64,000 nt of DNA from Candidatus Daviesbacteria bacterium. Lineage in GTDB: Bacteria > Patescibacteriota > Microgenomatia > Daviesbacterales > UBA10151. The first letter of the stretch is position 1. Each line of letters begins with the position of its first letter. The stretch spans positions 7,497 to 71,496 of the forward strand of contig JACOXD010000010.1 of NCBI GenBank assembly GCA_016176465.1. Direction: 5' to 3'. A program made the translations under genes and the position numbers. Below are positions 1-64,000 of this stretch, one piece after another. The notes beneath the pieces are model-generated. The model was given only the letters and a program-made list of their open reading frames with translations, was not told the origin of the DNA and did no database searches.

Positions 1-228
1 TTTCTTGGAAGTATAGTAAGGGACCTGGGTTTAATTGCTGTTAGAGGAGTTGCGCAAGAAGTTCCACCCACTCCAACTCCGACTACATCTCCTAATGATA
101 ATGCAACTAGGAACTCAGAAGATTTAAGAGAATGGTTGGAGGCGCGCAAATTTCCGCTAGCGATAATGGTTGGGTTGTTAATATCTTGTGGGGTATTTGC
201 TCTTCGTGATCACATTGAGAATCCTTAA
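1..228 (+). CDS. C-terminal fragment of a gene starting upstream of the window; hydrophobic C-terminal segment; product unknown
   Basis: Open frame from position 1 to TAA at 226-228; translation ...REWLEARKFPLAIMVGLLISCGVFALRDHIENP. Confidence 0.4.
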   Translation, partial: FLGSIVRDLGLIAVRGVAQEVPPTPTPTTSPNDNATRNSEDLREWLEARKFPLAIMVGLLISCGVFALRDHIENP

Positions 229-296
229 ATTAATTCTTTAATCTATATGCCTAAAGTTACTCTAGTTGAACCTCAAATGGAAAACTTGTATTCTCT

Positions 297-355
297 GTCA
301 TTCCCGCGGAAGCGGGAATCCATTTAAATAGATTCCGGATCAAGTCCGGAATGAC
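297..355. repeat. Palindromic repeat element: GTCATTCC ... GGAATGAC inverted repeat enclosing two hairpins (TTCCCGC-GGAA-GCGGGAA and CCGGA-TCAAG-TCCGG)
   Basis: Perfect self-complementarity read directly; core related to the in-frame repeats in recX, copA and the reductase gene. Confidence 0.6.
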
Positions 356-376
356 AATATAGACTATAATTCAAGT

Positions 377-1057
377 GTGAAGATTACCCAGGTAGAACCT
401 CAAAAAACCCTTCGATTTCGCTCAGGGCAAGCCCCCAAAAGATTTAATATTTTTTTAGATGGGCAGTTTGCTTTTGGGGCAGATGAAGATTTGGTAGTGG
501 AATATCGTTTATTACCTGGAAAACAGCTTGACAACTCGGAGTTGGAAAGGTTGATTTTTGAGGCTGAGGTTGGAAAATTAATGGAGAGGATGTATGGGCT
601 GTTTAATATAAGACAAAGAAGCGAAAAAGAAATTAGAAACTATTTGAGGAACTTATCTTTTAAAAGAAAAATAAGGACCCGCTTCGCCTCGCGCTCTGAA
701 AATATTATAGCGCTTGCTCGCGGAACCTTGCCTTTTGCTACGCAAAACGTTAAAGAATTTGCTAAAGCTTGGGTGGAGGCAAGGAGAAAATCTAAGAAAA
801 AAGGGAAAATTGCTTTAAAAAGTGAGCTATATCAAAAAGGGATTAGTAGAGAAATAATCGAGGGAGCGTTAAGCGTTAAGGGTGAAGGAGAAAGTGAAGA
901 AGAACTGGCAAAGCAAGCTATAGAGAAAAAGTTAAAAAAATGGACTAGCCTCCCCTATTTGGAAAAAAAGAAAAAGATGTATGAATTTTTAATGAGGAGA
1001 GGATTTGAATACAGTGTTGTTAAGAATGTGGTTGATAATTACCTTAAAAAAGAGTAA
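377..1057 (+). CDS. recX: Regulatory protein RecX
   Basis: GTG start; three-helix-repeat protein with RecX-like pattern (YLRNLSF..., ELYQKGISREIIEGAL, MRRGFEYSVVKNVV); contains an in-frame palindromic insert at ~675-726. Confidence 0.7.
   Translation: MKITQVEPQKTLRFRSGQAPKRFNIFLDGQFAFGADEDLVVEYRLLPGKQLDNSELERLIFEAEVGKLMERMYGLFNIRQRSEKEIRNYLRNLSFKRKIRTRFASRSENIIALARGTLPFATQNVKEFAKAWVEARRKSKKKGKIALKSELYQKGISREIIEGALSVKGEGESEEELAKQAIEKKLKKWTSLPYLEKKKKMYEFLMRRGFEYSVVKNVVDNYLKKE
675..726. repeat. In-frame GC-rich repeat (reverse orientation, CGCTTCGCCTCGCG / CGCTTGCTCGCG) inside recX, encoding ~RTRFASRSENIIALARG
   Basis: Local GC spike in AT-rich gene; motif shared with 51816-51846, 52128-52154 and 56514-56559. 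Confidence 0.5.
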
Positions 1058-1063
1058 AATAAA

Positions 1064-1110
1064 CTCACGTCCGGCATAGCCGGAGGCAAGGTTCTGTGAG
1101 TGCGAAGTAT
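1064..1110. repeat. Intergenic hairpin element (CTCAC-g-TCCGGcataGCCGGA ... GTGAG-tgcgaagt), related to element at 297-355
   Basis: Inverted repeats read directly; contains the TCCGG/CCGGA hairpin module and a GCGAAG core. Confidence 0.4.
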
Positions 1111-1302
1111 AATATTACAAACTGAAGCACGAACAGGTCCTTATAGTAGTCAGAAGTTTGGAAGAAGATATGCAAACTTTTAAGTTTCATTTTTATCTCT
1201 CCCCTAGCTCCGATTAAATAGGAGATCTTCTGATGTCATCTTGAACGATTTGAGTGAAAGATCTGCAAGTTAATTTAGAGATTCTTCGCTAAAACGCTCA
1301 GA

Positions 1303-2718
1303 ATGACAAAAAAGATCATGAAAAAAACATTTGGACCAGCTAAAAATACAGATGAGCAAGTTAATGCTCAACCCTCCGCTATTCCGGTGATCACTGATGC
1401 TGCGCTTAAGGACGTTAGTACGCAAGCTTCGCTTATTACCAAAGAAACAGAGCTAGCTAAAAGAGAAGGGATTTTAGAAGAGAGAGAGCGACAAATTGAG
1501 GAAAAATTAAAAATCCTTGATCAAAAATTAGAGCAAGTAGAAAAAGTAAGAAAAGATTTACTAAGTAAACTTGAAAAATCCTCCAAGATGTCTGCAGAGG
1601 ATGCTCAAAAAATACTTTTAGAAAGTGTTGAAAAAGATTTAGCTTCTGAAATATCTAAAAAAGTAAAAGAAGCAGAGGATCAAATCAAACTCCAAGCTGA
1701 TGAAAAAGTAAGGGAAATTTTAGCAGATTCTATGCTTCATGGAGTCACTGATGTAATCAGCGAATTTACAACCTCAAAAGTCACACTGGAGGATGAAGAA
1801 CTAAAAGGAAGGATTATTGGAAAAGAAGGAAGGAATATCCGTTCTTTTGAACAAGCAACAGGGGTTGACGTAGTTATGGATGATGAATCCCCTAATAATT
1901 TAATTTTATCTTCCTTTGATCCTGTAAGGAGAGAAATTGCTAAGGTATCTTTAGAGAGATTAATTGCTGATGGAAGGATTCAACCCCAAAGAATTGAAGA
2001 GATTGTAGAAAAAACTAAAGAAGATATTGAAAAGTTAATGTTACAAGCTGGAGAGAAACTTTGCCATGATGTTGGAATTTATAACATGCCAGTTGAGTTA
2101 ATGGCGCTACTCGGAAGATTTAAATATAGATACTCATATGGGCAAAATATGATTCAACATACTTTGGAAGAAACCCAAATTGGAGTTGAAATTGCCAGGC
2201 AAATTGGGGCTGATGTTAATGTAGTTAAACTTGGATGCTTGTTGCATGATATTGGAAAAATTTTAACTGATTGGGATGAAGGAACTCACGTTGAAAGAGG
2301 AGTGCAGCTTGCTAAAAAGTTTGGATTCCCGGAAAAAGTTGTTAATTGTATTGCGGAGCATCATGAAGACCAGCCATTTTCTGCAGTTGAATCTATCTGT
2401 GTATATTTGGGAGATGCAATTTCAGGTGGTCGCCCTGGCGCTCGCCATGAAAATGTTCAAGATTACATAAAACGTTTGGAAGATATCGAGCGGATTGCTA
2501 CTTCTTTTGAAGCAGTGGAGAAAGCTTTTGCAGTCCAAGCAGGAAGAGAAGTTAGAGTTGTAGTTTTTCCAGATAAAATCTCAGATGATGAGTTACCAAA
2601 ACTTGTACATGATATTGGTACCCAAATTCAAAAAGAAGTTATGGTTCCTGGTGCTGTTAAAATTACTGCTATTAGAGAAACAAGAGCTTCTGATCAATTC
2701 TTAACTTCAGGTGGGTAA
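1303..2718 (+). CDS. rny: Ribonuclease Y (KH domain + HD domain)
   Basis: KH motif GRIIGKEGRNIRSFEQATGVDV; HD motif LLHDIGK...HH; typical RNase Y C-terminus; no obvious N-terminal TM helix. Confidence 0.9.
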   Translation: MTKKIMKKTFGPAKNTDEQVNAQPSAIPVITDAALKDVSTQASLITKETELAKREGILEERERQIEEKLKILDQKLEQVEKVRKDLLSKLEKSSKMSAEDAQKILLESVEKDLASEISKKVKEAEDQIKLQADEKVREILADSMLHGVTDVISEFTTSKVTLEDEELKGRIIGKEGRNIRSFEQATGVDVVMDDESPNNLILSSFDPVRREIAKVSLERLIADGRIQPQRIEEIVEKTKEDIEKLMLQAGEKLCHDVGIYNMPVELMALLGRFKYRYSYGQNMIQHTLEETQIGVEIARQIGADVNVVKLGCLLHDIGKILTDWDEGTHVERGVQLAKKFGFPEKVVNCIAEHHEDQPFSAVESICVYLGDAISGGRPGARHENVQDYIKRLEDIERIATSFEAVEKAFAVQAGREVRVVVFPDKISDDELPKLVHDIGTQIQKEVMVPGAVKITAIRETRASDQFLTSGG

Positions 2719-3271
2719 AATGGAACCCAAGATTGTTTTTCAAGGACAAACAAAAACCGGTAAAAAAGTAATCATCCGCTACCCTACCATGGATGATCTT
2801 TTACCAATGCTTAATTTTATAAATACTATTTCTGTTGAACAAACTTTTGTACGGCCTCAAGGTGAACAATTCACACTAGAACAAGAAGAAGATTATTTAA
2901 AAGATCAGCTGGAAAAAATTGAAGCCAAAAAAGTTGTTAAATTAATAGCTTTTATTGATGGTAAATTTGTTGGGACAGCTGATATTTTTATGAAAGCTCA
3001 AGTTGAATCTCATGTAGGGGTATTTGGGATAATAGTAGCTAATGGATATAGAAGCGAAGGTATTGGAAGGCTGTTAATGGAGAATGTAATTAAAGAATCC
3101 CTTAAAGAGATGCCCCAGCTTAGAATAGTTGAGTTATCTGTATTTGCCAATAATCCGCTAGCGCTAGATTTTTATAAAAAGATGGGTTTTATAGAGTTTG
3201 GCAGATTACCTGAGGGTGTCTTGCACAGAGGCCAATATGTAGACCATATCTATATGTATAAAAAACTCTAG
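2711..3271 (+). CDS. GNAT family N-acetyltransferase
   Basis: Acetyl-CoA binding pattern RSEGIGRLLM, LALDFYKKMGF. Confidence 0.75.
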   Translation: MGKMEPKIVFQGQTKTGKKVIIRYPTMDDLLPMLNFINTISVEQTFVRPQGEQFTLEQEEDYLKDQLEKIEAKKVVKLIAFIDGKFVGTADIFMKAQVESHVGVFGIIVANGYRSEGIGRLLMENVIKESLKEMPQLRIVELSVFANNPLALDFYKKMGFIEFGRLPEGVLHRGQYVDHIYMYKKL

Positions 3272-3324
3272 AATAGTCTCTTTACAAACGCCTAAACATT
3301 TGTTATCTTTTTGCCACACTAATT

Positions 3325-3597
3325 ATGACCAAGAATCAGCTTATTGAAAAAGTAGCTAAAAAATCCCATTTGACCAAAAGAGCTGCACAGGATGCAGTTA
3401 ATGCTGTTTTTGATTTAATCAGAGATAATCTGCAAAGGGGAGAAAAAACAATTATCACTGGATTTGGTACTTTTTTAGTTAGATCTCGTGCAGCTAGGAG
3501 GGGCAGAAATCCTCAAACAGGTGAGGCTATTCAAATCCCCAGTAAAAAACTCCCTGGTTTTACTGCAGGTAAAACTATCAAAAGACAAGTGAGATAA
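3325..3597 (+). CDS. hup: DNA-binding protein HU
   Basis: 90 aa; MTKNQLIEKVA...GFGTF..RAARRGRNPQTGEAIQIP signature of HU/IHF family. Confidence 0.9.
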   Translation: MTKNQLIEKVAKKSHLTKRAAQDAVNAVFDLIRDNLQRGEKTIITGFGTFLVRSRAARRGRNPQTGEAIQIPSKKLPGFTAGKTIKRQVR

Positions 3598-3609
3598 TTT
3601 TTGTAAGTT

Positions 3610-5091
3610 GTGACAAGATCGAACAAATATCTCCTACTAATTCTCATTACTTTACTAGCAGCGCTACTTCGTTTAAACAACTTTCAATACGAATATGGTT
3701 TCTACGGCGATCAAGGACAGGATTTATTAGCAATTAATGATTGGATTAGAACTAATCAGGTTCCACTTCGGGGAATACTTACAAGTATCGGAAGTTTTTA
3801 TAATGGGCCAATCTATTACTACTTGATTTTTCCCCTAGTAATTTTTTTTGACGGTGATCCAATTGCGCCAGTAATTCTTTTTTTGATTGCAGGAATTCTC
3901 ACTACCCCCTTGGTATTTTACATGGTTGAAAAGTATGTTGATTCCTGGACTGCATTTATTAGCTCGGTACTTATTGCTCTCTCCTCTCATACAATCTTTA
4001 TATCTAAAGGAGCTTATGCACCTAACCTGCAAGTTTTTATATTTATTCTAATGTTTTATTTTTTCTTAAATTTTATTAAAACTGATAAAGCATTAAGTTT
4101 ATTCCTAGGATATCTGGTTATAGGAGTTGGTGTACAGTTTCACTATACGTTTTTTGCAAACCTATTTAGTTTTAGTTTGTTGCTTTTAATTTTAAAAAGA
4201 AAGAAAATAGTTTCAGCTAGGATGATACTATGTGCGATTGGAGGATTTTTACTAACCTTACTCCCTTTTATACTGGGCCAGTTTTTTTATAACTTCGCAG
4301 ATTTCAAAGGTATGGCATCATATATCATAAACGGAAATGATCAATCAAGAATAATAACCTTTCAGAGCATTACAGATAGGTTGGTTTTCCCATTTTTAAT
4401 TTATTTTAGAGTTGAACTAGTTCCTTGGTTTCTAACCTATTTTTTAAAACCAATTTTTTTACTCATCTTAATATTATGTTTTGTTATTGGTTTTACAAAA
4501 AACAGACTAGCGTCTTTTACAAAAGTTGTTTTATTTATTTTTTTTGCGAGTTTAACTTTGGTAGTTGTAGGTAATTTAAATTTTTGGTGGTGGTATAACG
4601 ATTTCTATTCTCTTACATCAATTTTTATGCTAGCGATTGTCTGTTCATACCTTATTCAATATGGCAAATTAAAATTCCTTGGATTATTTATATTTTCTGT
4701 TTTAATATTTTGGGAAATCGTGGGACTACCCTTTGCATACGGAATTTTAAGATCACCTCAGATAGCAAAGGAGATAGCCAGTATAATTAAAGCAGACATT
4801 GCTAAAAATAAAGATAAAGAAAGTTACGGTATCCTGGCGTTAAATCCAATTGCTCCATCCCAAGGTTTTGAATATAGATATTTGCTTGAAAAAGATGGTT
4901 ACCGTACAAGAAATGCTGTGGATTTAGCGGATGCAGATTATGTGATTGTAGAGGGTAAGGAAAGTAGAGGCATTAAAATAGATACTAAGTTAAAGATTAA
5001 TAAAATAAATACTTTAAACTTTAATGATAAAAGTCTTTTAATTAAATACGGCGAAATTTATAAAGTAGAAAGAAATCAAGAAACCCAGTAG
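3610..5091 (+). CDS. GT-C fold glycosyltransferase, ArnT/PMT_2-like (family 39/83) polytopic membrane protein
   Basis: GTG start; >10 predicted TM helices; N-terminal loop motif YGDQGQD...; architecture of dolichyl/undecaprenyl-phosphate-sugar dependent transferases. Confidence 0.6.
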   Translation: MTRSNKYLLLILITLLAALLRLNNFQYEYGFYGDQGQDLLAINDWIRTNQVPLRGILTSIGSFYNGPIYYYLIFPLVIFFDGDPIAPVILFLIAGILTTPLVFYMVEKYVDSWTAFISSVLIALSSHTIFISKGAYAPNLQVFIFILMFYFFLNFIKTDKALSLFLGYLVIGVGVQFHYTFFANLFSFSLLLLILKRKKIVSARMILCAIGGFLLTLLPFILGQFFYNFADFKGMASYIINGNDQSRIITFQSITDRLVFPFLIYFRVELVPWFLTYFLKPIFLLILILCFVIGFTKNRLASFTKVVLFIFFASLTLVVVGNLNFWWWYNDFYSLTSIFMLAIVCSYLIQYGKLKFLGLFIFSVLIFWEIVGLPFAYGILRSPQIAKEIASIIKADIAKNKDKESYGILALNPIAPSQGFEYRYLLEKDGYRTRNAVDLADADYVIVEGKESRGIKIDTKLKINKINTLNFNDKSLLIKYGEIYKVERNQETQ

Positions 5092-6455
5092 TGGTTAAAA
5101 TACATAACGGCAAGTAGACTCATTAATGTTAAAAAAATAAAAGTTCCTATCTTTTGCAAATATTCATTTCTGATCATTCCAAAAATAATAAATAAGGGAA
5201 AAATAACTAGGGCATATCTATGAATTGCGATAAGGGTCCCTGAGAATAAGGGTAAGCTAAATGCAAGCAAATAAAAAATACTGTAGGAGTATCTTAATTT
5301 ATAAGTAGAAAATAAAAGACCAACTAGCAATATACTAAATGAAAAAAATTCTATAATAGAGTGGGCAGTCCAAGGTATAGTAAATATGTTTTTGGCAATT
5401 AAAAAATTAAAGTAAGATATTGGAGCCTCCCAAGGAAGAGATAATTTTCGATGCCAGTTCTCCTCGTTTGTTAAAAAACTAAATGGAGCATTAAATTCTA
5501 GGTGCATAAAGAAAAGATAACCTAAAAAAGGGATTATAGAAACTAAAATAAGGATTAAAGCTTTAGATAATACTGTATTAAAAATTAAATTATTTAGGAT
5601 AAATTCTAAAACAACCAAAGCTAAAATAGCTCCAGCGATGGGGAGAAGAAATGGTACGTAAATATCCATTGCTCCAACAATTGGCCAAAGTTTTAAGTTA
5701 ATAAATATTGTTTGAAGAGATTTTACAAAAAAGGTAAATATTAGAAAGTAGAGGAAAAATCTTCTTAATTTAGTTGAAAACAAGTATTTTAAACTAAATG
5801 GATGAGGATTTTTTAATAAATACTCCGCTAAAATCGCTATGATTACTGCGATGCCGATTAATCGGGTAACTGCTGCCAATCCAGCCAGAAAAAAGGCTAG
5901 CAACCATCTTTTGCTAGATTGGTTAGAGTTTAATCCAAGCTTTGCGGTTCTGGAAAAATAAAAAGCAGAGATTGTTAAAAATAAAAACAATGGTTCAGAA
6001 TAAACGGCACCTAAATAAAAACTGGTAGGAAAAATCAAAAGTGCAAAAATTGCTCTTTTGGCGATTGTTTGGTCAAAATCAATTAGGATGAGTTTATATA
6101 AGAAAAAAAGAGCAATTATTGTTGATAAGTTAGTAATAAGCAGACCTCCCCACAGGGAGGGAATTCCAAGGTGCATTAGGATATTTATTAGTAAAGGGAG
6201 TAAGGGGAAGAAAACTGTTTGGACGCTTTTATATCCTGCTTCGGCAATTCCTCTAAAATGTCCTCCGTCCCAGTTTGCCCAATGATTTAAGTATCTGACC
6301 TCTATGCTTGGAGTACCGTTCCCTTCATTTAAAAAATCAGGAAATTTATTAGGTAAAAGACTTACTCCAATAAAGGTAAGAAAAAGCAGTGCTACCCGCC
6401 ACCCAAGAAATATCAAAACTACATATTTTAAAATTCCAAGATTTTCTTTTGACAA
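5076..6455 (-). CDS. Polytopic integral membrane protein, putative GT-C glycosyltransferase (GT87/DUF2029-like)
   Basis: ~12 hydrophobic segments, conserved loop W..GGHF.GIAEAGY; convergent overlap with 3610-5091. Confidence 0.45.
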   Translation of the reverse strand: MSKENLGILKYVVLIFLGWRVALLFLTFIGVSLLPNKFPDFLNEGNGTPSIEVRYLNHWANWDGGHFRGIAEAGYKSVQTVFFPLLPLLINILMHLGIPSLWGGLLITNLSTIIALFFLYKLILIDFDQTIAKRAIFALLIFPTSFYLGAVYSEPLFLFLTISAFYFSRTAKLGLNSNQSSKRWLLAFFLAGLAAVTRLIGIAVIIAILAEYLLKNPHPFSLKYLFSTKLRRFFLYFLIFTFFVKSLQTIFINLKLWPIVGAMDIYVPFLLPIAGAILALVVLEFILNNLIFNTVLSKALILILVSIIPFLGYLFFMHLEFNAPFSFLTNEENWHRKLSLPWEAPISYFNFLIAKNIFTIPWTAHSIIEFFSFSILLVGLLFSTYKLRYSYSIFYLLAFSLPLFSGTLIAIHRYALVIFPLFIIFGMIRNEYLQKIGTFIFLTLMSLLAVMYFNHYWVS

Positions 6456-6481
6456 CTTAAGAAGGATTATATATTAAAATT

Positions 6482-7015
6482 TTATGGAGTATACTTAAAA
6501 GATTTTGCAATTTGATCAAGATCATCATAGAGCTCTTTAGAGGAGGTAGAGAGTTTATAGACAAAATTGTCAGAATATATAAAATAAATCTTCTCACCAG
6601 TGGGAGAGACATCTGTAGACTTGTAAATACGCACAGAACTTTGATACTTATTGATTTTAATTTCTTTCTTTTCTAAAACTTCTAATTTGGTTACTTTATC
6701 AAAATTGTCTAAATAGCTGACAAGATCATTAAATTGTGTCCCGTTCCTATTTACATATATTTTTCCGTCCGGTGAAGTAAGTATTAATCTAGAAGTTTCC
6801 TCTTTCATATTAAATTCTGGGGGAACATCTAGCTGGAGTTTCAGATTTGAGGAAGAAAATAAATCATGCTTCTGAGTGGAGTTATTTAGAGAACTACTTG
6901 TGCTTCCATTTAATGTTTGGCTATCTTCTTTTTTGTTAAGTAAATTTTGCTTACTATAAACACTTAATAATCCAAAAAGGAAGATTATCCCGATAATTAT
7001 AAAAATAAATTTCAT
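6482..7015 (-). CDS. Hypothetical membrane-anchored secreted protein
   Basis: N-terminal TM/signal anchor MKFIFIIIGIIFLFGLL; Ser/Asn-rich linker. Confidence 0.4.
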   Translation of the reverse strand: MKFIFIIIGIIFLFGLLSVYSKQNLLNKKEDSQTLNGSTSSSLNNSTQKHDLFSSSNLKLQLDVPPEFNMKEETSRLILTSPDGKIYVNRNGTQFNDLVSYLDNFDKVTKLEVLEKKEIKINKYQSSVRIYKSTDVSPTGEKIYFIYSDNFVYKLSTSSKELYDDLDQIAKSFKYTP

Positions 7016-7088
7016 TACGAGTAACTATATTTAAGTGTACCTTTTTCTTTAAAAAACATATAATATTTTTATTCCAAAGTAATTACCT

Positions 7089-9432
7089 TTATTCTGTATG
7101 ATCATGAGGAACAATAATAGGTATTTCCTCAATATTTTCATTTCCCGCCAAATCTCTTGCTATCAATCTTATTATATACACCCTACCATCTTTATCACCA
7201 CCTTTTCTTTTTGCTGGTAGTTGAATGATATCTTGGAAGTTGGTTGCTACTATTTTAGTTGAATCGAATTCGTGGTACTCATCGTCAATCTCCAAAGTTG
7301 TGCTATCAAAATGTTGATCATTACTACTCCCTGTTATATTAATATCTGCCATCTCTCCTGAGGGTGGCCAGAGGATTTTAGGGTTTGCATCTAAAGAAGC
7401 TTCAGGTTGAGTTTTATCAATGTTAAACTCTATTGTTTTCACTTCTTCTAAATTCTCATCGTTATCAACAGAGTAAAATTCAACTCTATGATTGCCCTCA
7501 TTACTAAAAACCAGCGGTGGGCTATATCTTTCCCAATCACCACCTTCTACTTTGAACAAAGTGTAATCTACCCCTAAGCCACTATCATTAGATTCTAAGA
7601 GCACTTCTACATCAGACCTAAACCAGTTTTCCTGACCTTTTTCTCCTTTTAATTTGGCTGTAGTAGTTGGTGCTTCAGTATCTATTCTTTCAGCCAATAA
7701 AGCAAAATAGCTAAAGTGATTTAAATTGGCAACTGCAGTTTTATTATTTAAATTAACAGTGGTTTGCTCTTTAACCCAATTTTTTCCATCTGGGCTGGAA
7801 TATATAGAAATTGTATTTGGGTCAATATTAGAAATATCTTGATTATTAAAGTTGACAGTTAGAGTATAGATACTATTAAACTGATCAACTATATTACCAA
7901 AGCCATTTAATGCGCTCGCAAATAAAGAAGTTCCTATGGAGATGAGATTGTTAGAAGTCTTAGTTGTGGGAGCAGATTCCAATTTTATATCTAAATCATC
8001 ATTTGTCGCCCCTGAGGGAAAATTTAAGTTAAATTTTTCTAAGTTAAAAACCCCACCGTTACTAGTTAACTTGCTATTAAGATTATCTATTTGTTTTTTC
8101 CATAAATAATAGCTTTTAGATCCAGACCTATTTTTGCCTCCGTAGGAAAAAGTATAATTTTCCCATGGGTCGAGTTCGCTGCTTTGCCAGCCAAAAGGAT
8201 CTATTACTCCATCAGGTAAATTATTTTCAAAATCGCCATCACCATCTTTATCATAAACAACCATAAAATGGATATGAGCACCTGTAGATTTACCAGTACT
8301 GCCAGTTAATCCAATCTGTTCCCCTGCCTTTACATCAACATTATCGTTGGGATCACTAATGATAAGTTCTTTTGCTAATAGGTGGTAATATCGAGTTTGG
8401 AAACCGTTACCGTGATCTATTAAAATGGTATTGCCGCAAGCACCACAAGAATTCGTAAAACTTGCTTTTCCATCAGCTGCTGCTAAAACTGGGGTTTCTA
8501 GCGTTACTTTTGCAGGCTTGCCATAATCATAGCCATCATGTGAGGAATAGTCATCAGTAGATCTTGGTGGTCCCAAATAGCTAATTACAGAATTGCTTGA
8601 ACCTGATGGTTCTCCCAACCCACTACTTAGTAATGGATACTCATGGTCAAAAAAAGAATTAATTGATAAAGCAGCATCAGTAAAGGTAAGACCGCTAGAT
8701 TGATAATCCCAAGGTAGTTCTAAGAAAGGCTGAGGAGGAATATCTTTTACTCTAATATAATCTACAATAAAATTTGTCCAATCTGGTAGAGGAGGACCAA
8801 AATAGTCTGGATTTCCCATCCAAATGTATTGAACTTGTTCTGGAATTGGAAGGGAGGTATGAATTAATATATTATCAAGATAAATTCTATATATTATCAA
8901 GATAAATTCTATAAATTTGTTTATCCCTTTCAATTTTTAGTATATGGTCATTTGTATTTGTGGGACTTGTGTAAATACTACTCCCATTAAAATCTATTCT
9001 CATATTTGGACCGACAGATAGATCCTGCCAAACATTTATAGTTAGTAAAAGATCCACAGCTTCCCCATTTTTTGGTTCTTTTTCTGAAAGACCAATTCCA
9101 GTTCCCCAGTATGTAACTTTGGTATATCTAAATTTAATTTCAGCTTCAAAGTTAGAATTTGGCAAAGCATTCTTTGATACAGCTAGGGGGAATTTTGAAG
9201 TATTAAATTTCTGGGTAAAAAGTACAACCCCATTTGACTCTCTAATGGTGAAATTAAAAGGTTCATTATTTGGATAGACAGTCCACTTATTATTATCCAG
9301 GGTATTTACTGCTCTCTCAGTATTAAACTCATCGTTAAAATAATATTCCTGAGCAAAAACTTTTTTGGGCAATAGGATAACTAAAAATGAAGATAAAAAA
9401 ACAATCCAGATAAATTGTCTAATTCTGGGCAA
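7089..9432 (-). pseudogene. Secreted M23 (LytM-type) metallopeptidase with N-terminal GH16/ConA-like lectin domain and C-terminal Ig-like domains, split into two ORFs (8887-9432 and 7089-8933) by a 22-bp tandem duplication
   Basis: Signal peptide in 5' ORF; DEFN..W GH16-like motif; M23 motifs IDHGNGFQTRYYHL and GAHIHF in 3' ORF; both ORFs share YRIYLDNI encoded by the duplicated 22-mer; removing one copy restores one ~780-aa frame. Confidence 0.65.
8869..8912. repeat. Perfect 22-bp tandem duplication (ATATTATCAAGATAAATTCTAT x2) causing the frameshift in the M23 peptidase gene
   Basis: Read directly; 22 is not a multiple of 3. Confidence 0.9.
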
Positions 9433-9546
9433 TTTAATTTAATCTTCTATCCAAATAAACCTAAAGTCAATATAATTACTTTTGGTTTTGGAATTTTTCA
9501 CTGAAGCACTATACATCAGCCAGCTCTTAGTATTAAAATTTAGCTT

Positions 9547-10536
9547 ATGGTAAATCAAGTTATTAAAGTTAAAAACTTAAGAAAATATTACAAGGTTCAC
9601 CAAAAAGAGCCTGGCTTAATTGGTTCTATAAAGTCTTTTTTCAGTAGGAAATATTATGATGTCAAAGCAGTAGAAAATGTCTCCTTTACCATAGATGAAG
9701 GAGAGCTGATTGGGTTTATTGGGCCAAACGGTGCAGGTAAAACTACAACCTTAAAAGTTCTATCTGGATTGCTTTATCCAACCTCAGGAGATGTATCAGT
9801 TTTAGGATATGAACCTTTCAAAAGACAAAGCGAATTTCAAAAACAATTTTCCTTAGTAATGGGTCAAAAAAACCAGTTATGGTGGGATCTGCCTCCTTGG
9901 GAGAGTTTTATTTTAAATAAAGAGATTTATGAAATTCCAGAAGAACAGTTTAAAAAGACAGTTGAGGAGCTCTCAAGAATGTTGGAAATTACTGATATTT
10001 TAAAAATCCAAGTTAGAAAGTTGTCTTTAGGACAGAGAATGAAAGCAGAGCTTGTGGCAGCGCTACTTCACAATCCCAAAGTTTTATTTTTAGATGAACC
10101 AACAATTGGTTTAGATGTATTAGCCCAAAAAAAGATGAGGGATTTTATCAAAGAGTATAATCTTAAATTTAATGCAACAATTATTTTAACTTCTCACTAC
10201 ATGGGAGATGTCAGGGAGCTTTGCAATAGGGTAATTATTATTGATAAGGGGCAAATATTATATGATGGTTTACTTGATGATATAGTCCAAAAATTTGCCC
10301 CTTATAAAGTTATTAAAGCTGATTTAGAAAAAGAAGTTGATGAAAAAAAATTATCAGGGGTTGGAGAGGTAAAAGAGTATCGAGACCTTCAAGTAATTAT
10401 TCATGTACCAAAAGATGAGGCAAGTAAGAAAGCTGCTAAACTTTTGGGGAAGTTTCCCGTAGCTGATTTAACAATTGAGGATCCTCCTATTGAAGATATA
10501 ATTAGAACTGTTTTTTCAAAGGGAATGGATATATGA
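9547..10536 (+). CDS. ABC transporter ATP-binding protein (ABC-2 type exporter)
   Basis: Walker A GPNGAGKTT, signature LSLGQRMK, Walker B LLFLDEPT. Confidence 0.85.
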   Translation: MVNQVIKVKNLRKYYKVHQKEPGLIGSIKSFFSRKYYDVKAVENVSFTIDEGELIGFIGPNGAGKTTTLKVLSGLLYPTSGDVSVLGYEPFKRQSEFQKQFSLVMGQKNQLWWDLPPWESFILNKEIYEIPEEQFKKTVEELSRMLEITDILKIQVRKLSLGQRMKAELVAALLHNPKVLFLDEPTIGLDVLAQKKMRDFIKEYNLKFNATIILTSHYMGDVRELCNRVIIIDKGQILYDGLLDDIVQKFAPYKVIKADLEKEVDEKKLSGVGEVKEYRDLQVIIHVPKDEASKKAAKLLGKFPVADLTIEDPPIEDIIRTVFSKGMDI

Positions 10537-10811
10537 CAAAACCTAAAGAAGATAAAAAATTTACTGTTCCAGAATCAATCATCAAGAACCTTTTAACCCC
10601 CTCTGAAATTAGGATGGTGAAAAATAGATATTTTATCATCCAGCTTTTATCTGAAGGTTTATCAATCAGGAGCGTTGCAAAAAAAGCAAAGGTAGGAACA
10701 GATACTGTTGTTAGAGTTGCCAGATTGATGGAGAAAAGCAACCTTAAAAAAAATATAGTAGTGAAAAAAACCTCAAAGACTTCTTGGGTTTTTGGCAAGG
10801 GTAATGAATAA
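10533..10811 (+). CDS. TrpR/YerC-YecD-like small DNA-binding protein
   Basis: 92 aa; HTH pattern SIRSVAKKAKVGTDTVVRVAR typical of TrpR-related YerC/YecD family; overlaps both neighbours by 4 and ~20 nt. Confidence 0.55.
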   Translation: MTKPKEDKKFTVPESIIKNLLTPSEIRMVKNRYFIIQLLSEGLSIRSVAKKAKVGTDTVVRVARLMEKSNLKKNIVVKKTSKTSWVFGKGNE

Positions 10812-11598
10812 ATATTTGGCGGTCTTCAAAATTAACTGGGAGAATGCCTTGGTTTATAGACTCAACTTTTCTTTATGGAGAGTGCGCTCAGTATTGCAAT
10901 TACTTTTAGTTTACTTTATTTGGTTTAGTGTTTTTCAATCACAACAAAGAATTTTTGGCTATGATCAAAGTTCGATATTAACTTATATTTTAATAGCGGC
11001 TTTGGTTAGGGCAATAGTTTTATCATCCCGGGTAATGGATGTGGCCAATGTAATTAACGAAGGGAGTGTTGCCAATTTTTTTCTAAAACCCATAAGTTTT
11101 ATTGGGTATTATTTTATCAGAGATCTCTCTGATAAGTTATTAAATATTTCTTTTGTTATATTTGAGCTCGCATTAATTCTTTTTCTTCTTAAACCCTCAA
11201 TTCTTATCCAAAAAAATTTATCTATTCTAGCCCTTTTTTTATTAGCCGTTTTTTTAGGGTTATTTCTATTTTTTATAATTTCTTTTATTGTAGGTTTAAT
11301 GTCATTTTGGGTAGAAAATTCTTGGGGTTTGTTTTTTTTAATGTATATATTCCTTGAAACTTTTGGAGGAGGAATATTCCCAATAGATATTTTGCCAAGT
11401 CCCTATTCTCAAATATTTTTAATCGCCCCATTTCCTTATCTTCTTTATTTCCCTGCCAAAATATACTTGGGAACACTCGCAGTCCCAGAGCTCGTTAAAG
11501 GCTTTTTTATTCTTTCTTTTTGGATAATTGTTTTGTATTTTTTAATGGTTAAACTTTATCGCGCTGGTATAAGGCAATACAGCGCTGTTGGTCATTAA
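10792..11598 (+). CDS. ABC-2 family transporter permease
   Basis: 6 TM segments; follows ABC ATPase; TTG start (alternative ATG at ~10804). Confidence 0.6.
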   Translation: MARVMNKYLAVFKINWENALVYRLNFSLWRVRSVLQLLLVYFIWFSVFQSQQRIFGYDQSSILTYILIAALVRAIVLSSRVMDVANVINEGSVANFFLKPISFIGYYFIRDLSDKLLNISFVIFELALILFLLKPSILIQKNLSILALFLLAVFLGLFLFFIISFIVGLMSFWVENSWGLFFLMYIFLETFGGGIFPIDILPSPYSQIFLIAPFPYLLYFPAKIYLGTLAVPELVKGFFILSFWIIVLYFLMVKLYRAGIRQYSAVGH

Positions 11599-11599
11599 A

Positions 11600-12388
11600 A
11601 TGAAAAAATTCTATAAATATTTAAAGGTTTGGTGGATCTATGCTGTTAATACTTTACAAATTCAATTGGTTGTTCGCTGGGCAGTTGCCCTCTTCTTAAT
11701 AGCTAAACTTTTAAGGTTTGGAATATTCTTATTTTTTATTATTATTTTAGTTTCTCAGACTAGAGTTTTAGCAGGATACAGTTTGGATCAAACAATACTA
11801 TTTTTTTTATCTTTTAACTTAGTTGATATCTTAGCTCAAATGTTATTTAGGGAAGTATATCGATTTAGGCAAGCGATAGTTTCAGGAACTTTTGATTTTT
11901 ATTTAATGAAGCCGATTAATGTTTTGTTTAGGTCACTCCTTGGAGGACCTGATATTATTGATTTTATTACTTTAATTCCCTTAATTTGGGCAATAGTATA
12001 TTTTATTAATAGTTTAGATATTTCTTCCATAAATTTATTTATCTATATATTTCTTATAATTGCTGGATTTATTATTAGCATGGCCTTTCATATACTAGTT
12101 TTATCTTTGGCTGTTGTGACAACAGAAATAGATAGCGCAGTGCTTTTATATAGAGACGTCTCCGGAATGGGAAGAGTGCCAATTGATATTTATAAGGAAC
12201 CTATTCGGGGACTGTTAACTTTCGTGATTCCTGTTGGAATTATGATGACATTCCCCACTAAATCACTACTCGGATTGCTTTCTCCGCTAAGTATTTTATA
12301 TGCTTTTTTGTTTTCAATTGTATTTTTATTTACATCCTTAAAAGTTTGGCATCAAGCTGTATTAAAATATTCCTCCGCCAGTAGTTAA
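11600..12388 (+). CDS. ABC-2 family transporter permease (second subunit)
   Basis: 6 TM segments; ATG immediately after stop of previous permease (alternative TTG at 11588). Confidence 0.6.
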   Translation: MKKFYKYLKVWWIYAVNTLQIQLVVRWAVALFLIAKLLRFGIFLFFIIILVSQTRVLAGYSLDQTILFFLSFNLVDILAQMLFREVYRFRQAIVSGTFDFYLMKPINVLFRSLLGGPDIIDFITLIPLIWAIVYFINSLDISSINLFIYIFLIIAGFIISMAFHILVLSLAVVTTEIDSAVLLYRDVSGMGRVPIDIYKEPIRGLLTFVIPVGIMMTFPTKSLLGLLSPLSILYAFLFSIVFLFTSLKVWHQAVLKYSSASS

Positions 12389-13644
12389 AAAGGATTTTTT
12401 GTTAAATTAGTAAGGAAAAAATATTCAAGTAGGTTTTTTGGTAAAGGAATGCCAACTAAAATTGGAAAGGTAAGTAAAAATCCAAATAAAATCAAAAATA
12501 AAAGTAAAGTAGCATATTTTTTGTAAGAGTTATTTTCATATAAATGGTTTAGTTGATACCCAAGTGCTAAAGATAAAAAAGGAATTGAAGGGCTATAATG
12601 ATAAAGAAACATTATGCGTGGGGAAAAAGCCCAAGGAAGTAAAAAAACAAAATATCCCGCCAATATAATGAATAAGGCAAAAGACCTTCTTCTTAAAAAC
12701 TCAATAAATGAAAGTATTATTGCAACAACTCCACTGTAAAAAACGACTATATTACCAGATGCAAAAATATTAGAAATTGAATTTTTATGATAATCAACAA
12801 AATACCAAACCGGGTATAAATTAAATGGCCAGCTCCACCAAGGTGAAGAATAATCATGGGAGGCTTTTAAGCCGGTATGATACCAGAACATTTGTTTTTG
12901 CAGCTCTATAAATTGGGAAAAATTATGACCAAGTGTAAAAAAAGGAATATAAGTTATTAAATAAATGGCTGGCGGTATAGAAAGAAAGTAGATTAATTTT
13001 TTTAGAAAATTAAGATTTATTTTTTTGCTATGGTTTTGAAAGGTAAATATTAAAAAAAGGAATAAATAAAGATAGAGGGCGCTCCATTTTGAGGAAAGAG
13101 ATAAGCCTAAAAAAACAGAAGAAAGAAAATACTTTTTTTTAAAAAAAAATAGTAAACAAAAAAGCGCAAACGTTATAAAATAAATATCATTCATTCCTAT
13201 CCTTGATTGGACAAAATTTAATCCGTCAAAGGAAAATACAAATGCAGAAAATAAAGCCAAAGTAGTATTTTTAAAAAGAAATGAGGCTATTTGATATATT
13301 AATAGAATAGAAATTAATCCAAGGATTACACCCGGAATTCTCCATGCCCAAGCATCAGTTGATTGAAGTACAAACATGGAAGCAGTCATTATTTCTTTTG
13401 CTAGTGGTGGATGAGTCCACTCAAAAGCAACATCTTCAGGAGGCTTTGTCCACCACTCCCAGGCTTCTTTTGACCCCTTTAAATACTCCTTGGCTGTAAA
13501 TGCGTGATAAACCTCATCAAATACGAAAGAGTTGGGATAATCCAGCCTAAAAAAGCGCAAAAAAGCACTAAACAATATAAGAATCACTAACAGTTTTTTT
13601 ACTCGTAGGAAACCTCTGAATATAGAGAGTTTATTTTTTAGCAT
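12385..13644 (-). CDS. GT-C glycosyltransferase family 39 (protein O-mannosyltransferase PMT-like)
   Basis: Loop-1 motif FVFDEVYHAFTAKEY (catalytic DE of GT39) followed by many TM helices. Confidence 0.65.
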   Translation of the reverse strand: MLKNKLSIFRGFLRVKKLLVILILFSAFLRFFRLDYPNSFVFDEVYHAFTAKEYLKGSKEAWEWWTKPPEDVAFEWTHPPLAKEIMTASMFVLQSTDAWAWRIPGVILGLISILLIYQIASFLFKNTTLALFSAFVFSFDGLNFVQSRIGMNDIYFITFALFCLLFFFKKKYFLSSVFLGLSLSSKWSALYLYLFLFLIFTFQNHSKKINLNFLKKLIYFLSIPPAIYLITYIPFFTLGHNFSQFIELQKQMFWYHTGLKASHDYSSPWWSWPFNLYPVWYFVDYHKNSISNIFASGNIVVFYSGVVAIILSFIEFLRRRSFALFIILAGYFVFLLPWAFSPRIMFLYHYSPSIPFLSLALGYQLNHLYENNSYKKYATLLLFLILFGFLLTFPILVGIPLPKNLLEYFFLTNLTKNPF

Positions 13645-14860
13645 AGACTTCTTTTATAATGATAATTGTAACTAAATAAAAAATAACTGTTGAGAGTAGT
13701 GATAATATTTTGGAATAATCCTGCGCAAAAAAGTATAGAAAAGGTATATATAGAACTTTTGGCAAACTTAAGTAAAATTCATTGTAATAAATATAAACAT
13801 AATAAAGATTTAAGAAATGGATTAAAGATAAAATAAAATAAAGCAAAATAAGCCACTTATTTTTTATTTGAATTGCAAAAATTATTAAAAATATTAGGGC
13901 TGGGTAAAGATATCTTTCATGGACTCTAGTTGGTAAGAAAAAAAAGCTTAAGAAAGCCAAAGTGGAAAGACTGAAAAAGAAAAACTTTCTTTTGAAATAA
14001 GAATAAAAAATAATCAGCCAATAAAATATTAACAATATATAACCCCAGTGCTTATAAGAGATACCCTGCCAGATTGTTGAATCATTAATCCAAAATCCAA
14101 TCATGCCCCAAAAATTGTATGCATAAAGACTAATGAATTGATAATCTTCAACCATTCTAAAAAAAAGTTTCCAGATTCCCAATATAGGCTCAGATGGAAA
14201 AAAAGGAAGTGATAGAAAAAAAATGACAGCTATTGAAGACAAAGTTAATTGCAAAAAATGCCTTAAGCTTGGATATTTTAACAGATAAAAACAATAAACA
14301 GGAACTAACGCAATAGCTTGGGGTTTAATTAATATGGCTAATGCAATAAAAATTGAGGAAAGAGTAAGCCTTTTTGAATTTAAATAATAGATACTTAGAA
14401 ATAAAAATAAAGTTAAAATGGAATCAATTTGTCCCCAAATACTACTATTAAATAAAAATGCTGGATTAAATAAAACTACGATTGCAGCAAATAGCGCCAG
14501 CTTTTTCTTTCCCAATAGCTTAAATACTAAAAATGCAAGAATTAAATCTGCAATGATTGCCGGCATTTTTAATAAGTAGTAAAAGTTATAATCAGTAATA
14601 CTAAAAAAATTTTTAAAAGCACCTAAAAAAGCTAAGATGTATAAATACCCTGGAAGATAATTTGTCCAAACCTCATCTGAGTAAAATTTAGAAAACCCGA
14701 ACTCATTTAATCTAACTGCCCAGGCAAACCATGCACTCATATCAATCACCATCCCTGGGAGTGTTGCTAAAGTAAGTCTAATAATTAAAGCAACTATAAA
14801 AACAAATATCGTAATTTTTGCCATCTTTGACAATTTAGAACAAAAAAAGGAAATATTCAA
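13631..14860 (-). CDS. GT-C fold glycosyltransferase-like polytopic membrane protein
   Basis: ~11 TM helices, loop motif FYSDEVWTNYLPGY; adjacent and overlapping with GT39 gene. Confidence 0.5.
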   Translation of the reverse strand: MNISFFCSKLSKMAKITIFVFIVALIIRLTLATLPGMVIDMSAWFAWAVRLNEFGFSKFYSDEVWTNYLPGYLYILAFLGAFKNFFSITDYNFYYLLKMPAIIADLILAFLVFKLLGKKKLALFAAIVVLFNPAFLFNSSIWGQIDSILTLFLFLSIYYLNSKRLTLSSIFIALAILIKPQAIALVPVYCFYLLKYPSLRHFLQLTLSSIAVIFFLSLPFFPSEPILGIWKLFFRMVEDYQFISLYAYNFWGMIGFWINDSTIWQGISYKHWGYILLIFYWLIIFYSYFKRKFFFFSLSTLAFLSFFFLPTRVHERYLYPALIFLIIFAIQIKNKWLILLYFILSLIHFLNLYYVYIYYNEFYLSLPKVLYIPFLYFFAQDYSKILSLLSTVIFYLVTIIIIKEVYAKK

Positions 14861-14868
14861 TCTATAGA

Positions 14869-16125
14869 GTGAATACGTTATTATCTACAGTAATGAATAT
14901 GTTAGTCAAAAAATCTTGGATTTTATACTTACCTTTTTTAACACTTGGAATATTGATATTTCAATCCACACTCCCTTTGTGGTTTGGACATATTTCTACA
15001 GATACTTATGTCTATTATAATAGAGCAAGCTATTTTTTTAACAATCTTAACCTGGCTGATTTCGAGGGAAATGAGCATCTGCCAGGAGCAATCATTTATT
15101 TTATTTTAGCAACCCCTGCATTTTTCTTTAAGTCAACTTGGGAAAGTTATGTTTGGGGCTTTATAACTGTCAATTCAATTGCCACTTTAATAATAGATTT
15201 TTTTATTGCAAAAATTGCAGGATTAAAAAATATATTATTTTTATCCTTAATTTTATTATCAGTTGGCCCGATCTCTCTTTTTAGGTTTGATCTTTTAGTT
15301 GTTTTATTAACTATAATTTCTTTCTATTTTTTTATAAAAGAAAAAAATTTAAAATCTGCTTTCTTTCTTGGAAGTGCAACTTTAGTAAAAATATACCCAG
15401 TAATTTTTTTACCCTATTTACTCTATTTAATATATAAAAAACAAAATATTTTAGAAACTCTTAAATTTTTTTCTACTTATATATTAAGCCTAGTAGGTTT
15501 ACTGTGGCTTTATGTGCTTTTTTTTCAAGTTAGCATGGAAAATATTCTATTTAGTCTAACTTTTCATACATTAAAACCGGTACATACAGAGAGTCTTTGG
15601 ACAACCATCTTAACTATCTATTCGTATCTGGTTAATAATACTTACCCTGAAATTGTTAGTGCCTGGGGAATAAATGGGTTAGCAGAAAAATATTGGCTAC
15701 TACCGCTTTGGTTTTACAACTACGCCTGGGTTTTACCTGTGGGATTGTTTTATATATGGCTTCTTAAAAATAGAAAAAAATTTGAAAATTTTGATATTAG
15801 GATACCAATCTTGATTGTTTTACTTTTTTTAATATTCTCTAAAGTGCTGTCTCACCAATATCTTCTTTGGTTTTTATTACTAATTCCCCTTTTAAACTAT
15901 AAAAGATTAATGAGTAGAGCTTGGATTGTAAATATTTTTTTAATCCTACTAACTAATCTATTACATCAATATATTTATCCTTTAAATTACACACAATTCT
16001 TAAATGATTATTACAACCATAATGTTCTTTCAAGCTATTTATTTTGGCTAAATGCTTTAAGTAATTTAATTTTAGTGATTATTTTTTGGAGAATTTTTAG
16101 GGAAATAAAAATTAAAGATGATTAA
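14869..16125 (+). CDS. Polytopic membrane protein, putative GT-C glycosyltransferase (GT87/DUF2029-like)
   Basis: ~12 TM helices; same architecture as 5076-6455. Confidence 0.45.
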   Translation: MNTLLSTVMNMLVKKSWILYLPFLTLGILIFQSTLPLWFGHISTDTYVYYNRASYFFNNLNLADFEGNEHLPGAIIYFILATPAFFFKSTWESYVWGFITVNSIATLIIDFFIAKIAGLKNILFLSLILLSVGPISLFRFDLLVVLLTIISFYFFIKEKNLKSAFFLGSATLVKIYPVIFLPYLLYLIYKKQNILETLKFFSTYILSLVGLLWLYVLFFQVSMENILFSLTFHTLKPVHTESLWTTILTIYSYLVNNTYPEIVSAWGINGLAEKYWLLPLWFYNYAWVLPVGLFYIWLLKNRKKFENFDIRIPILIVLLFLIFSKVLSHQYLLWFLLLIPLLNYKRLMSRAWIVNIFLILLTNLLHQYIYPLNYTQFLNDYYNHNVLSSYLFWLNALSNLILVIIFWRIFREIKIKDD

Positions 16126-17116
16126 GCAAAGCTTCTCTACGAGTAAAAAAATCCTGGTAATCTTGGGTCCAACTGCAACTGGTAAAACTGATTTAGCTTT
16201 AAGTGTGGCAAAAGAATTTAATGGAGAATTGGTAGCTGCTGACTCCAGACAAGTATACACTTGTTTAGATATTGGAACCGGTAAGTATCCAAGTAAAATT
16301 CCCCTTTGGGGGGGCGATGTAAAAAGGCAAAAATATTACTGGGAAATTGATGGGGTAAAGATCTGGATGTATGACATGGTTGATCCAAAGACTCAATACA
16401 GCGCTTTTGATTATGTTAAAGATGCTATGAGGGTTGTTGAGGATATTTCTAAAAGAGAATTACTGCCTATTATAGTAGGAGGGACTGGGTTTTATTTAAG
16501 AGCTTTAATAGATGGATTCTCCAATTTAGCCATTCCCGTAAATCAAAAGTTAAGAAGGGAGTTAGAGAAGTTAAATTTAGAGAAGTTGCAAAATAAATTA
16601 AGATTACTCTCCCCTGGTATATGGGAGGAGTTAAATGAATCTGATAGAAAAAACCCACGTCGACTCCTCCGTTCAATTGAGTGCTTATCTATGTATCCAT
16701 ACGCTAATAAACCTCAAATTCCAAATCTTAAATCGCAAAATTATAATATTTTAAAAATTGGTCTCGCTGCTCCTAAGCCCTTTTTGTATGAAAAAATAAA
16801 TTCCAGAGTTTTAGGATGGATTAAAGAAGGATTGATTGAGGAAGCATTAACTATCCATAAACAAGGTCTAAGCTTTAAGAGGATGGATGAACTTGGGCTA
16901 GAGTTTAAATATTTGGCAAAGTATCTTAAAGGGGATATAAATAAGGAGTCTCTTATTAGAGAAATTCAAGCTTCAACTCGAAGATATGCTAAAAGACAAC
17001 TTACTTGGTTTAAAAAAGAAAAAGATATTAAATGGTTTGATGTCTCTAAAAATAATTGGGATGCTTTAGTGGAAAAGTTAGTTTCTGATTGGTACAATAA
17101 CCTCTATGATTCGTAA
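16118..17116 (+). CDS. miaA: tRNA dimethylallyltransferase
   Basis: P-loop GPTATGKT, ADSRQVY, DIGTGK motifs. Confidence 0.9.
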   Translation: MIKQSFSTSKKILVILGPTATGKTDLALSVAKEFNGELVAADSRQVYTCLDIGTGKYPSKIPLWGGDVKRQKYYWEIDGVKIWMYDMVDPKTQYSAFDYVKDAMRVVEDISKRELLPIIVGGTGFYLRALIDGFSNLAIPVNQKLRRELEKLNLEKLQNKLRLLSPGIWEELNESDRKNPRRLLRSIECLSMYPYANKPQIPNLKSQNYNILKIGLAAPKPFLYEKINSRVLGWIKEGLIEEALTIHKQGLSFKRMDELGLEFKYLAKYLKGDINKESLIREIQASTRRYAKRQLTWFKKEKDIKWFDVSKNNWDALVEKLVSDWYNNLYDS

Positions 17117-18113
17117 GATTGATATTTCGCATAAAACTATATTTTTTATCGCGGGTTTTTTGGGGTTGCTTTGGGTACTCTACCAAATTAGAGATGTAAT
17201 AATTTTACTGTTTGTGGCGATCATTTTTATGTCAGCGCTGTCTCCATATGTAGAAAAAATGATGACTTGGAGAGTCCCGAAAGCATTAGCGATCACAATT
17301 GTTTATTTAGTTGTCATTTCTTTACTTGGTCTACTTTTGATATTGGTAATAAGGCCATTAATAGAACAAACCTCCAATTTAACTACCAGTTTGCCTGCAA
17401 CCCTAGAAACTATATTACCCCCAGGAACGATAAATAGAAACCTCTTAGAGGATAGATTGGGTGACTTTTTTGGTAATGTACCTAATGTAATATTGACAAT
17501 TTTTTCCAATATTCTTGCCATAATTTCTGTTACAGTTTTAACTTTTTACCTTTTGATTGATAAAAAAAGATTTGAAAGGTTGCTTTCCCAGGTTTTTGTT
17601 CCCCAGCAAGATAGAGCAAGAGGGATAATTGAAAAGATTGAAGAAAAATTAGGAGCGTGGCTACGTGGACAAATAGTTTTAAGTATCGTAATTGGCACGT
17701 TGTCTTATTTATTACTTTTTGCGCTAGGGGTTGATTATGCGCTTCCTTTGGCAATTTTGGCCGGAGTAATGGAGGTTGTTCCGGTTATTGGCCCCATAAT
17801 TTCTGCTATTCCAGCAGTATTAATTGCCTATATTATAAATCCTCCTTTGGCAATTGCAGTTGCAGTTGGGTATTTTTTAATTCAACAATTGGAAAATAAT
17901 ATAATTGTTCCACAAGTTATGAAAAGGGCTGTCGGACTAAATCCGCTAGTTGTAATTGTTGCCATTGCGATTGGTGGTAGATTGCTAGGGATATCTGGGG
18001 CATTGTTGGCAGTGCCTATAACCGTTTTGGTTCAAATTATAGCGGAGGAGTTATTGAATCTAGATTTGGGTTCAAGACCTTTGACCAAAAATAATACTCC
18101 AAAGAGTGTTTAA
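17106..18113 (+). CDS. AI-2E family transporter (PerM/UPF0118)
   Basis: 8 TM helices, conserved C-terminal LGISGALLAVP motif. Confidence 0.8.
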   Translation: MIRKIDISHKTIFFIAGFLGLLWVLYQIRDVIILLFVAIIFMSALSPYVEKMMTWRVPKALAITIVYLVVISLLGLLLILVIRPLIEQTSNLTTSLPATLETILPPGTINRNLLEDRLGDFFGNVPNVILTIFSNILAIISVTVLTFYLLIDKKRFERLLSQVFVPQQDRARGIIEKIEEKLGAWLRGQIVLSIVIGTLSYLLLFALGVDYALPLAILAGVMEVVPVIGPIISAIPAVLIAYIINPPLAIAVAVGYFLIQQLENNIIVPQVMKRAVGLNPLVVIVAIAIGGRLLGISGALLAVPITVLVQIIAEELLNLDLGSRPLTKNNTPKSV

Positions 18114-18125
18114 CTAATAATTTGT

Positions 18126-18524
18126 GCTTAGGAAGCTTGTAAGCCAGATTCTGTTTTAGGCAGAATTTATCTGTAAGAGAGGCTTCGCCTCATCTAATGC
18201 TCCTGATTCCAACTATTAGTGCGAGCAGCTTAGTTGATTCTAGGATTGCAGCGGGGAGGATTGCCCTTCGACTCACTCTGTTCGCTCAGGGTTAAAACCC
18301 ATTGCTAATTAGTAAATCAAATACCCGTGTCGCTTGGTCGTTTCATCTGGCGCCACCCAGTTCGTCACTGTTGCTCTAACTAGGCCTTAGCCTTCGACTT
18401 CGCTCAGGCTACCCTGACTCCTATCGAAGGGTACAGCTTCCGGCTTGCACCGGACACCCTGCTCTATGCTGTCTGGACTTTCCTGTCCGATATAAATCGG
18501 ACTACTGCCCATCTTCCTAAGCTT
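18126..18524 (-). ncRNA. rnpB: RNase P RNA (bacterial type A)
   Basis: On minus strand: P1 pairing GCUUAGGAAG...CUUCCUAAGC; CR-I AGGAAAGUCCAGAC..AUAGAGCAGGGUG; CR-V ACAGAAUCUGGCUUA near 3' end; GC-rich island in AT-rich DNA; not in ORF track. Confidence 0.85.
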
Positions 18525-18582
18525 ACTAATTATACATTTTTTTAAATCTAAATTCAAAAAATTATGTGTTAAACTAAAATAG

Positions 18583-19158
18583 ATGACTGGAAGAACACAT
18601 GATTTGGCGGCATTCACTGCACTAAACTATGTAATTATCTCGCAACCTCTTCAAGAGATATCCCTGTCTACAAGCTTAGTAGCGCTTGGAGCTAACTTGC
18701 TGGGGGGACTCGCACCTGATTTAGATCAATCTACCTCCAATTTTTGGCGTTTTGTGCGGGGAGGATCTTTTTTTTCCAGATTAATATCCCCACTTTTAGG
18801 AGGTCATAGATTTATTTCCCACTCAATACTTGGTGTTATTTTATTTGGGGTTTTAATAAAACAGCTTTTAGGGTTGCTTAGTGATGTTTTATTGGTTGAC
18901 ATGGAAATTGTTTGGTGGGCATTTATGATTGGGTTTATTTCTCATTTGGCAATAGATACTTTCACCAAAGAAGGAGTTCCGTGGTTATTCCCAATTCCAA
19001 TCCGTTTTGGAATCCCACCACTTAAGTTTTTAAGAATTAAAACAGGAGGATTACTTGAAAAGTCTTTACTCTTTCCCGGACTTTTAATTTTAAACGGCTA
19101 CTTATTTTATATTCACTATCATAAATTTCTGGATTTTCTCCGCCAATATATAAGATAG
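18583..19158 (+). CDS. Membrane-bound metal-dependent hydrolase YdjM family (DUF457)
   Basis: MTGRTHDLAAF..., His-rich TM segments HRFISHSILG, ISHLAIDTFTKEG. Confidence 0.7.
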   Translation: MTGRTHDLAAFTALNYVIISQPLQEISLSTSLVALGANLLGGLAPDLDQSTSNFWRFVRGGSFFSRLISPLLGGHRFISHSILGVILFGVLIKQLLGLLSDVLLVDMEIVWWAFMIGFISHLAIDTFTKEGVPWLFPIPIRFGIPPLKFLRIKTGGLLEKSLLFPGLLILNGYLFYIHYHKFLDFLRQYIR

Positions 19159-19175
19159 ATATATTTGCATTTAGA

Positions 19176-19204
19176 TTGACAAATTGAATCATTTGTTTTA
19201 TGTT
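19176..19204 (+). promoter_or_regulatory. Sigma70-like promoter TTGACA-17-TATGTT
   Basis: Consensus -35 with 17-nt spacer, read directly. Confidence 0.4.
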
Positions 19205-19210
19205 TAGGGT

Positions 19211-19369
19211 GTCCGATAGGAAGCATGCATATTGGACTTGCCTAAGATAGCGACTCTAGATAAGTGTATTTTAGGGACTTGTTAGTTTTGGTAATACCTC
19301 ACTTATGTCTTAGAGGATATAAGCATAGAGGATTACCGACAAAAAGGCCTGCGAGCAGCGGGCTTTTTT
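19211..19369 (+). ncRNA. Candidate small RNA (~160 nt) of unknown class, bounded by its own promoter and an intrinsic terminator; contains SRP-domain-IV-like GUCC-GAUA-GGAAGCA
   Basis: No ORF >6 codons; promoter upstream; GC hairpin GCCUGCGAGCAGCGGGC + U6 at 19346-19369. Confidence 0.3.
19346..19369 (+). terminator. Rho-independent terminator (A-tract, 6-bp stem, T6; probably bidirectional)
   Basis: GCCTGCGAGCAGCGGGC followed by TTTTTT. Confidence 0.6.
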
Positions 19370-19379
19370 GTGGATAACT

Positions 19380-19700
19380 CTAGTTAGATCCCTCTCCCCA
19401 GTGTGCCATTTCGTCAAAAATTTGATTTAGTGATAGCCCTTTTTTAGTCAAACTATACTCCACATGAAGAGGTATTTCCGGGAATATTTTTTTCTTAAGT
19501 AATCCTACTTTTTCTAGTTCATCCAAGCGCAGTGATAGCGTTTTTGGACTAACAGTTTGCAATAATCTTTGCAACTGCCCAAATCTTTTTGGTCCATCAA
19601 ATAAATTATGGAGTATATACATACTCCACTTACTGCCAATAACTTTTAGAGTTTTAACAACCCCACAATTTTTTGGGCAATGATCATGAGTAATATTCAT
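19380..19700 (-). CDS. HxlR family winged-helix transcriptional regulator
   Basis: CP...VIGSKWSMYIL..L..GPKRFGQL...SPKTLSLRL..LE..GLL. Confidence 0.8.
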   Translation of the reverse strand: MNITHDHCPKNCGVVKTLKVIGSKWSMYILHNLFDGPKRFGQLQRLLQTVSPKTLSLRLDELEKVGLLKKKIFPEIPLHVEYSLTKKGLSLNQIFDEMAHWGEGSN

Positions 19701-19782
19701 ACTTCATAAAATGTAACTACTTTACTTTTTATAGTAACTATTGATAGTATAGCAAAATCTAGGATTTGTCAAGGATAAAAAT

Positions 19783-20403
19783 ATGTCAAAAAAAATATAT
19801 AGTAAAATACCACTAATTGAGGAAATTAATAAAACCATGTCTGCGCTTAAACAAAACGGCATGGAAGCTTATTTTGTTCCAGATAGAAAAGCCGCCAAGG
19901 AAAAAGTTTTGCAAATAATCCCAAAGGGATCTGAAGTTATGAATATGACTTCGGTTACACTAGACAGTCTTTCCTTATCCAGAGAAATTACTAACTCTAA
20001 TAACTATAAATCTATAAGAAAAATACTTTCAAATATGAATAGAGAAACAGAGGGTTTGAGAATGCAACAGTTGGGAACAGCGCCTTCTTGGGCAATTGGA
20101 AGTGTTCATGCTATAACCCAAAATGGTCAAGTTATAATAGCTTCAAATACAGGTAGTCAGTTGCCATCGTATGCTTACGGTGCAACAGGCGTAATTTGGG
20201 TAGTTGGGGTACAGAAAATTGTTACAGATTTAAATCAGGGAATGGATCGAATCTATCAATATGTTCTTCCTCTTGAGTCCAAGCGGGCTAAAAAAGCATA
20301 TGGGGCATCAGGAAGTAATGTGAGCAAACTATTAATTATTAATAAAGAAATAAAACCTGGAAGAGTTCATATAATTTTAGTTAATGAAGTATTGGGTTTT
20401 TAA
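19783..20403 (+). CDS. LUD-domain (DUF162, LutC-like) protein
   Basis: Length and N-terminal pattern typical of LutC/YkgG-like proteins; weak assignment. Confidence 0.45.
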   Translation: MSKKIYSKIPLIEEINKTMSALKQNGMEAYFVPDRKAAKEKVLQIIPKGSEVMNMTSVTLDSLSLSREITNSNNYKSIRKILSNMNRETEGLRMQQLGTAPSWAIGSVHAITQNGQVIIASNTGSQLPSYAYGATGVIWVVGVQKIVTDLNQGMDRIYQYVLPLESKRAKKAYGASGSNVSKLLIINKEIKPGRVHIILVNEVLGF

Positions 20404-20430
20404 ACAGATTTGTGTTATATAAAATCTGTA

Positions 20431-21948
20431 ATGTTAGCTAAAGTATTATCAGGGGCAAATGTAGGATTGGATGCCCTTTTGGTTACTGTTGAGGTAGATA
20501 TTGCCTCGCAAGGTTTGCCATCTTTTACCATTGTAGGTTTGGCTGATCGTGCAATTGAGGAATCAAAAGAGCGGGTTCGCTCTGCTATTAAAAATAGTGG
20601 CGGGGAGTTTCCTGCCAAAAGGATAACAGTTAACTTAGCCCCAGCTGATTTTCCCAAAGAAGGACCAATTTTTGATTTACCTATTGCTCTTGGATTATTA
20701 ATCGCATCTGGACAAATAACTGCAAATTTAGATGATACATTAGTGTTGGGTGAGCTTTCACTTGATGGGACGCTACGTCGAGTCAATGGAGTTTTACCCC
20801 TTGCACTTCTTGCGCAAAGACTTAATCTAAAAAGAATCTTTCTTCCGAAAGATAATGCACCAGAGGCAGCAGTGGTTGAGGGGGTGGAAATTTATCCAAT
20901 GGAAAGTTTACTCCAAGTTTCCAAGTTTTTACTCAATCAGGAAGAGATAAATATCCAGCCAAAAACACAGTTTAATATTCAATCTTTCGATGAAGAATTT
21001 GATTTTGCCTATATTAAAGGGCAAGAACAAGCAAAAAGAGCCTTGGAAATTGCAGCAGCAGGAGGTCACAATATTTTACTTAAAGGCCCACCAGGTGCAG
21101 GGAAAACTTTGTTAGCCAGGTCTTTCTCTTCTATTTTACCTAAGTTAAGCTTTGATGAAGCAGTTGAAGTTACTAAAATTTATTCGGTTATGGGAAATTT
21201 ATCTGCAGATGAGCCAATTATAACTACGCGCCCATTTAGAGCTCCTCATCACAGCGCTTCTTATGTAGGTATGATAGGTGGAGGAAATACAATTAGGCCT
21301 GGGGAAGTTTCACTTGCTCATCGAGGGGTATTGTTTTTAGATGAATTTCCAGAGTTTTCCCGTCAAGTAATAGAAGCACTAAGACAACCATTGGAAGATC
21401 GGGTTATCTCAATTTCTAGAGCATCTGGATCTATGAGTTTTCCTGCTCAGTTTATTTTAATTGCAGCTTCTAACCCTTGCCCATGCGGATTTTTAGGAGA
21501 TCAAAAAAGGAACTGTATTTGTTTACCAGGACAAATCTCCCGCTATCAAAAAAAAGTTTCAGGCCCAATTTTAGATAGAATAGATATACATCTGGATGTT
21601 CCACCTGTAGATATTGATAAATTAACAGGCAAGGAGCTAGGGGAAGCTTCCAAAAAAATAAAAAAAAGGGTAGATGAGGCAAGGAAAATCCAAAGGCAAA
21701 GGTTTAGAGACTTTAGAATTTTAACTAATTCCGAAATGAATAATATTCAAATTAAAAAATTTTGCTCAATTAGCAAAGATGCGTTAGATTTATTAAAAAT
21801 GGCTATTGCCCAGATGAATTTATCTGCCAGATCCTATCATCGAGTTTTAAAGCTCGCCAGAACAATAGCAGATTTAGGCAAATCTGAATATATTAAAACA
21901 GAGCATATCGCAGAAGCCTTGCAATACCGGGCAAGAGAGGAGTCCTAA
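20431..21948 (+). CDS. comM: YifB/ComM family Mg-chelatase-like AAA+ ATPase
   Basis: Lon-like N-domain, Walker A GPPGAGKT, ChlI motifs; ATG at 20431 preferred over TTG at 20410. Confidence 0.85.
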   Translation: MLAKVLSGANVGLDALLVTVEVDIASQGLPSFTIVGLADRAIEESKERVRSAIKNSGGEFPAKRITVNLAPADFPKEGPIFDLPIALGLLIASGQITANLDDTLVLGELSLDGTLRRVNGVLPLALLAQRLNLKRIFLPKDNAPEAAVVEGVEIYPMESLLQVSKFLLNQEEINIQPKTQFNIQSFDEEFDFAYIKGQEQAKRALEIAAAGGHNILLKGPPGAGKTLLARSFSSILPKLSFDEAVEVTKIYSVMGNLSADEPIITTRPFRAPHHSASYVGMIGGGNTIRPGEVSLAHRGVLFLDEFPEFSRQVIEALRQPLEDRVISISRASGSMSFPAQFILIAASNPCPCGFLGDQKRNCICLPGQISRYQKKVSGPILDRIDIHLDVPPVDIDKLTGKELGEASKKIKKRVDEARKIQRQRFRDFRILTNSEMNNIQIKKFCSISKDALDLLKMAIAQMNLSARSYHRVLKLARTIADLGKSEYIKTEHIAEALQYRAREES

Positions 21949-21950
21949 AG

Positions 21951-21978
21951 AAAATCCCCCAAATTGGGGGATTTTCTT
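21951..21978. terminator. Bidirectional intrinsic terminator ATCCCCC-AAATT-GGGGGAT flanked by A- and T-runs
   Basis: Perfect 7-bp GC-rich stem between convergent genes. Confidence 0.6.
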
Positions 21979-21999
21979 TAGACAGGTATTTATCAAAAT

Positions 22000-22143
22000 T
22001 TAGGCGGCTCCGCCAATTCGATACATTCCTGTTCCACAAACAGAGCAAACACCTTTCATAGCTTTTTTACCATTTTTCATGGTAACTTCTTCTGTGTTGT
22101 TTGCATCTCTTTTTTGCCTGCACTTAACACAATACATTTGCAT
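22000..22143 (-). CDS. Small zinc-ribbon protein (47 aa, two CxxC pairs; DUF5679-like), missed by ORF track
   Basis: MQMYCVKCRQKRDANNTEEVTMKNGKKAMKGVCSVCGTGMYRIGGAA; strong SD AAAGGAGGTGA 8 nt upstream of ATG. Confidence 0.6.
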   Translation of the reverse strand: MQMYCVKCRQKRDANNTEEVTMKNGKKAMKGVCSVCGTGMYRIGGAA

Positions 22144-22174
22144 TTTAAAAGTCACCTCCTTTAAGATCTAGTTT

Positions 22175-22504
22175 TCAAAGCCATATTTGTCCAAAAAGGC
22201 TAAATCTGGCAAGACTTAAATATAATAAAGCTTGTAATCCTAAAGCTAAAAAGGATAAAATAAAAATTTTTAAAAGATCTAACTTTAGGTAGTTAAAATC
22301 CGAGTATAAGCTATCTTTGTTGGCTTTACTCGCAGAGAAGTTTTGCTTATCCGAAGGAAAGCTTTGCTTATCACGAAGGGACAAGCTTTGCTTACTTACA
22401 GGAAAGGTAAGTTTGCTTTTTATACTAGAGGTAGTTGAAGCGCTGCCATATAGCTGCTTTTTTAAATTCTGAAGCTTCTTTTCATCTAAAGTTAATTTAT
22501 ACAT
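22175..22504 (-). CDS. Hypothetical membrane-anchored protein with degenerate tandem 7-8-aa repeats (DKQSFPS-like)
   Basis: ~22-bp imperfect DNA repeats AAGCTTTGCTTAT x4 at 22331-22425; C-terminal TM helix. Confidence 0.45.
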   Translation of the reverse strand: MYKLTLDEKKLQNLKKQLYGSASTTSSIKSKLTFPVSKQSLSLRDKQSFPSDKQNFSASKANKDSLYSDFNYLKLDLLKIFILSFLALGLQALLYLSLARFSLFGQIWL

Positions 22505-22718
22505 CTTTAGCCTCTCCTACTATGGCAATGAGCCTAGCACGTTCAATTGAGCCTGTCAAGCACGAAATGCATTTTTGCACCTTGCCCTATAGTTGAAAAT
22601 ACGATATAATTTTTGAAATGAATGCTAAACTTTTAAGTAAAATGATTAATACCTATTGGTTTTACTTCCTCTAAAAAGGGAGTATTTTCTAACGCCAATA
22701 AAAAGGCCTTGGAAGAAA

Positions 22719-22741
22719 CCTCCCTAAGGGGAGGTTTTTTT
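22719..22741 (+). promoter_or_regulatory. CCUCCC-UAAG-GGGGAGG hairpin plus U7, ending 5 nt before the start codon (SD sequestered in 3' arm; terminator/attenuator-like)
   Basis: Read directly; same architecture at ~39289, ~41219 and ~41787 (minus strand). Confidence 0.5.
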
Positions 22742-22746
22742 GACCT

Positions 22747-23463
22747 ATGAGAGATGAAATTGGAGAATTAGTAAAAGCAAACGTGAGAGATTATGTAGCC
22801 CAACAGGGATCATTAGAACGTTGTGGACTATGTTGTGTTGTTATTCCTACTGGAACTTTTTCAAAAGGTGGAATGGTGTGTAAAGATCTATCTGTAAGTA
22901 CTGGCATTGCAGTATGTCAAATTTATGCTTCAAGACCAGCTGGTTGCCGACAGTTCGACTGTGGTAACTGCAAAGGACAATTTGAAAGACTTGATCATCT
23001 TGTATTAGAAGCTTTAGGTGGTCTAAAAAGTGCAGTTTACTATCACGAATATGAAGAAGGTTACTCAGAAACTGAAGCCATACCTAAAGCGATTAAGGAT
23101 ATGGCAAGGCTAGATTTATTAAGATTTTCACCAACAGTTTTAGGTTTAATAGAAGATGTCGAACTTACTAATAGAACTGCACCAGCTATTTGGGCTTTGG
23201 TAAGACCAGGCCGCCTTGGAGGAGTAGCACTACCAGATGATATTGTAATGGATTGCTTGGGGGTAGACACTTTCTTGAGAAATACTTCTGTAGCTGGAGC
23301 AAGAGAAACTTTAGTTTTTTCCAGGATGGTCGTTGCTAATGGGAACTCAAGTCCAAATGGTTTGTGGAGACCTGTTGAGAATTTAGTTGCCAGAGGATTA
23401 GGTTTAGGAAATAATGCATTCGCAAATTCCAATATTGGTGACCTATTATATGAAACAGGTTAA
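22747..23463 (+). CDS. YkgJ-family cysteine-cluster (CxxCxxCC) protein with uncharacterised C-terminal domain
   Basis: N-terminal ERCGLCCVV...C...C..C.C..C; K-poor C-terminal half; overlaps aroA start. Confidence 0.5.
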   Translation: MRDEIGELVKANVRDYVAQQGSLERCGLCCVVIPTGTFSKGGMVCKDLSVSTGIAVCQIYASRPAGCRQFDCGNCKGQFERLDHLVLEALGGLKSAVYYHEYEEGYSETEAIPKAIKDMARLDLLRFSPTVLGLIEDVELTNRTAPAIWALVRPGRLGGVALPDDIVMDCLGVDTFLRNTSVAGARETLVFSRMVVANGNSSPNGLWRPVENLVARGLGLGNNAFANSNIGDLLYETG

Positions 23464-24730
23464 AAGTCTAAGAATAAGAAAACTTAAAAAGATACTCTCT
23501 AAAAAAATCTCTATCCCTGGTTCAAAAAGTTATACCAATAGAGCTCTAATTTTAGCAGCTTTAACTAAAGGTAAAGTAGAAATTATTAATCCTTTATTTA
23601 GTGATGATACAGAGGCGATGATTGATTGTATAAAAAAATTAGGGATAAAAGTAGAAAAAAAGGAGGGTGATTTAGTAGTCTATGGATCTTTTAGTGATGT
23701 TAAGAATAAAATATTTAAATTAAATTGCAGACTTTCGGGAACTACTATTAGGTTTTTGCTGGCTTTTAGCTGTATTGTGCGAGGGATTGAAATTTTATTC
23801 GGAGAGAAAAGTTTAAATAAAAGGCCTATCAAAGAGTTAGTAGATGGGTTAATAAAGTTAGGAGCAAAAATTGAATATATAAATAAGGTAGGTTATCCTC
23901 CCATCAAAGTTAGCTCATCAAGCTTAAATGGAAAATCGACTCAACTTAAAGGTGATATAAGTAGCCAGTATTTCTCAGCGATTTTAATGATTGCACCAGT
24001 GGTGGGAAAAATGACTATTAATGTTTTGGGTAGGCAAATATCCAAGCCCTATATAGATATGACCATTGATACCATAAATAAGTTTGGGGGGAAAGTAAAA
24101 AATAATAAATATAGACAATATATTATTCCTAGAAAACAGAAATATAAAGCTAAAAAATACCTAGTGGAAGGAGATTATTCATCAGCAGGATATTTTTTTG
24201 CAATTGCAGCTTTAGCTAAAAGCAACCTAACTTTAACAAACTTAAATAAAGATTCCCTGCAAGCTGATAAAAAATTATTAGAGATTTTAGGAAAAATGGA
24301 CAACCAGGTAGTTTATGAAAAAAATGGCATCACCATAAAAGGAAAAGGGGTTAAACCAATTAGCACTGATATGGAGGACTGTCCTGACCAAATCCAAACT
24401 GTTGCAGTGATGAGTGCCTTTGCTGATGGGGAAACACAAATTAGAGGAGTTAGTAGCTTGCGAATTAAAGAAACAGATAGGGTAGCTGCGCTGCAAAACG
24501 AATTAGCTAAGATGAAAATTAAAACTAAAGCAAACAAAGATACATTATTAATATATGGGGGAAGTCCCAAGGCAGCATCGATTGATACCTATAATGATCA
24601 TCGCATGGCAATGTCTTTTGCCATAGCCTCCTCCAGGCTAGATGGAATGGTAATAAACAATCCTGAAGTTGTCTCAAAAACATTCCCACAATATTGGGAG
24701 AAATTAAAAGAGATAGGATTTAATTTATGA
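23450..24730 (+). CDS. aroA: 3-phosphoshikimate 1-carboxyvinyltransferase (EPSP synthase)
   Basis: ISIPGSKSYTNRALILAAL, LNCRLSGTTIRFL motifs; ATG at 23450 chosen over upstream ORF-track start. Confidence 0.9.
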   Translation: MKQVKSLRIRKLKKILSKKISIPGSKSYTNRALILAALTKGKVEIINPLFSDDTEAMIDCIKKLGIKVEKKEGDLVVYGSFSDVKNKIFKLNCRLSGTTIRFLLAFSCIVRGIEILFGEKSLNKRPIKELVDGLIKLGAKIEYINKVGYPPIKVSSSSLNGKSTQLKGDISSQYFSAILMIAPVVGKMTINVLGRQISKPYIDMTIDTINKFGGKVKNNKYRQYIIPRKQKYKAKKYLVEGDYSSAGYFFAIAALAKSNLTLTNLNKDSLQADKKLLEILGKMDNQVVYEKNGITIKGKGVKPISTDMEDCPDQIQTVAVMSAFADGETQIRGVSSLRIKETDRVAALQNELAKMKIKTKANKDTLLIYGGSPKAASIDTYNDHRMAMSFAIASSRLDGMVINNPEVVSKTFPQYWEKLKEIGFNL

Positions 24731-25230
24731 AAATTATATTAATTGGTTTTATGGGTTCTGGTAAAACAACTGTTGGTAAGGAGTTGGCTAAAAGATTAGG
24801 GGTAAAGTTAATTGATACTGATTCTTTAGTAATTAGAGCATCTGGAAGAAAAAGTATAAAGGAAATTTTTCAAAAAGATGGGGAAATTAGGTTTAGAGAG
24901 TTGGAAATCGAAGTTGCCAAAGAAGTTGCTATGCGAAAAGAAGATCTGGTTGTGGCAACAGGAGGGGGAGTCGTTTTGAACAAAATTATTTTGGATTACT
25001 TAAAAAAAGAGGGAGTAGTTGTCTACCTTGAGGCCTCTTTTAAGGAAATTGCCAAAAGATTAGAAGGTTTTAAAGATAGACCTTTATTTAAAAATTTAAA
25101 AGATGCGAGAAGGCTTTATCTGCTTCGAAAAATACTCTATCGCAGCTATAAAGATATTAAAGTTTTCACAAATAATAAAGATATAAATGAGATTGTTGAT
25201 AATATAATGAAAAAAATAAGGATTTATTAA
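24727..25230 (+). CDS. aroK: Shikimate kinase
   Basis: P-loop GFMGSGKTTVGK; size 167 aa. Confidence 0.85.
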   Translation: MKIILIGFMGSGKTTVGKELAKRLGVKLIDTDSLVIRASGRKSIKEIFQKDGEIRFRELEIEVAKEVAMRKEDLVVATGGGVVLNKIILDYLKKEGVVVYLEASFKEIAKRLEGFKDRPLFKNLKDARRLYLLRKILYRSYKDIKVFTNNKDINEIVDNIMKKIRIY

Positions 25231-26313
25231 ATGTCTGGAAATTCTTTTGGAACACTTTTTAAAATAACAACTTTTGGAGAATCCCATGGTAGGGCAGTTG
25301 GGGTAATTATTGATGGGTGTCCTCCAGGAATAGAAATTACTGAGGAAGAAATCCAAAAAGAATTGGATAGGCGAAAACCCGGACAAAGTAAAATTACCAC
25401 CCCAAGGAAAGAGGCAGATACTATCCAAATTACATCAGGGGTGTTTGAGGGCAAAACTACAGGAACTCCCATTATGATGATCGCTTACAATGAGGATATT
25501 GAATCTGATGATTATTTAGACTTAAAAGATTTGTACAGGCCTTCTCATGCTGATTATACATATGAAGCAAAGTATGGAATTAGAGATTGGCGAGGTAGTG
25601 GTCGAGCTTCAGCCAGAGAAACTATGGCTAGAGTTGCAGCAGGAGCCATTGCTAAAAAATATCTTAAGGAAAAATTAGGAATAGAAATTTTAAGTTATGT
25701 TGAGCAAGTTGGGGATTTAAAAACCAATATTGATTTTGAAAAGGTAACCCCCAAGCAGATTGAATCTAATATTATCCGCTGTCCTGATTCTAAAATAGCT
25801 TCAGAAATGATTAAGCTTATAGAAAAAGTTAGAGATGCTGGTGATTCGCTCGGAGGGATAATCAAAGGAGTTATCAAAGGAGCTCCGCCAGGTTTAGGGG
25901 AACCTGTTTTTGATAAGTTACATGCAAACTTAGGAAAAGCTATGCTTTCCATAAACGCTGTTAAAGGCTTTGATATAGGCTCTGGTTTTGCGGGAGTTTC
26001 TATGAGAGGATCGGAGCATAATGATCCTTTTTATATTGATGAAGGTAAAGTTAGAACTAAAACAAACTATGCTGGTGGAGTCTTGGGTGGAATCTCCTCT
26101 GGCCAAACAATTTATTTTAGAGTTGCCTTTAAGCCTGTTTCAACAATTAAAAAAAAGCAGCAAACAATAAATACCGCAAAAAAACAAGTTTTCTTGGAAG
26201 CTTCAGGAAGGCATGATCCTTGTGTTTTGCCTCGGGCTGTACCAATTGTTGATGCAATGGCAGCCCTAGTAATAATGGATTTTTATCTAGTTCATAGAGG
26301 TAAAAGTGAGTAA
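25231..26313 (+). CDS. aroC: Chorismate synthase
   Basis: GNSFG..F...[18 protein letters not shown] motifs. Confidence 0.9.
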
Positions 26314-26362
26314 TTTGTTGACAAATTCTAAAGCGTCAGGTTAATATTAAAAAGAGTAATAT

Positions 26363-26824
26363 ATGTATCCGGCTTGGGTATGGGATACCTTCCTTCTTTT
26401 AGGGTTAGTTTGGCTTTGTATTTTAACTTATTTTTTTTGGAAGGAAAGAAAAATATATAAAAAATTTTTTCCAAATGAGCAGGATAAAGATTTTACTGAT
26501 AAATTAAAAGAGATCTTAGCTAATTTAAAAGAGGGGGAAATTAAAGATAGGCTGATTATTAAAAATCAAAGGCAGATATCCTTTGAAGGCTTAAGTCATC
26601 TTCAAAATATAGCTGTTTTAAGATATAACCCTTACGAGGATACAGGTGGGAGTATGAGTTTCTCGCTTGCTTTGCTGGATGGTCACAGTAACGGAGTAGT
26701 ATTAACGAGTTTACATACCAGAGCAGGAACCAGAGTTTATACTAAAGAAATTAAAAAAGGCGAAAGTGAAATTGCACTCTCAAAAGAAGAAGAGCAGGTT
26801 ATAGAAAAAGCAATTAACAAATGA
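26363..26824 (+). CDS. Hypothetical membrane protein (N-terminal TM helix)
   Basis: ORF with sigma70-like promoter TTGACA-17-TTAATA at ~26318-26346. Confidence 0.4.
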   Translation: MYPAWVWDTFLLLGLVWLCILTYFFWKERKIYKKFFPNEQDKDFTDKLKEILANLKEGEIKDRLIIKNQRQISFEGLSHLQNIAVLRYNPYEDTGGSMSFSLALLDGHSNGVVLTSLHTRAGTRVYTKEIKKGESEIALSKEEEQVIEKAINK

Positions 26825-28002
26825 GTCCAATAACTTCAGTATTTAATAATTTAACTAAAATTCAAAAATATTTGGTCATTGCCATCTTGGTTGTTTTAAT
26901 GTATATAGCGACATCAACAATTTCTTATTCCTTACTTATAAAATCTTTTGTAGGTAAACAGTCTGAAGATTTAGCCTCATCTATCCCTACTCCCAGTAGT
27001 ATTGTTGAAGAAGATCCTAAAGAACCAAAGACTGAGGAGTGTCCATTAAACGGTAGAATGCATACTAAAAAAGCTAAAGCAGCCTGGGATTTAAGACGCC
27101 CACTGGCTATAATGGTTGAGAACCACAGCGAAGCAAGACCACAATCAGGTTTGACATCAGCAGATGTAATCTATGAGGCTGTGGCCGAAGGAGGAATTAC
27201 TAGGTTTATGGCTGTTTTTCTTTGTAATTTGTCTGAGGTTCAAGTTGGACCTGTTAGATCAGCAAGGACTTACTATTTAGATTGGTTATCCGAATATGAT
27301 GCCCTTTATGCTCATGTAGGAGGAGCCAATACTCCAGGTCCTGCTAATGCCTTGGGACAAATTATCCAATTTGATCTTAAATCCCTAAACCAGTTTGGAA
27401 TTGGCTATCCCACTTATTGGAGAGATTACCAAAGATTAGGTAAACCTGTGGCAACGGAGCATACTATGTATTCCACAACTAAAAAGTTATGGGAAGTTGG
27501 CGCTAAAAAAGAATGGACAGCAACCGATTCATCAGGGCTTCGCTGGGACTCTGAATTTGAGAAATGGTTGTTTAAAGATGATAGTGCATCTGATGCCTCT
27601 GCTAAATTAATAACTGTGAATTTCTGGGAAGGCAAAGGAGATTACCAAGTTGAGTGGATATATGATGGCGCCTGCAATTGTTATAAACGTAAAAACGGCG
27701 GAGCTGACCATACGGATTTAAATAACAAACAACAAATTTCTCCTAAAAATGTAGTAATTCAATTTATGAGAGAATCAAGGGCAAATGACGGTTATGAGGG
27801 AAATGTCCATTTACTTTATGCCAATAAAGGGCAGGGCAAAGCATTAATTCTCCAAGATGGTAAAGTCATTGAGGGGCAATGGGTTAAGCCAAATAGGCAG
27901 TCAAGAGAAAAATTTATAGACAGTGAGGGTAGCGAAATTGAATTTAATAGAGGTCAACTTTGGATCCAAACTGTCCCGGAGGGATCCAAAGTTAGCTATT
28001 AA
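26821..28002 (+). CDS. DUF3048 (YerB-like) lipoprotein-type domain protein
   Basis: N-terminal TM; conserved MVENHSEARPQSGLTSADVIYEAVAEGGITRFMAVF block. Confidence 0.55.
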   Translation: MSPITSVFNNLTKIQKYLVIAILVVLMYIATSTISYSLLIKSFVGKQSEDLASSIPTPSSIVEEDPKEPKTEECPLNGRMHTKKAKAAWDLRRPLAIMVENHSEARPQSGLTSADVIYEAVAEGGITRFMAVFLCNLSEVQVGPVRSARTYYLDWLSEYDALYAHVGGANTPGPANALGQIIQFDLKSLNQFGIGYPTYWRDYQRLGKPVATEHTMYSTTKKLWEVGAKKEWTATDSSGLRWDSEFEKWLFKDDSASDASAKLITVNFWEGKGDYQVEWIYDGACNCYKRKNGGADHTDLNNKQQISPKNVVIQFMRESRANDGYEGNVHLLYANKGQGKALILQDGKVIEGQWVKPNRQSREKFIDSEGSEIEFNRGQLWIQTVPEGSKVSY

Positions 28003-28042
28003 TTATTAGTCAAATTAATCTGTCCAGAAGGGTGGTGGGAGA

Positions 28043-28627
28043 ATGGATGAAATTATAATTTCCAAAGTCCGGGTAAAAATCCTTCAGCTTTTTTTATCTT
28101 CAAGCGAGAACTTGTTTCATGTAAGAGAAATAGTCAGGCGTGTTGATGAAGAAATCAATGCAGTAAGACGTGAATTAGCGCGGATGGAAAAATATGGACT
28201 ACTCTCTTCAGAATGGCGGGCAAATAGAAGATTGTATAGATTTAGGAAAGAATATATTTATTTTCCCGAACTTCTAGCGATGGTTGTAAAATCCGCTGGG
28301 ATAGGAGGAGATATCATCAAAAATAAAGTGAAACTGGGAAAAATTAAATATGCAATGTTGGCAAAAAGATTTGTTAATAATGAACCATCCGGTGCTGAAG
28401 ATGTTGATATATTAATAGTAGGTCAAATTATTTTACCCGAACTTCAGGTAGTAGTAGCAGATGAACAGGCAAAAAGAGAGAGAGAAATAAATTACTCCTT
28501 TATGGATGAAGCGGAGTTCAATTTTAGAGTCAAAAGAAGAGACCCTTTTATTTTGAGGGTTTTAATCCAGCCTAAAATTATGTTAATTGGGGATGAAGCC
28601 GACTTTTTATCTGGTGTAATACTTTAG
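28043..28627 (+). CDS. Hypothetical protein with N-terminal winged-helix-like segment
   Basis: ORF only; weak wHTH-like pattern. Confidence 0.35.
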   Translation: MDEIIISKVRVKILQLFLSSSENLFHVREIVRRVDEEINAVRRELARMEKYGLLSSEWRANRRLYRFRKEYIYFPELLAMVVKSAGIGGDIIKNKVKLGKIKYAMLAKRFVNNEPSGAEDVDILIVGQIILPELQVVVADEQAKREREINYSFMDEAEFNFRVKRRDPFILRVLIQPKIMLIGDEADFLSGVIL

Positions 28628-28630
28628 TTT

Positions 28631-29992
28631 ATGAATCGCTCTCGCTTAAGTTTGTGGTCTATTATTTTTTTAACCCTGATTGCAATTTTTGTGAATCTGC
28701 CCTTTATTCCCTCAAATATTGAAATCAAACTTAAACAAATTAATTTACCCTTCAATAGATCTATTCCAGAAGTTGAATTTAATCCTACGAAGCTTACTAA
28801 TTTATTTCCCCTAAAATTAGGGCTAGATCTACAAGGAGGTACGCAACTAGTTTTGCAAACTAATATGGAAAAAATTACTAGAGAAGCTAAAGATGATGCT
28901 TTGGAATCTGCTAGGCAAGTAATTGAGAGAAGAGTTAATTTATTTGGAGTATCTGAAGCAATTGTCCAATCATCCAAATTAGGTAATGAGCGAAGAATAT
29001 TAGTTGATCTTCCGGGTATCAAGGACGCATCAAGCGCTGCTTCTTTAGTTGGTAAAACAGCGCAGCTAGAATTTAGGGAAGTGCCAGCATCACAATCCGC
29101 AGAGGCTACCCAATCTGCTTTTTTAGCAATTTATTCAGCAGTTCCGACAGGATTAACTGGCGCAGATTTAAGCAAGGCGCAAGTAGTTTTTGGACAAAGT
29201 GCTACCGCTTTAGCGGGCGCTGAAGTCTCAATTCAGTTTACATCTTCTGGTGCAAAAAAGTTTGCTGATTTAACCAAAAGAAATATTGGTAAACAAATCC
29301 CTATTTTTTTGGATGGAGAAGTAATTTCCTCTCCTGTCGTTCAAACAGAAATACTTGATGGAAATGCGCTAATAACCGGGGATTTTAGCACAGATGAGGC
29401 AAAAAATTTAGTAGTTCAACTAAATGCCGGTGCACTTCCAGTACCAATAAAAATTATTGAACAAAGATCAATAGGAGCCAGCTTAGGATTAGAATCAATA
29501 AATAAAAGTATAATAGCCGGCGTGGTAGGGTTTGCTATTGTCATGATTTATATGATTGCATATTATGGCTTTTGGGGATTAATTGCTGATTGCGCACTAG
29601 TAATTTATACGTTAATTGTTTTGACAATTTTCAAAACAGGTTTATTTATATTACCTCCTGTTACTTTGACACTAGCCGGTATTGCTGGGTTTATTTTATC
29701 TATTGGAATGGCAGTTGATGCCAATATATTGATTTTTGAAAGAATGAAAGAAGAAAGAAGGTGGGGAAAATCACCCTCATTGGCTCTTGAGTTGGGTTTT
29801 AAAAGAGCTTGGTCATCAATTAGAGATTCCAATATTTCCTCACTAATTACTGCATTGGTTTTATACATTTTTGGTAGCGGTTTAGTAAGAGGGTTTGCAG
29901 TTACATTGGCAATTGGTGTTGCAATCTCAATGTTCACGGCAATTATTGTTACCAGAACCATCCTTAGATTATTCTTTAATAGATTAAGTTAA
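28631..29992 (+). CDS. secD: Protein translocase subunit SecD
   Basis: GLDLQGGTQL motif, 6 C-terminal TM helices. Confidence 0.85.
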   Translation: MNRSRLSLWSIIFLTLIAIFVNLPFIPSNIEIKLKQINLPFNRSIPEVEFNPTKLTNLFPLKLGLDLQGGTQLVLQTNMEKITREAKDDALESARQVIERRVNLFGVSEAIVQSSKLGNERRILVDLPGIKDASSAASLVGKTAQLEFREVPASQSAEATQSAFLAIYSAVPTGLTGADLSKAQVVFGQSATALAGAEVSIQFTSSGAKKFADLTKRNIGKQIPIFLDGEVISSPVVQTEILDGNALITGDFSTDEAKNLVVQLNAGALPVPIKIIEQRSIGASLGLESINKSIIAGVVGFAIVMIYMIAYYGFWGLIADCALVIYTLIVLTIFKTGLFILPPVTLTLAGIAGFILSIGMAVDANILIFERMKEERRWGKSPSLALELGFKRAWSSIRDSNISSLITALVLYIFGSGLVRGFAVTLAIGVAISMFTAIIVTRTILRLFFNRLS

Positions 29993-29993
29993 T

Positions 29994-30854
29994 ATGAAAT
30001 TCAAATCAAGAAATCCAAAATATGAGCACTTAAGAAAAAAGTGGACCCAGGATAATAAAAACTTAGCGGAAAACTTATTTGACAAACATTTAAGACATAT
30101 GGCAATTGGTTCACTAGGAGGACTTATGCTTTTAAACACCTCAGGTTTATCTCTAGCACCTTTTTCTCCAATGAGTAGCGACCAATTTAAAGTAACCGGC
30201 GAAGAAAATAAGAACTTAATTTTAGCTGCTAAATTAAAAGATAAAATTCCAAATGAAATAAGATCCTTAACTCCTTTAGAAGAAGATGAAATTACTCAAA
30301 TTTTAAGCCAAGATTTTGGTTTTAAAGTAGCATCAGAGTTAAATGGCAAACGATTAAATAGATATTATGGGTTAATTGGTGGAGAGCAGCATTTGTATAG
30401 ATATCCAGGAGATACAATTTATGCTCATGCTAAAACAGCTCAAGATTGGGCAATGTATGGGAGTTCTGGAATCGCCCCTGGGCTTGGAGCATGGGGATAT
30501 TTTGCACCTTCTAAAGAGGAATTCACAAGCTTAGATGAACAAAAAGAAAGATATTATTTAGCTATACAAACATTTCTAGCCTCTGGTTTTGCAGAAAGGG
30601 TGGGAGAATATAGGGATTTTTTTAAGTTTAGAAAAATGCTGGTGGTGAACCCAAATACTGGTCAAGCCGTGGTTGCTGTTATTGGAGATGCTGGTCCAGC
30701 AGAGTGGACAGGTAAACACTTAGGAGGTTCCCCAGAGGTGATGCATGAAGTTGGACTAGCAGGAGGACCAAGAAAAGGAGCGGTACTTTATTTTTTTATT
30801 GATGATCCGACAGATAGTATCCCTTTGGGACCTGTTAAAGTTAAGGAAACTTAA
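29994..30854 (+). CDS. Membrane-anchored protein with RlpA-like double-psi beta-barrel (DPBB) domain, inserted between secD and secF
   Basis: C-terminal VVNPNTGQAVVAVIGDAGP...GGSPEVMHEVGL resembles RlpA VTNL.NG.S..VR.NDRGP... block; weak. Confidence 0.4.
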   Translation: MKFKSRNPKYEHLRKKWTQDNKNLAENLFDKHLRHMAIGSLGGLMLLNTSGLSLAPFSPMSSDQFKVTGEENKNLILAAKLKDKIPNEIRSLTPLEEDEITQILSQDFGFKVASELNGKRLNRYYGLIGGEQHLYRYPGDTIYAHAKTAQDWAMYGSSGIAPGLGAWGYFAPSKEEFTSLDEQKERYYLAIQTFLASGFAERVGEYRDFFKFRKMLVVNPNTGQAVVAVIGDAGPAEWTGKHLGGSPEVMHEVGLAGGPRKGAVLYFFIDDPTDSIPLGPVKVKET

Positions 30855-30857
30855 GAT

Positions 30858-31181
30858 ATGAAATTTTACTCACATTTAATTGAGATAGAATCAATAATAC
30901 TTGAGCTGGATCATCTTGATTTATCTGATAAAGAAAAAAAACACTTAGCAAGTTTAATAGATGATAATTTGCATCAGTGCATTTTAGATGCAGTATTATC
31001 CCACCTAACACCTGAAGATAAAAAAACTTTCATCAACCACTTAAATGCTAAGGATCAAGAAAAAATTTGGGAATTTCTAAATAATAAAGTTGAAAATATA
31101 GAAGAGAAAATTAAAGTAGCAGCTAAAGATTTAAAAACAAAAATTCATAAAGATTTAAAGATAGCAAAAAGGATTTCTTAA
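30858..31181 (+). CDS. Hypothetical acidic coiled-coil protein
   Basis: ORF only. Confidence 0.35.
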   Translation: MKFYSHLIEIESIILELDHLDLSDKEKKHLASLIDDNLHQCILDAVLSHLTPEDKKTFINHLNAKDQEKIWEFLNNKVENIEEKIKVAAKDLKTKIHKDLKIAKRIS

Positions 31182-31182
31182 A

Positions 31183-32046
31183 ATGCTAAGATTAATGCGT
31201 TATAAATATGTTTTCTTTATTATCTCCACTTTAGTGATTTTACCTGGTTTGTATTTTCTAATAACTAGTGGATTAAAGTTAGGTATAGATTTTACCGGAG
31301 GTTCGCTTCTTGAATATCATTTTGAAAAAGAAATAAACATTGATGAGCTAAAAAAGTATGGGCAAGTCGTTAAATCCGGTGATAAAACTTATATTCTAAG
31401 AACAAAGCCTCAAGAATTCCAAGAGTTGCAGAAGTTAAAAAGTGAATTAGCTAAACTATTTGGAAAATTTGATGTTAGAAGAGAGGAAAATGTTGGGCCA
31501 ATTATTGGTCAAGAGTTAAAACAAAAAGCCATCCTGGCAACTATTGTTGCTTGTGTGGCAATTTTAATTTATATTAGTATTTCTTTTAGAAAAGTTCCTA
31601 AACCAACATCCTCTTTTCGCTTTGCCCTCTCAACAATAGTTGCACTTATTCATGATGTATTACTCATAGTGGGAGTTTTTGCAATTTTAGGGAAATTTTA
31701 CAATATAGAGATAGATACTTTATTTGTCAGCGCATTACTTACTATAATTGGGTTTTCCGTTCATGATTCTATTGTAGTTTTAGATAGGGTTAGAGAAAAT
31801 CTAACTAAGTTTTCAGGAAAAAAATTTAGCGAAATTGCTGATATTTCTATTACCCAAACTTTAGCAAGATCCTTAAATACTTCTTTAACAGTGGTATTTG
31901 TTTTAGTGGCCCTGCTTTTGTTTGGAGGAGAAACAATCCGCTATTTTACGATTGCCTTGCTTGTAGGGGTGATCTCAGGCACATACTCCTCAATTTTTAA
32001 TGCACTAGCTTTCCTTACTTGGTGGGAAGAAAAATTAGGACATTAA
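31183..32046 (+). CDS. secF: Protein translocase subunit SecF
   Basis: GIDFTGGSLLEY motif, 6 TM helices. Confidence 0.85.
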   Translation: MLRLMRYKYVFFIISTLVILPGLYFLITSGLKLGIDFTGGSLLEYHFEKEINIDELKKYGQVVKSGDKTYILRTKPQEFQELQKLKSELAKLFGKFDVRREENVGPIIGQELKQKAILATIVACVAILIYISISFRKVPKPTSSFRFALSTIVALIHDVLLIVGVFAILGKFYNIEIDTLFVSALLTIIGFSVHDSIVVLDRVRENLTKFSGKKFSEIADISITQTLARSLNTSLTVVFVLVALLLFGGETIRYFTIALLVGVISGTYSSIFNALAFLTWWEEKLGH

Positions 32047-32049
32047 ATA

Positions 32050-32433
32050 TTACTTTTTTTGTCCAAGAAGGTAAAGAGCATAAAGTCCTGGTAAACCTAA
32101 TATTACTCCGATTAAAACAGATGAAACATTTGGATCAGCTGTTGAATTTTCAAAAAGCAAATCTATTCCATACAGATTTTGAGTTCGAAGGAAGCTATAA
32201 TATAAAATATCCAAAGTCCAAGCTATAGTTAATACCCAAAATAAAACTCGAGCAGTTTTTCTGGAAAAAATAACTTTAGAAAATGCAAGTGAATAAACTG
32301 CAACTAAAATTATAATCATCTCAACAAAACCTCTATAATCTGCTAAAGTTAACAGTGAAATTTGAGCAAAACTACCAATCACTCCTAAAACAAAAAGTGC
32401 TAAATAGATGGCAAAAATAATCTTCCAGATCAT
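32050..32433 (-). CDS. Hypothetical small membrane protein (4 TM)
   Basis: ORF, hydrophobic profile. Confidence 0.4.
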   Translation of the reverse strand: MIWKIIFAIYLALFVLGVIGSFAQISLLTLADYRGFVEMIIILVAVYSLAFSKVIFSRKTARVLFWVLTIAWTLDILYYSFLRTQNLYGIDLLFENSTADPNVSSVLIGVILGLPGLYALYLLGQKK

Positions 32434-32469
32434 AATTTAATATTCTAACTATTTTTTAAAAATGTCAAG

Positions 32470-33918
32470 CTAGGCTTGCTCTTTGATTTTACTAAACAAG
32501 TATTCTTTGGTATTTTTAGATGAATCATCTGACACTTCTTTAAATAACTTTTCTAAAACTTCTCCCACTTTTGGTCCTGGTTTTATATTTAATATTCTCA
32601 TCACATCATTACCATTTACTTTTAAATCATTTATAGAAAAGGGTTTTTTTAAAACTTGTTTTATTCTTTCTTTAAATTTTTCCATTCTCCAAGAAACAGG
32701 TTTGCTGGTATCCCCTCCAAGTCTATCCCCAATTCTTAAAGCAAACATATCATCTAAATTTTCTAAGCCTACATTTTTAATAAATCTTCTAATAGCAGAA
32801 TCTGTTTGTCTTTCATCTGTTGAAAACATATGCCACCTAATTAGCGAGTATAATTTATCGGTTTGTTTTTTAGAAAGATTAAACCTTTTAGCAATATTTA
32901 ATGCTAAATCTGCTCCAACGATATCATGATTGTAAAAAGTTACATTCCCCACGGAGTCTTTTTTAAAAGTTTTAGCTTTCCCAATATCGTGTAAGAGAGC
33001 GGCAAACTTCACAATAGGATCTAGTGAGGGAGTTTCTCGCATAGTTCTCAAAGAGTGATCTCCAATGTCATAAATCCTATCATGCTTAGGTCCTTCTTGG
33101 ATTATCCCAAAACATTTTTCTACCTCAGGCAGTATTAGTTTTAGTATCCCAGTCTCTTTTAATAGCTTTATTCCGAAATAAGGACTGCCTGATTCTAGAA
33201 TTTTAAAAAGTTCATCCCTAATTCGCTCCCTAGCAATTTCTTTAATTAGTTTGGCATTTTCCTTAATGCTAGAAAAAGTAGTTTTTTCGATCTCAAATTC
33301 CAACTCTGTGGCAATCCTAATTGCTCTCATTAGACGCAGTGCATCCTCCTGGAAGCGTTTGGAGGAATCTCCAACTGCTCTGATTAATTTTTCCTTAAGA
33401 TCTTTTTGTCCATTAAATGGATCAATAATCCCTTTTTTGTCATCCTGAGGTGCGGGTCCCTTTAGGGAGGAAGGATCTAGAGATTCTTCGCTGGCGCTTA
33501 AAATGATAGAAGGAAGAAACGCCATTGCGTTGATTGTGAAATCGCGTCTTCCTAAATCTTCTTCAATTTTATTAGTCCAAGAAACTTCAACTGGGTGACG
33601 ATGATCTTTATAGTTTCCCTCTTTTCTCATTGTTGTAATTTCATAAACTTTTAAATCTTCGCTATGGTCGGCATCCCCGCTCACTTGTTCACTAACGCTA
33701 GCAGGGATTCCCACAGTTCCAAATTTATTATCATAAAAACCATCCGGGAAGATTTTTAAAATCTCTTCTGGCTTAGCATCTGTTGTGAAATCAAAATCTT
33801 TAACCTCCTTCTTCATTAAAAGATCACGAACAGCTCCTCCCACAATATAAATTTGGAAATTTGCTTTTTTAAACTTATTTATAATCTCTAAGATATCTTT
33901 AGGTATTGCAAGTTTCAT
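32470..33918 (-). CDS. cca: CCA-adding tRNA nucleotidyltransferase / poly(A) polymerase family with HD domain
   Basis: IVGGAVRDLLM..DFDFTT head motif; HD motif HDIGK; C-terminal tRNA-binding region. Confidence 0.8.
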   Translation of the reverse strand: MKLAIPKDILEIINKFKKANFQIYIVGGAVRDLLMKKEVKDFDFTTDAKPEEILKIFPDGFYDNKFGTVGIPASVSEQVSGDADHSEDLKVYEITTMRKEGNYKDHRHPVEVSWTNKIEEDLGRRDFTINAMAFLPSIILSASEESLDPSSLKGPAPQDDKKGIIDPFNGQKDLKEKLIRAVGDSSKRFQEDALRLMRAIRIATELEFEIEKTTFSSIKENAKLIKEIARERIRDELFKILESGSPYFGIKLLKETGILKLILPEVEKCFGIIQEGPKHDRIYDIGDHSLRTMRETPSLDPIVKFAALLHDIGKAKTFKKDSVGNVTFYNHDIVGADLALNIAKRFNLSKKQTDKLYSLIRWHMFSTDERQTDSAIRRFIKNVGLENLDDMFALRIGDRLGGDTSKPVSWRMEKFKERIKQVLKKPFSINDLKVNGNDVMRILNIKPGPKVGEVLEKLFKEVSDDSSKNTKEYLFSKIKEQA

Positions 33919-33971
33919 ATAAGGGAATTTTAACCTGATTACCTCTATGTTACAATTAGCGCTGCCTAAAA

Positions 33972-35609
33972 ATGATTACTGCCAAGATTTGGAAAGTTAA
34001 AGAAAGAAGTAAAGAGGATTTAATAGAGCAGCTTTTGCTTAATAGGGGGCTAAATTCAAAAAAACAAAAGGATGAATTCTTTAATCCTAAATTGGAAAAC
34101 TTCCAAAAGGATTTAGAAATCAAAGGAATAAAGATAGCCCAAAAAAGAATACAGAAAGCTATATATAACCAGGAGCTAATTATAGTCTATGGGGATTATG
34201 ATGTTGATGGAATTGCTGCATCGGCCATAGTATATAAGGCCTTAACTTCTTTGGGAGCAAAGATTTTGCCCTATATTCCCCACCGCGAAAAAGAAGGATA
34301 TGGATTGTCAAAATTAGGTTTAGAGCATGCCAGGGATAGTGGTGCAACTTTAGTTATTACAGTTGATAATGGAATTGTAGCAATAAAGCAGGCTGAATTT
34401 GCTAAAGAATTGGGTTTGGATTTAATTATTACTGACCATCATTTACCGCTTGATGAAAAACCACAAGCTTTTGCAATTGTCCACTCTATTAAAATGTGCG
34501 GAGCTGGTGTGGCTTGGTGTTTAGTTAAAGATTTAATAAAAAAAGATCTAAGTGATGAACTTTTACAGTTTGTAGTAATTGCCACCATTGCAGATTTAAT
34601 GCCTTTAGTGGGATTAGGTAGAGCATTTGCAGTTGAAGGTTTAAAACAGCTTAATCAAACTAAAAACTTAGGTCTAGTTGCACTGATGAAAGAATCTGGT
34701 TTAGAGCCAGGTGAGATTACTGGTTATGACGTAGGTTATATTTTAGCTCCCCGCCTAAATGCTATTGGCAGGTTGGAACATGCAATTGATGCATTAAGGC
34801 TTCTTTGCACTAATGACCCTATTAAAGCTACAAAATTAGCAAAGCTTTGCAGTGATACAAATTCCATAAGACAAAAAATAACAGAGGAGGCTATGATTGA
34901 TGCTAAAGCTCTTATAGATAGTAAGGACAAAAGCAAGATTCACATTGTTGATAGCGAAAAATGGGTTCCGGGAATTATAGGTTTAATAGCAGGTCGGATT
35001 TCTGAGGAGTATTATCGTCCGGCCATAGCAATATCTATCGGTGAGGGTATATCCAAAGGATCTGCCAGATCAATAAATGGGGTAAATATTGTTGAAATAA
35101 TTAGGACCTGCTCTGATATTTTAGTGGATGTAGGAGGACACTCAGGAGCTGCGGGATTTAGCATAGCAAATGATAAAATTGCTGAATTTAAATTAAGAAT
35201 TCGTAAACATTTAGAAAGTTTAGAGGATTTTTCAGACCCAATCTTGGAAATCGATGCAGAAGTTTCAAAAAAGGATTTGACGCTACATTATGCTAGGTTA
35301 ATAGAAAAATTTGCACCATTTGGATTGGGTAATCCTAGGCCCTTACTTATTAGCTCTGCCATGGCAGTTTCCGATTTAAGAACAGTGGGAGAGGGAAAAC
35401 ATTTAAAATTTAAAGTCTCTCCCTCTGTCATCCACAGTGGAGCAGCACGGAATGAAGGATCTATTGATTGTATAGCTTTCAATATGGGAGATTTAAAAGA
35501 TATTTTAATTGATGGAATTTTAGTTGATTTGGTTTTTTACTTAGAAGTGAATAGGTTTAACGGAACAGAAAAAATACAATTAAAAGTTAAAGATCTTAAG
35601 TTAGCTTAA
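33972..35609 (+). CDS. recJ: Single-stranded-DNA-specific exonuclease RecJ
   Basis: DHH motifs IVYGDYDVDGIAAS, ITDHH; DHHA1 GGH..AAG. Confidence 0.85.
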   Translation: MITAKIWKVKERSKEDLIEQLLLNRGLNSKKQKDEFFNPKLENFQKDLEIKGIKIAQKRIQKAIYNQELIIVYGDYDVDGIAASAIVYKALTSLGAKILPYIPHREKEGYGLSKLGLEHARDSGATLVITVDNGIVAIKQAEFAKELGLDLIITDHHLPLDEKPQAFAIVHSIKMCGAGVAWCLVKDLIKKDLSDELLQFVVIATIADLMPLVGLGRAFAVEGLKQLNQTKNLGLVALMKESGLEPGEITGYDVGYILAPRLNAIGRLEHAIDALRLLCTNDPIKATKLAKLCSDTNSIRQKITEEAMIDAKALIDSKDKSKIHIVDSEKWVPGIIGLIAGRISEEYYRPAIAISIGEGISKGSARSINGVNIVEIIRTCSDILVDVGGHSGAAGFSIANDKIAEFKLRIRKHLESLEDFSDPILEIDAEVSKKDLTLHYARLIEKFAPFGLGNPRPLLISSAMAVSDLRTVGEGKHLKFKVSPSVIHSGAARNEGSIDCIAFNMGDLKDILIDGILVDLVFYLEVNRFNGTEKIQLKVKDLKLA

Positions 35610-36526
35610 GAGGAGATTTTAGTTAAAAATTCTAAATATTTTGGGTATTCCCCATGGACTAATTTGTTATAAATATCTTGGACTTTGCCAGTAATTTCTC
35701 CTACCACACCATCTCCAATCTTTCGATCATCAATTTCTATAACTGGTAAAATCTCTGCTCCTGTTCCAACTAAAAAAACCTCATCAGCAGATGTTAGTTG
35801 GGTTTTAACTAAACTTTCCTCCTTAACCTCAATGTTTAAATCTTCCTTTATGATTTTTATAACAGTGTCTCTGGTTACACCTTGTAAAATATCATCTGAA
35901 ATAGGAGGAGTGTAAGCAATATTGTTTTTAACAATAAATAAATTTTCTGCACTTCCTTCCACTACATTACCTTTATGGTCTAAAAATAAAGCTTCATCAT
36001 ATCCCGCTAATGAACTCTCTGTCTTAGCAAGTGAGGTATTAACATAAGACCCAGTAATTTTGCCTCTAGGAGGAATTTGATTATCTGATACCCTAACCCA
36101 GGATGAAATTTTACAATGAATACCTTTTTTTATATCTCCATACCTTCCAAGAGGGACAGTGTAAATAAGGAAGCTATCTCTTAAGGTTTTTAAATTAAAA
36201 TTACCAACAGCGGGATCTGATTTAAATGCTAGCGGTCTAATATAAAGGTCAGTTTTTTCAAAATTTTTTTTGACCAATTCTTTAGTTATATCAATCAACT
36301 TTTCTAAAGAGTAGGGCAAGTCAATAAATAAAATTTTGCATGATTGAAGCATCCTCTTATAGTGATCATCAACTCTAAAAATAAATAGTGCATCCATCTT
36401 TTTTGAATAATAGGCCCTAATCCCTTCAAAACAACCAGTCCCATAATGCAAAGCATGAGTAGTTATGGGCACATTAGCTTCATCTAGTGGGATAAATTTT
36501 CTATCAAAAAATACTTGTGGTTTCAT
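35606..36526 (-). CDS. ilvE: Branched-chain amino acid aminotransferase (class IV PLP)
   Basis: HYGTGCFEGIRAY, GTGAEI fold motifs. Confidence 0.8.
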   Translation of the reverse strand: MKPQVFFDRKFIPLDEANVPITTHALHYGTGCFEGIRAYYSKKMDALFIFRVDDHYKRMLQSCKILFIDLPYSLEKLIDITKELVKKNFEKTDLYIRPLAFKSDPAVGNFNLKTLRDSFLIYTVPLGRYGDIKKGIHCKISSWVRVSDNQIPPRGKITGSYVNTSLAKTESSLAGYDEALFLDHKGNVVEGSAENLFIVKNNIAYTPPISDDILQGVTRDTVIKIIKEDLNIEVKEESLVKTQLTSADEVFLVGTGAEILPVIEIDDRKIGDGVVGEITGKVQDIYNKLVHGEYPKYLEFLTKISS

Positions 36527-36816
36527 TTTTCTATTTTATACGAAATTTTAAATAAAGCATGCCAAACATTTTTAATTACCTCTTCGTTTATTCCAAGGGC
36601 TCTCGCCTCTATAATTAAGGTATTAATCTTAGCCTTCTCTCTACTTGGATCCTTTACTTCTTTACCATTTATTTTTTTTATTTTCCCGATTTTTTCGACT
36701 ACTATTATTCTTTTTTTCAGTAACTTTAGAATTTTTTTGTCTATTTGATCAATATCTTTTCTATATTTACTTAAACTATCCATTAAACTGCTCCTAAAAT
36801 CTTGGTTACCGGGCAA
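36523..36816 (-). CDS. Chorismate mutase (AroQ class)
   Basis: 97 aa; IDQIDKKILKLLKKR.. helix typical of CM_2. Confidence 0.7.
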   Translation of the reverse strand: MPGNQDFRSSLMDSLSKYRKDIDQIDKKILKLLKKRIIVVEKIGKIKKINGKEVKDPSREKAKINTLIIEARALGINEEVIKNVWHALFKISYKIEK

Positions 36817-38408
36817 TATTGTTTTAAAATATTTAAAGCTTGAGTTAACTTTTGATCATTTAAGTTTACCTCAACTTCAATAAAAAAGTAATAATCCCAT
36901 ACCTTTTCTTTACTAGGACGGGATTCAATTTTATTTAAATTAATTCCTAAATCCGCAAACACACTTAAAATATCCCTTAAAATTCCTACTCTGTTAAAAA
37001 TAGTTAGAAAGAGTAAGGTTTTCGTAGAAACTTTTGCCAAAGGATTTAAGTGTTTGGAAATTAAATAAAATTTGGTGATATTATTTTGATTATCCTCAAT
37101 ATTTTTGGCCAAAATATTTAAGTTATAAAGTTTTGCCGCGAGTGATGGGCCAATAAAAGCTACTCCTTTTTTAGCTGCATCATTAGCAATCCCGGATAAT
37201 GTGCTGGCAGAGTATTCCAACTGTACTTGTGGCAAATTCTCATTCAAATAGTGTTTGCATTGAGCAATTCCTTGAGGATGGGAAATTACTTTTTTTATTT
37301 TATTTAAGCTAGATTCCTTGGAAAGTAAGTTTTGATTAACTTTAAGTTCTAAAGATCCATTAGTTTTCAAGTTAAACTTTACAAGAAAGTCTAGTGTTTC
37401 CCGGATAGTCCCTTCAGTTGAATTTTCTGCTGGGACTACCCCAAAATCTAGCTCACCATAAGATAGCGCTTGAAAAATATCAAACAAAGTGGGTTTAGGT
37501 ATTAGAGTTTGTTCGTTACTATCAACAACTTTTAAAGCTGCTTGGTGAGAAAAAGTTCCATTTGGTCCTAAAAAACCCAATTTTACCTTTTTTAGATTTA
37601 GCTTTAAACTTTTATGTTTGTCAATAATAGTTTGGATTTTTGTAGGATTTGGTTCAACTTGGGATTTCAAAGTTCTAATTTCTTTTTTAATTAAATCTTC
37701 TTTCTTTTTGATAATTAATTTAATTAAAACTTCCTGGTTTTTAAGATGATTTTTTAAAATAGCAGGATACTCAGGGTTATTAATCTGTAGTTGAGAGATT
37801 AATTCTTCATCTTGAGCGAGTACTCTACTCAAAACAGAAACTTGATTTAAAAAAACAGGTGTAGAAATTTTTCCTGCTGTATTTATTTTATTTTGAAGTA
37901 AGGTTTTTGCCAAACTTATGTTGATGAAATGAATTAGGGCTTGAATGTGAGCCATCTGGAAATCGTGTTCTTTAAGTCCTAAGTTTATGATTTGTCCTCC
38001 CGCATTTTGAATTAGCTTTCTTAAGTTTTCAATAAGTTTATGTTTTTTAATTTCCACAAAAATTACTTTTTGATTCTCAATAGATGATAATTTAGGTCCA
38101 AATAATAAATGCATACATAAAGCTCCATTTTTAGTTTTTTCTAAACTTTTTGATGTTTTGGAGATGATGGAAGATAAATCCACCAATAAAACATCATCCC
38201 TGCTAATTTTGGAAGTCTCATCAATTACTTTTGGTGCAATAGAAATCGGGACAGAGATAAAAATAATATCTGAATTTTTTACATCATCTGATTTGGAATT
38301 ATTTTTCCCACTGATAGTACTAGATACTCCTTGGCTTTCCAAAAAATTTTTAAGCCAATTACCCATTGCACCAGTTCCACCAATAATGTGAATTCTTAAG
38401 TTGTCCAT
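36783..38408 (-). CDS. Bifunctional prephenate dehydrogenase (TyrA) / prephenate dehydratase (PheA) fusion with C-terminal ACT domain
   Basis: N-terminal Rossmann IIGGTGAMG + PDH region; central PDT motif GFLGPNGTFSHQAA; C-terminal ACT LLFLTIFNRVGILRDIL. Confidence 0.75.
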   Translation of the reverse strand: MDNLRIHIIGGTGAMGNWLKNFLESQGVSSTISGKNNSKSDDVKNSDIIFISVPISIAPKVIDETSKISRDDVLLVDLSSIISKTSKSLEKTKNGALCMHLLFGPKLSSIENQKVIFVEIKKHKLIENLRKLIQNAGGQIINLGLKEHDFQMAHIQALIHFINISLAKTLLQNKINTAGKISTPVFLNQVSVLSRVLAQDEELISQLQINNPEYPAILKNHLKNQEVLIKLIIKKKEDLIKKEIRTLKSQVEPNPTKIQTIIDKHKSLKLNLKKVKLGFLGPNGTFSHQAALKVVDSNEQTLIPKPTLFDIFQALSYGELDFGVVPAENSTEGTIRETLDFLVKFNLKTNGSLELKVNQNLLSKESSLNKIKKVISHPQGIAQCKHYLNENLPQVQLEYSASTLSGIANDAAKKGVAFIGPSLAAKLYNLNILAKNIEDNQNNITKFYLISKHLNPLAKVSTKTLLFLTIFNRVGILRDILSVFADLGINLNKIESRPSKEKVWDYYFFIEVEVNLNDQKLTQALNILKQYCPVTKILGAV

Positions 38409-39271
38409 ATTGAATTTTCATCCTCTCTATTTAACTTTCTGTATAATTTTAAAATTAACCCTGCCAGTTTATCCCAAGTTAAGTGTTGGTTAGAATCTGT
38501 TAGTGCGTTTCCTGGATCAATCCTAGTTTCTATAATAAACCCATCAAAGTTCTTTCCTAAGTTTTGACTAAAGGTTAGTGTTTCCTCTATTACTTTTTCA
38601 ACATTAGCAGTTGTGCCGCCAATATGGGAAGGATCAATTATCATGGATAGATCTGATGTTTCTTTGACCCTTAAAGCCATTGCTAAATCATGAGGATTTC
38701 TGTAAGAGTTTGGATTTCTTGGTTCCTCAGTTCCTGGATCAAACCCACGATGACATAAAATTATTTTACCCTCTAATTTTTTAGCCCTCTCCTCATCACC
38801 TAATACATGGGATAAAATTCCCAGCCAGTGTTTTTCACTTTTCCAGGGTTGATTTTTAATCATTAAATAAACTCCCCCACCTTGAGTGGAAACCAATTCT
38901 CCAATCTCATCTTGATCCAGGTGCTCTTGCATCCTGGAGCCAATCCAGATTAAGACTTGAGGATTATTAGATTTTTGTTTAATGGTTTTTATTATATCTT
39001 TTGCCATTGAAACATTTCGCACCTCGGTTGCAGGAATCATTCCTAAATTTGCTATCTCCACAAGTCCATCTAAAAATTCCTGCCTTTTATCTTTTGATTC
39101 ATGGTACATCCCACTCCAGGATCTTACAGTTCTTGGTTTATAGCCAGATGCCCTAAAAATTAATCCACCCATTTTTTTAAAAACTAGGGCATTCTCAAGC
39201 ATCTGCTTTCTACTTTCAGCAGCACATGGTCCTGCTATTATTATTGGTGATTTAAGATTTATTAATTTCAT
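38396..39271 (-). CDS. 3-deoxy-7-phosphoheptulonate (DAHP) synthase, type I-beta (KDO8PS-like)
   Basis: IIAGPCAAES...GYKPRT motif. Confidence 0.8.
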   Translation of the reverse strand: MKLINLKSPIIIAGPCAAESRKQMLENALVFKKMGGLIFRASGYKPRTVRSWSGMYHESKDKRQEFLDGLVEIANLGMIPATEVRNVSMAKDIIKTIKQKSNNPQVLIWIGSRMQEHLDQDEIGELVSTQGGGVYLMIKNQPWKSEKHWLGILSHVLGDEERAKKLEGKIILCHRGFDPGTEEPRNPNSYRNPHDLAMALRVKETSDLSMIIDPSHIGGTTANVEKVIEETLTFSQNLGKNFDGFIIETRIDPGNALTDSNQHLTWDKLAGLILKLYRKLNREDENSIWTT

Positions 39272-39282
39272 ATTTTTCCATT

Positions 39283-39304
39283 AAAAAACCTCCCATGAGG
39301 GAGG
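39283..39304 (-). promoter_or_regulatory. CCUCCC-UCAU-GGGAGG hairpin + U6 located 17 nt upstream of DAHP synthase start (minus strand)
   Basis: Read directly; member of the recurring anti-SD/SD hairpin family. Confidence 0.45.
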
Positions 39305-39441
39305 TTTGCTTTTAAAGACTTTTAGTCTTTAAACTACTAACAAACCCCCTCCTTACGGAAGGCAAAATAAGCAAAAAACCACTTATTAACTTGGTTTGTT
39401 TTCATAACTTTAAAAAAGTCTAACAAATACTATATAGCTTG

Positions 39442-41211
39442 TCAAATTTTATAAAAGCCTCTACCTGGTTCTAATATAATTTGATCAACGTTAGCACCAG
39501 GAGGCATAATTGGTAATATCTTTTCATTAGGATCAACCCAGAAATCCAATAAATAAGCATCAGGAGAGGTAAGCATTCTAACAAGACCAGGTTCTACTTC
39601 ATCCCACCTTGTAACTTTTTCCCCTCCAAAACCACGAGACTCTGCAATCTTTACAAAGTCAGGAGGTTTTCTATCGACTGAAGAGCGTTTTCTATCGACT
39701 GAAGAGCGTCTCCCATCCCAAAAATCTTCTTGCCACTGTCTTACCAAACCTAGTCCTCGATTATTAAATAGAGCTATTTTTACAGCTACTCCATGATTAG
39801 CAGCTGTTGTTAATTCTCCCTCTGTCATTTGAAAACCGCCATCTCCTACTATTAAAACTACTTCCTTTTCTGGGTGGGCAATTTTTATTCCAATAGCGGC
39901 TGGTAATCCCCATCCCATGGTTCCTGCTCCTCCGGTTGTAAAAAAACTGTAAGGATCTTCTTGCATTAAATGTTGAAACGCAGCCATTTGATGTTGACCC
40001 ACATCTGCCACAGCTATTGTTTTTCCTTGAGTTAATTTTGAATATATGTGTGTTATTCCTGCCATTGTTAATGGACCTTCAATGGCTATTGCTTTCCTAG
40101 TTACTCTTTCGTATTGGACTCGAGCAAGCTTTCTAAATTCTTCCAGCCATTCCTCATGACTATTTTCTCTCAAAGCTTCTGCTAATGCTTGTAATCCCAG
40201 AAGTGCATCAGCTTGAATTGCTACATCAGCATTAACTACTCGATTGAACTCCTCTAGATTAATATCCATGTGTATGATCTGTGCTTGTTTTGCGTACCCT
40301 GCTACTTTTCCAGTTACTCTATCATCAAATCTCATTCCAACCCCGAGTATAGTTTGTGCCCTATTAGTGTTTATATTTGCTCCTAAGTCACCATGCATAC
40401 CCAGTCCTCCAACATATAAAGAATGATCACTTGGCATACTAGATAACCCCAGTAATGTGGTAGCAACTGGTATTCCTCCTTTTTCAGCAACTGCTTTTAG
40501 AGCTTCAGCAGCTCTGGATCTCGATACTCCTTGACCAGCAAGAATATAAGGCCTTTTAGATTTATTTAACAAATCAGCAGCCCTTTCTATTTGCCCCAGT
40601 GCTTGAGGTGTAAGTTCTGGGCGCATAAAGCCTGGCGCTGGGGAAAATATCTTAAATTCTGCTTTAGCAACCTGCCAATTTCTGGGTATATCAATTAATG
40701 CAGGACCAGGAGCACCATCTTGGGCGACGTGGAAAGCTTGATCCATGATAGCAGGGATTTCTTCCACGTTTTTTATTTGATAGGCCCACTTAGTAAAGGG
40801 GAGAGCTCCAGAAACTATATCTGCTTCTTGGAATGCTCGGGTTCCTTCTACAGTTGAAGCAACATTTCCAGTTATAATTACCATTGGCACATTATCCATT
40901 TGCCCGGTATAAAGACCAGTTAGTGTGTTTGTTGCTCCGGGACCTGATGTAAATAAACCTACACCCACTTCCCCTGTGGCACGAGCGTAACCATCCATTA
41001 TATGTGTACCACCCTGTTCATGAGTTACCTCAATTCGTTCGAAGGGATAATCATATAAGGCATCAAAGGTAGGCATAATTGCCCCTCCCGGAAGAACGGC
41101 AATCTTCTTGACATGATGACGCTCTAATGATCTCATCACTGCTTGACCACCTGTTAACGTTTCTCGCCCAGTGGATGACTGGGCTTCTAATTGTCTCTCT
41201 GCTATTGCCAT
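39442..41211 (-). CDS. Thiamine-pyrophosphate enzyme, acetolactate synthase large-subunit-like
   Basis: TPP motif GDGGFQMT...N, FAD/central domain; start taken at MAIAERQ (ATG 41211) because upstream codons are the hairpin; K-poor, GC-richer than neighbours. Confidence 0.75.
   Translation of the reverse strand: MAIAERQLEAQSSTGRETLTGGQAVMRSLERHHVKKIAVLPGGAIMPTFDALYDYPFERIEVTHEQGGTHIMDGYARATGEVGVGLFTSGPGATNTLTGLYTGQMDNVPMVIITGNVASTVEGTRAFQEADIVSGALPFTKWAYQIKNVEEIPAIMDQAFHVAQDGAPGPALIDIPRNWQVAKAEFKIFSPAPGFMRPELTPQALGQIERAADLLNKSKRPYILAGQGVSRSRAAEALKAVAEKGGIPVATTLLGLSSMPSDHSLYVGGLGMHGDLGANINTNRAQTILGVGMRFDDRVTGKVAGYAKQAQIIHMDINLEEFNRVVNADVAIQADALLGLQALAEALRENSHEEWLEEFRKLARVQYERVTRKAIAIEGPLTMAGITHIYSKLTQGKTIAVADVGQHQMAAFQHLMQEDPYSFFTTGGAGTMGWGLPAAIGIKIAHPEKEVVLIVGDGGFQMTEGELTTAANHGVAVKIALFNNRGLGLVRQWQEDFWDGRRSSVDRKRSSVDRKPPDFVKIAESRGFGGEKVTRWDEVEPGLVRMLTSPDAYLLDFWVDPNEKILPIMPPGANVDQIILEPGRGFYKI
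39667..39708. repeat. Perfect 21-bp tandem duplication (in frame) inside the TPP enzyme gene, encoding RSSVDRK twice
   Basis: TTTTCTATCGACTGAAGAGCG x2 read directly. Confidence 0.9.
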
Positions 41212-41240
41212 AAAAAAACCTCCCATTTGGGAGGCTAAAA
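41212..41240 (-). promoter_or_regulatory. CCUCCC-AAAU-GGGAGG hairpin + U7 immediately followed by ATG of the TPP enzyme (minus strand)
   Basis: Read directly; downstream of mini-ORF 41261-41356. Confidence 0.5.
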
Positions 41241-41260
41241 AAATCCTTTCTCTTTTAGTT

Positions 41261-41356
41261 TTACCTAAAAGCGCCTCCCAACATAAGGGTAATAATAATT
41301 ACCCCAAGAGAGACTAAAATTTCTTCATTTAAATTTATTGTTACTATCTTTATCAT
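41261..41356 (-). CDS. Mini-ORF, 31 aa, Ile/Val/Leu-rich (MIKIVTINLNEEILVSLGVIIITLMLGGAFR); candidate leader peptide or small membrane peptide
   Basis: ORF below track threshold; paralog of 41832-41942 (both end LGG-x-FR); followed by hairpin+U-tract then ALS start. Confidence 0.35.
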   Translation of the reverse strand: MIKIVTINLNEEILVSLGVIIITLMLGGAFR

Positions 41357-41429
41357 ATTTTTGTCTTAATTTAGACTTTTATGAAGTGTTTAATCAGGGG
41401 TGCGAACAGAGCACCCCCATTAAAAACTC

Positions 41430-41717
41430 TTAGCGATTCCCTGATATTCTCTGACGATCTCTAAATGTTCCAAATTTTGTATCCACATATTCTGCATAGA
41501 ATGGATGTCGTCCCTCCGCTATTTCTGGTACTGGCCTTAAACCATTGAAGGAAATACTGCCTGTTGGATTCATAGGTATTGTAGATTTTACTCTAGAACC
41601 CTCAGGTTGATAAAGTACATCTCGTGTTCCAAATACTGCTGTATCCTTACTTACCCTAATAGGTGAAATTCCTTCTCCAACCTGGACTTTGACAGTTTCT
41701 TTATTTCTTCCTTCCAT
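41430..41717 (-). CDS. Hypothetical 95-aa protein (K-poor, Gly/Arg/Pro-rich)
   Basis: ORF with SD AAAGGAGGTG 9 nt upstream; atypical composition for this genome. Confidence 0.45.
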   Translation of the reverse strand: MEGRNKETVKVQVGEGISPIRVSKDTAVFGTRDVLYQPEGSRVKSTIPMNPTGSISFNGLRPVPEIAEGRHPFYAEYVDTKFGTFRDRQRISGNR

Positions 41718-41786
41718 TTTTTAACACCTCCTTTCTAATTTTTAGACTAAGCAAAGCTTTCCTTTTGCTTCTCAAAACGTAAAAAA

Positions 41787-41802
41787 CCTCCCCGTAGGGA
41801 GG
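41787..41802 (-). terminator. CCUCCC-UACG-GGGAGG hairpin + U-tract on minus strand, after mini-ORF 41832-41942
   Basis: Read directly. Confidence 0.5.
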
Positions 41803-41831
41803 CTAAATTCTTTCTTTAGGTTTATTTAAAT

Positions 41832-41942
41832 TTACCTAAAAAGACCTCCCAAGATAAATCCTCCAACAAGGAGGACCTCAAGTAGGAGGCCAAGAACTAA
41901 AACTAACTGTGTTTTTGAATCAATTGCTAAAACTTTACTCAT
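41832..41942 (-). CDS. Mini-ORF, 36 aa, Leu/Val-rich (MSKVLAIDSKTQLVLVLGLLLEVLLVGGFILGGLFR)
   Basis: Paralog of 41261-41356; preceded by promoter/operator at 41967-41995. Confidence 0.35.
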   Translation of the reverse strand: MSKVLAIDSKTQLVLVLGLLLEVLLVGGFILGGLFR

Positions 41943-41966
41943 AACTATTCTAAATATTTTAATATT

Positions 41967-41995
41967 TATGCCTGCTATTGTCAAGCTAGGCATAA
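41967..41995. promoter_or_regulatory. Divergent promoter region with 10/11-bp palindrome TTATGCCTaGC-N7-GCaGGCATAA overlapping a TTGACA-17-TAAAAT promoter (minus strand)
   Basis: Read directly; likely operator. Confidence 0.45.
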
Positions 41996-42044
41996 AACTG
42001 GTACTATTCCTTCATGGAAAGAACACTAGTTTTATTGTGGCTGG

Positions 42045-43370
42045 GTGCAAACAAGGCGTGATCATGGCAAGATTGCCTTTTTAGATATTAGGGATAGATC
42101 TGGGATTATTCAGGCTGTGGCAACTGGTGAGAAGTTAGGAAATTTAGGGACTGAGGATGTAGTGGAGGTAGAAGGAAAAGTAGTTGAGCGAGGGGAAAAA
42201 AATATTAACGATAAAATCCCAACAGGCAAAATTGAGTTACAAGTTGAAAAACTAACTATTATCTCTAAAGCAACTGAGTTGCCGCTACCAATAGATAGCG
42301 ATGGCCATGATATTTCTGAAGAGACTCGTTTAAAATATCGCTATTTGGATTTACGGCGCCCGAGAATGACTAAAAATTTAAGGATTCGCTCCAAAGTGGT
42401 TAACTTTATTAGAAACTATTTATTTAATGAGGATTTTGTAGAGATTGAAACCCCAATTTTAACTAAAACCACCCCTGAGGGGGCAAGAGATTTTATTGTT
42501 CCATCCAGGTTACAAAAAGGAAAATTTTACGCACTTCCTCAATCTCCTCAACAATATAAACAGCTCTTAATGGTTTCTGGTTTTGAGAGGTATTTCCAGA
42601 TAGCCAGATGTTTTAGGGATGAAGATCCAAGAAAAGATCGAGCTTATGGTGAGTTTACTCAACTTGATTTAGAGATGTCTTTTGTTACTCAGGAAGATAT
42701 TTTAGAGCTTACTGAAAAAATGTTTACCCAGCTAGTCTCTGAATTATTTCCTGAAAAGCATATTACAAAATCTCCCTGGCCTAGACTTTCTCATAAGGAA
42801 GTAATTGAAAAATATGGAACTGATAAGCCTGACTTAAGAGTTAACAAAAATGACCCAAATGAACTAGCTTTTTCTTGGACAATTGATTTCCCACTATTTA
42901 GCGAACAATCTGAAGAGGATTTTTATCATGGCTCAGGAAGTGCAAAATATGCTCCTTCCCATCATATGTTTACATCTCCTCATCCAGATGATCTTGCCCT
43001 TTTGGATACTGAGCCTTCCAAAGTAAGGGGTTTGCAGCATGATTTAGTGTTAAATGGATTTGAAGTTGGGGGAGGAAGTATTAGAATTCACCAAAGCGAA
43101 ATCCAGGAAAAGATTTTTGGTTTGATTGGATTTTCAAAAGAGCAAAAGAAACAATTTAGCCATATGCTAACTTCTTTTGAATATGGTGTCCCGCCTCACG
43201 GTGGGATTGCTCCTGGAATTGATAGATTTTTAATGGCATTACTTGGGGAACCAAGCGTAAGGGAGGTAATCGCTTTTCCAGCAACTTCTTCAGGTCAAAT
43301 AGCTGTTATGGATGCTCCATCAAAGGTTGACCCGAAACAGTTAAAGGAACTAGGAATATCTCTTAAATAG
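42045..43370 (+). CDS. aspS: Aspartyl-tRNA synthetase, compact form lacking GAD domain; N-terminal ~25 aa of OB fold absent
   Basis: Class II motifs (FRDE, HHMFTSP, GGGSIRIH, GIDR); GTG start; in-frame TAG at 42027 precludes longer N-terminus. Confidence 0.8.
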   Translation: MQTRRDHGKIAFLDIRDRSGIIQAVATGEKLGNLGTEDVVEVEGKVVERGEKNINDKIPTGKIELQVEKLTIISKATELPLPIDSDGHDISEETRLKYRYLDLRRPRMTKNLRIRSKVVNFIRNYLFNEDFVEIETPILTKTTPEGARDFIVPSRLQKGKFYALPQSPQQYKQLLMVSGFERYFQIARCFRDEDPRKDRAYGEFTQLDLEMSFVTQEDILELTEKMFTQLVSELFPEKHITKSPWPRLSHKEVIEKYGTDKPDLRVNKNDPNELAFSWTIDFPLFSEQSEEDFYHGSGSAKYAPSHHMFTSPHPDDLALLDTEPSKVRGLQHDLVLNGFEVGGGSIRIHQSEIQEKIFGLIGFSKEQKKQFSHMLTSFEYGVPPHGGIAPGIDRFLMALLGEPSVREVIAFPATSSGQIAVMDAPSKVDPKQLKELGISLK

Positions 43371-43381
43371 TTCTATATAAT

Positions 43382-44371
43382 ATGCCCAAGAAGAAAAAGA
43401 ATCGTTTTCTACAAAGATACTGGGAAAAACTTTTCTATTTTAAATTAATTACTTTTTTATTATTTATTTTTTTCCTAACCAGCGGCGCGTTACTACTACT
43501 TCCTAATTATTTAAATCAAGCTCAAGGGGAAATTACTTCGCTTTCTTCCACTAAAGTTTTATCCTACAATATCGCCCCGGAAAAAAATGAGCCAACAAAG
43601 AAATTAGAAGATAAAATAATTGAAGGTGAGCTCTCGCCACCTATTTTAACAGCAGAGGCTGTATTGGCGCTAGATTTACTAACAGGTCAGACACTTTATC
43701 AAAAAAACATCCATAAACGCCTTCCTCCTGCCTCAACTACAAAATTAATGACTGCCTTGGTGGCAATTGAGCACTACAAAAATCCTGACATTTTAACAGT
43801 TTATCCTGAGGCAATAGTTGGTGGGGCTGATATGGGGTTAAACCCGGGTGAGGTCTTAAGTTTTAGGAGCTTACTTTACGGTATGCTTTTAAATTCAGGT
43901 AATGATGCCTCTTTTACTATTGCTTTAAATTATCCAGGAGGGTTACCGATGTTTGTCATGCATATGAATAAAAAGGCCAAAAGTTTAGAACTTATTAATA
44001 CTAACTTTGATAATCCAGCTGGGTTTGATTCCCCAAATCACTATTCATCTGCATATGATTTATCTTTAATTGCCAAGGAAGCTATTGCCAATCCGCAAAT
44101 TTCCCGAGTTGTTGCTACAAAAGAAACAACAGTTACTTCAACAGATAGTAGCAAGCTACACATTTTGAAAAATTTAAATGCCTTACTAAGTGAGGGATTC
44201 TTGGGTATAAAAACAGGCTATACTGAAAATGCAGGAGAGAATTTTGTGGGTCTTTTTGAAAAAGACACTCATCGGATTTTAACAGTTGTATTAAATAGCA
44301 AAGATCGGTTTGGGGAGACTAAAAAATTGACCAATTGGATTTTTCAAAATTTTACATTCATAAAAATTTAA
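43382..44371 (+). CDS. D-alanyl-D-alanine carboxypeptidase (S11 family, PBP5-like)
   Basis: SxxK ASTTK, SGN LNSGND, KTG motifs; N-terminal TM. Confidence 0.8.
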   Translation: MPKKKKNRFLQRYWEKLFYFKLITFLLFIFFLTSGALLLLPNYLNQAQGEITSLSSTKVLSYNIAPEKNEPTKKLEDKIIEGELSPPILTAEAVLALDLLTGQTLYQKNIHKRLPPASTTKLMTALVAIEHYKNPDILTVYPEAIVGGADMGLNPGEVLSFRSLLYGMLLNSGNDASFTIALNYPGGLPMFVMHMNKKAKSLELINTNFDNPAGFDSPNHYSSAYDLSLIAKEAIANPQISRVVATKETTVTSTDSSKLHILKNLNALLSEGFLGIKTGYTENAGENFVGLFEKDTHRILTVVLNSKDRFGETKKLTNWIFQNFTFIKI

Positions 44372-45480
44372 CGGGCTAGCGAGTCTTTTCTAATAGCCCC
44401 CACATAGCCAACATAATTTTCCCCCTCAAATACATAAATGGGTTGAATATAGGGAAGATACTCAAAACTTACTAAATATGCTAAGTAAATTTTACGCAAA
44501 GAAACATTAGGAGTTTGTGGATCAATAACAACAACGCCTTCCCCTCCTTTTAGTTCTTCAAAAGCTTCCGTAACAGCTTTTACGGGATAAGTTCCAAAAC
44601 CACCTTCGTTTTCATCAATGGGCCAGAAAGTGAAGTCAAAGTTTAAATAAATATATTTTTCTTCGCTATATTTAGAAACACTTGCTTTAATTAAACCGGT
44701 ACTAAATTGGGGTGTTACAATAACGTATTGATCAAGGTCTTTTGGCCAAACTGTGACGATTGCTGATTCAGAGTCTGCAATATTTTGGCCACCATATATA
44801 ACCTCGCCTCTTCCAGTCCTTAAAGACTCATTAAGCAACCCCTTTTCATTTAAGAATCCCTTAAAATTTTCGATTATTTTTTCTCTTGTCGCTAGAGTTT
44901 CTAATCGGGGAATATCCAAAGTATTTGCCAAATTCCTAAAAAAACTAAAATTTCCATTTTCTAAGTTGATAGTTATTTCACTACCTAATTCATCATTGAA
45001 TTTATGCAACGTTGGATTGATTACCTCCGGGCCTAAAGGAAAACCTAAATTTTCTGCCAACTCTTTTGCAGCAGATGAGGAGCGTAAATTAACACTCAAG
45101 GGAGTTGAGAGATAAACCTTCATTAACTTAGGGATATTGGTGGGCAGGTTGCCTGTTTCAGTGTCAAGTGAATAAGAAAAGTTTGATGAGGAAACGCTAG
45201 ATTCTGGAAGAGCAGGTGGAGAAAGAGGGCCAAACTTATAATCAGGTAGAATTTCAACCGGTGGTAAATTAGGCAAGTAGATATTGTAATAGTAAAAACG
45301 ATAACTTAGCCAAATTGTTAGGGATACAACAATAAAGATGGATGAAAAAAGCAAAACTTTTTTGGTTATTTTGGCGGCCTCAGTTAAAGTCATATTTTCT
45401 TTGGACGAAATCGGACTTACTTTGACTGTTCTTGTTGTCTCTACTGCCGATTTGTCCAATCCAAACAAAGATTTATTCAA
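44368..45480 (-). CDS. Hypothetical membrane-anchored extracytoplasmic protein
   Basis: ORF, single N-terminal TM. Confidence 0.4.
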   Translation of the reverse strand: MNKSLFGLDKSAVETTRTVKVSPISSKENMTLTEAAKITKKVLLFSSIFIVVSLTIWLSYRFYYYNIYLPNLPPVEILPDYKFGPLSPPALPESSVSSSNFSYSLDTETGNLPTNIPKLMKVYLSTPLSVNLRSSSAAKELAENLGFPLGPEVINPTLHKFNDELGSEITINLENGNFSFFRNLANTLDIPRLETLATREKIIENFKGFLNEKGLLNESLRTGRGEVIYGGQNIADSESAIVTVWPKDLDQYVIVTPQFSTGLIKASVSKYSEEKYIYLNFDFTFWPIDENEGGFGTYPVKAVTEAFEELKGGEGVVVIDPQTPNVSLRKIYLAYLVSFEYLPYIQPIYVFEGENYVGYVGAIRKDSLAR

Positions 45481-45533
45481 ATAGAGACTAATTTAAATTA
45501 TACAGTAACAGATCTGGCTGCTATAATAACCTC

Positions 45534-47009
45534 ATGAAAAATGTTCGGGTTCGTATAGCTCCCTCACCAACTGGTTACCCTCATATTGGCACAATTTATC
45601 AAGCAATGTTTGATTTTGTTTTTGCTAAAAAATATGGTGGTAAATTTATTGTCAGGATTGAGGATACAGATAGAAATAGGTTTGTAGAAAAAGCAGAAGA
45701 AATAATTTTTAACTCCCTTGATTGGTTTGGACTTAAATCGGATGAAAACCCCAAAATAGGTGGACCTTATGCTCCCTATCGGCAATCAGAAAGGTTAGAC
45801 ATTTATAAAAAATATGCCTTTGAATTAGTAGAAAAAGGGCATGCCTACTATTGTTTTTGCACTAAAGAAAGATTAGAAAAAATGCGAGGAGATCAGGAGA
45901 CAAAAAAATTACCTCCCATGTATGATAAAACATGCTTGAATTTAAACAAAGACCAAGTGGAGGAAAATTTAAAAAATAATATACCTTATGTTATTAGGAT
46001 GAAGGTTCCGGAAAATAGGAAGGTAGTAGTTTTAGATACTTTAGCTGGGGAGATAGGGTTTAACAGTAGTCAAATTGATCATCAAGTAATTTTAAAATCA
46101 GATGGTTTTCCTACCTATCATTTAGCGGTTGTTGTTGATGATTATTTAATGAAGGTAACCCATGTATTTAGGGGTAAAGAATGGCTTCCATCAACACCTA
46201 AACATATATTACTTTATGAGTTTTTAGGTTGGGAAGACTCAATTCCCACCTTTATTCACTTGCCTGTCATTTTAAATGCAGATGGTAAAGGCAAGCTCTC
46301 AAAAAGGCTTAAGACTGCATCTGTTGATTACTATAAAAATATGGGATTTTTGCCCGAAGCAATTTTAAATTATTTAGCAAATATAGTTTGGAATCACCCA
46401 GAAGGTAAGGAAATTTATCCTTTAATGGATTTAGGTTTAGCTTTCCACGAGGATCCTTTTAGAGTAGATGTTACATCATCTGGTCCAAGGTTTGATTTAA
46501 CTAAATTGGAGTGGATGAATGGGGAGTATTTAAGAAAGATGGATGATGAAAGTTTAAGTAAAAGGTTAATGGAATTTTTAGGAAGTAAATATGAAGGGGA
46601 AGTTGTAAAAAAGTTAGTACCGTTAACTAAAGAAAGAATTAAAAAATTCGCAGATTTCATTCCTTTAACTTCTTTTATTTTTGAGGAGCCAAAATATGAT
46701 ATGGAAGTGTTAAACAAAGTAAAAATAGAAAGCCCCAAAGAGATTTTGGAGGAAGTTATTAAGACTTTAGATAGTTTGGGAAAGCCCTGGAAGGTAGATG
46801 CTTTTGAAAAGACTTTTAGGCAGTTAGCTGAAAAACTTGAAATTAAAGTTGGGGATTTTTTTCAACTTTTTAGGTTTGCTATATCTGGTAAATTAGTTAC
46901 TCCTCCACTTTTTGAGTCCATTCAAATATTAGGTGAAAAAGAAACTATTGATAGGATTAAAAAACTTGTAGTAATATCTAATAGGATTGGAGGTGAAACA
47001 AATGGCTAA
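45534..47009 (+). CDS. gltX: Glutamyl-tRNA synthetase
   Basis: HIGH-type PHIGT and KMSKS-type KLSKR motifs. Confidence 0.9.
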   Translation: MKNVRVRIAPSPTGYPHIGTIYQAMFDFVFAKKYGGKFIVRIEDTDRNRFVEKAEEIIFNSLDWFGLKSDENPKIGGPYAPYRQSERLDIYKKYAFELVEKGHAYYCFCTKERLEKMRGDQETKKLPPMYDKTCLNLNKDQVEENLKNNIPYVIRMKVPENRKVVVLDTLAGEIGFNSSQIDHQVILKSDGFPTYHLAVVVDDYLMKVTHVFRGKEWLPSTPKHILLYEFLGWEDSIPTFIHLPVILNADGKGKLSKRLKTASVDYYKNMGFLPEAILNYLANIVWNHPEGKEIYPLMDLGLAFHEDPFRVDVTSSGPRFDLTKLEWMNGEYLRKMDDESLSKRLMEFLGSKYEGEVVKKLVPLTKERIKKFADFIPLTSFIFEEPKYDMEVLNKVKIESPKEILEEVIKTLDSLGKPWKVDAFEKTFRQLAEKLEIKVGDFFQLFRFAISGKLVTPPLFESIQILGEKETIDRIKKLVVISNRIGGETNG

Positions 47010-47244
47010 AAGAAATTTTGGAAGAATTGCTGCTATTGGTGCAGCAGGAATTGTTTTAGCAGGAGCAGCATCTGCAGCAGCAGCTGTTTTAGCAAATAAA
47101 AAATTAAGAGATGCGTTTGGTAAAAAAACAACTGAGGCTTTAAAAACAGTTTCTGATTTGGCAAACAATATCCAAGTCAGTGTGGGTGGAGAAGAAAAAA
47201 AGAGTCCCAAGAAAAAGGCATCCAGAAAAAAAGTTAAGAAGTAG
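47002..47244 (+). CDS. Hypothetical small protein (Ala-rich helix, basic C-terminus)
   Basis: ATG at 47002 with SD GGAGGTGA; ORF-track start 46987 less likely. Confidence 0.4.
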   Translation: MAKRNFGRIAAIGAAGIVLAGAASAAAAVLANKKLRDAFGKKTTEALKTVSDLANNIQVSVGGEEKKSPKKKASRKKVKK

Positions 47245-47249
47245 CTTTT

Positions 47250-47597
47250 TTATGAAATAGGCTCTTTGTGCGAAGTAAGGTTATTTATTTTTGCTGCCAG
47301 AATAAAATCATTTTCATGGAGTCCTTTAATAAAGTGAGTGGTTAAGGTAATGGTTACTTTATTGTAGGCAATAAAAATGTTTGGGTGATGTTCCTCTTCC
47401 TCCGCTAAATTAGCTACCTTATTTACAAATTCCATTGCCTCTTTAAAATCTTTAAACTCAAATTTCTTTTTAATTTTTAAATTTTCTTCTGTTTCCCAAT
47501 CTTTTACTTTTTGTAGCATCTCCATTACTTTTTCAGGCGCCATTGGCGGAACCCAACTTTCACAAGGAACACATTTTTTAGAAGTTAGATCGTCCAT
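47250..47597 (-). CDS. Pterin-4-alpha-carbinolamine dehydratase (PCD/DCoH)
   Basis: EEEHHPNI...Y.KV.I.L.TH...GL...DF motif. Confidence 0.75.
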   Translation of the reverse strand: MDDLTSKKCVPCESWVPPMAPEKVMEMLQKVKDWETEENLKIKKKFEFKDFKEAMEFVNKVANLAEEEEHHPNIFIAYNKVTITLTTHFIKGLHENDFILAAKINNLTSHKEPIS

Positions 47598-47647
47598 GGT
47601 ATTAGTTTATTAATATTCTTTAAAATGTTTACTAAAATGATTATGAC

Positions 47648-47671
47648 ATGACGAAAATTTCTGCATTAGCA
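47648..47671. repeat. 24-bp direct repeat copy 1 (ATGACGAAAATTTCTGCATTAGCA), upstream of PCD gene
   Basis: 22/24 identical to copy at 48283-48306. Confidence 0.55.
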
Positions 47672-47681
47672 AAAAAATTAG

Positions 47682-48236
47682 TCAAATACCAAAATACCTT
47701 TTATAAACAGATTCTGCCTCCAGTTCTTTTATAGTTAATAATGTTACATTATTACCCAGGTTGTAAAATTTCTTTAATAACTCTATTTCCTCTTTGCAAG
47801 GGTAAGGAATTAACCATAAACTTTTTTGCAAATTATAAAACTGCATCTTTTTAAGAAGCGACCTAAAAGCTTCTGCTTGGCTTTTCTTCCCCTTAGGAAT
47901 ATCATAAGCCACTAATCTCCATTTCCCATCCCATTTTCTTTTCTCTATTTTAGGGTTATTTAAATTTAGCTTGAATAGTTTATTGCTCCCCGTACTGGTT
48001 AGTTTATAGACAATATCTCCATCCTGGTCGATTTTTTCTACTATTCCGGATTTTTGTAACCTATTTAGCTCAAATTTGAGTCTTCGCTTATCAAAATGAC
48101 CCCAAGTTTTATATTGTTTTCTGAGCAAAGGGGACAAAACAACTGGAAGTCCAGGCATTAACAAACTGAGAGCTACAAATCCCGTAATCCCAAGCAAAGT
48201 TAAAACTTCTTTGGTATAAGGATAAGATTTAATCAT
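47682..48236 (-). CDS. PaaX-like regulator family protein (wHTH + PaaX_C/Cas2-like domain) with N-terminal hydrophobic segment
   Basis: W.G.WRLVAYDIP......R..L...L.....SLW pattern; flanked by 24-bp direct repeats. Confidence 0.5.
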   Translation of the reverse strand: MIKSYPYTKEVLTLLGITGFVALSLLMPGLPVVLSPLLRKQYKTWGHFDKRRLKFELNRLQKSGIVEKIDQDGDIVYKLTSTGSNKLFKLNLNNPKIEKRKWDGKWRLVAYDIPKGKKSQAEAFRSLLKKMQFYNLQKSLWLIPYPCKEEIELLKKFYNLGNNVTLLTIKELEAESVYKRYFGI

Positions 48237-48282
48237 TAGTTTAAATATAACTTTATTTTCAAAGTATTAAATAACGTATCAA

Positions 48283-48318
48283 ATGACGAAAATTTATGCA
48301 ATAGCAGATTTTTTCGTC
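48283..48318. repeat. 24-bp direct repeat copy 2 (ATGACGAAAATTTATGCAATAGCA) with internal inverted repeat GACGAAAA...TTTTCGTC, upstream of PaaX-like gene
   Basis: Read directly. Confidence 0.55.
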
Positions 48319-48377
48319 ACTCTTAGCTAGTAATCAGGTACCTTCTTTGATAAAATTTACATAGCTAAATTAACATT

Positions 48378-48446
48378 GCGGGATCGTCTAACGGCAGGAC
48401 AACGGACTCTGAATCCGTTTATCTAGGTTCAAATCCTAGTCCCGCA
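48378..48446 (+). tRNA. tRNA-Gln (anticodon CUG), no encoded CCA
   Basis: Acceptor GCGGGAU/GUCCCGC, anticodon stem ACGGA/UCCGU with loop CUCUGAA, T-arm GGUUCAAAUCC. Confidence 0.7.
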
Positions 48447-48496
48447 GCACGAAGAGTTAGCGGGGTGCTAAGGGTCCAAGGTTAGCCTAGCAGTCT

Positions 48497-48509
48497 TAGT
48501 CCCGCAGCT
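48497..48509. repeat. tRNA-Gln 3'-end fragment copy (TAGTCCCGCAGCT)
   Basis: 12-nt identity to tRNA 3' acceptor/T-stem region, 50 nt downstream of the tRNA. Confidence 0.4.
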
Positions 48510-48535
48510 TTTTGAGGTATGCCCAGTGTCCTATG

Positions 48536-48985
48536 TTAGAACTTTCTTGGTATACTTTCTTCAGTGAATACATCTCCAATTGTCTCTTTTGCTTTATGGA
48601 CTTGCCCAAGGAGTTTTCCTAAAGCAAAGCATTGATCATTATTTAGTTCGCTTTTAGAGGCATTTGATCCAGAGATAAAATTAAATAAAGCTGCAGGATA
48701 CTTATCTAAATAAAAAATTAATTCTCCCTTTTTATTTTTGATAGGATGGGTAATATTTTTTATTCCACAATTATTAAAAAGCCTATATGTTAAATCAAAA
48801 CGCAATTTGTATTCTTCTAACATAATATGAATCTTAAAAAAGAATGTCTCTTTTTCAGTTTCTACTTTATAACCCCAAGACGCCTCACCTCCAATTACAT
48901 GGGTGAGGTTAGTTATGTTTATTCCATAACTTTCTTCAATCTTTGCTTTAATTACCTTTTTATCAATATTGGGTTCAGTTAACAT
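48536..48985 (-). pseudogene. N-terminal fragment (149 aa) of an aminoglycoside/choline-kinase-type phosphotransferase (APH family)
   Basis: N-lobe pattern; protein about half expected length; ends next to tRNA-fragment repeat. Confidence 0.45.
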
Positions 48986-49028
48986 AATATAAGGAATAAC
49001 AGACGCTTCAATCCATTATAATATTCTT

Positions 49029-49307
49029 GTGTCTTACTCTGTCTATATTTTAAGAACTTCATCGAACACTTTATATATTGGGCAAACCAATAATTTAGAA
49101 AAAAGAATTAAAGAGCATAAAAATAAAAAAGGTAAGGGAGCAAAATATATTAGGTCTTTTTCCTCATTTGAATTAGTTTACTTTGAAAAACTCAAAACTA
49201 GATCTGAAGCAATGAAGAGAGAATGGCAACTAAAGGGATGGACAAAAGCCATGAAAGAGACTTTAATCAACTTGGGAAGCAAGTATTTATCCAAGTCCCG
49301 CAGCTAA
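49029..49307 (+). CDS. GIY-YIG nuclease superfamily protein (YhbQ/UPF0213-like)
   Basis: VYILRTSSNTLYIGQTNNLEKRIKEH GIY-YIG motif; 3' end formed by direct repeat. Confidence 0.7.
   Translation: MSYSVYILRTSSNTLYIGQTNNLEKRIKEHKNKKGKGAKYIRSFSSFELVYFEKLKTRSEAMKREWQLKGWTKAMKETLINLGSKYLSKSRS
49278..49305. repeat. Left 28-bp direct repeat AGCAAGTATTTATCCAAGTCCCGCAGCT (att-like, contains tRNA-Gln 3' motif)
   Basis: 27/28 identical to 63612-63639. Confidence 0.65.
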
Positions 49308-49323
49308 GTAAGATCAGGAAATA

Positions 49324-49371
49324 TTGACACTTTAACTTATTGGTATTAGTATATCCCTACTAGGGGGATAT
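49324..49371 (+). promoter_or_regulatory. Promoter TTGACA-17-TAGTAT followed by palindrome ATATCCC-N7-GGGATAT (CsoR-type operator)
   Basis: Read directly, 20 nt upstream of csoR start. Confidence 0.55.
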
Positions 49372-49390
49372 CCTCCAAAGGCGGACAAGT

Positions 49391-49663
49391 ATGGCATATA
49401 GACCAAAAGATACTCAAGAAAGAATTGTTCATAGGTTAAAAATAGCTAAAGGTCATTTAGAAAAGGTTATCAAGATGGTTGAGGATGACTGCTACTGCAT
49501 TGATGTTCTCCACCAATCTCAAGCTGTTCAAAAAGCATTAAGAGAAACAGATAACCTCATGCTAGAAAATCATCTTAAAACTTGCGCTATGGATGCCATA
49601 GGTAAAGGTAGAAAAGAAGAAGCAGTTGCTGAAGTGATCCAGGTATTTAAGAAAATGTCTTAA
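49391..49663 (+). CDS. csoR: Copper-sensing transcriptional repressor CsoR/RcnR family
   Basis: 90 aa; RL.RI.GH...V.KM.ED..YC.DVL.Q..AV..AL helix pattern with conserved Cys/His. Confidence 0.8.
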   Translation: MAYRPKDTQERIVHRLKIAKGHLEKVIKMVEDDCYCIDVLHQSQAVQKALRETDNLMLENHLKTCAMDAIGKGRKEEAVAEVIQVFKKMS

Positions 49664-49786
49664 AGAAAGGAGCAGATATGTGCCCTAATTGCGGTTAAGT
49701 AAACTATGACACCAGATAAGAACCTGCTTCGCAGAACCTTGCCTTTTTGACTAGCGTCAAAAACGTAAAATTTTAGTTTTAAAATT

Positions 49787-50149
49787 ATGGAATTAGATAA
49801 GATTTTTGTAGCACTATTTAGTTTAGGAGGTATTCTATTTACTTATTGGTTTTTCTTAATGAGAAATGAAAAGGAGGTAGCTGTTACCTCTGATTCTATA
49901 GATATTACAGTTGAAGGTGGTTACCAACCAGAGGTTATATCTATTCCCAAAGGAAAAACTACCAAGCTTAATTTTCTCAGAAAAGATCCTTCCAGTTGCT
50001 TAGAAGAAGTAGTTTTAGGAGATTTTAAAGTTAGAAAAACACTACCTCTAAATCAAACTGTAACCATTCCGATTACTCCTCAAAAAGAGGGTGAATATGT
50101 TTTTAGCTGTGGAATGAACATGTTCCATGGAAAGATAAAGGTTGTCTAA
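49787..50149 (+). CDS. Membrane-anchored cupredoxin-like domain protein
   Basis: N-terminal TM, C-terminal FSCGMNMFHGKIKVV; paralogous to C-terminus of 62235-63275. Confidence 0.55.
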   Translation: MELDKIFVALFSLGGILFTYWFFLMRNEKEVAVTSDSIDITVEGGYQPEVISIPKGKTTKLNFLRKDPSSCLEEVVLGDFKVRKTLPLNQTVTIPITPQKEGEYVFSCGMNMFHGKIKVV

Positions 50150-50150
50150 T

Positions 50151-50300
50151 ATGAGTAAAAGTAAATTATATACCTGTCCTGAATGTAGATTCTCTTATAA
50201 AGATAAGGCTTTAGCTAAAAAATGTGAGGCTTGGTGCAAAAAGTACAATAGCTGTAATTTAGAAATTACAAAATACTCAGTAAACAGGGAGGTGTTGTAA
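50151..50300 (+). CDS. Small Cys-rich protein (49 aa; CPEC...C..WC...SC) between cupredoxin gene and copA
   Basis: ORF below track threshold; ATG 1 nt after upstream stop; 3' end supplies SD for copA. Confidence 0.4.
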
Positions 50301-50305
50301 AAAGT

Positions 50306-52735
50306 ATGCCAGCAGTGAGCAAGCTCTCTCCTTTGGAGATAAAAAGAACATTTTCAGTACAAGGAATGCACTGTGCTTCCTGCGTGAGGCTTATTGAAAG
50401 AGCTTTGAGTAGAACTAATGGCATATCAGAGGCAAATGTTAATCTTGCAACTAACAAAGCCACCATCACTTATGATCCTAAAAGTGTTAATGATGAGCAA
50501 ATAGAATCTTCTGTATCCAATATAGGTTATAAAGCATTATTAGACGAGGAAGTTAAATCAGAAGATGATGAGAAAAAAGAAAAACAAAAAGAATTAAGAA
50601 AGTTACAGCATAAAGTTGGTATAAGTTTATTTTTAGGATTACTAATTTTATGGGGTTCTTTTCCGGGTTTAATGAATACTGCCCCAGCTATTTTAAGAAA
50701 TTTTTGGATACAGCTTCTCCTTGCTACCCCAGTTCAATTTTGGGCAGGTTTAGATTTTTATAGAGCTACTATTCCAGCATTAAAACATAGAACAGCTAAC
50801 ATGGACACTTTAGTGGCAATTGGTACAACTGTCGCTTATAGTTATTCAGCTTTTGTCACAGCCCTTCCTCAGGTAGTTAAAAGTATTGGTATTGATCCTC
50901 TCCCTTACTTTGATGTGGCAACTATAATTATTGGTTTAATACTTCTTGGTAGATATTTTGAGGCTAAAGCTAAGGCTGGTACGTCTGAAGCAATTAAAAA
51001 ACTAATAGGTTTGCAGGCAAAAACAGCCAGAGTTTTGAGACTCTCCTCTGTCATCTCGAACGATAGTGAGAGATCTGCAGATTCTAATCTAGAGATTTCT
51101 CTCCGCCAGCTGGCGGATCGAAATGACAAAAGTGAAACAAGTGATGAGAGCAAATATTTAGAAGTAGATATTCCTATAGATCAGGTGGTTATAGGAGATA
51201 TCATTAGAGTACGTCCTGGAGAAAAAATTCCAGTTGATGGAGAAATTTTGGAGGGAGAATCCTCAATTGATGAATCAATGATTACGGGAGAAAGTATTCC
51301 AGCTGACAAAACTAAGGGCGATACAGTCGTAGGTGCAACAATTAATAAATCAGGAACATTTACTTATAAAGCTACCAAAGTAGGACAAGAGACTATGCTT
51401 GCCCAAATTATTAAACTTGTTCAAGAAGCTCAGGGTTCAAAAGCTCCTATCCAAAGAATTGCAGATCTTATTTCCTCTTACTTTGTACCTATTGTCATAA
51501 TACTTGCTTTTGCTACCTTTGGTATCTGGTATGTATTTGGTCCAACCCCAGCTCTTTTATACGCACTTCTAAATACTGTAGCAGTTTTAATTATTGCCTG
51601 TCCTTGTGCCATGGGACTGGCTACACCAACAGCTATTATGGTAGGTACAGGAAAGGGTGCAGAGCATGGAATTTTAATTAAAGATGCAGAAAGTTTAGAA
51701 ACTGCCCACAAAATTAAGACGGTCATCTTTGATAAAACTGGAACTTTAACAAAAGGAAAACCAGAAGTGACAGATATCATTGCGAGGAGTGAAATGATGA
51801 AGCAATCTATAAAGAGAAGATCGCCACGCTTCGCTCGCGATGGCATACTTCGTTTGGCTGCTTCAATAGAAAAAGGCTCTGAACATTCTTTAGCTGAGGC
51901 AATAGTCCAAGAAGCTGAAAAACAAAATATTCAACTGGAACCTGTCACAAAGTTCAAAGCTATTGCAGGGCATGGAGTGGAAGGAGTTGTTGATGGAAAG
52001 CAAGTTTATTTTGGAAACCGAAAATTAATGGAAAGAGAAAAAGTAAGAATCCTAAAACTTGTTCAGGATGACATAGAAAGGTTAGAAAGTGAAGGTAAAA
52101 CTGTAATGATATTAGCAACCTCCTCCCGTCATTCTGAGCGAAGCGAAGAATCTCAACTTATTGGTCTTGTGGCTGTAGCAGATACCGTCAAAGATACTGC
52201 TAAAGAAGGTGTAAAAGCTTTGCAGAAAATGGGTATAGAAGTTGTTATGATCACTGGAGATAACACAAGAAGTGCTAAAGCTATTGCAGATCAGGTAGGT
52301 ATTAAAAGAGTTTTGGCAGAAGTACTACCAGATCAAAAAGAAGCTGAAGTAAGGAAGATTCAAGCGGAGGGCAAAAAAGTGGCAATGGTTGGAGATGGGA
52401 TTAATGATGCACCCGCCTTAGCAGCAGCAGATATTGGAATAGCTATGGGAAGTGGTACGGATGTGGCAATTGAGGCAGCGGATATTACCTTAATAAATAA
52501 GGACCTTAAATCTGTAGCTCAAGCTATTAACCTCTCCAAAAAGACAATGAGAACTATAAAATTAAATCTTTTTTGGGCATTTGGCTATAATGTTTCACTG
52601 ATTCCTGTAGCAATGGGAGTTTTATATCCTTTTTGGGGAATATTGTTAAATCCAATCTTTGCCTCAGTTGCTATGGCCACAAGTTCTATATCAGTTGTTG
52701 GAAACTCATTACTTTTAAAAAGAGTAAGGATTTAA
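50306..52735 (+). CDS. copA: Copper-translocating P1B-type ATPase
   Basis: N-terminal HMA GMHCASC, CPC motif [26 protein letters not shown]; contains at least three in-frame low-complexity/palindromic inserts. Confidence 0.9.
51040..51140. repeat. ~100-bp in-frame palindromic insert in copA (includes perfect 14-bp palindrome CCGCCAGCTGGCGG) encoding ~35 aa [36 protein letters not shown]
   Basis: Segment has no counterpart in canonical CopA between TM4 and the actuator domain. Confidence 0.5.
51816..51846. repeat. In-frame GC-rich repeat (reverse orientation, CGCTTCGCTCGCG) in copA N-domain encoding ~[11 protein letters not shown]
   Basis: Shares core with recX insert. Confidence 0.5.
52128..52154. 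repeat. In-frame repeat GTCATTCTGAGCGAAGCGAAGAATCTC in copA encoding [10 protein letters not shown]
   Basis: 29/32 identical to 56521-56552; GTCATTC head shared with element at 297. Confidence 0.6.
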
Positions 52736-52736
52736 A

Positions 52737-53324
52737 ATGAAAGCATTACCTTCAAAGTTTATTTTAACAAAAAAACCTAAGGAATATTTAAAACAAGGGC
52801 TAACTCATTGTGGTGCTTACTCTGTAAAAGCTATTATAGAAGCATTTGATAAAGACTACAAAAAAGATCCAAGAGATTATCACACTTTTTGGTTAAATAG
52901 ATTAATAGGTACAGGGCTATGGAGATCTTATTATGTGGATATATTAAAATCATTTGATTTAAACGCAAAAGCCAAAGAAGCTAAGAGTCTAACAGACAAA
53001 GAACATTTAGATTTACTTAAGCAATTATTATCCACTAATAATCCTGTGATGATCTATGTTGGGAATGGTTATACAAAAACTGGTGAATACAATAAGCTGC
53101 GAGCAGCACTAGTTGGTCATTGGGTCACTCTTTGGGGTTATTCTGATTCAGAACAAGTATTTTATGTATATGATTCTGCTGCCCCAAAAAAGTTATACGA
53201 TAATGTTCCAGTCGGTAATAAAAAAAGAACTTATGAGCAAATATTAAGAGATTGGAAGGGTGCAAAAATTACTAAATTTATTTGGCCCTGGGAATATTTC
53301 TATATAGAAGTAAAAAATCAATGA
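52737..53324 (+). CDS. Papain-like (C39-like/BtrH-like) cysteine peptidase domain protein
   Basis: Candidate catalytic Cys in LTHCGAYSV and His in GHWVTLWGY; weak. Confidence 0.4.
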   Translation: MKALPSKFILTKKPKEYLKQGLTHCGAYSVKAIIEAFDKDYKKDPRDYHTFWLNRLIGTGLWRSYYVDILKSFDLNAKAKEAKSLTDKEHLDLLKQLLSTNNPVMIYVGNGYTKTGEYNKLRAALVGHWVTLWGYSDSEQVFYVYDSAAPKKLYDNVPVGNKKRTYEQILRDWKGAKITKFIWPWEYFYIEVKNQ

Positions 53325-53602
53325 AAAAACATTTCTTACTATTTTTTCTAGATGATTTTCATCAAGGGGCTATGAATCATTTAATACATTTTGTGGGTTT
53401 CACAGTTTTAGGATACGGATTAGGAAAACCAAGTTTATTTTTAATAATACTCTCTCCTTTTATAATGGAATCAGGACATATTTATAATTATTTAACTGGA
53501 AGACATAAAGAGCTAGCTATAAAAATAATTCCTTTACAGCTTTTAGCATGGGTTATATTTGTAGGCATCGGCTATTTAATTGCTAATTTTTTTGGATACT
53601 AA
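53321..53602 (+). CDS. Small His-rich membrane protein (3 TM)
   Basis: ATG overlapping upstream stop (ATGA); His clusters HQGAMNHLIHF, ESGHIYNY. Confidence 0.4.
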   Translation: MKKHFLLFFLDDFHQGAMNHLIHFVGFTVLGYGLGKPSLFLIILSPFIMESGHIYNYLTGRHKELAIKIIPLQLLAWVIFVGIGYLIANFFGY

Positions 53603-53603
53603 A

Positions 53604-53739
53604 TAATGGGTCTTTGGATAATATTTTTAACTGGTCTAACAGTTGGAGGCTTAACTTATTTAGCCGTACAAGGAGGTCTTCTTGCCTCAGTTGCTATGGC
53701 CACAAGTTCTATATCAGTAGTTCTAACTCTTTATTGTTA
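53604..53739 (+). pseudogene. Chimeric gene remnant: first ~28 codons of a 62235-like gene (MGLWIIFLTGLTVGGLTYLAVQGGLLAS) fused to last ~12 codons of copA ([11 protein letters not shown]...)
   Basis: 5' part matches 62235-62320 at protein and DNA level; 3' part GCCTCAGTTGCTATGGCCACAAGTTCTATATCAGT identical to copA 3' end (52661-52695). Confidence 0.6.
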
Positions 53740-53834
53740 AAGAGGTTCAAGATATGAACCAGACATGTCCTTTCGTTGAGGTATTCTTCCCATTTTTGAA
53801 ATAACTAGTTAACTCTGATTCTGTAGTTTAACTC

Positions 53835-53873
53835 TTTGACATCTGAATGCAGGGATACTACACTTAGTAGTAG
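53835..53873 (+). promoter_or_regulatory. Promoter TTGACA-17-TACTAC with operator palindrome TACTAC-ACTTA-GTAGTA (copy 1)
   Basis: Same palindrome at 58048 and 61442, each ending at a start codon. Confidence 0.55.
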
Positions 53874-53894
53874 ATATTAGAACGAACCAATAAA

Positions 53895-54941
53895 ATGAAC
53901 AAAATACTAATTCTTATAGTTCTATTAATCGTATCAGCAGCAGGGATATTTTTGTATATAAATAGATTTCAAAAACCAGTTGAAGTCTCTCAAGAGGTCT
54001 TGAATAAACTTAATGAAAATAAACCTACTCTTTCCCAAGATGAGGATAGGTTTTTAAATCTGCTTGAGCAAAACGCAGTCTCAGGTGGTCCTCCAAAAGA
54101 TGGCATCCCCGCCATAGATAAACCTCAATATACAACTGCTGCTGAAGCTGATTCTTGGCTTTTACCAAATGATGTTGTTTTTGGAATAGATTACCAAGGT
54201 TTTGTTGCAGCATACCCTCAAAGGATTTTAGTTTGGCATGAAATATTAAATGATCAAATAAACAGACAAAAGGTATCTATTAGTTATTGTCCTCTAACTG
54301 GCACTGCCATTGGTTTTGAGGCTTCAGTAACTAAAGATCTAGATTCATCCTTTGGAGCATCAGGAAAGTTGGTTAACTCTAATTTAATTATGTATGACAG
54401 AATTAGTGATTCCTACTGGCCTCAAATTTTAGGTAAAGCCATTAATGGTCCAGCTAAGGGGAGGAATTTGCAAGAGTTTCCAGTAGTTTGGACAACATGG
54501 GATAAATGGAAAACAAAGTTTCCAGAAACAAAAGTACTTTCTAAAAATACTGGATTTGTTCGTAACTATGATGTTAATGGTGATCCCTATGGATCATATC
54601 TTAGAGAAGATAAAGGATATTATGCTTCTGACAGGCTAATTTTTGAACCGATAAATAAGCAAAGCTTTTCTTCGAATAAGGATGATCGTTTAAAACCGAA
54701 AACAGTAGTAGTGGGAATTCGTGATAAGGATGGTAATGCTGTAGCAATTTTGAAAGATTCTCTGCGCCAACAAAAGAAAATGGAAGTTTCTTTAGGAGAT
54801 AAAGTGGTGGTAGTTGATTATGATCAAAGCCTAGATTTTTACCAAGCATCTGTAAAAGATACAAAAGAAGCGATTAATGCTTTTGATGCTATGTGGTTTG
54901 CCTGGGTAGCATTCTATCCCAATACTAAGTTAATAGAATAA
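53895..54941 (+). CDS. DUF3179 domain protein
   Basis: N-terminal TM; conserved SYCPLTGT block. Confidence 0.55.
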   Translation: MNKILILIVLLIVSAAGIFLYINRFQKPVEVSQEVLNKLNENKPTLSQDEDRFLNLLEQNAVSGGPPKDGIPAIDKPQYTTAAEADSWLLPNDVVFGIDYQGFVAAYPQRILVWHEILNDQINRQKVSISYCPLTGTAIGFEASVTKDLDSSFGASGKLVNSNLIMYDRISDSYWPQILGKAINGPAKGRNLQEFPVVWTTWDKWKTKFPETKVLSKNTGFVRNYDVNGDPYGSYLREDKGYYASDRLIFEPINKQSFSSNKDDRLKPKTVVVGIRDKDGNAVAILKDSLRQQKKMEVSLGDKVVVVDYDQSLDFYQASVKDTKEAINAFDAMWFAWVAFYPNTKLIE

Positions 54942-54942
54942 A

Positions 54943-55506
54943 ATGTTAGCGTTATTTTTATCAATAATTACACAGAGAAAATTTTTCTTAGTAGCCTTGA
55001 TTGTTTTTGTGGTATATATTCTAATTTATTTAGCTGCAGTAGGACATTTGATCTTCACATCCCGCATGGAGCCAGCTTATTCATTTTTAGAAGTAAAATT
55101 CTTGACAAACTGGCAACAACTTCTACTGCGACAAAGGTCACCTTTTTTGTTTGAAGCAATTGGGGCAATCTATATAGGTCCCAATATCAAACTATTTCTC
55201 TCAATTCCTAACTTGATACTTGCTTCAGTGTTAGGATTTCTTGTCGGATCTAACTTTGCCTTAAGTTATTATAACTTTAAGAGATTAGGGTTATCAGGTG
55301 GAAAAGGAGCAGTTGCACTTTTGGGAACCATTCCGGCTATTGTTTCGGGAAGTGTTTGTTGTGTTCCTACTCTGATTCTGGTGCTAGGATTACAATTAAC
55401 AGCTACTTTAGCCACAGCGTGGTCTTTTTTTATTCCACTTTCAATAATCCTGCTTATTTTAAGTCTAGTATGGTCTGTAAAAAGAATTGAAACTGGAAGA
55501 TTGTGA
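54943..55506 (+). CDS. Membrane protein with MerT-like intramembrane Cys-Cys motif (GSVCCVPTLILVLG)
   Basis: 4-5 TM; CC pair in TM resembling MerT TM1 (TCCLGPLVL). Confidence 0.4.
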   Translation: MLALFLSIITQRKFFLVALIVFVVYILIYLAAVGHLIFTSRMEPAYSFLEVKFLTNWQQLLLRQRSPFLFEAIGAIYIGPNIKLFLSIPNLILASVLGFLVGSNFALSYYNFKRLGLSGGKGAVALLGTIPAIVSGSVCCVPTLILVLGLQLTATLATAWSFFIPLSIILLILSLVWSVKRIETGRL

Positions 55507-55522
55507 GGGGAGGTGAAGAATA

Positions 55523-55771
55523 ATGGCAAAAGTAAAAGTTTATTCAATAACAACGTGTCCATATTGTCATATGCTCAAAGAATATTTAAAGGAGAAGAAT
55601 GTAGCTTTTGAAGATATAGTTCTTGACTACAGTCCCGATAAGGCAGTCGAGGCTATTCACATATGTCAGTCAATGGGTGTCCCTTGCACACATATCGTAA
55701 AGGACGATGGAAAGGAAGTTGCCATCTTGGGATTTGACAAAGAAGCAATAGATCGCGCACTCGGACTGTAA
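55523..55771 (+). CDS. Glutaredoxin/NrdH-like redoxin (CPYC)
   Basis: 82 aa; VYSITTCPYCHMLKEYL. Confidence 0.75.
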   Translation: MAKVKVYSITTCPYCHMLKEYLKEKNVAFEDIVLDYSPDKAVEAIHICQSMGVPCTHIVKDDGKEVAILGFDKEAIDRALGL

Positions 55772-55804
55772 TGGAGGGAGGTGCAAAAGGTTATTAATAA
55801 AAAC

Positions 55805-57193
55805 ATGAATAACAAATATGATGTTATTGTAATTGGGGGAGGATCGGCAGGGTTTTCTGTTTTGGAGCAGATTGCCCATAAAGGCTTAAAGATTGCCCTG
55901 GTGGAAAATAGAAAATTGGGAGGATCTTGTCCTAATTTTGCCTGTGTACCCTCTAAAGCTTTAATCAAATGTGCTGAAGTTCTACACACAGCTTTGAATG
56001 CTGATAAATTTGGTATAAATGTTTCTAATATAGGATTTGACTGGAAAAGAGTACAAGAATTTAGAGCAGGTAAGGTAGCTAATACTGCTGCTGCAGAGTC
56101 TGAACAAGATTTAAAAGAAAAAGAGGTTGATCTTATTTGGGGCACTGCCAAGTTTATTTCAGCTTCTGAGATTGAAGTAGATGGGAAGATTTATTCAGCT
56201 GATAAGTTTGCCATTACCACCGGCTCAAGGCCTTTGGTTTTACCAATTGATGGTTTGGAAGAGATTGGTTTTTTAGATTCTGATCAAGGTCTGCAAATAG
56301 ATAAATTGCCTAAATCCTTAACTATACTAGGTGCTGGGCCTGTGGGAATTGAAATAGCTCAGATGTTTGCCAGATTTGGGGTCAAAGTAGCAGTGATCAA
56401 TAGAGGTGGACAGATACTTGGTAGAGAAGAACCAGAAGTGGCAAATCTCGTTCAGGGATTTTTAGAAAAAGAGGGAGTGGAGTTTTTATTAAATGCTCAA
56501 GTTAAAAAAGTGATGCTTCAGCGTCATCCTGAGCGCAGCGAAGGATCTCAAAATCTGAAGCTACTGGAGATAGAAGTCAGTGGGCAGAAAGGAACAATGG
56601 AAGTGGAGCAAATTCTGGTTGCTCCAGGTAGGATTCCCAATATTGACATGCTTGATCTTAAAAAAGCTGGAGTGAAAACTTATGAGAGAGGAATTGTGGT
56701 TGATGAGTACATGCAGACCTCACAGCCTCACATCTATTCTGCTGGAGATGTGGCAGGAATCATGCTTTTTACCCATGCAGCATCTTATGAGGGCTTTATT
56801 ATTGGACAAAACCTCTTGGGCAACAAAATGGAGGTAGATCATAAGGTGATACCAAGAGGAACGTTTTCTGATCCGGAGGTAGGTAGCGTGGGAATAATGG
56901 AAAAAGAGGCCAGGGACAAGGGTTTGAAAGTACAAACTGCTTTGATGGATTATACAGGAGGGAGAGGAGATATCCAGGATGACCCCCTAGGATTAACTAA
57001 GGTGACTGTTGATGCTAAAACCAGACAAATCCTTGGGGCATCAGTAGTGGGTAGAGGCGCTGCTGAGTTTGTGCATATGATAGCCATGGCCATGCATCAT
57101 AAAATTAAAGTTGATGATTTAGATACTCTTGTTTATGCCTTTCCCACTTATGCAGAAGGGTTAGCTGGAATTACTTCCTATCTTAAGGATTAG
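55805..57193 (+). CDS. Class I pyridine nucleotide-disulfide oxidoreductase (MerA/Lpd-like; lacks NmerA and C-terminal Cys pair)
   Basis: GGGSAGF, redox CxxxxC GGSCPNFACVPSK, HPxE-type dimer interface; ATG 55805 preferred over GTG 55781; carries in-frame repeat at 56514-56559. Confidence 0.8.
   Translation: MNNKYDVIVIGGGSAGFSVLEQIAHKGLKIALVENRKLGGSCPNFACVPSKALIKCAEVLHTALNADKFGINVSNIGFDWKRVQEFRAGKVANTAAAESEQDLKEKEVDLIWGTAKFISASEIEVDGKIYSADKFAITTGSRPLVLPIDGLEEIGFLDSDQGLQIDKLPKSLTILGAGPVGIEIAQMFARFGVKVAVINRGGQILGREEPEVANLVQGFLEKEGVEFLLNAQVKKVMLQRHPERSEGSQNLKLLEIEVSGQKGTMEVEQILVAPGRIPNIDMLDLKKAGVKTYERGIVVDEYMQTSQPHIYSAGDVAGIMLFTHAASYEGFIIGQNLLGNKMEVDHKVIPRGTFSDPEVGSVGIMEKEARDKGLKVQTALMDYTGGRGDIQDDPLGLTKVTVDAKTRQILGASVVGRGAAEFVHMIAMAMHHKIKVDDLDTLVYAFPTYAEGLAGITSYLKD
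56514..56559. repeat. In-frame repeat GCTTCAG-CGTCATCCTGAGCGCAGCGAAGGATCTCAAAAT-CTGAAGC encoding QRHPERSEGSQNLK
   Basis: Flanked by 7-bp inverted repeat; homologous to copA insert at 52128. Confidence 0.6.
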
Positions 57194-57196
57194 CAT

Positions 57197-57730
57197 ATGT
57201 ACAATCAACAAAAACTTTTAAAATTCAGAAAGCAAAAAGACGAAGCTTGGAAAGAAGATGCCCAGTCTCCCTTAGCTGAGGAGCAAAAGCGAAGCTTTAA
57301 AGGTCTAAATTATTTTCCTCCTAATCCTGATTTTAGTTTTGAACTAGAGTTAAATAAAAATATCCCTGGTGTGGGTGAGAGAGTAGTAATTAAAACAACG
57401 GGTGGGGATGAGCAGGTCTATTTAAGAGCTGGAAGGGTCAAGTTCAATGTTGAGGGTAAAGAGGTAGAGGCATTAGTGTTTGAAGATCCAGAGCAAGAAC
57501 AGTTTCAATATTATTTATTATTTAGAGACCAAACAACAGGAAAGGAAACTTATGAAAATGGCAGAATGTTACAAATCCCTAAAAAAGGAGATAAGTTAGT
57601 AATCGATTTTAATTATGCATATAATCCCTATAGCTCATATAATAACAATTGGGATTGTCCAATTACCCCTCAAGAAAATATCTTACCTTTGGCAATTCAG
57701 GCTGGAGAAAAGATTTTTAAGAACTTATGA
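57197..57730 (+). CDS. DUF1684 domain protein
   Basis: Pattern F.GL.YFPP...F; WDCPITP motif. Confidence 0.5.
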   Translation: MYNQQKLLKFRKQKDEAWKEDAQSPLAEEQKRSFKGLNYFPPNPDFSFELELNKNIPGVGERVVIKTTGGDEQVYLRAGRVKFNVEGKEVEALVFEDPEQEQFQYYLLFRDQTTGKETYENGRMLQIPKKGDKLVIDFNYAYNPYSSYNNNWDCPITPQENILPLAIQAGEKIFKNL

Positions 57731-57772
57731 ATGTTGTGTATAAAATTCTGCCTGGAAGGGGGTGATAGCTTA

Positions 57773-58000
57773 ATGAAGAAACTTCTTATAGGAGGGGTTG
57801 CAGCTGCAATAATGTATGCAAGCATGGTAGTACCTGTTTTTGCTGATGGGCCAACTAGTCCCAATGTTAGTCCAGTTGTTGTTCCCTTAGCTCAGACAGG
57901 AACTTTTGGTCAAACTGTTTGTAGCGTTCTTGGCCAGGCTAATCTTGAGAATAATGTGGTTTTAACAGTACAGGGGCATGACCCCTCTCACATTAACTGA
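57773..58000 (+). CDS. Small secreted protein (signal peptide)
   Basis: MKKLLIGGVAAAIMYASMVVPVFA signal; SD GGAAGGGGGTGA. Confidence 0.4.
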   Translation: MKKLLIGGVAAAIMYASMVVPVFADGPTSPNVSPVVVPLAQTGTFGQTVCSVLGQANLENNVVLTVQGHDPSHIN

Positions 58001-58047
58001 AGTGGTCTACTTCCTAAAAATAAACAGTTGCTTTATTAAAAACTTAG

Positions 58048-58067
58048 TACTACACTAAGTAGTAGTA
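58048..58067 (+). promoter_or_regulatory. Operator palindrome TACTAC-ACTAA-GTAGTA (copy 2) ending 2 nt before blaI-like start
   Basis: Read directly; nested larger palindrome ACTTAGT...ACTAAGT. Confidence 0.55.
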
Positions 58068-58069
58068 AT

Positions 58070-58462
58070 ATGGAAAAACAGCAAAAGGTTGGTAAAGTGT
58101 TAGGTGAGTTAGAATCAGAAGTGATGGAGATAATTTGGCAATCTAAAATGCCAATTTCTGTAAGAACTGTTACTCAAATCTTGCAAACAAAGCGCCAGAT
58201 TGCTTATACAACAGTCATGACCATTATGGGGAGATTAACTGATAAAGGTTTGCTTAAGCGTACAGAATCTGGTAAAGCATATATTTACAGATCAGTCTAT
58301 TCAAAAGAAAAGTTTCTTACCAGAGTATCCCGCCAGATTATTAAAAATTTTGTTGCTAATTTTGGTGACGGCGCAGTAGCTCATTTTGCAGCGGAAGTGG
58401 AAAAACTAGAACCTTCTAAGAGGAAAGACTTAACTAAATTATTAAAGGAGGTAAGAAAATAG
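58070..58462 (+). CDS. BlaI/MecI/CopY family winged-helix repressor (no C-terminal metal-binding Cys motif)
   Basis: LGELESEVMEIIW....VR.V..IL...R.IAYTTVMT...RL..KGLL. Confidence 0.8.
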   Translation: MEKQQKVGKVLGELESEVMEIIWQSKMPISVRTVTQILQTKRQIAYTTVMTIMGRLTDKGLLKRTESGKAYIYRSVYSKEKFLTRVSRQIIKNFVANFGDGAVAHFAAEVEKLEPSKRKDLTKLLKEVRK

Positions 58463-58463
58463 C

Positions 58464-59477
58464 ATGGGTGCTAACAAAGCCTTCTGCATGCTCCTACTCT
58501 CTTTTGTTGTTGCTTTAGTTGGTTTGGGTACTGTGTTTTTTAAAACAGTTCCGCTCCTTCTTTCTCATGCAGTTTATGTTTGCCAAGAGACTTTCTCTAA
58601 TATTCTTTTTGGCATCTCGCATTCTGTTCCTCTTGTTCTAATTACTTTAGTAATCATGGTTTTACTTATTGGTCTTGTAACTTTATTGATACAAGTTTTA
58701 AAAACTAGAAATTATCTTAAGAAGCATATGAGAGAAAGAGTACCCATCCCCTCTAGTTTGATAGAAATAACCAAAGAACTTGGCTTAAATGATAGCGTTG
58801 ATGTTGTTAAAGATAGAAGTAAATTTTCTTTCTGTTATGGATTGATTCACCCTAGAATTTGTTTAAGTACAGGTCTTTTAAGATCATTAAATACAAGAGA
58901 ACTTAAAGCAGTGATACTTCATGAGAGTTACCATGTTAAAAATCGGGATCCACTTAAAATAATCCTTGGCAAAACAGCATCTTTAATGTTCTTCTTTATT
59001 CCATTGCTAAAAGATATTCAAAACTTCTATGCTTTATCAAAAGAGATAGCTGCAGATAAACTTGTGGTCGGTAATGGATATAGACATTCCCTAATTTCCG
59101 TTCTTTCAAAGCTTTTAGTGGCTGGCTCATCTAAATTCAGTGGCGTAGCAGCACTAGCTAGTTTAGATGATTTAGAAAGAAGGATACTGTTGCTCACAGG
59201 TAATCAGAAAAGATCAATATTTAAACCCTCACTGCTCAACATATCAATGTCGGCTTTTGTAGTTTTGTTTTCCCTGGCACTTATGAATACCCCAGCTTAT
59301 GCAGTTTCTGATCATGAAGGGTCTATGGAAAGCTCAATGTTTACTGCGAAGCAGGAAGTTTACTTCATTTGTCCTTTTGGGGATAAATGTGCGCTGTCTT
59401 GCAAGGCAAAGGAAGAGGAGGGTGGAAATTACAGTCAAGACTTAATGTATACACCGATGCATTACACACCAAAATGA
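58464..59477 (+). CDS. BlaR1-like M56 family membrane metalloprotease lacking penicillin-binding sensor domain; Cys-rich C-terminal tail
   Basis: HEXXH HESYHVKNRD; 4 TM; C-terminal CPFGDKCALSC. Confidence 0.7.
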   Translation: MGANKAFCMLLLSFVVALVGLGTVFFKTVPLLLSHAVYVCQETFSNILFGISHSVPLVLITLVIMVLLIGLVTLLIQVLKTRNYLKKHMRERVPIPSSLIEITKELGLNDSVDVVKDRSKFSFCYGLIHPRICLSTGLLRSLNTRELKAVILHESYHVKNRDPLKIILGKTASLMFFFIPLLKDIQNFYALSKEIAADKLVVGNGYRHSLISVLSKLLVAGSSKFSGVAALASLDDLERRILLLTGNQKRSIFKPSLLNISMSAFVVLFSLALMNTPAYAVSDHEGSMESSMFTAKQEVYFICPFGDKCALSCKAKEEEGGNYSQDLMYTPMHYTPK

Positions 59478-60442
59478 ACAGTAAATTAGTTTATATCATA
59501 GTTGCGGTTTTGCTTTTAGGAGGAGTAGTTTTCTTTGCTCAAAAACAAGCGGGTGCTCCGAAACTTAAATCTGAAACAGCACAAAGCTTACCTGCAACAA
59601 CGCAAGAAGAATCTGTTAGGGAAAATTCAACTTATGGTCATGTACACGCTTTAATTTCTAATCCTCAAGATAACAGCCTATTGTTGGGTACTCATGAAGG
59701 TTTGTTTAAGAGTGCAGATGGAGGGAAAACTTTTCAGAAAGTGGGTGTTAAAGGTGAAGTTAATGCAATGGATTTCATGAACTTTGCGTATGACCAGAAT
59801 AATAAAATCATTTATGCTGGTGGACATGATTTGGGAGTTGTTAAAAGCACTGATGGTGGAGTAACTTGGGCAAAAACAGATTCAGGGATTCAAGGTACGG
59901 ATATTCATGCTTTGGCTATGAACCCCCTTGATACTAACAGGTTATATGTTTTCTCAGTAGGTAATGGAGTTTATGGAACTAAAGATGGGGCAAAAAGTTG
60001 GTATAGAATTGATGATGGACCAGCGAACCCATCTGTAGTAGCTTTTGGATATATGGCAACTCCCTCAAGTATGGACCGCGGTATGAAAACTGATAAAACT
60101 ACTAATATTGGCTACCTTTGGGCAGGAACTGGAGGAGGGTTATATAGCTCATTTGCTTGTTTCTGTGGCTGGACTAAAACATCAGGTGTAACAGATAGAG
60201 CCACTATTTATACACTTGCTCCTGATCCAATAGACAAAAGTAGTATGCTTGCAGGAACCAAAGATGGTATTTACAAAACGACTGATGAGGGGAGAAATTT
60301 TACTAAGATAAGTGATATTAAAGACATTGCTGCCCTTAATTTTAATACATCTAATCCTAAAACAATTTATGCTGCTACTGCCGATGGTGCGATTTATAGA
60401 AGTGATGATGAAGGTAAGAATTGGAGTAAAGTGAATGAATAA
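59474..60442 (+). CDS. Ycf48-like/BNR-repeat beta-propeller protein, membrane-anchored
   Basis: Repeated S.DGG.TW / T.DG..W blades; ATG overlaps upstream stop (ATGA). Confidence 0.55.
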   Translation: MNSKLVYIIVAVLLLGGVVFFAQKQAGAPKLKSETAQSLPATTQEESVRENSTYGHVHALISNPQDNSLLLGTHEGLFKSADGGKTFQKVGVKGEVNAMDFMNFAYDQNNKIIYAGGHDLGVVKSTDGGVTWAKTDSGIQGTDIHALAMNPLDTNRLYVFSVGNGVYGTKDGAKSWYRIDDGPANPSVVAFGYMATPSSMDRGMKTDKTTNIGYLWAGTGGGLYSSFACFCGWTKTSGVTDRATIYTLAPDPIDKSSMLAGTKDGIYKTTDEGRNFTKISDIKDIAALNFNTSNPKTIYAATADGAIYRSDDEGKNWSKVNE

Positions 60443-60671
60443 GCAAAGCTTGTCTTTTGCTGTCGCAAAACGTAAGTTTTTTAACAGCTGTAGGCGCTGT
60501 TTAAACCCCTGGATAATTGCCTTAATTACTGTTGTAGTGGTTGGATTATTAATTTTTCTTCCTATTTTAGGAGTAGCAACTTTGATAGCAGCTCTTCCTC
60601 TGGTAGGTTGTACTGTAATGTGTGGTGCAATGGCTCTTATGATGCGGGATCACAAAAAAGATAAAAGTTAA
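60435..60671 (+). CDS. Small membrane protein with intramembrane Cys cluster (GCTVMCG)
   Basis: ORF, 2 TM. Confidence 0.4.
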   Translation: MNKQSLSFAVAKRKFFNSCRRCLNPWIIALITVVVVGLLIFLPILGVATLIAALPLVGCTVMCGAMALMMRDHKKDKS

Positions 60672-60673
60672 GT

Positions 60674-61414
60674 ATGAGATTGATTTTCCTGCCCATTGTT
60701 GTATTTATTATCTTAGCTGTAACGCTTTTATCGCAAAATTTATTTCCAAAAAATACACTCGAGTCAACTATTGCAAATTGGAATGATGGAACAGATGCTT
60801 TTTATCAGCAGGTTTTAAAAAGTGATGGTGATTGGGTAGATCATGCAGGTGAGGCAGTTTTTGATAACTATCCTGTAAAAAGTATTTCAAAGCTGGAAAC
60901 AGAAAATATTTTGGCACAAGCAAGGCAGCCACAACCACCAGTTTTGGGACTGCATACTGCACCTGACGGAGCAGAAAAATGGATTGAGATAGACCTATCT
61001 AATCTTAAACTTTATGCTTGGGAAGGAAACCGCAAAGTTTATGAATTTTTAATATCAACAGGCCGTCCTGGCTATAACACCCCTACAGGTGAGTTTAGGG
61101 TTTGGAGAAAGGTACTATCACAAGCCTATAAAGGCGGCTCAAGAGAAAGGGGCGATTACTACTACTTACCTAATGTTCCCTTCTCTTTATTTTTCGGTGG
61201 CGGAAATGTTTCTAACTGGAAAGGTTATGCTATCCATGGAGCATATTGGCACAGTGACTTTGGTATAAAAAACAGGAGTAGTGGGTGTGTAAATGTGAAA
61301 CCTGAAGAAGCAGGACTTTTGTACCAATGGGCTGGTCCTGCTATGCCTGCTGGGACAGGAGTTTTAAATTCAACTCCTGATAACCCTGGTGTAAGAGTAA
61401 TCGTACATGATTAA
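60674..61414 (+). CDS. L,D-transpeptidase (YkuD domain)
   Basis: YAIHGAYWHSDFG...SSGCVNV catalytic His/Cys motif. Confidence 0.75.
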   Translation: MRLIFLPIVVFIILAVTLLSQNLFPKNTLESTIANWNDGTDAFYQQVLKSDGDWVDHAGEAVFDNYPVKSISKLETENILAQARQPQPPVLGLHTAPDGAEKWIEIDLSNLKLYAWEGNRKVYEFLISTGRPGYNTPTGEFRVWRKVLSQAYKGGSRERGDYYYLPNVPFSLFFGGGNVSNWKGYAIHGAYWHSDFGIKNRSSGCVNVKPEEAGLLYQWAGPAMPAGTGVLNSTPDNPGVRVIVHD

Positions 61415-61421
61415 TTTCCCC

Positions 61422-61461
61422 TTGACAAGTTAAAGTTTATCTACTACAGTAAGTAGTAGTA
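61422..61461 (+). promoter_or_regulatory. Promoter TTGACA-17-TACAGT with operator palindrome TACTAC-AGTAA-GTAGTA (copy 3) abutting start codon
   Basis: Read directly. Confidence 0.55.
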
Positions 61462-62231
61462 TGGATAAACAGTCAGGTATTCGAATCAACCTTTTTATTT
61501 CAACCCCAATAGCTATTTTAATTGGGTCTGTGATAATCGCTTTAGCTATTCTGGTAAATGGTGGAATCATCAAATTTAAAGGATCAGTTGCTACTAAATC
61601 ACCAACTACTCAAGCAGCTCAAGCTCCAACTGCAACAGCCCCACAAGCTCCCCAACCAGAACCTCAAGCTGGCCCTGTAGAACCCCTAAAAGATGAAGAT
61701 CATGTCAGGGGTGAAAGAAAAGCTAGGATTTTACTTTTTGAATACTCAGATTTAGAGTGTCCCTTCTGTAAAAGATTTCATCCCACTGCTAAACAAATAG
61801 TAGATACCTACAAAGGAGAAGTGGCTTGGGTATATAGGCATTTTCCTTTGGATCAAATCCATTCTAAAGCAGATAAAGAAGCAGAGGCTATAGAGTGTGC
61901 AAATGAGTTGGGTGGTGAAGATGGGTTTTGGAAGATGACAGACAAGATATTTGAGGTAACACCTTCTAATAATGGTTTAAATTTGGAAGATCTGCCAAAA
62001 CTGGCAGGGGAAGTAGGGCTAAATCAAGCTACATTTAAGTCATGTTTAGATAGTGGTAAATACACAGCTCATGTAGAAGAGGATTATCAGGGTGGAATAA
62101 AAGCTGGTATTACAGGTACACCTGGCAATATTCTACTTGATACTAAACTCAATAAGACTAAATTAATACCTGGTGCACTACCCTTTGAGCAATTTAAACA
62201 AGCAATAGATGCTATGCTTAAGGAAGCATAA
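61461..62231 (+). CDS. DsbA-family thiol:disulfide oxidoreductase (CPFC), membrane-anchored
   Basis: FEYSDLECPFCKRFH thioredoxin-fold active site. Confidence 0.75.
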   Translation: MDKQSGIRINLFISTPIAILIGSVIIALAILVNGGIIKFKGSVATKSPTTQAAQAPTATAPQAPQPEPQAGPVEPLKDEDHVRGERKARILLFEYSDLECPFCKRFHPTAKQIVDTYKGEVAWVYRHFPLDQIHSKADKEAEAIECANELGGEDGFWKMTDKIFEVTPSNNGLNLEDLPKLAGEVGLNQATFKSCLDSGKYTAHVEEDYQGGIKAGITGTPGNILLDTKLNKTKLIPGALPFEQFKQAIDAMLKEA

Positions 62232-62234
62232 CAA

Positions 62235-63275
62235 ATGGATCTTTGGTTAATATTTCTAACTGGTTTAACTGTTGGTGGACTTACCTGTCTAGCTGTGCAG
62301 GGGGGTCTTCTCGCCTCTACTATTGCTGCAAGGGAAGAGGAAGATATAGACGCAGGAAGCAGAAGAAAACATACTATATTCCCCACTGCAGCCTTTTTAA
62401 CTACTAAGCTTATTGCCTATACGATTTTAGGCTTTCTTTTAGGACTATTCGGACAAACCCTACAGATCTCTGGTAGTGCTCAAACTGTGATGCAGCTTCT
62501 AGCTGGAGGATACATGATAGCTGTGGCACTAAATCTTCTTAATGTTCACCCAATATTCAGATACGCCATTATTCAACCCCCAAGATTTTTAACCAGATTA
62601 ATTAGAAATCAAACTAAATCTAAAGATATTTTTGCTCCAGCCTTGCTTGGTGTTATGACCATCTTTATTCCTTGTGGAACAACTCTAGCTATGGAAGCAT
62701 TAGCAATCTCTTCAGGTAAACCATTTCTCGGCTCAATGATTATGGGAGCATTTACTTTAGGCACTATGCCACTATTTTTTGGTATTGGGTTCTTAACTTC
62801 TTTGCTGGGGGATACTTTCAGAGCCAAATTTTTCAAAATAGCAGGAGTTTTGGTGTTATATCTAGGTATTATCTCATTTAATGGGGCACTAGTTGCTAGC
62901 GGTTCTCCTATTACTTTACAGTCAATTGGACAAGCTTTACCAATTGAGATTGATTTATCTGGAGGGCAAGCTGCAGCATCTGCTGATTCAAATGTAAAAC
63001 TCGTTGGTGGAGTTCAAACTGTCGATATGTCTGTTTTCCCCACCAGCTATAGTCCAAACTACATTCAGGTAAAAGCAGGCACTCCTGTTAGGTTGAATTT
63101 AACTCCATCAGGTGGTTTAGGATGTACTTCATTTTTTAGAATTCCAAAACTGAGAATTACTAAAAAATTGGCTCAAGGCGCAACTGAAACTGTTGAGTTT
63201 ACCCCTCAAAGTCCTGGAAGATTAACCTTTACCTGTTCAATGGGAATGTATACAGGGACAATAGAGGTTATATAA
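62235..63275 (+). CDS. DsbD/CcdA-like (DsbD_2) membrane protein with intramembrane Cys pair fused to C-terminal cupredoxin-like domain
   Basis: TM Cys in GGLTCLAVQGG and FIPCGTTLA; C-terminal FTCSMGMYTGTIEVI. Confidence 0.55.
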   Translation: MDLWLIFLTGLTVGGLTCLAVQGGLLASTIAAREEEDIDAGSRRKHTIFPTAAFLTTKLIAYTILGFLLGLFGQTLQISGSAQTVMQLLAGGYMIAVALNLLNVHPIFRYAIIQPPRFLTRLIRNQTKSKDIFAPALLGVMTIFIPCGTTLAMEALAISSGKPFLGSMIMGAFTLGTMPLFFGIGFLTSLLGDTFRAKFFKIAGVLVLYLGIISFNGALVASGSPITLQSIGQALPIEIDLSGGQAAASADSNVKLVGGVQTVDMSVFPTSYSPNYIQVKAGTPVRLNLTPSGGLGCTSFFRIPKLRITKKLAQGATETVEFTPQSPGRLTFTCSMGMYTGTIEVI

Positions 63276-63320
63276 GCGGAGCTTGATACTTCGTATTGAG
63301 GCGAAGCCTCTAATTTCATT

Positions 63321-63557
63321 ATGAGTAAAATAGTAAAGAAAAAATTAAAGATTGATGGGATGCACTGCAGCAGCTGTGCCATGAATATAGAGTTTGATTT
63401 AGAGGATGTGGAAGGTATTAAATCGGCTAAAGCTAGCCTGGTAAAAGAGGAATGCGAAGTAGAATTTGATGAAGAAAAAGTTAATGAGCAAATGATTATC
63501 CAAACTATCCAGAAAACTGGGTACCAAGCAAGGTTACAAGAAGAGTCTAAGCAGTAA
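63321..63557 (+). CDS. copZ: Heavy-metal-associated (HMA) copper chaperone
   Basis: GMHCSSC motif, 78 aa ferredoxin-like. Confidence 0.8.
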   Translation: MSKIVKKKLKIDGMHCSSCAMNIEFDLEDVEGIKSAKASLVKEECEVEFDEEKVNEQMIIQTIQKTGYQARLQEESKQ

Positions 63558-63611
63558 TAGGGTTTCTGATTCCTACTGCGCACCAGTTCCTGACAAGCTT
63601 TTCTTTTGCAA

Positions 63612-63639
63612 AGCAAGTATTAATCCAAGTCCCGCAGCT
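63612..63639. repeat. Right 28-bp direct repeat AGCAAGTATTAATCCAAGTCCCGCAGCT (att-like)
   Basis: 27/28 identical to 49278-49305. Confidence 0.65.
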
Positions 63640-63673
63640 TTGAACTGAAACCATCCCTTGTGGGACATAAAAC

Positions 63674-63994
63674 TTAGTTGTCATGAACGTTTAATGAAGC
63701 TCCAGCAGCATCAACTTCAACTTCCCTATCCTTAATAGTGAACTTTCCATCCTGTTGTATTGCTATTCTTCCTCTTGTATTTACGACATTTATTCTTTCA
63801 ATAACTACTCTGTGAGGGTTTTTAGCAGAATTTGGCTTATATCCTAAATCAATGTTATAGCACATAGCTTGAGGTATACTATGTCTTGTGTAAACCTCAT
63901 TTTTAAATAACTCCATAGATCCTCGTTGAGTAAATACCCATTCAATTTCTTCCCATGTTTTTCTGCCTCGTAATACTTCAACAATATCTCTCAA
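63674..63994 (-). CDS. Hypothetical protein; 5' end may lie beyond window
   Basis: ORF only. Confidence 0.3.
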   Translation of the reverse strand: MRDIVEVLRGRKTWEEIEWVFTQRGSMELFKNEVYTRHSIPQAMCYNIDLGYKPNSAKNPHRVVIERINVVNTRGRIAIQQDGKFTIKDREVEVDAAGASLNVHDN

Positions 63995-64000
63995 TGCTTC

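Follow-up and report, generated by a model that had tools for sequence, protein, structure and literature searches.

Leader-peptide attenuators of the ilvB and ilv type are exemplified by E. coli ivbL and ilvL, and in ermC-type leaders attenuation is translational and involves hairpins that sequester the SD. The classical attenuators, E. coli pheL-pheA and trpL-trpEDCBA, are described by the Yanofsky model (PMC3082878, PMC1183508, PMC11802643). For Corynebacterium glutamicum aroR-aroF, the account we draw on places a Phe-Tyr-Phe leader peptide upstream of the DAHP synthase operon (Neshat et al. 2014, as related in PMC11802643). Leaders of ilv genes have been described for C. glutamicum ilvBNC (PMC11857589) and Staphylococcus aureus ilv-leu (PMC5794164), with candidate ilvB leaders in Actinobacteria (PMC1262725), and in Deinococcus deserti, where start sites were mapped by dRNA-seq, leaderless leader peptides have been predicted for attenuators (PMC4007540). 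Among the top-ranked results of our literature search, we found no published report of leader-peptide attenuation in Patescibacteria (the Candidate Phyla Radiation, CPR). Bacteria of this group are usually seen as metabolically reduced, poor in amino-acid biosynthesis and with few known regulatory systems.

The window analysed here is a 64-kb stretch of a Candidatus Daviesbacteria genome (Patescibacteria/CPR; 35% G+C) that contains four CCTCCC-N4-GGGAGG hairpins, each followed by a run of six or seven U residues. Site a lies on the + strand (22719-22734, T7 at 22735-22741), and sites b (39304-39289, T6 at 39288-39283), c (41234-41219, T7 at 41218-41212) and d (41802-41787, T6 at 41786-41781) lie on the − strand; a first-pass annotation had listed the same four copies, each of which we could confirm at its position. 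Across the 64 kb, CCTCC-N3-10-GGAGG occurs six times against 0.15 expected by chance, and the motif combined with a T-run occurs exactly four times against an expectation of 0.01 that was computed with two mismatches allowed. A fifth CCTCCC-N4-GGGAGG copy, at 6145-6160, is within an ORF and has no T-run. Hairpins a and b escaped our general terminator scan, probably because the stem was extended into the T-run, so a re-scan for perfect stems was used; of the five terminators in the window for which it found a perfect stem and a T-run, four are sites a–d and the fifth is at a true convergent 3′ end and has a CCCCC/GGGGG stem. Plain terminators, as the first-pass annotation pointed out, would place the motif equally often at gene 3′ ends; across the window and 16 fetched loci, we found the exact motif and T-run at leader sites only and at no ordinary gene 3′ end.

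Upstream of all four hairpins we observed a mini-ORF with an ATG start that is rich in cognate amino acids and ends 44–49 nt 5′ of the hairpin. The leaders are ~125–165 nt long, and nearly their whole length is taken up by the ORF and three helices: by predicted folding, each can form a 1:2 hairpin (−8 to −28 kcal/mol), a 2:3 antiterminator that captures the CCUCCC arm (−18 to −26 kcal/mol) and a 3:4 terminator (−13 to −14 kcal/mol), the terminators having stems of 7–9 bp, tetraloops, U6-7 and stabilities of −13.0 to −14.4 kcal/mol. Each hairpin is thus very probably the Rho-independent terminator (3:4) of a classical ribosome-mediated leader-peptide transcription attenuator, and in silico the sequence hallmarks of such an attenuator are present, namely a cognate ORF, an intrinsic terminator, an exclusive 2:3 pairing, an overlap with segment 1 and, for b, c and d, conservation. 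The attenuation that the first-pass annotation had proposed is supported by the leader ORFs and the alternative folding. Its suggestion of a shared riboregulatory design had overlooked the sensor ORFs; because a short, cognate-rich ORF is present in four of four leaders, it gives way to ribosome-mediated, leader-peptide attenuation.

In the scheme we propose, transcription would start a few nucleotides 5′ of the leader ORF, as the promoter-like matches suggest, and the codon run of the ORF would correspond to the end products of the downstream genes, with Trp/Phe/Tyr before the aro and DAHP synthase operons and Ile/Leu/Val before the acetolactate synthase (ALS) gene and a 95-aa gene. When charged tRNA is plentiful, the ribosome would reach the end of the leader and mask the purine-rich segment 2 (GGGAG/GGAGG) at or shortly past the ORF end, so that CCUCCC segment 3 and GGGAGG segment 4 would pair and transcription would terminate in the U-tract. 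If the cognate amino acid runs short, the ribosome would stall on regulatory codons that overlap the pyrimidine-rich segment 1, leaving segment 2 free to pair with CCUCCC before segment 4 is transcribed, with read-through into the genes as the outcome. If the leader is not translated, 1:2 and then 3:4 would form, and termination would follow. The freed 3′ arm may double as a ribosome-binding site at ALS and perhaps at the aro operon. The SD/anti-SD appearance of the arms can be explained by the need for segments 1 and 3, and segments 2 and 4, to resemble each other, which short G+C-rich purine and pyrimidine blocks satisfy in a genome of such low G+C content. The ORFs, alternative pairings, conservation and covariation are computed, and we infer promoter use, ribosome stalling and the response to amino acids. 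Read-through would accordingly follow the supply of charged cognate tRNA and depend on leader translation; mutation of candidate regulatory codons in the Streptomyces coelicolor ilvB leader had no effect (PMC1262725), which counsels caution for the present leaders. No SD precedes the ORF in any of the four leaders, so translation is assumed, from the promoter-like matches, to be leaderless or to start from a short UTR; such matches are no more frequent than in shuffled sequence.

Attenuator b, on the − strand, precedes the DAHP synthase gene (38396..39271), the first of an operon that extends down to 35606 and encodes DAHPS, a prephenate dehydrogenase/dehydratase fusion, chorismate mutase and a class IV aminotransferase. 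A promoter-like site (TTGACA-17-TAGACT with a TG before, 39417..39445) is followed by the leader ORF (39337..39405), which encodes MKTNQVNKWFFAYFAFRKEGVC and then a stop, contains the aromatic run WFFAYFAF and is kept in eight Microgenomates-like loci. The 1:2 hairpin CCUUCC-GUAA-GGAGGG (39347..39362, −8.4 kcal/mol) is encoded by conserved F-R-K-E-G codons, the 2:3 antiterminator pairs GAGGGGGUUUGUU with AGCAAACCUCCCUC (39297..39351, −25.9 kcal/mol), and the 3:4 terminator is AAACCUCCC-UCAU-GGGAGGUUU plus the U-run (39283..39307, −14.4 kcal/mol).

Attenuator a, on the + strand, precedes the aro operon, which consists of a 238-aa Cys-rich orphan gene (22747..23463), aroA (EPSP synthase, 23414-24730 in the ORF list, with a real start that may be later), aroK (shikimate kinase, 24727-25230) and aroC (chorismate synthase, 25231-26313). 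A word-indexed homolog search with the orphan returned only itself, and comparison with Pfam gave only a faint, non-significant CxxCxxCC match; a full HMMER search returned 12 weak relatives, making it a real but rare gene. The promoter-like site TTGCCC-17-TATAAT (22582..22610) is a consensus match only; with 7 nt between the end of its −10 box and the leader ATG, the transcript would carry little or no 5′ UTR ahead of the leader ORF. This ORF (22618..22674) encodes MNAKLLSKMINTYWFYFL and a stop, with five aromatic codons in succession (Y W F Y F). The 1:2 hairpin UACUUCCU/AGGGAGUA (22663..22684, −8.1 kcal/mol) spans the final regulatory codons together with the stop codon, the 2:3 antiterminator (22676..22727, −21.1 kcal/mol) encloses an internal hairpin and pairs AGGGAG (22677-22682) with CUCCCU in the 5′ arm of the terminator, and the 3:4 terminator is AACCUCCC-UAAG-GGGAGGUU plus the U-run (22717..22741, −13.4 kcal/mol). 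That AAGGGAG could pair with the 5′ arm as an antiterminator had been proposed in the first-pass annotation and is borne out by folding, although the segment lies at 22676-22682 and not at 22664-22670, where the sequence is ACTTCCT, the opposite pyrimidine segment.

Attenuators c and d lie in series on the − strand and are clearly paralogous in their 3′ halves. The leader ORF of attenuator c (41261..41356) encodes MIKIVTINLNEEILVSLGVIIITLMLGGAFR and a stop, has I/L/V at 15 of its 31 residues and is nearly identical in a close relative, L010. Its 1:2 structure pairs GUCUCUC with GGGAGGC (41273..41314, −17.4 kcal/mol) around an internal hairpin formed by the GVIIITL codons, its 2:3 antiterminator pairs UGGGAGGC with GCCUCCCA (41227..41281, −20.9 kcal/mol), and its 3:4 terminator is GCCUCCC-AAAU-GGGAGGU plus U7 (41212..41236). 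Directly downstream is the large subunit of a biosynthetic-type ALS (39442..41211, above the TIGR00118 cutoff), for which ATG 41211 is the sole credible start upstream of the conserved domain that begins at residue 19; the L010 ALS is called from the equivalent ATG. In attenuator d, a promoter-like site matching at 11 of 12 positions (TTGACA-17-TAAAAT, 41956..41984) precedes a leader ORF (41832..41942) that encodes MSKVLAIDSKTQLVLVLGLLLEVLLVGGFILGGLFR and a stop, with L/V/I at 19 of 36 residues; its L010 ortholog is MSKALLIDLRKENLLIVLLTLVLLVGGFLGGLFR. The 1:2 structure pairs GGCCUCCUA with UGGGAGGUC around an internal hairpin (41843..41891, −27.7 kcal/mol), the 2:3 antiterminator pairs GGGAGGU with GCCUCCC (41796..41851, −17.6 kcal/mol), and the 3:4 terminator is GCCUCCC-UACG-GGGAGGU plus U6 (41781..41804, −14.3 kcal/mol). 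Directly downstream of d is a 95-aa orphan gene (41430..41717) with its own SD, AAAGGAGGT. Database entries for the 95-aa protein number two, its own and that of a homolog with 88% identity, and neither Pfam nor NCBIfam matches it; its AlphaFold model has a mean pLDDT of 35 and is unusable, and we know of no tie between it and branched-chain amino acids.

When we folded the full-length leaders at equilibrium with a ribosome placed at successive codons, leader b adopted the antiterminator with the ribosome at codons 1–14 and the terminator from codon 16 onward, and leader c adopted the antiterminator at codons 11–21 and the terminator from codon 22 onward. Leaders a and d showed no switch in this full-leader analysis, with the terminator present at every ribosome position, and switch only in a nascent-RNA (kinetic) folding analysis; kinetic control also operates in the E. 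coli trp attenuator. In the nascent RNA, in which the 3′ arm is absent, the 5′ arm was sequestered with a probability of ~0.7–1.0 when the ribosome sat on the regulatory codons and was free (sequestered 0–0.2) when it sat 1–3 codons past them. This switch was seen in 15 of 16 leaders, comprising all four of the window and 11 of 12 from related loci, the exception being L010d, where the script took the wrong hairpin for the terminator.

The aromatic-rich leader ORF with its terminator was present in 10 of 10 distinct related Patescibacteria loci, for example as MLTSQNWYFFYAFAFRKEGVC, MDRKISKWFSYFSFYFRKEGVF and MINKSINWFSFYYFTFRKEGAV, and it stands before DAHP synthase in nine of them, a small ORF following instead in L010. 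Tandem pairs of attenuators occur in a Peregrinibacteria locus and in another Patescibacteria locus. Conservation is thus based on 10 distinct loci for b and on one close relative, L010, for c and d, and no ortholog of a was available. In a nine-sequence alignment of the b family, terminator pair 110-121 is U-A in five sequences and C-G in four, antiterminator pairs 65-107 and 66-106 have changed on both sides, and standard pairs occupy 92–93% of cells vs 70–76% after a one-column shift of the partners. A DAHP synthase search of genome contigs returned two loci, one from Peregrinibacteria and the other from Sphingobacteriales (27% identity), which has no leader, and an ALS search of metagenomes returned one unrelated high-G+C locus, L009, also with no leader. 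At Rfam gathering thresholds, the sole hit in the window was a tRNA. Below threshold, the best match for all four leaders was Phe_leader (RF01859), the family that represents pheL, with 38.3 bits for a (22632-22744), 30.6 for c, 30.5 for b and 24.7 for d; these scores of 24.7–38.3 bits compare with a gathering score of 55, and the match is an architectural resemblance and not family membership.

Given the GGGAGG in the terminator 3′ arm, a second layer may be added to the attenuator without replacing it, such that one hairpin terminates transcription and also hides the SD of the next gene, and translation of read-through RNA would require the antiterminator to hold GGGAGG single-stranded; we regard this as a tentative proposal and lean somewhat against it. 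It is best illustrated by c, where the arrangement GGGAGG-U7-AUG has an ideal 7-nt spacing to the sole credible ALS start and is kept in L010, so that the c 3′ arm could serve as the ALS SD. At locus L004 the DAHP synthase start is likewise an ATG directly past the U-tract, at a the stem-to-ATG spacing is 12 nt, and re-formation of the terminator (−13 to −14 kcal/mol) would block access to the SD. Attenuator terminators normally have no RBS overlap (PMC4833913), so such compaction would be unusual. Against a general second layer, the b hairpin lies 17 nt from the real DAHP synthase start (ATG 39271), the nearer ATG 39281, 7 nt past the stem, opening only an out-of-frame nine-codon ORF (MEKYEINKS and a stop); the 95-aa gene starts 69 nt past the stem of d and has its own SD; and in L010 the ATG past terminator d opens a six-codon ORF only. 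Moreover, the orthologous attenuators have GCCCCC/GGGGG stems, with DAHP synthase starts that lack an SD and lie 15–96 nt downstream, and GGAGG precedes just 6 of the window's 52 long ORFs, many of which look leaderless, so that in general no SD is needed here. An SD within the helix at a functional distance (~5–10 nt) is therefore found in c, L010c and L004, is borderline in a, and is absent from b, d, L005, L006, L008, L011, L013 and L014. The first-pass annotation had set every copy directly in front of a start codon, which is correct for a (ATG 22747) and c (ATG 41211) and not for b and d, and had read every copy as an RBS sequester, which fits c (7 nt), is marginal for a (12 nt) and does not fit b or d. 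In its strongest form, a compacted attenuator in which one 16-nt hairpin and its U-tract act as the terminator, the RBS sequester and, once opened, the sole strong SD, the idea is rather unlikely; if it were true, the U-tract would be the spacer between SD and AUG, the SD would be opened by the antiterminator, and one ribosome stalled on a leaderless ORF would gate both transcription and translation of ALS and the aro operon, a compaction in a CPR organism whose genes mostly lack an SD.

The remaining explanations do without sensing by a stalled ribosome, and we consider all of them improbable. According to one, the 31-aa and 36-aa ORFs of c and d would be functional small membrane peptides, toxin-like or regulatory, with terminators of their own; both are long and hydrophobic enough for a membrane span, share a conserved C-terminal LGG(A/L)FR and are conserved in L010. 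However, the sequence coding for the shared C-terminus, UUGGGAGG(C/U), is at the same time segment 2 of the switch, so that constraints on the RNA explain why this C-terminus is conserved. The d peptide differs at many positions between the window and L010 and yet stays L/V/I-rich, attenuator c is directly 5′ of acetolactate synthase, and folding with a ribosome mask gives attenuator-like behaviour. Still less probable, and largely refuted already, is that the hairpins are ordinary intrinsic terminators of upstream genes that happen to be built of SD-like hexamers, with biased mini-ORFs arising by chance. Hairpin b does lie downstream of ALS and hairpin c downstream of the 95-aa gene, and chance-biased mini-ORFs do arise in the AT-rich window, where 9 aromatic-rich and 5 ILV-rich distinct examples were counted among 772, mostly inside genes. 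Hairpin a, however, sits in a divergent intergenic region where no gene ends upstream, promoter-like sites and conserved in-frame leader ORFs intervene between the upstream genes and the hairpins, the sole clear 3′-end terminator of the window differs in sequence, the motif is absent from gene 3′ ends in the fetched loci, and the antiterminator pairing covaries. Finally, a leader with the same terminator but irrelevant mini-ORFs, controlled by a protein, tRNA or metabolite (TRAP-like, T-box or riboswitch), is disfavoured already and hardly credible, for although aro and ilv genes are commonly controlled by T-boxes in low-G+C Gram-positive bacteria, no relevant match to a T-box or riboswitch Rfam model was found in the leaders even at E ≤ 1, the ORF and three helices leave almost no room in them, and the reading frame and aromatic run are conserved across divergent b-family sequences. 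The paralogy of c and d also suggested a REP-like or mobile palindrome, which we rejected, as context, leader ORFs and covariation argue for function instead.

The mechanism is textbook and its conceptual novelty limited; our literature search turned up no earlier account of it in Patescibacteria among its top-ranked results. This Daviesbacteria genome encodes much of the shikimate, Phe/Tyr and ALS machinery, apparently under ribosome-coupled attenuators, which would imply coupled transcription-translation and amino-acid sensing in uncultured Patescibacteria. For annotators, these are unannotated cis-regulatory elements that fall below the threshold of every Rfam model, and the leaders could serve as a simple marker of the amino acids that these organisms make themselves.

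Compared with the known systems, the present leaders share with ermC-type leaders an anti-SD:SD helix before a start codon, the opening of which would be tied to ribosome stalling in a short ORF further upstream, but differ in that the helix is followed by U6-7 and is terminator-like, and in that the SD placement is not conserved among orthologous elements. As in D. deserti, the leader ORF appears to lie at or next to the transcription start and has no SD, whereas the start here is suggested by −10-like boxes. Attenuator c resembles the ilvB and ilv-leu attenuators in that an Ile/Leu/Val-rich leader ORF and then a terminator directly precede the ALS large subunit; unlike them, the locus has two paralogous attenuators in series (d, then c) with a 95-aa orphan between, no ilvN, ilvC or ilvD nearby, and a terminator 3′ arm positioned as an ilvB SD. 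As far as C. glutamicum aroR-aroF is described in the account cited above, attenuator b resembles it in its aromatic leader peptide, its DAHP synthase operon and the ribosome stalling that we infer here, a likeness in architecture across different phyla; the runs here are longer, with 5–8 aromatic residues of 8–9, and attenuators occur in tandem in other Patescibacteria. E. coli pheL and trpL likewise have a short leader ORF with a cognate codon run, alternative 1:2, 2:3 and 3:4 helices and a Rho-independent terminator ahead of the first structural gene, and their stop codon is so positioned that a ribosome terminating there covers segment 2. [quoted passage not shown]

Four hairpins of one architecture, in which CCTCCC (5′ arm) and GGGAGG (3′ arm) enclose a 4-nt loop and T6 or T7 follows, lie at 22719–22741 (+; hairpin a), 39304–39283 (−; b), 41234–41212 (−; c) and 41802–41781 (−; d), as the first-pass annotation had described them. 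The pattern including the T-run has four exact matches in the window against 0.01 expected, an expectation calculated with two mismatches allowed, and the shorter CCTCC-N3–10-GGAGG has six matches against 0.15 expected from shuffles; the four hairpins are real and non-random. They make up four of the five strict terminators (perfect stem, at least four G/C pairs, T-run behind) in the 64-kb window, and across 16 fetched loci the exact motif with its T-run was confined to leader sites, not equally common at gene 3′ ends, the distribution that the annotation had named as counting against regulation. The sole non-attenuator among the strict terminators, AATCCCCC-N5-GGGGGATT at 21955–21971, is bidirectional, with T-rich tails on both strands, and separates a convergent ComM/Mg-chelatase-like gene (20410–21948, +) and 45-aa DUF5679 zinc-ribbon gene (22137–22000, −). 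A fifth CCTCCC-N4-GGGAGG palindrome (6145–6160) falls within an ORF (5076–6455, −), lacks the U-tract and is probably unrelated to the attenuators.

A short ATG-started ORF precedes each hairpin, ending 44–49 nt before it: MNAKLLSKMINTYWFYFL for a (22618–22674, +), MKTNQVNKWFFAYFAFRKEGVC for b (39405–39337, −), MIKIVTINLNEEILVSLGVIIITLMLGGAFR for c (41356–41261, −) and MSKVLAIDSKTQLVLVLGLLLEVLLVGGFILGGLFR for d (41942–41832, −). The amino-acid composition of these ORFs agrees with the pathway of the genes behind the hairpins. Hairpin a is followed (22747 onward, +) by a 238-aa orphan, EPSP synthase, shikimate kinase and chorismate synthase; b (39271 down to 35606, −) by DAHP synthase, a prephenate dehydrogenase/dehydratase fusion, chorismate mutase and an IlvE-type aminotransferase; c by the large subunit of a biosynthetic-type acetolactate synthase (ALS; 39442–41211, −; TIGR00118, 560.5 bits vs a cutoff of 538.35); and d by a 95-aa orphan (41430–41717, −), after which attenuator c comes next. 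Because biased mini-ORFs also arise by chance in this window of 35% G+C (9 distinct aromatic-rich and 5 ILV-rich among 772, mostly within genes), the case rests on the conjunction of leader ORF, terminator, matching pathway and conservation, and we conclude that the hairpins are very probably parts of leader-peptide attenuators. Of the riboregulation first proposed, attenuation thus stands; its sensor, the leader peptide, had been missed, and sequestering of the ribosome binding site (RBS) is local at best.

The 238-aa orphan (22747–23463, +) is Cys-rich and first in the aro operon, has only 12 weak homologs among 1.8 billion representatives, and gave just a faint, non-significant CxxCxxCC match in a Pfam search; that it shares an aromatic attenuator with aroA, aroK and aroC is a hint that it takes part in the pathway. 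No aroB, aroD or aroE was found among the scanned window ORFs, and the ALS gene stands alone, with no ilvN, ilvC, ilvD or leu genes among the scanned neighbouring ORFs. The 95-aa orphan, between two branched-chain attenuators and with a strong Shine-Dalgarno (SD) sequence of its own, has an identical Candidatus Daviesbacteria entry in NCBI; only two database members are known, the protein of the window and a homolog of 88% identity, it matched no family, and its AlphaFold model was unusable (pLDDT 35). The IlvE-equivalog class IV aminotransferase (35606–36526, −), the last gene of the DAHP synthase operon, also adjoins that operon in another Patescibacteria contig (L015, 350–1177), and may supply the last Phe/Tyr transamination.

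Leaders a, b and d are directly preceded by sigma-70-like matches whose −10 box ends 7–13 nt ahead of the ATG; such matches are not enriched over shuffles and are therefore weak evidence taken alone. Many ordinary window genes, for example those starting at 45534 (+), 13644 (−), 32433 (−), 9547 (+) and 43382 (+), lack an SD and carry a −10-like box 5–8 nt ahead of the ATG, so leaderless or short-UTR initiation looks normal for this organism. Judging from these sequences, leaderless mRNAs seem common in the Daviesbacteria genome; for Deinococcus deserti, leader peptides of the leaderless type have been described (PMC4007540).

Each leader RNA can be divided into a pyrimidine-rich segment 1 overlapping the regulatory codons, a purine-rich segment 2 (GGGAG or GGAGG) at the ORF end or directly after it, and segments 3 and 4, the CCUCCC and GGGAGG arms. 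Predicted stabilities of the 1:2 hairpin, 2:3 antiterminator and 3:4 terminator are −8.1, −21.1 and −13.4 kcal/mol for a, −8.4, −25.9 and −14.4 for b, −17.4, −20.9 and −13.0 for c, and −27.7, −17.6 and −14.3 for d. We folded the leaders with a ribosome mask under which nothing could pair as far as 9 or 12 nt beyond the A-site codon. At full-length equilibrium the terminator of b was absent with the ribosome at codons 1–14 and full from codon 16, and that of c was absent at codons 11–21 and full from codon 22; a and d showed no switch, keeping the terminator at all ribosome positions. In nascent RNA that still lacked the 3′ arm, segment 2 captured the 5′ arm in all four leaders with a probability of ~0.7–1.0 when the ribosome was on the regulatory codons, and the arm was freed (0–0.2) in all four when it reached the last few codons or the stop. 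The AAGGGAG proposed as antiterminator for a was therefore correct in substance, although it lies at 22676–22682 and not 22664–22670. Untranslated leader d formed 1:2 and left the 5′ arm free, the classical “superattenuation” state. In the b family, conserved F-R-K-E-G codons supply the 1:2 helix CCUUCC-GUAA-GGAGGG, and the LGG common to the C-termini of peptides c and d is encoded by their segment 2 (UUGGGAGG). Attenuators c and d are clear paralogs in their 3′ halves, from UUGGGAGG up to and including the terminator (41212–41300 vs 41781–41870, −), which points to attenuator duplication.

DAHP synthase homologs occur in Daviesbacteria, Levybacteria, Peregrinibacteria and other Patescibacteria, and in nine of 10 distinct related loci an aromatic-rich ORF and a terminator precede the gene. 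Seven carry one leader each (MLTSQNWYFFYAFAFRKEGVC; MDRKISKWFSYFSFYFRKEGVF; MINKSINWFSFYYFTFRKEGAV; MIKKTLNWFSFTYFNFRKEAIS; MVNRNNWFSFTYFYFCKEEAS; MKNRVNWFSFYFYFRKEGAV; MDRKISKWFSFFSFYFRKEGAV), and two carry tandem leaders, ...TFWSYYF... and ...NYWFYYYYFY... in Peregrinibacteria (L002, 5654–5960) and ...NFYFYND... and ...KFYFYFYPA in the other Patescibacteria contig (L015, 1227–1470). The tandem terminators have GCCCGC-type stems unrelated to those of the window, yet under the ribosome mask both these distant leaders and the orthologs gave the profile of the window leaders. The tenth locus, from a close relative (L010), shares this hairpin with the window at its equivalents of d, c and b, and behind its aromatic leader MKTNQVQKWFFAFYFAFRKEGVC comes a small ORF rather than DAHP synthase. 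Small unknown ORFs occupy that place, and a ~70-nt element, ATGTTCAAT...CTGATACAAATTCATGCTATAGCATATTTGTGTATCAG...GGAAAGGAGG with a long hairpin inside, is repeated behind terminators d and b (5896–5990 and 8421–8500). In a nine-sequence alignment, terminator pair 110–121 is U-A in five and C-G in four, and antiterminator pairs 65–107 (CG 4, UG 3, UA 2) and 66–106 (UA 8, CG 1) change on both sides; standard pairs fill 92–93% of cells vs 70–76% with partners slid one column. This covariation supports both the terminator and the antiterminator states. No Rfam family matched the leaders at gathering level, and the best sub-threshold match of all four was Phe_leader (RF01859; 38.3, 30.6, 30.5 and 24.7 bits vs a gathering score of 55).

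The stems had also been read as an SD paired with its complement, each directly before a start codon. This fits c best, where GGGAGG-U7-AUG gives a 7-nt spacing to ATG 41211; since the conserved domain starts as early as residue 19, no other ALS start is credible. L010 retains the arrangement, and the spacing at a is 12 nt. At b, however, the ATG behind the hairpin (39281) opens a 9-codon out-of-frame ORF and the true DAHP synthase start, 39271, lies 17 nt from the stem, and at d the next gene is 69 nt downstream with its own AAAGGAGGT. One relative (L004, 513–1379) does open DAHP synthase at the ATG directly after the U-tract (MEKGFD...), but in other relatives the start lies 15–96 nt beyond the stem, across an A/U-rich stretch and without an SD, four orthologs have GCCCCC/GGGGG stems, and GGAGG occurs within 22 nt upstream of only 6 of 52 long window ORFs. 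That the 3′ arm doubles as the RBS of ALS is possible but less likely than not. Several other window ORFs have a weak AAGGA(T) upstream. The window counterpart of the L004 start (39253–39282, −) reads MEKYEINKS in another frame and overlaps the real start; together these features suggest a recent indel and, possibly, translational coupling or reinitiation. The simplest reason for the SD-like appearance is attenuator logic itself, since segments 1 and 3 must match, as must 2 and 4, and short purine/pyrimidine G+C blocks make strong helices in an AT-rich genome.

Attenuators a–d belong to a well-known regulatory kind, of which no report in Patescibacteria/CPR was found among the top-ranked full-text matches, a partial coverage in which absence is not proof. 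ILV-rich leaders before ilvB are known or predicted in Proteobacteria. The same is true of Actinobacteria and Staphylococcus (PMC1262725, PMC11857589, PMC5794164), and a Phe-Tyr-Phe leader peptide precedes the DAHP synthase operon in Corynebacterium glutamicum (aroR-aroF, as summarised in PMC11802643). The proposed mechanism is the one known from classical trp/phe/ilv attenuators (PMC1183508, PMC3082878). According to one published statement, the RBS of the structural gene is normally kept clear of an attenuator's terminator (PMC4833913); attenuators c and a deviate from this.

Follow-up and report, generated by a model that had tools for sequence, protein, structure and literature searches.

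Enterobacterial attenuators such as trpL, pheL, leuL, ivbL/ilvL, thrL and hisL combine a short ORF carrying a run of cognate codons with mutually exclusive 1:2/3:4 and 2:3 helices and an intrinsic terminator before the first gene, and the genes they regulate include those for acetolactate synthase (ALS; ilvB) and PheA/DAHP synthase. The mechanism of leader-peptide attenuation has been summarized, and leaderless leader peptides have been predicted in Deinococcus deserti (PMC4007540). Leaderless leader peptides have also been described in Actinobacteria, for Corynebacterium ilvBNC, trp and leu (PMC1262725, PMC11857589). In Bacillus, His leader peptides precede hisS paralogues/hisZ; attenuators that “hop” between genes have been described as well (Naville and Gautheret 2010; PMC2965389).

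A 64-kb window from Candidatus Daviesbacteria (CPR), by which we mean the whole stretch of DNA analysed, contains four units, A to D, with a common layout of promoter, mini-ORF, CCUCCC-N4-GGGAGG hairpin with a U-tract, and gene (Table 1). The enterobacterial features listed above recur here, and the regulated biosynthetic genes again include those for ALS and PheA/DAHP synthase. Unlike the enterobacterial attenuators, however, these units show no membership of those families by sequence or covariance model, their leader ORFs usually lack a Shine-Dalgarno (SD) sequence and begin at the transcription start or close to it, and one hexamer trio, GGGAGG/CCUCCC/GGGAGG, is common to every amino-acid specificity; moreover, the 3′ arm of the terminator is often the SD of the gene, and the host is a CPR bacterium. 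As in Deinococcus and Actinobacteria, the 5′ end of the transcript is placed at the leader start codon, and the targets include amino-acid biosynthesis genes and aminoacyl-tRNA synthetases (here ThrRS), but the lineage is different, many targets are small ORFans, and the SD/anti-SD-like core is uniform. The Bacillus His leaders offer a parallel for leader-peptide attenuation outside Proteobacteria and Actinobacteria, for regulation of aminoacyl-tRNA synthetases and for modules moving between genes, but they involve a single residue type in a few Firmicutes, whereas the family described here has many specificities and extends across Microgenomates. The attenuation mechanism is of a known kind; the lineage is new. 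We consider it highly probable that C and D, like A and B, work as transcription attenuators of the ribosome-mediated (leader-peptide) type.

Table 1. Positions of the elements of units A to D and of associated genes in the 64-kb window
Feature	Position	Strand	Remarks
Unit A, whole	22582..22741	+	precedes 238-aa ORF, aroA, aroK, aroC
Unit A promoter, TTGCCC-17-TATAAT		+	ends 7 nt before ATG (leaderless)
Unit A leader, MNAKLLSKMINTYWFYFL, stop	22618-22674	+	YWFYF run
Unit A 1:2 hairpin	22663-22684	+	
Unit A terminator	22715-22741	+	
Unit B, whole	39283..39445	-	precedes DAHP synthase, TyrA/PheA, chorismate mutase, IlvE
Unit B promoter, TTGACA-17-TAGACT	39445-39417	-	
Unit B leader, MKTNQVNKWFFAYFAFRKEGVC, stop	39405-39337	-	WFFAYFAF run
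Unit B segment 2, GGAGGGGGUUUG	39352-39341	-	
Unit B terminator, CAAACCUCCC-UCAU-GGGAGGUUUUUU	39308-39283	-	
Unit C leader ORF, 31 aa, MIKIVTINLNEEILVSLGVIIITLMLGGAFR, stop	41261..41356	-	7 Ile, 5 Leu, 3 Val
Unit C segment 1, GUCUCUC	41314-41308	-	alternative partner of segment 2
Unit C inner hairpin, GGGGUAAU-UAU-AUUACCC	41287..41305	-	over G-V-I-I-I-T codons
Unit C segment 2, UUGGGAGGC	41273..41281	-	perfect 9-nt complement of GCCUCCCAA in terminator 5′ arm (antiterminator)
Unit C intrinsic terminator, AGCCUCCC-AAAU-GGGAGGUU + U7	41212..41236	-	
ALS large subunit, biosynthetic type, 589 aa	39442..41211	-	TIGR00118
Unit D promoter, TTGACA-17-TAAAAT	41956..41984	-	11 of 12
Unit D leader ORF, 36 aa, MSKVLAIDSKTQLVLVLGLLLEVLLVGGFILGGLFR, stop	41832..41942	-	sensing run L15-L25 (7 Leu, 2 Val)
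Unit D segment 1, GGCCUCCUA	41883..41891	-	pre-emptor: pairs with segment 2 if ribosome-free
Unit D inner hairpin inside ORF, GAGGUCCUCC/GGAGGAUUU	41856..41879	-	in relatives, C-G replaced by G-C (compensatory)
Unit D segment 2, UGGGAGGUC, “LGG” codons	41843..41851	-	partner: segment 1 or terminator 5′ arm (antiterminator)
Unit D hairpin spanning the stop codon, CUUUUUAGGU...ACCUAAAGAAAG	41810..41843	-	two covarying pairs
Unit D intrinsic terminator (3:4), AGCCUCCC-UACG-GGGAGGUU + U-tract	41781..41804	-	
95-aa ORFan gene	41430..41717	-	start 41717, own AAGGAGGTG; SD at 41733-41725
GC-rich hairpin 3′ of 95-aa gene	41397..41417	-	without U-tract

At its gathering threshold, Rfam matched only a tRNA. 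The best sub-threshold matches at C, B and D were all to Phe_leader (RF01859), at 30.6, 30.5 and 24.7 bits against a gathering score of 55, and even at E<=10 no other leader family was matched, including Leu, Thr, Trp and His. Phe_leader picked out exactly the three minus-strand leaders, with the whole model covered, but its scores lie well under gathering and two of the three matched leaders are not Phe-rich; the resemblance is one of architecture, not homology. The same searches bear on the idea that the leader RNA senses a ligand, protein or tRNA directly, as a riboswitch, T-box or TRAP-like element, with the ORF irrelevant. T-boxes serve many Gram-positive amino-acid operons, but no Rfam riboswitch or T-box matched here even at E<=10, the leaders are short (about 130–170 nt), and besides the terminator and antiterminator strands no aptamer-like core is conserved across specificities, which makes direct sensing extremely unlikely.

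The motif CCTCCC-N4-GGGAGG occurs five times in the window against an expectation of 0.02, and four of the five copies have both a T-tract and an upstream mini-ORF. The original prediction described two mini-ORFs, each followed by a hairpin with a T-run and then a gene; both are present at the positions given, on the minus strand, as units C and D, with hairpins of the form AGCCTCCC-N4-GGGAGG and 6–7 T, and the layout extends beyond them to B and A. Across the four units, the leader ORFs encode 18–36 aa and the terminator stems have 8–9 pairs directly followed by 6–7 U, while the promoters of A, B and D end 7–13 nt 5′ of the leader ATG. The sensing run of C, ahead of ALS, has Ile, Leu or Val at 9 of 12 residues, and those of A and B, ahead of aro genes, are aromatic at 5 of 6 and 6 of 8 residues. 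Ranked among the 302 ATG mini-ORFs of 15–45 aa in the window, the residue runs of A to D fall in the top 0–2% (I/L/V runs, top 0–1.3%).

These observations bear on another explanation, in which each hairpin would be no more than a gene-end terminator of the usual sort or a copy of a repeated mobile terminator element, and the mini-ORFs would have arisen by chance in AT-rich DNA. Mobile terminators have been documented (PMC2965389), a block of terminator and UTR is duplicated at the related locus L003, and units C and B do sit 3′ of co-directional genes (the 95-aa gene and ALS). However, units A and D adjoin divergently transcribed neighbours, so their hairpins cannot be gene-end terminators, and the window's sole clear gene-end terminator is built on a CCCCC/GGGGG stem, unlike the unit hairpins. 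Chance ORFs would also account poorly for the high-ranking residue runs, for start codons lying 6–9 nt past the -10 box at 40 of the 55 strong-promoter loci of the wider family, and for the presence of the mini-ORFs in the orthologous loci tested, from genomes whose housekeeping genes are 65–72% identical at the nucleotide level. We regard this explanation as scarcely plausible.

In unit C, the ALS ATG at 41211 lies 7 nt past the GGGAGG of the terminator 3′ arm, which therefore doubles as the ALS SD. This arrangement, together with start codons 4–13 nt past GGGAGG in 23 of 102 low-GC family members and the published proposal of leader-ORF reinitiation (PMC4833913), would suit a mechanism acting on translation only, where the CCUCCC arm masks the SD of the next gene, mini-ORF translation opens it by coupling or reinitiation, and transcription does not terminate. 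Such a mechanism is improbable, since the unit D hairpin lies 64 nt 5′ of a gene that has its own SD, the start codon is farther off in most family members, the U-tract after every stem is the signature of an intrinsic terminator, and the residue-specific codon runs would be left unexplained. Masking of the SD may nonetheless operate in unit C besides termination. One finding that counts against attenuation is that the unit C mini-ORF has neither a promoter of its own nor an SD recognizable in the window.

The gene downstream of unit C encodes an ALS large subunit with domains PF02776, PF00205 and PF02775, scoring 560.5 bits on TIGR00118 against a curated equivalog cut-off of 538.35; within the gene, 21 nt are exactly duplicated in tandem at 39709-39668. 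The claim that it has no small-subunit gene beside it was borne out: leader B and its promoter come directly after ALS, and no gene for an ACT-domain regulatory small subunit lies beside ALS within the window. A small-subunit gene is present in the Daviesbacteria locus L125. Given the lack of a nearby small subunit, and of any ilv gene in the vicinity except ilvE, the role of this ALS in branched-chain amino acid (BCAA) synthesis is putative, which also counts against attenuation. A scan of genome contigs for the ALS returned only Bacteroidota MAGs at 44–46% identity, with no useful context.

In unit D, 13 nt separate the end of the -10 box from the leader ATG, leaving a very short 5′ UTR in which no SD is found. 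The hairpin across the stop codon accounts for the “FR” of the peptide tail. The 95-aa protein encoded downstream matches no Pfam or NCBIfam family and gave no match in an exact sequence look-up; a search among billions of proteins returned two homologues, one close and one distant, and its AlphaFold model has a mean pLDDT of 46. Matches to large surface proteins were rejected as reflecting a short repeated motif, not homology. Compared with its counterpart in L003, the gene has a dN/dS of 0.35. The GC-rich hairpin 3′ of the gene is probably a poor, inefficient terminator.

The original prediction raised the question of alternative antiterminator pairings, and these exist: 1:2 with 3:4 and 2:3 are mutually exclusive, and the “LGG” codons are the antiterminator strand. 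The common peptide tail LGGxFR reflects a signal in the RNA: GGGAGG, contained in its codons, is complementary to the terminator 5′ arm, so that the antiterminator can form, and the codons also supply one arm of a small covarying hairpin. Minimum-free-energy folds gave 1:2 plus 3:4 in all four units, and a simulated ribosome footprint brought the terminator probability to about 0 when placed at codons E11–V19 of C or W9–F10 of B. In equilibrium folding, the terminators of A and D beat the antiterminators and no switching was seen; this result counts against attenuation, and a kinetic argument is needed for these two units. As a kinetic proxy, pairing of the 5′ arm was computed by ribosome position before the 3′ arm exists. 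With the ribosome on the cognate run, the 5′ arm was sequestered (P 0.8–1.0; in D, for L15–L25 only), and with the ribosome at the last codons it was freed in most of them (P <0.1), D remaining at P 0.2–0.35, its level with no ribosome. Shuffled controls reached the native value in 0/300 cases for C and D, 18/300 for A and 28/300 for B. These models predict an antiterminator that would exclude the terminator depending on ribosome position. In the alignment of the D family, 96% of cells are paired if the antiterminated form is assumed and 87% if the terminated form is; compensatory pairs occur, and the covariation score was matched by 1 of 500 shuffles.

Leaders of the D, C and B types are kept in loci L003, L124, L127 and L129, and, in line with the expectation that genuine mini-ORFs would be conserved, both mini-ORFs and helices persist in related genomes with compensatory changes. 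Core variants co-vary in all partner strands in L125 (GGGAGA/UCUCCC/GGGAGA) and L129 (GAGGAGGUC/GACCUCCUC). In L127, a 1-nt shift turns the peptide tail into LGRSF before the stop, and the nucleotide block GGGAGGTCTTTTTAGAT is intact. The same kind of I/L/V leader occurs in a Daviesbacteria genome whose ilvE-ilvB-ilvN-ilvC...leuA cluster is canonical.

These comparisons also address the alternative, put forward with the original prediction, that the mini-ORFs encode small hydrophobic membrane peptides. On this view the peptides would themselves be functional, perhaps resembling type I toxins, each would have its own terminator, and the complementarity to the terminator would be incidental. Leaders C and D do contain hydrophobic stretches of 18–23 residues, and relatives share a fairly well conserved D-type peptide consensus, MSKxxxIDLxRVESLVVLL..LGGLFRF. 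However, any sensor of Leu, Ile or Val is necessarily hydrophobic, and the same architecture bears non-hydrophobic leaders rich in Thr, Ser, Cys or Met. Neither selection on the peptide nor a hydrophobic helix across the family, as membrane peptides or type I toxins would show, was found; the L127 tail retains its nucleotides and not its residues, the tail codons lie within covarying helices, and leader composition predicts both the downstream gene and the depletion of a residue in its product. The membrane-peptide alternative is disfavoured and very improbable.

The region had been described as GC-richer and Lys-poor, and horizontal acquisition had been argued from its composition. Total GC is indeed raised (ALS 0.416 and the 95-aa gene 0.389, against a background of 0.348, sd 0.033), but GC3 is not (0.239 and 0.198, against 0.255, sd 0.024), so we rejected the raised GC as a mark of foreign DNA, and the argument from composition is unsupported. 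Lys is below background (4.2% in ALS and 5.3% in the 95-aa protein, against 7.1%, sd 2.4), but by only about 1 sd. The striking feature of composition is the low Leu content of the 95-aa protein, with 2 Leu in 95 residues (2.1%, against a background of 12.2%, sd 3.6, minimum 6.8). Separate evidence points to exchange of the module: the 95-aa gene and leader C are 93–97% identical to their counterparts in L003, while the flanking genes are 29–39% identical at the protein level or 65–72% at the nucleotide level, and from these sequences the leader and small-ORF module appears to have been swapped recently between genomes.

More than 120 related metagenomic loci were found in Daviesbacteria, Gottesmanbacteria, Roizmanbacteria and other Patescibacteria. 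The leader residue fits the gene (Trp/TrpE, Phe/PheA, Cys/CysK or CBS, Ser/SerA-SerB, Thr/ThrRS, the last exemplified by L072, where ThrRS lies behind a TTTTT leader), and further leader-matched genes encode aspartate kinase, DAHP synthase and citramalate synthase. Downstream proteins are poor in the dominant residue of their leader in 40 of 50 pairs (0/5000 permutations). At 119 metagenomic loci, unconstrained bases on either side of the cores lengthen the 2:3 helix more than shuffled partners do (0/2000); this shuffle statistic is inflated, since the pattern used to collect the set fixes all three cores and related loci do not count as independent. Against attenuation, the genes controlled by D-type leaders, and by some of the C type, are ORFans for which no connection to BCAA is known. 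The small cargo proteins of related loci match no Pfam families and, apart from the 95-aa family, show no mutual clustering. A full-text search of a collection of papers found no account of leader-peptide attenuation in CPR, and by that measure this large family of switches in the tiny-genome Microgenomates (CPR) is previously undescribed. The original reading of the I/V/L-rich leader and terminator before ALS as an attenuator draws support from the exclusive pairings, the conservation, the leader of the ilv cluster and the leader-matched family.

In the proposed attenuation mechanism, transcription would begin a few nucleotides 5′ of the mini-ORF, and a ribosome would translate it while RNA polymerase proceeds. 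Given an ample supply of the matching charged tRNAs (in unit D, Leu/Val; in unit C, Ile together with Val/Leu), the ribosome would reach the end of the mini-ORF and cover segment 2 (GGGAGG), leaving CCUCCC to pair with the downstream GGGAGG, with the U-tract next, so that transcription would stop; in unit C, the terminator hairpin would also hide the ALS SD. A ribosome stalled on the cognate codons would instead cover segment 1 and leave segment 2 free to take CCUCCC once it is made; no terminator would form, and ALS or the 95-aa gene would be transcribed. An untranslated unit D leader should also terminate, because segment 1 sequesters segment 2. The sequence data establish the elements, the competing pairings with their conservation and covariation, the fit of leader to gene function in the family and the scarcity of the sensed residue in the regulated proteins; ribosome stalling, the coupling of transcription and translation in this organism and the physiological role are what we infer.

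The prevailing view of CPR/Patescibacteria is of ultra-small episymbionts that are largely auxotrophic, and few regulatory systems are known in them. The presence of four amino-acid-sensing attenuators within 64 kb, together with over 120 related loci, would imply that this branch, at least, retains regulated amino-acid biosynthesis and relies on coupled transcription and translation, and that sensing of uncharged tRNA controls genes beyond biosynthesis (ThrRS, racemase-family genes and ORFan small proteins). The residue run of a leader would then be a free functional label, naming the amino-acid limitation that induces a gene that cannot otherwise be annotated. We tentatively suggest, as a possibility rather than an expectation, that Microgenomates (CPR) carry a modular, exchangeable, mostly leaderless attenuator family built on one GGGAGG/CCUCCC/GGGAGG switch, wiring scarcity of single amino acids to biosynthetic and tRNA-synthetase genes and to many fast-evolving ORFan small proteins, whose low content of the sensed residue would keep them translatable under that very starvation. 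If so, these small proteins may constitute an unrecognized starvation or host-interaction response in organisms thought to be minimally regulated.

The two mini-ORFs of the original prediction lie on the minus strand exactly where they had been placed, and each is followed by the expected hairpin and U-tract (AGCCTCCC-N4-GGGAGG plus 6-7 T) and then a gene. The 64-kb window contains five copies of the CCTCCC-N4-GGGAGG hairpin, where 0.02 would be expected from shuffles. One copy, without a T-tract, lies within a long ORF. Each of the remaining four is accompanied by a T-tract and preceded by a mini-ORF, so that the window holds four candidate attenuator units, A-D, of which C and D are those predicted originally. 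The residue runs of all four mini-ORFs fall in the top 0-2% of 302 similar-sized ATG mini-ORFs from this AT-rich window, and a scan of window hairpins found CCUCC/GGAGG cores to be confined to these units. The only clear gene-end terminator in the window has a CCCCC/GGGGG stem, unlike the leader-unit hairpins; it is a perfect palindrome of 35 nt (AAAGAAAATCCCCC-AAATT-GGGGGATTTTCTTT) that separates convergent genes and looks like a bidirectional terminator. The first gene behind leader A, a Cys-rich ORF without a match in Pfam or NCBIfam, could be an unrecognised component of the shikimate pathway, since no recognisable aroB, aroD or aroE was found in the window.

Coordinates of the leader units and neighbouring features (window positions unless a related contig is named)
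Feature	Position	Strand	Leader or content	Downstream
Unit D	41984-41781	-	Leu/Val-rich leader, 36 aa	95-aa ORF
Mini-ORF of unit D	41942-41832	-	36 aa
Unit C	41356-41212	-	Ile/Val/Leu-rich leader, 31 aa	acetolactate synthase (ALS) large subunit
Mini-ORF of unit C	41356-41261	-	31 aa
Unit B	39445-39283	-	leader MKTNQVNKWFFAYFAFRKEGVC	DAHP-synthase-like gene, TyrA/PheA fusion, chorismate mutase, IlvE
Unit A	22582-22741	+	leader MNAKLLSKMINTYWFYFL	238-aa ORF, aroA, aroK, aroC
Hairpin copy without T-tract	6145		within long ORF
Gene-end terminator	21946-21980		35-nt palindrome
Cys-rich ORF	22747-23463	+	238 aa	aroA-aroK-aroC
Short ORF behind terminator B	39252-39281	-	9 codons
Tandem duplication in ALS	39668-39709	-	21 nt x2
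AspRS ORF	42045-43370	+
L125 BCAA cluster	2047-7686		ilvE-ilvB-ilvN-ilvC-(ABC ATPase)-leuA
L003 repeats	9880-9995; 12400-12505		~90 nt each	unrelated small ORFs

Two RNA elements, when translated, give the LGGxFR ending common to the two peptides. One, UUGGGAGG(C/U), is the complement of the terminator 5' arm (in unit C, UUGGGAGGC against GCCUCCCAA, with 9 perfect pairs), and the other, CUUUUUAGGU, forms the 5' side of a small hairpin across the stop codon. The search for alternative antiterminator pairings was thus positive: segment 2, formed by the LGG codons, is complementary to the terminator 5' arm. In the full-length MFE fold of 4/4 units, segment 1, inside the ORF, pairs with the GGGAG(G) of segment 2 and the terminator (3:4) is formed. 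Classical attenuators have the same four-segment layout.

The reading of units A-D as attenuators, which rests on computation throughout, was pursued by masking a 28-nt ribosome footprint codon by codon. At equilibrium, the terminator probability fell to about 0 in unit C with the A-site on E11-V19 and dropped in unit B at W9-F10; units A and D did not switch. Given that attenuation is a kinetic decision, the RNA was also folded as present prior to synthesis of the 3' arm. With the ribosome on the cognate run, segment 2 then sequestered the terminator 5' arm with P 0.8-1.0 in all four units (up to Y16/F17 in A, A15 in B and I22 in C; at L15-L25 only in D). With the ribosome on the final codons or the stop, the arm was freed, sequestration being P <0.1 at most such codons in A-C and back to 0.2-0.35 in D. 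In ribosome-free unit D, segment 2 is held by segment 1 and the 5' arm is therefore mostly free (P 0.24), which in the folding model is "superattenuation" behaviour. When the free RNA between footprint and 5' arm was randomised 300 times per unit, no shuffle attained the native value for C or D, while 18/300 did so for A and 28/300 for B.

Related loci provide comparative evidence. The 95-aa protein is identical to hypothetical protein HYS91_04535 (Candidatus Daviesbacteria bacterium, CPR); it has no family matches, and its predicted structure model was unusable. A search of 5.8 billion proteins gave only one close homologue, 88% identical and carried by contig L003, where leaders D', C' and B' all have hairpins and T-tracts. 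A distant 87-aa homologue, P0008, lies in L124 in the order hairpin, P0008, C-type leader (ending NIVSLGVIIITQLKGGAS-stop), hairpin, 138-aa ORF, B-type leader. Further ALS genes of Daviesbacteria-like genomes led to L125, L127 and L129. In L127, a single additional G puts the end of the D-type leader in another frame, so that it reads LGRSF-stop, yet the nucleotide block GGGAGGTCTTTTTAGAT is retained, indicating that selection acts on RNA. The L127 ALS is preceded by an Ile-rich C-type leader (MQNISQILIGIIITSLEGGTLR-stop) and the L129 ALS by MLIQQKLIISIEIIATQKRRSF-stop, with the L129 antiterminator core altered on both strands (GAGGAGGUC/GACCUCCUC). In L125, leader MINIVMLRKSLILLAVLISQV-stop stands ahead of a canonical ilvE-ilvB-ilvN-ilvC...leuA cluster, and all three partner strands are altered jointly (GGGAGA/UCUCCC/GGGAGA). 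The mini-ORFs are therefore conserved, with D-, C- and B-type leaders retained across L003, L124, L127 and L129. In an alignment of D-type leaders (n=7), the terminated fold pairs 87% of cells and the antiterminated fold 96%; compensatory pairs are present, and the observed covariation score was attained by 1/500 shuffles.

Units C and D may act in series. The unit D promoter is near-consensus, its -10 box ending 13 nt 5' of the ATG. No promoter for unit C was found in the window; L003 has TTGACA-17-TAAACT within a 36-nt stretch that the window lacks. Since the hairpin 3' of the 95-aa gene is also without a U-tract, ALS may be transcribed from the D promoter, in which case transcription would pass two attenuators, the Leu sensor first and the Ile/Val/Leu sensor second. 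The 3' arm of the unit C terminator, GGGAGG, lies 7 nt 5' of the ALS ATG, so that the hairpin would mask the ALS SD as well; among the matches listed in the scan described below, 23/102 low-GC family members have this dual arrangement. A separate observation concerns the 9-codon ORF MEKYEINKS-stop, which starts 6 nt past GGGAGG in terminator B and runs, in another reading frame, across the start codon (ATG, 39271) of the DAHP-synthase gene. A similar 27-codon ORF, ending in TAATG, lies between the C-type terminator and ALS in L127, and both may be translational coupling ORFs.

A metagenome scan for GGGAG-N20-50-CCTCCC-N3-6-GGGAGGTTTTT matched at least 120 stretches, mostly low-GC groundwater contigs, and in most of the matches listed a mini-ORF ends at segment 2. 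Named cluster members place family loci in Candidatus Gottesmanbacteria, Candidatus Roizmanbacteria and "Patescibacteria group" MAGs. According to curated family models, leader composition among the matches listed agrees with the downstream gene: SSSWRW precedes TrpE; FFFSF, chorismate mutase/PheA; CCC(C), CysK or cystathionine beta-synthase; SPSSSS, SerA-SerB or SerB; KKTTKTT, aspartate kinase; TTTTT, ThrRS; FSFSFYYYFF, DAHP synthase; and Ile/Leu-rich leaders, citramalate synthase. The pairing of NYWYYG or NWYFG leaders with Asp/Glu-racemase-family genes (TIGR00035; L017, L051, L090, L106 and L067), putatively Trp/Tyr-sensing, comes without an explanation.

Family statistics must be read knowing that the pattern fixes three cores and that related loci are not independent; three tests, all among the matches listed, are independent of the pattern. 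First, core-flanking bases extend the 2:3 antiterminator helix by 2.07 on the inner side (1.70, sd 0.08, with shuffled partners) and by 1.22 on the outer side (0.58, sd 0.09), values attained by 0/2000 shuffles. Second, 55/55 strong-promoter loci have an ORF running from just past the -10 box to segment 2; its start codon lies 6-9 nt past the box in 40/55 (modal 7 nt), which implies a leaderless leader peptide. Third, the leader's dominant residue is depleted in the downstream protein in 40/50 pairs (median ratio 0.65; difference attained by 0/5000 permutations). The 95-aa protein has 2/95 Leu (2.1%), against a background of 12.2% (sd 3.6) whose lowest value in 35 proteins is 6.8%; in the window's aromatic-pathway enzymes and ALS, cognate residues are about 1 sd low. 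Extreme cases (L055, L012, L018, L076, L049, L011) include a protein with 1 Thr in 262 aa behind a Thr leader, one with 2 Met in 386 aa behind a Met leader, a CysK with 0 Cys behind a Cys leader, and a DAHP synthase of 328 residues, 2 of them Phe, behind a Phe leader.

The original prediction took both cargo genes as GC-richer and K-poor, and saw in this a suggestion of horizontal acquisition. Total GC of ALS (0.416) does exceed that of all 35 background genes, but GC3 is not raised (ALS 0.239, 95-aa gene 0.198, background 0.255, sd 0.024); the excess thus reflects amino-acid usage rather than foreign codon usage, and composition loses its value as a sign of acquisition. Lysine is low, but only by about 1 sd. 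ALS scores above the curated equivalog threshold for the large subunit of the biosynthetic type (560.5 vs 538.35 bits), and its best relative is only 52% identical. The ALS slot adjoining the AspRS and Peptidase_S11 genes is the same in four genomes, with ALS sequences of 39-63% mutual identity. Between the window and L003, identity is 65-72% for housekeeping genes (nucleotide), 29% for AspRS and 39-40% for ALS (protein), 93% for the 95-aa gene (nucleotide; dS 0.15, dN/dS 0.35) and ~97% for leader C plus terminator (nucleotide). From these identities we infer that the small-ORF-plus-leader module, not ALS, was probably exchanged recently between lineages.

A terminator-plus-UTR block is duplicated in L003, 3' of both D' and B'. 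The repeats comprise the terminator, a CTGATACAAAT...ATTTGTGTATCAG hairpin and AGGAAAGGAGGTGTT, which points to a cassette that is duplicated or mobile; the contig also carries a Y1 transposase gene, at a distance of ~6 kb. Within the window ALS, an exact tandem duplication (ACGCTCTTCAGTCGATAGAAA x2) encodes in-frame RSSVDRK-RSSVDRK, in a region that is variable and gapped in alignment to the L003 ALS. The window AspRS ORF is short at the N-terminus, with a TAG stop just 5' of the GWV...RDHG motif and a separate, out-of-frame MERT... start. Its protein is only 29-33% identical to the syntenic AspRS of L003, L127 and L129 (56-71% mutual identity), and it resembles the AspRS genes of L028, L029 and L117 (71-72% nucleotide identity). 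It appears to be of another AspRS type.

The trp, phe, leu and ilv leaders work by the mechanism proposed for units A-D. Naville and Gautheret (PMC2965389) stated in 2010 that leader peptides had until then been recorded in Proteobacteria and Actinobacteria only; they contributed an example from Bacillus and also reported that attenuators hop from gene to gene. In Deinococcus deserti, biosynthetic and tRNA-synthetase genes are predicted to be controlled by leaderless leader peptides (PMC4007540), and leader peptides of this kind are reported from Actinobacteria as well. No Rfam family matched the leader units, the best sub-threshold model being Phe_leader at C, B and D (25-31 bits vs a gathering score of 55), and a literature search found no account joining leader-peptide attenuation with CPR, Patescibacteria or Microgenomates. 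The leader units would thus represent a known mechanism in a new lineage. The complete-looking L125 cluster, from a Daviesbacteria genome, indicates that at least some members of this Daviesbacteria/CPR lineage appear capable of BCAA synthesis. As predicted from sequence, the notable traits of the family would be a single SD/anti-SD-like switch whatever the amino acid sensed, translation that is often leaderless, terminators that often overlap the SD, and many ORFan cargo genes.

What the first reader, a model, noticed from the sequence alone, without database searches (positions are those of the whole stretch)
48378..63639. tRNA-Gln followed by serial copies of its 3' end; the last two are 28-bp direct repeats bounding a ~14.3-kb metal and redox island
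The tRNA 3' motif AGTCCCGCAGC reappears at 48499, 49295 and 63623. The last two lie in the 28-bp repeats AGCAAGTATT(T/A)ATCCAAGTCCCGCAGCT (49278-49305 and 63612-63639, 27/28 identical). This is the classic signature of integration at a tRNA gene (attL and attR), with remnants of earlier insertions between (a truncated APH-like kinase and a GIY-YIG gene whose 3' end is formed by the repeat). The bounded segment encodes CsoR, CopA, CopZ, cupredoxins, a Dsb pair, a MerT-like protein, a MerA-like reductase and a BlaI/BlaR1 pair. No integrase is seen inside, so the island may be fixed or mobilised in trans, or the recombinase lies just beyond the window on the right.
Basis: partly seen in the sequence, partly recalled or inferred. 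Interest (0 to 1): 0.8.

Follow-up and report, generated by a model that had tools for sequence, protein, structure and literature searches.

The report
Integrase-less copper island beside tRNA-Gln
A 14.3-kb copper and redox stress gene cluster in an uncultured Daviesbacteria (CPR) genome sits just downstream of a tRNA-Gln gene between two copies of the tRNA's 3' end; this is the ordinary footprint of an old site-specific insertion that no longer carries a recombinase.

Summary
tRNA-Gln(CTG) lies at 48377-48448. Its 3' motif AGTCCCGCAGC recurs on the same strand at 48498, 49294 and 63628 (0.23 expected by chance). The last two copies sit in 28-bp (27/28) to 34-bp (31/34) direct repeats that bound 14.3 kb.

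The cargo is a CsoR/cupredoxin/CopA module plus three operons, each behind a shared palindromic operator, with a BlaI-family repressor and an M56 protease. The "MerA" and "MerT" labels fail profile thresholds.

For insertion:
- The two repeats share a 17-nt arm that the tRNA lacks.
- A kinase gene is truncated next to the first copy.
- Homologous clusters in other Daviesbacteria sit in three unrelated contexts without tRNA or repeats.
- An island protein has relatives at 81-88% identity, while the nearest GltX is 67%.

Against or missing:
- No recombinase in the island, in 20 other window ORFs, or in 7.6 kb recovered to the right.
- GC3 is host-like.
- No empty site was found, because relatives are too distant.
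- The first copy is the 3' arm of a strong hairpin after the tRNA and may have another origin.

Verdict: a decayed island of the att-flanked, integrase-less (CIME) type in a tandem array. It is a new member of a known kind, of modest interest.

The parts
48377..48448 (+). tRNA-Gln (anticodon CTG), the integration target. Its last 17 nt, AATCCTAGTCCCGCAGC, are the reference copy of the repeat family.
   Evidence: ARAGORN; Rfam RF00005, 63.1 bits; repeat family D1.
48450..48514 (+). Long hairpin directly after the tRNA. Its 3' arm is repeat copy 1 (core 48498-48508) and it runs into a T-run. Likely a terminator or a decayed tRNA-like helix; its 5' arm contains GCGGGG, which resembles the tRNA's 5' acceptor strand.
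   Evidence: MFE -28.8 kcal/mol, z -3.5, 0 of 200 shuffles as stable. Not recognised by any Rfam model even at E 10.
48536..48985 (-). N-terminal about 40% of an APH-family kinase, cut off 27 nt before repeat copy 1. A remnant gene.
   Evidence: NCBIfam APH(9)-Ia, E 1.7e-13, covering model positions 5-131 of 330. PDB 3i0o residues 14-133 of 339.
49029..49307 (+). Small GIY-YIG nuclease gene (92 aa, MBI2012019.1). Its last 10 codons and its stop codon are supplied by repeat copy 2.
   Evidence: PF01541, E 4e-20, covering residues 3-76; NCBI name.
49272..49305 (+). Repeat copy 2 (DR2), the left boundary of the 14.3-kb segment. It consists of a 17-nt arm shared with DR3 (AGCAAGTATT[T/A]ATCCA), the core AGTCCCGCAGC, and a T.
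   Evidence: Repeat families D5 (31/34) and D1; alignment A1.
49324..49663 (+). csoR promoter (TTGACA-17-TAGTAT), a GC-tract palindrome ATATCCCTACTAGGGGGATAT (49351-49371) and csoR (49391-49663).
   Evidence: Promoter scan 10/12; sequence; PF02583, E 1.4e-22. Calling the palindrome a CsoR operator rests on my knowledge of CsoR boxes.
49787..52735 (+). Cupredoxin (49787-50149), an unannotated 52-aa zinc-ribbon ORF (50142-50300), and a copper P-type ATPase, CopA (50306-52735).
   Evidence: PF13473. TIGR01511 scores 610 bits against a cut-off of 397; HMA and E1-E2 ATPase domains.
52737..53602 (+). A C39-like peptidase-fold protein and a small membrane protein, inserted between copA and the position where dsbD_2 follows copA in relatives.
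   Evidence: Weak Pfam hits, below cut-off. copA is directly followed by dsbD_2 in L131 and L134.
53606..53740 (+). Rearrangement scar: an in-frame chimera of the dsbD_2 5' start (28 codons) and the copA 3' end (40/41 nt identical to 52659-52699).
   Evidence: Repeat D2; BLAST against relatives; pairwise alignment and translation.
53836..58000 (+). Operon 1 behind a TACTAC-N5-GTAGTA operator (53856-53875). Genes: DUF3179, a membrane protein with a vicinal Cys pair (54943-55506), glutaredoxin, a class-I pyridine-nucleotide disulfide reductase (55781-57193), DUF1684, and a small secreted protein.
   Evidence: Pfam. MerA equivalog scores 381 bits against a cut-off of 454. Promoter and palindrome.
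58048..61414 (+). Operon 2 behind the same operator (58048-58067). Genes: BlaI/CopY-family repressor, M56 (BlaR1-type) protease without a penicillin-binding domain, a BNR-repeat protein, a small membrane protein, and a YkuD L,D-transpeptidase.
   Evidence: PF03965, 98.6 bits; PF05569, 60.1 bits. CopY_TcrY is the best NCBIfam hit but falls below its cut-off. Palindrome.
61422..63557 (+). Operon 3 behind the same operator (61442-61461). Genes: DsbA-like thioredoxin, a DsbD_2-cupredoxin fusion (62235-63275), and a CopZ-type HMA chaperone (63321-63557).
   Evidence: Pfam. Promoter TTGACA-17-TACAGT. Homology to relatives ends at about 63571.
63606..63639 (+). Repeat copy 3 (DR3), the right boundary. 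It has the same arm and core as DR2 and is followed by the right flank TTGAACTG... No further copy occurs in the next 7.6 kb.
63674..64000 (-). 3' part of the right-flank gene (204 aa, MBI2012039.1). It belongs to a small family of unknown function and is not a recombinase.
   Evidence: Full HMMER scan: 13 representatives. No Pfam or PHROG family. NCBI name.

Best explanation
The region downstream of tRNA-Gln(CTG) is a tandem array of remains of site-specifically integrated elements. The 14.3-kb segment between the second and third copy of the tRNA 3' end is a copper and redox stress island that kept both attachment-site repeats but no recombinase.

Proposed history (inferred). Related elements carried an attP that ended in ...AGCAAGTATT(T/A)ATCCA-AGTCCCGCAGC-T. 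A recombinase crossed over with the tRNA inside the 11-12-nt core AGTCCCGCAGC(T). The tRNA kept its own T-stem base (CCTAG). Each element left an attR made of its own arm (CCAAG variant) plus the core. Two such events put the 14.3-kb island and a second element side by side. The second element has since been cut down to 0.8 kb: a truncated kinase gene plus a GIY-YIG gene. The integrase genes were lost, or they act from elsewhere in the genome.

The cargo comes from a gene pool shared among Daviesbacteria. It was itself assembled by rearrangement, as shown by the dsbD_2'::'copA scar. It appears to have two regulators (inferred). CsoR would control cupredoxin-copA. A BlaI-family repressor with an M56 protease would control three operons that share one operator.

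Shown: the repeats, their arm and core anatomy, the gene content, the lack of a recombinase within reach, and the different contexts in relatives. Inferred: the recombination mechanism, the order of events, and the regulation.
For: - Four same-strand copies of the tRNA 3' motif against 0.23 expected.
- DR2 and DR3 share 31/34 nt. This includes a 17-nt arm upstream of the core that does not match the tRNA, and similarity stops right after the core. That is the P-O-B' / P-O-P' pattern expected for attR sites of related elements. The same pattern is described for tandem ssrA islands in Dehalococcoides, where a 15-bp motif upstream of the repeat does not align with ssrA (PMC3146451).
- The kinase gene is truncated next to copy 1.
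- Logan contigs from independent runs confirm the junctions: tRNA 3' end-DR1-DR2-csoR is contiguous (L124, L125), and the island runs through DR3 into the right flank (L001-L005, L138).
- Homologous clusters at 74-92% protein identity lie in three other contexts, with no tRNA-Gln and no repeat: before pfkB in L128 and L131, before an RCC1-repeat gene in L132, and near recA in L134.
- DsbD_2-cupredoxin has at least 8 clusters at 81-88% identity, while the nearest non-self GltX among 5.8 billion proteins is 67%.
Against: - No tyrosine or serine recombinase in the island, in 20 further ORFs of the window, or in the 7.6 kb right of DR3. So no enzyme is tied to the repeats.
- No empty site and no identical island elsewhere was found. 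Relatives with gltX-tRNA-Gln synteny are too distant.
- Codon-level composition is host-like (GC3 p 0.37). The tetranucleotide distance is no larger than that of window region 2-18 kb.
- Copy 1 sits in a hairpin with a tRNA-5'-like arm. A displaced 3' end does not predict this.
- The identity discordance rests on one island protein and one core protein.
- The repeat could not be counted genome-wide, because the rest of the contig and MAG was not retrievable.
Confidence: 0.6

Rival explanations
1. Resident chromosomal cluster with incidental tRNA-end copies. The copper and redox cluster has long been at this locus. The copies of the tRNA 3' end come from local duplication and decay of tRNA-Gln genes or their terminators, or from homologous or illegitimate recombination, not from integrase-mediated insertion.
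For: - Copy 1 is part of a hairpin whose 5' arm resembles the tRNA 5' acceptor strand.
- A relative (L010) also carries a tRNA-3'-like fragment in a hairpin 56 nt after its tRNA-Gln.
- GC3 is host-like.
- No recombinase was found.
- The cluster family is common in Daviesbacteria.
- The island shows illegitimate-recombination scars.
Against: - Decay of tandem tRNAs does not explain why DR2 and DR3, 14.3 kb apart, share a 17-nt non-tRNA arm and the same T-stem variant (CCAAG) while similarity stops exactly after the core.
- It does not explain the truncated kinase.
- In every relative examined the cluster lies in another context without a tRNA.
- Seven other relatives with tRNA-Gln have no copies downstream.
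Confidence: 0.2
2. Still mobile, moved in trans. The island is a working cis-mobilisable element. A recombinase encoded elsewhere in this genome, or on a co-resident element, still excises and integrates it through DR2 and DR3, and the natural population is mixed for its presence.
For: - In run SRR12113430 the island contig ends at 63652 and the right-flank contig starts at 63623. That is an exact 30-nt (k-1) overlap, which marks a branch in the assembly graph. Position 63622 is the only DR2/DR3 mismatch.
- Contigs from four other runs end at 63651-63665.
- In run SRR12113424 the csoR contig starts exactly at 49294, the first base after the position that tells DR2 from the tRNA and DR1.
- Both att copies are nearly intact at 27/28.
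Against: - The same contig ends are also explained by a variant at 63653 or by thin coverage; overlaps in two other runs are only 17 and 23 nt.
- In SRR12113430 the contig across DR2 is unbroken, which a DR2xDR3 deletion form in that run should prevent.
- The predicted GIY-YIG protein of the deletion junction is not among 15 billion proteins.
- No recombinase was seen.
Confidence: 0.12
3. Metagenome assembly artefact. The contig joins DNA from different strains or species at the conserved tRNA or at the short repeats, so the array is not one molecule.
For: No Logan contig crosses tRNA positions 48403-48420. Left-flank contigs stop at 48402 and 48424, and island-side contigs start at 48421 and 48423. 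Contigs also break around DR3.
Against: - The tRNA 3' 28 nt, DR1, DR2 and csoR are contiguous in two runs. DR3 plus 13-26 nt of right flank is contiguous in five runs, and the right flank reaches 17 nt into DR3 in another. So the repeats and both island junctions are real whatever lies left of the tRNA.
- Left flank, island and right flank co-occur in the same runs at 99.7-100% identity.
- GC3 is uniform.
Confidence: 0.05

Closest known systems
Tandem ssrA-specific genomic islands of Dehalococcoides (McMurdie et al. 2011, PMC3146451)
   Same: Several islands lie in tandem downstream of a small structured-RNA gene. Each is bounded by a direct repeat of about 20 bp of that gene's 3' end. A conserved motif just upstream of the repeat does not match the gene itself and marks the crossover point near the T-loop. 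Only about half of the islands (16 of 31) carry an integration module. The cargo is adaptive and phylogenetically discordant.
   Different: The target here is tRNA-Gln, not tmRNA. No serine-recombinase integration module is present in any unit. Only one genome is available, so recurrence across strains is not shown. The host is a CPR bacterium.
CIMEs and site-specific accretion at tRNA 3' ends in streptococci (Pavlovic et al. 2004; reviewed in PMC5704250)
   Same: [quoted passage not shown]
   Different: No partner ICE or IME with an integrase was found within the window plus 7.6 kb. Cis-mobilisation is untested. CPR bacteria have no known conjugative partner for it.
Classical tRNA-integrated genomic islands and prophages with T-loop-to-3'-end crossover (Williams 2002, recalled from memory)
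   Same: The repeat runs from the T-loop to the 3' end of the tRNA, the tRNA is kept intact, and the displaced copy lies at the far end.
   Different: The integrase gene normally found next to the tRNA-proximal end is absent. The tRNA-proximal boundary of the 14.3-kb unit is a repeat copy, not the tRNA itself.
CsoR-CopA-CopZ copper efflux operons and BlaI/BlaR1-type (M56 protease and repressor) signalling
   Same: CsoR, a Cu-type P1B ATPase above the curated cut-off, an HMA chaperone, and a Penicillinase_R repressor next to an M56 protease.
   Different: The M56 protein has no penicillin-binding sensor domain; it has a Cys-rich tail instead. The repressor lacks the CopY C-terminal Cys motif. 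The regulon covers Dsb-type and DUF3179 genes. None of this regulation has been tested.

Membership tests
tRNA-integrated genomic island (site-specific recombination) | Lies at the 3' end of a tRNA gene | tested here: met
   tRNA-Gln is at 48377-48448. The array starts 1 nt after it and the island proper starts 857 nt downstream.
tRNA-integrated genomic island (site-specific recombination) | Bounded by direct repeats that copy the tRNA 3' end | tested here: met
   17-nt family with 4 copies; DR2/DR3 match 27/28 and 31/34; chance expectation 0.23.
tRNA-integrated genomic island (site-specific recombination) | Encodes a tyrosine or serine recombinase near one end | tested here: not met
   No PF00589, PF00239 or PF07508 hit in any island ORF, in 20 other window ORFs, or in the 7.6 kb right of DR3.
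tRNA-integrated genomic island (site-specific recombination) | Same site empty in related genomes | tested here: inconclusive
   Eight relatives keep gltX and tRNA-Gln together and lack both the island and extra tRNA-end copies (one, L010, has a short fragment). But they are at most 67% identical in GltX and do not share the right flank.
tRNA-integrated genomic island (site-specific recombination) | Composition differs from the host | tested here: not met
   GC is 0.370 vs 0.340, but GC3 is 0.268 vs 0.255 (p 0.37). The tetranucleotide distance is matched by region 2-18 kb.
tRNA-integrated genomic island (site-specific recombination) | Cargo phylogeny or context discordant with the core genome | tested here: met
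   DsbD_2 has relatives at 81-88% identity against 67% for the nearest GltX. Homologous clusters lie in three other contexts. This rests on one protein of each class.
CIME (cis-mobilisable element) | Retains attL and attR | tested here: met
   DR2 and DR3 match 27/28.
CIME (cis-mobilisable element) | [quoted passage not shown] | tested here: met
   Of the 19 annotated island genes, those with a profile match are metal, redox, envelope or regulatory, and none matches a recombinase or transfer family.
CIME (cis-mobilisable element) | Excised or mobilised by the integrase of a related element | not testable with these tools
   Only indirect hints from contig ends. The predicted deletion-junction protein is absent from the collection. 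Raw reads and the rest of the genome could not be reached.
mer operon (MerA / MerT) | MerA equivalog score and C-terminal vicinal Cys pair; MerT profile match | tested here: not met
   TIGR02053 scores 381 bits against a cut-off of 454. The protein ends ...GITSYLKD with no Cys pair and has no NmerA domain. The 187-aa membrane protein has a CC motif but no Pfam or NCBIfam hit.
CsoR/CopA/CopZ copper homeostasis | CsoR-family repressor, Cu-type P1B ATPase and HMA chaperone above curated cut-offs | tested here: met
   PF02583 scores 80.3 bits. TIGR01511 scores 610 against a cut-off of 397. PF00403 scores 56.7.
BlaI/BlaR1 beta-lactam sensing pair | Penicillinase_R repressor, M56 protease and a penicillin-binding sensor domain | tested here: not met
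   The repressor (98.6 bits) and the M56 domain (60.1 bits) are present. But the protein is 337 aa rather than about 585, and it scores 33.9 against a cut-off of 1200 for BlaR1. It shares the architecture, not the ligand.

The most novel reading that the evidence does not exclude
Island movement at this tRNA site does not depend on an integrase. On this reading the small GIY-YIG nuclease, whose gene ends inside the second repeat, cuts at the tRNA-like sequence, and repair copies or removes cargo between the tRNA-end repeats. That would be a recombinase-free way of mobilising tRNA-site islands in CPR bacteria. A milder version, at about 0.12 probability, is that the island is still moved in trans by a recombinase encoded elsewhere.
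Probability: 0.03. Interest if true: 0.75.

Novelty: new member of a known kind. Interest (0 to 1): 0.3.

Why it matters
If the reading is right, a member of the Candidate Phyla Radiation gained, or moved, its copper and thiol-redox stress genes by the same tRNA-site integration, accretion and decay seen in cultivated bacteria. In my two literature searches on CPR I found no paper describing such islands, but I did not check this systematically. The locus gives exact junction sequences that can be searched in raw reads to ask whether such islands still move in nature. On the practical side, the "MerA" and "BlaR1" labels on these genes should not be taken at face value.

Tried and rejected
(1) Empty-site search in GTDB species genomes, using GltX as anchor. 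gltX-tRNA-Gln synteny is kept in eight Microgenomates loci, but identity is at most 64%. None has island genes or right-flank genes.
(2) Exact search for the right flank in JGI metagenomes gave 0 hits.
(3) IMG/VR scans. For the core plus T-arm 16-mer, the 36 hits are chance matches or tRNA-Gln genes. For the arm 18-mer, none of the 17 hits continues with CGCAGC. For DsbD_2 relatives there were none.
(4) The source contig (NCBI, 147,299 bp, proteins MBI2012014-MBI2012039) could be identified but not fetched.
(5) The partial right-flank ORF gave nothing in the word-indexed search. The full HMMER scan found the 204-aa protein and 12 relatives, all without annotation. The idea that it is a recombinase is rejected.
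(6) SNP density of Logan contigs, island against flank: too few sites to say anything.
(7) The copy-1 hairpin as a pseudo-tRNA: no Rfam hit even at E 10. Left open.
(8) DR2 and DR3 do not form notable structures of their own.
(9) Composition as evidence of foreign origin: rejected, not informative.

Full report
**Observation.** ARAGORN finds one tRNA in the window, tRNA-Gln(CTG) at 48377-48448, and Rfam agrees. The 11-mer AGTCCCGCAGC covers the last two T-stem bases, the 3' acceptor strand, the discriminator and one more base. It occurs exactly at 48438, 48498, 49294 and 63628, all on the + strand. Shuffles give 0.23 matches at up to one mismatch. The repeat finder extends the pair to 34 nt (31/34) and groups all four copies in a 17-nt family.

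**Anatomy of the repeats.** An alignment of the four sites shows an invariant core, AGTCCCGCAGC.
- DR2 and DR3 also share the 17 nt upstream of the core, AGCAAGTATT(T/A)ATCCA. This arm does not match the tRNA beyond ATCC and carries CCAAG where the tRNA has CCTAG.
- CCAAG cannot pair with the tRNA's own T-stem strand CTAGG. So this arm was never part of this tRNA, and it is the same in both copies.
- Downstream of the core the four sites are unrelated.
- This is the pattern expected if related elements with the same attP recombined with the tRNA inside the core. Each attR then consists of the element arm, the core, and whatever lay downstream.
- The tandem ssrA islands of Dehalococcoides show the same thing: a conserved 15-bp motif upstream of the 20-bp repeat that does not align with ssrA (PMC3146451).

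**Copy 1 is different.** It has no such arm. It is the 3' arm of a 65-nt hairpin that begins 2 nt after the tRNA and runs into a T-run (-28.8 kcal/mol, z -3.5). The hairpin's 5' arm contains GCGGGG, which resembles the tRNA's 5' acceptor strand. It may be the tRNA's terminator, a decayed tRNA copy, or an att remnant turned into a hairpin. Rfam recognises nothing there.

**Between copy 1 and DR2.** The minus-strand ORF at 48536-48985 aligns only to the first 131 of 330 positions of APH(9)-Ia and to residues 14-133 of a spectinomycin phosphotransferase structure. It is a kinase gene cut off next to copy 1. The GIY-YIG gene (PF01541) reads through DR2, which supplies its last ten codons and its stop codon.

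**The 14.3-kb segment.**
- Pfam and NCBIfam give CsoR, a cupredoxin, CopA (above the curated Cu-ATPase cut-off), a C39-like protein, a small membrane protein, DUF3179, a membrane protein with a CC motif, glutaredoxin, a class-I disulfide reductase, DUF1684, a BlaI/CopY-family repressor, an M56 protease, a BNR protein, YkuD, a DsbA-like protein, a DsbD_2-cupredoxin fusion and CopZ.
- The reductase scores 381 bits against a MerA cut-off of 454 and has no C-terminal Cys pair. The CC-motif protein matches no profile. So the mercury labels are not supported.
- The M56 protein is 337 aa and has no penicillin-binding domain.
- Three copies of a TACTAC-N5-GTAGTA palindrome overlap the -10 of perfect TTGACA promoters in front of three operons. 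They are conserved in a relative. I infer they are operators of the BlaI-family repressor.
- csoR has its own promoter and a GC-tract palindrome 19 nt after DR2.
- At 53606-53740 an in-frame chimera joins the dsbD_2 5' start to the copA 3' end. In relatives copA is directly followed by dsbD_2. So the cargo was itself built by rearrangement.

**Recombinase.** None was found in the island, and none in 20 further ORFs of the window, which encode housekeeping functions such as the shikimate pathway, SecDF, an ABC transporter and MiaA. The right-flank ORF is the end of a 204-aa protein (MBI2012039.1) from a small family with no annotation. A 7.7-kb Logan contig (L138) extends the right flank 7.3 kb past the window. 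It holds a membrane protein, DUF4112, a DnaQ-Cho fusion, a two-component system and one unknown protein. It has no recombinase and no further repeat copy.

**Source and relatives.**
- The window comes from an NCBI MAG of Candidatus Daviesbacteria (proteins MBI2012014-MBI2012039, contig 147,299 bp). The contig itself could not be fetched.
- Relatives from GTDB keep gltX near tRNA-Gln but are at most 64% identical in GltX. They lack the island, the right flank and extra tRNA-end copies. One of them has a 10-nt fragment in a hairpin. So no true empty site is available.
- Among 5.8 billion proteins the nearest non-self GltX is 67% identical. The island's DsbD_2-cupredoxin has at least eight clusters at 81-88%.
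- Contigs carrying those close homologues show the same internal order (BlaI-M56-BNR-small-DsbA-DsbD_2-HMA, or cupredoxin-CopA-DsbD_2-HMA). They sit in three different surroundings, with no tRNA-Gln and no repeat after the HMA gene.
- Homology to them stops about 14 nt after the copZ stop codon, roughly 35 nt before DR3.
- Together this says the cargo belongs to a shared, mobile or reshuffled Daviesbacteria gene pool, and that its position here is specific to this lineage.
- Composition does not help: GC is slightly higher (0.370 vs 0.340) but GC3 is not (p 0.37).

**Support from independent assemblies.** Logan contigs from six sequencing runs match the window at 99.7-100%. Two run from the last 28 nt of the tRNA through copy 1, DR2 and csoR. 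Five run from the island through DR3 into 13-26 nt of the right flank. One runs from the right flank 17 nt into DR3. The junctions are therefore real. No contig crosses the middle of the tRNA, so the link to the left flank rests on the MAG assembly.

**Contig ends around DR3.**
- In run SRR12113430 the island contig ends at 63652 and the right-flank contig starts at 63623, an exact k-1 overlap. Position 63622 is the single DR2/DR3 mismatch.
- In run SRR12113424 the csoR contig starts at 49294, right after the base that separates DR2 from the tRNA.
- These ends could mark alternative junctions, that is, recombination between repeats in the population.
- A variant at 63653, or thin coverage, explains them as well.
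- The contig across DR2 in SRR12113430 is unbroken.
- The predicted protein of the deletion junction is not in the 15-billion collection.
- I treat this as a hint only.

**Conclusion.** The best reading (confidence 0.6) is a tandem array of integrated-element remains at tRNA-Gln. Its large unit is an att-flanked, recombinase-less copper and redox island, which fits the CIME definition (PMC5704250) and closely parallels the Dehalococcoides ssrA islands. Rivals:
- A resident cluster with incidental tRNA-end copies (0.2).
- An island still mobilised in trans (0.12; this is a sub-case of the best reading, not an additional alternative).
- An assembly chimera (0.05).
- A GIY-YIG-driven mechanism (0.03).

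It is a new member of a known kind. The CPR host and the well-defined junctions give it modest interest.

Noticed in passing
53856-53875, 58048-58067, 61442-61461: Three copies of a TACTAC-N5-GTAGTA palindrome, each overlapping the -10 of a TTGACA promoter, lie in front of DUF3179, the blaI-family gene and the dsbA-like gene. They are conserved in relative L132. They are probably operators of the BlaI/CopY-family repressor and would define a three-operon regulon.
   Followed up: partly
53606-53740: An in-frame chimera of the dsbD_2 5' start (28 codons, about 82% nt identity to 62235 onward) and the copA 3' end (40/41 nt identical to 52659-52699), joined at a GCCTC microhomology. It is a scar showing that genes were inserted between copA and dsbD_2, which are adjacent in relatives.
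   Followed up: yes
48450-48514: A strong hairpin (-28.8 kcal/mol) immediately after tRNA-Gln. Its 3' arm is the first copy of the tRNA 3' end and its 5' arm resembles the tRNA 5' acceptor strand. It is followed by a T-run. No Rfam match.
   Followed up: partly
47642-47684 and 48277-48319: A 43-nt direct repeat (77% identical) lies upstream of both minus-strand genes, the pterin-4a-carbinolamine dehydratase gene and the PaaX_M/Cas2-like-domain gene. It may be a shared promoter or operator.
   Followed up: no
58464-59477: The M56 (BlaR1-type) protease has no penicillin-binding domain and ends in a Cys-rich tail (CPFGDKCALSC). This suggests it senses metal or redox state rather than beta-lactams.
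   Followed up: no
50142-50300: A 52-aa ORF with CxxC...CxxxC motifs lies between the cupredoxin gene and copA. It is not annotated in the NCBI record, where protein numbering skips it.
   Followed up: no
63674-64000 (continues in L138:7007-7621): The right-flank gene encodes a 204-aa protein from a small family (13 representatives among 1.84 billion) with no Pfam or PHROG match. Two alleles differing by one residue occur in the sampled runs.
   Followed up: partly
L010:6654-6730: In a distant relative, tRNA-Gln(CTG) is followed 56 nt later by GAGTCCTAGC plus TGGGCAGCCA. That is the 3' end of the tRNA-Gln(TTG) type seen in L023, and it again forms the 3' arm of a hairpin.
   Followed up: partly
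63622-63665 and 49294 (Logan contigs L001-L005, L126, L137-L139): Contig ends from six runs cluster at the repeats. One pair overlaps by exactly k-1 at the DR2/DR3 mismatch position. This is possibly structural heterogeneity at the att sites, but it is not resolved.
   Followed up: partly
42035 (L130): A Logan contig from SRR12113430 carries 34 extra nt relative to the window at this position.
   Followed up: no
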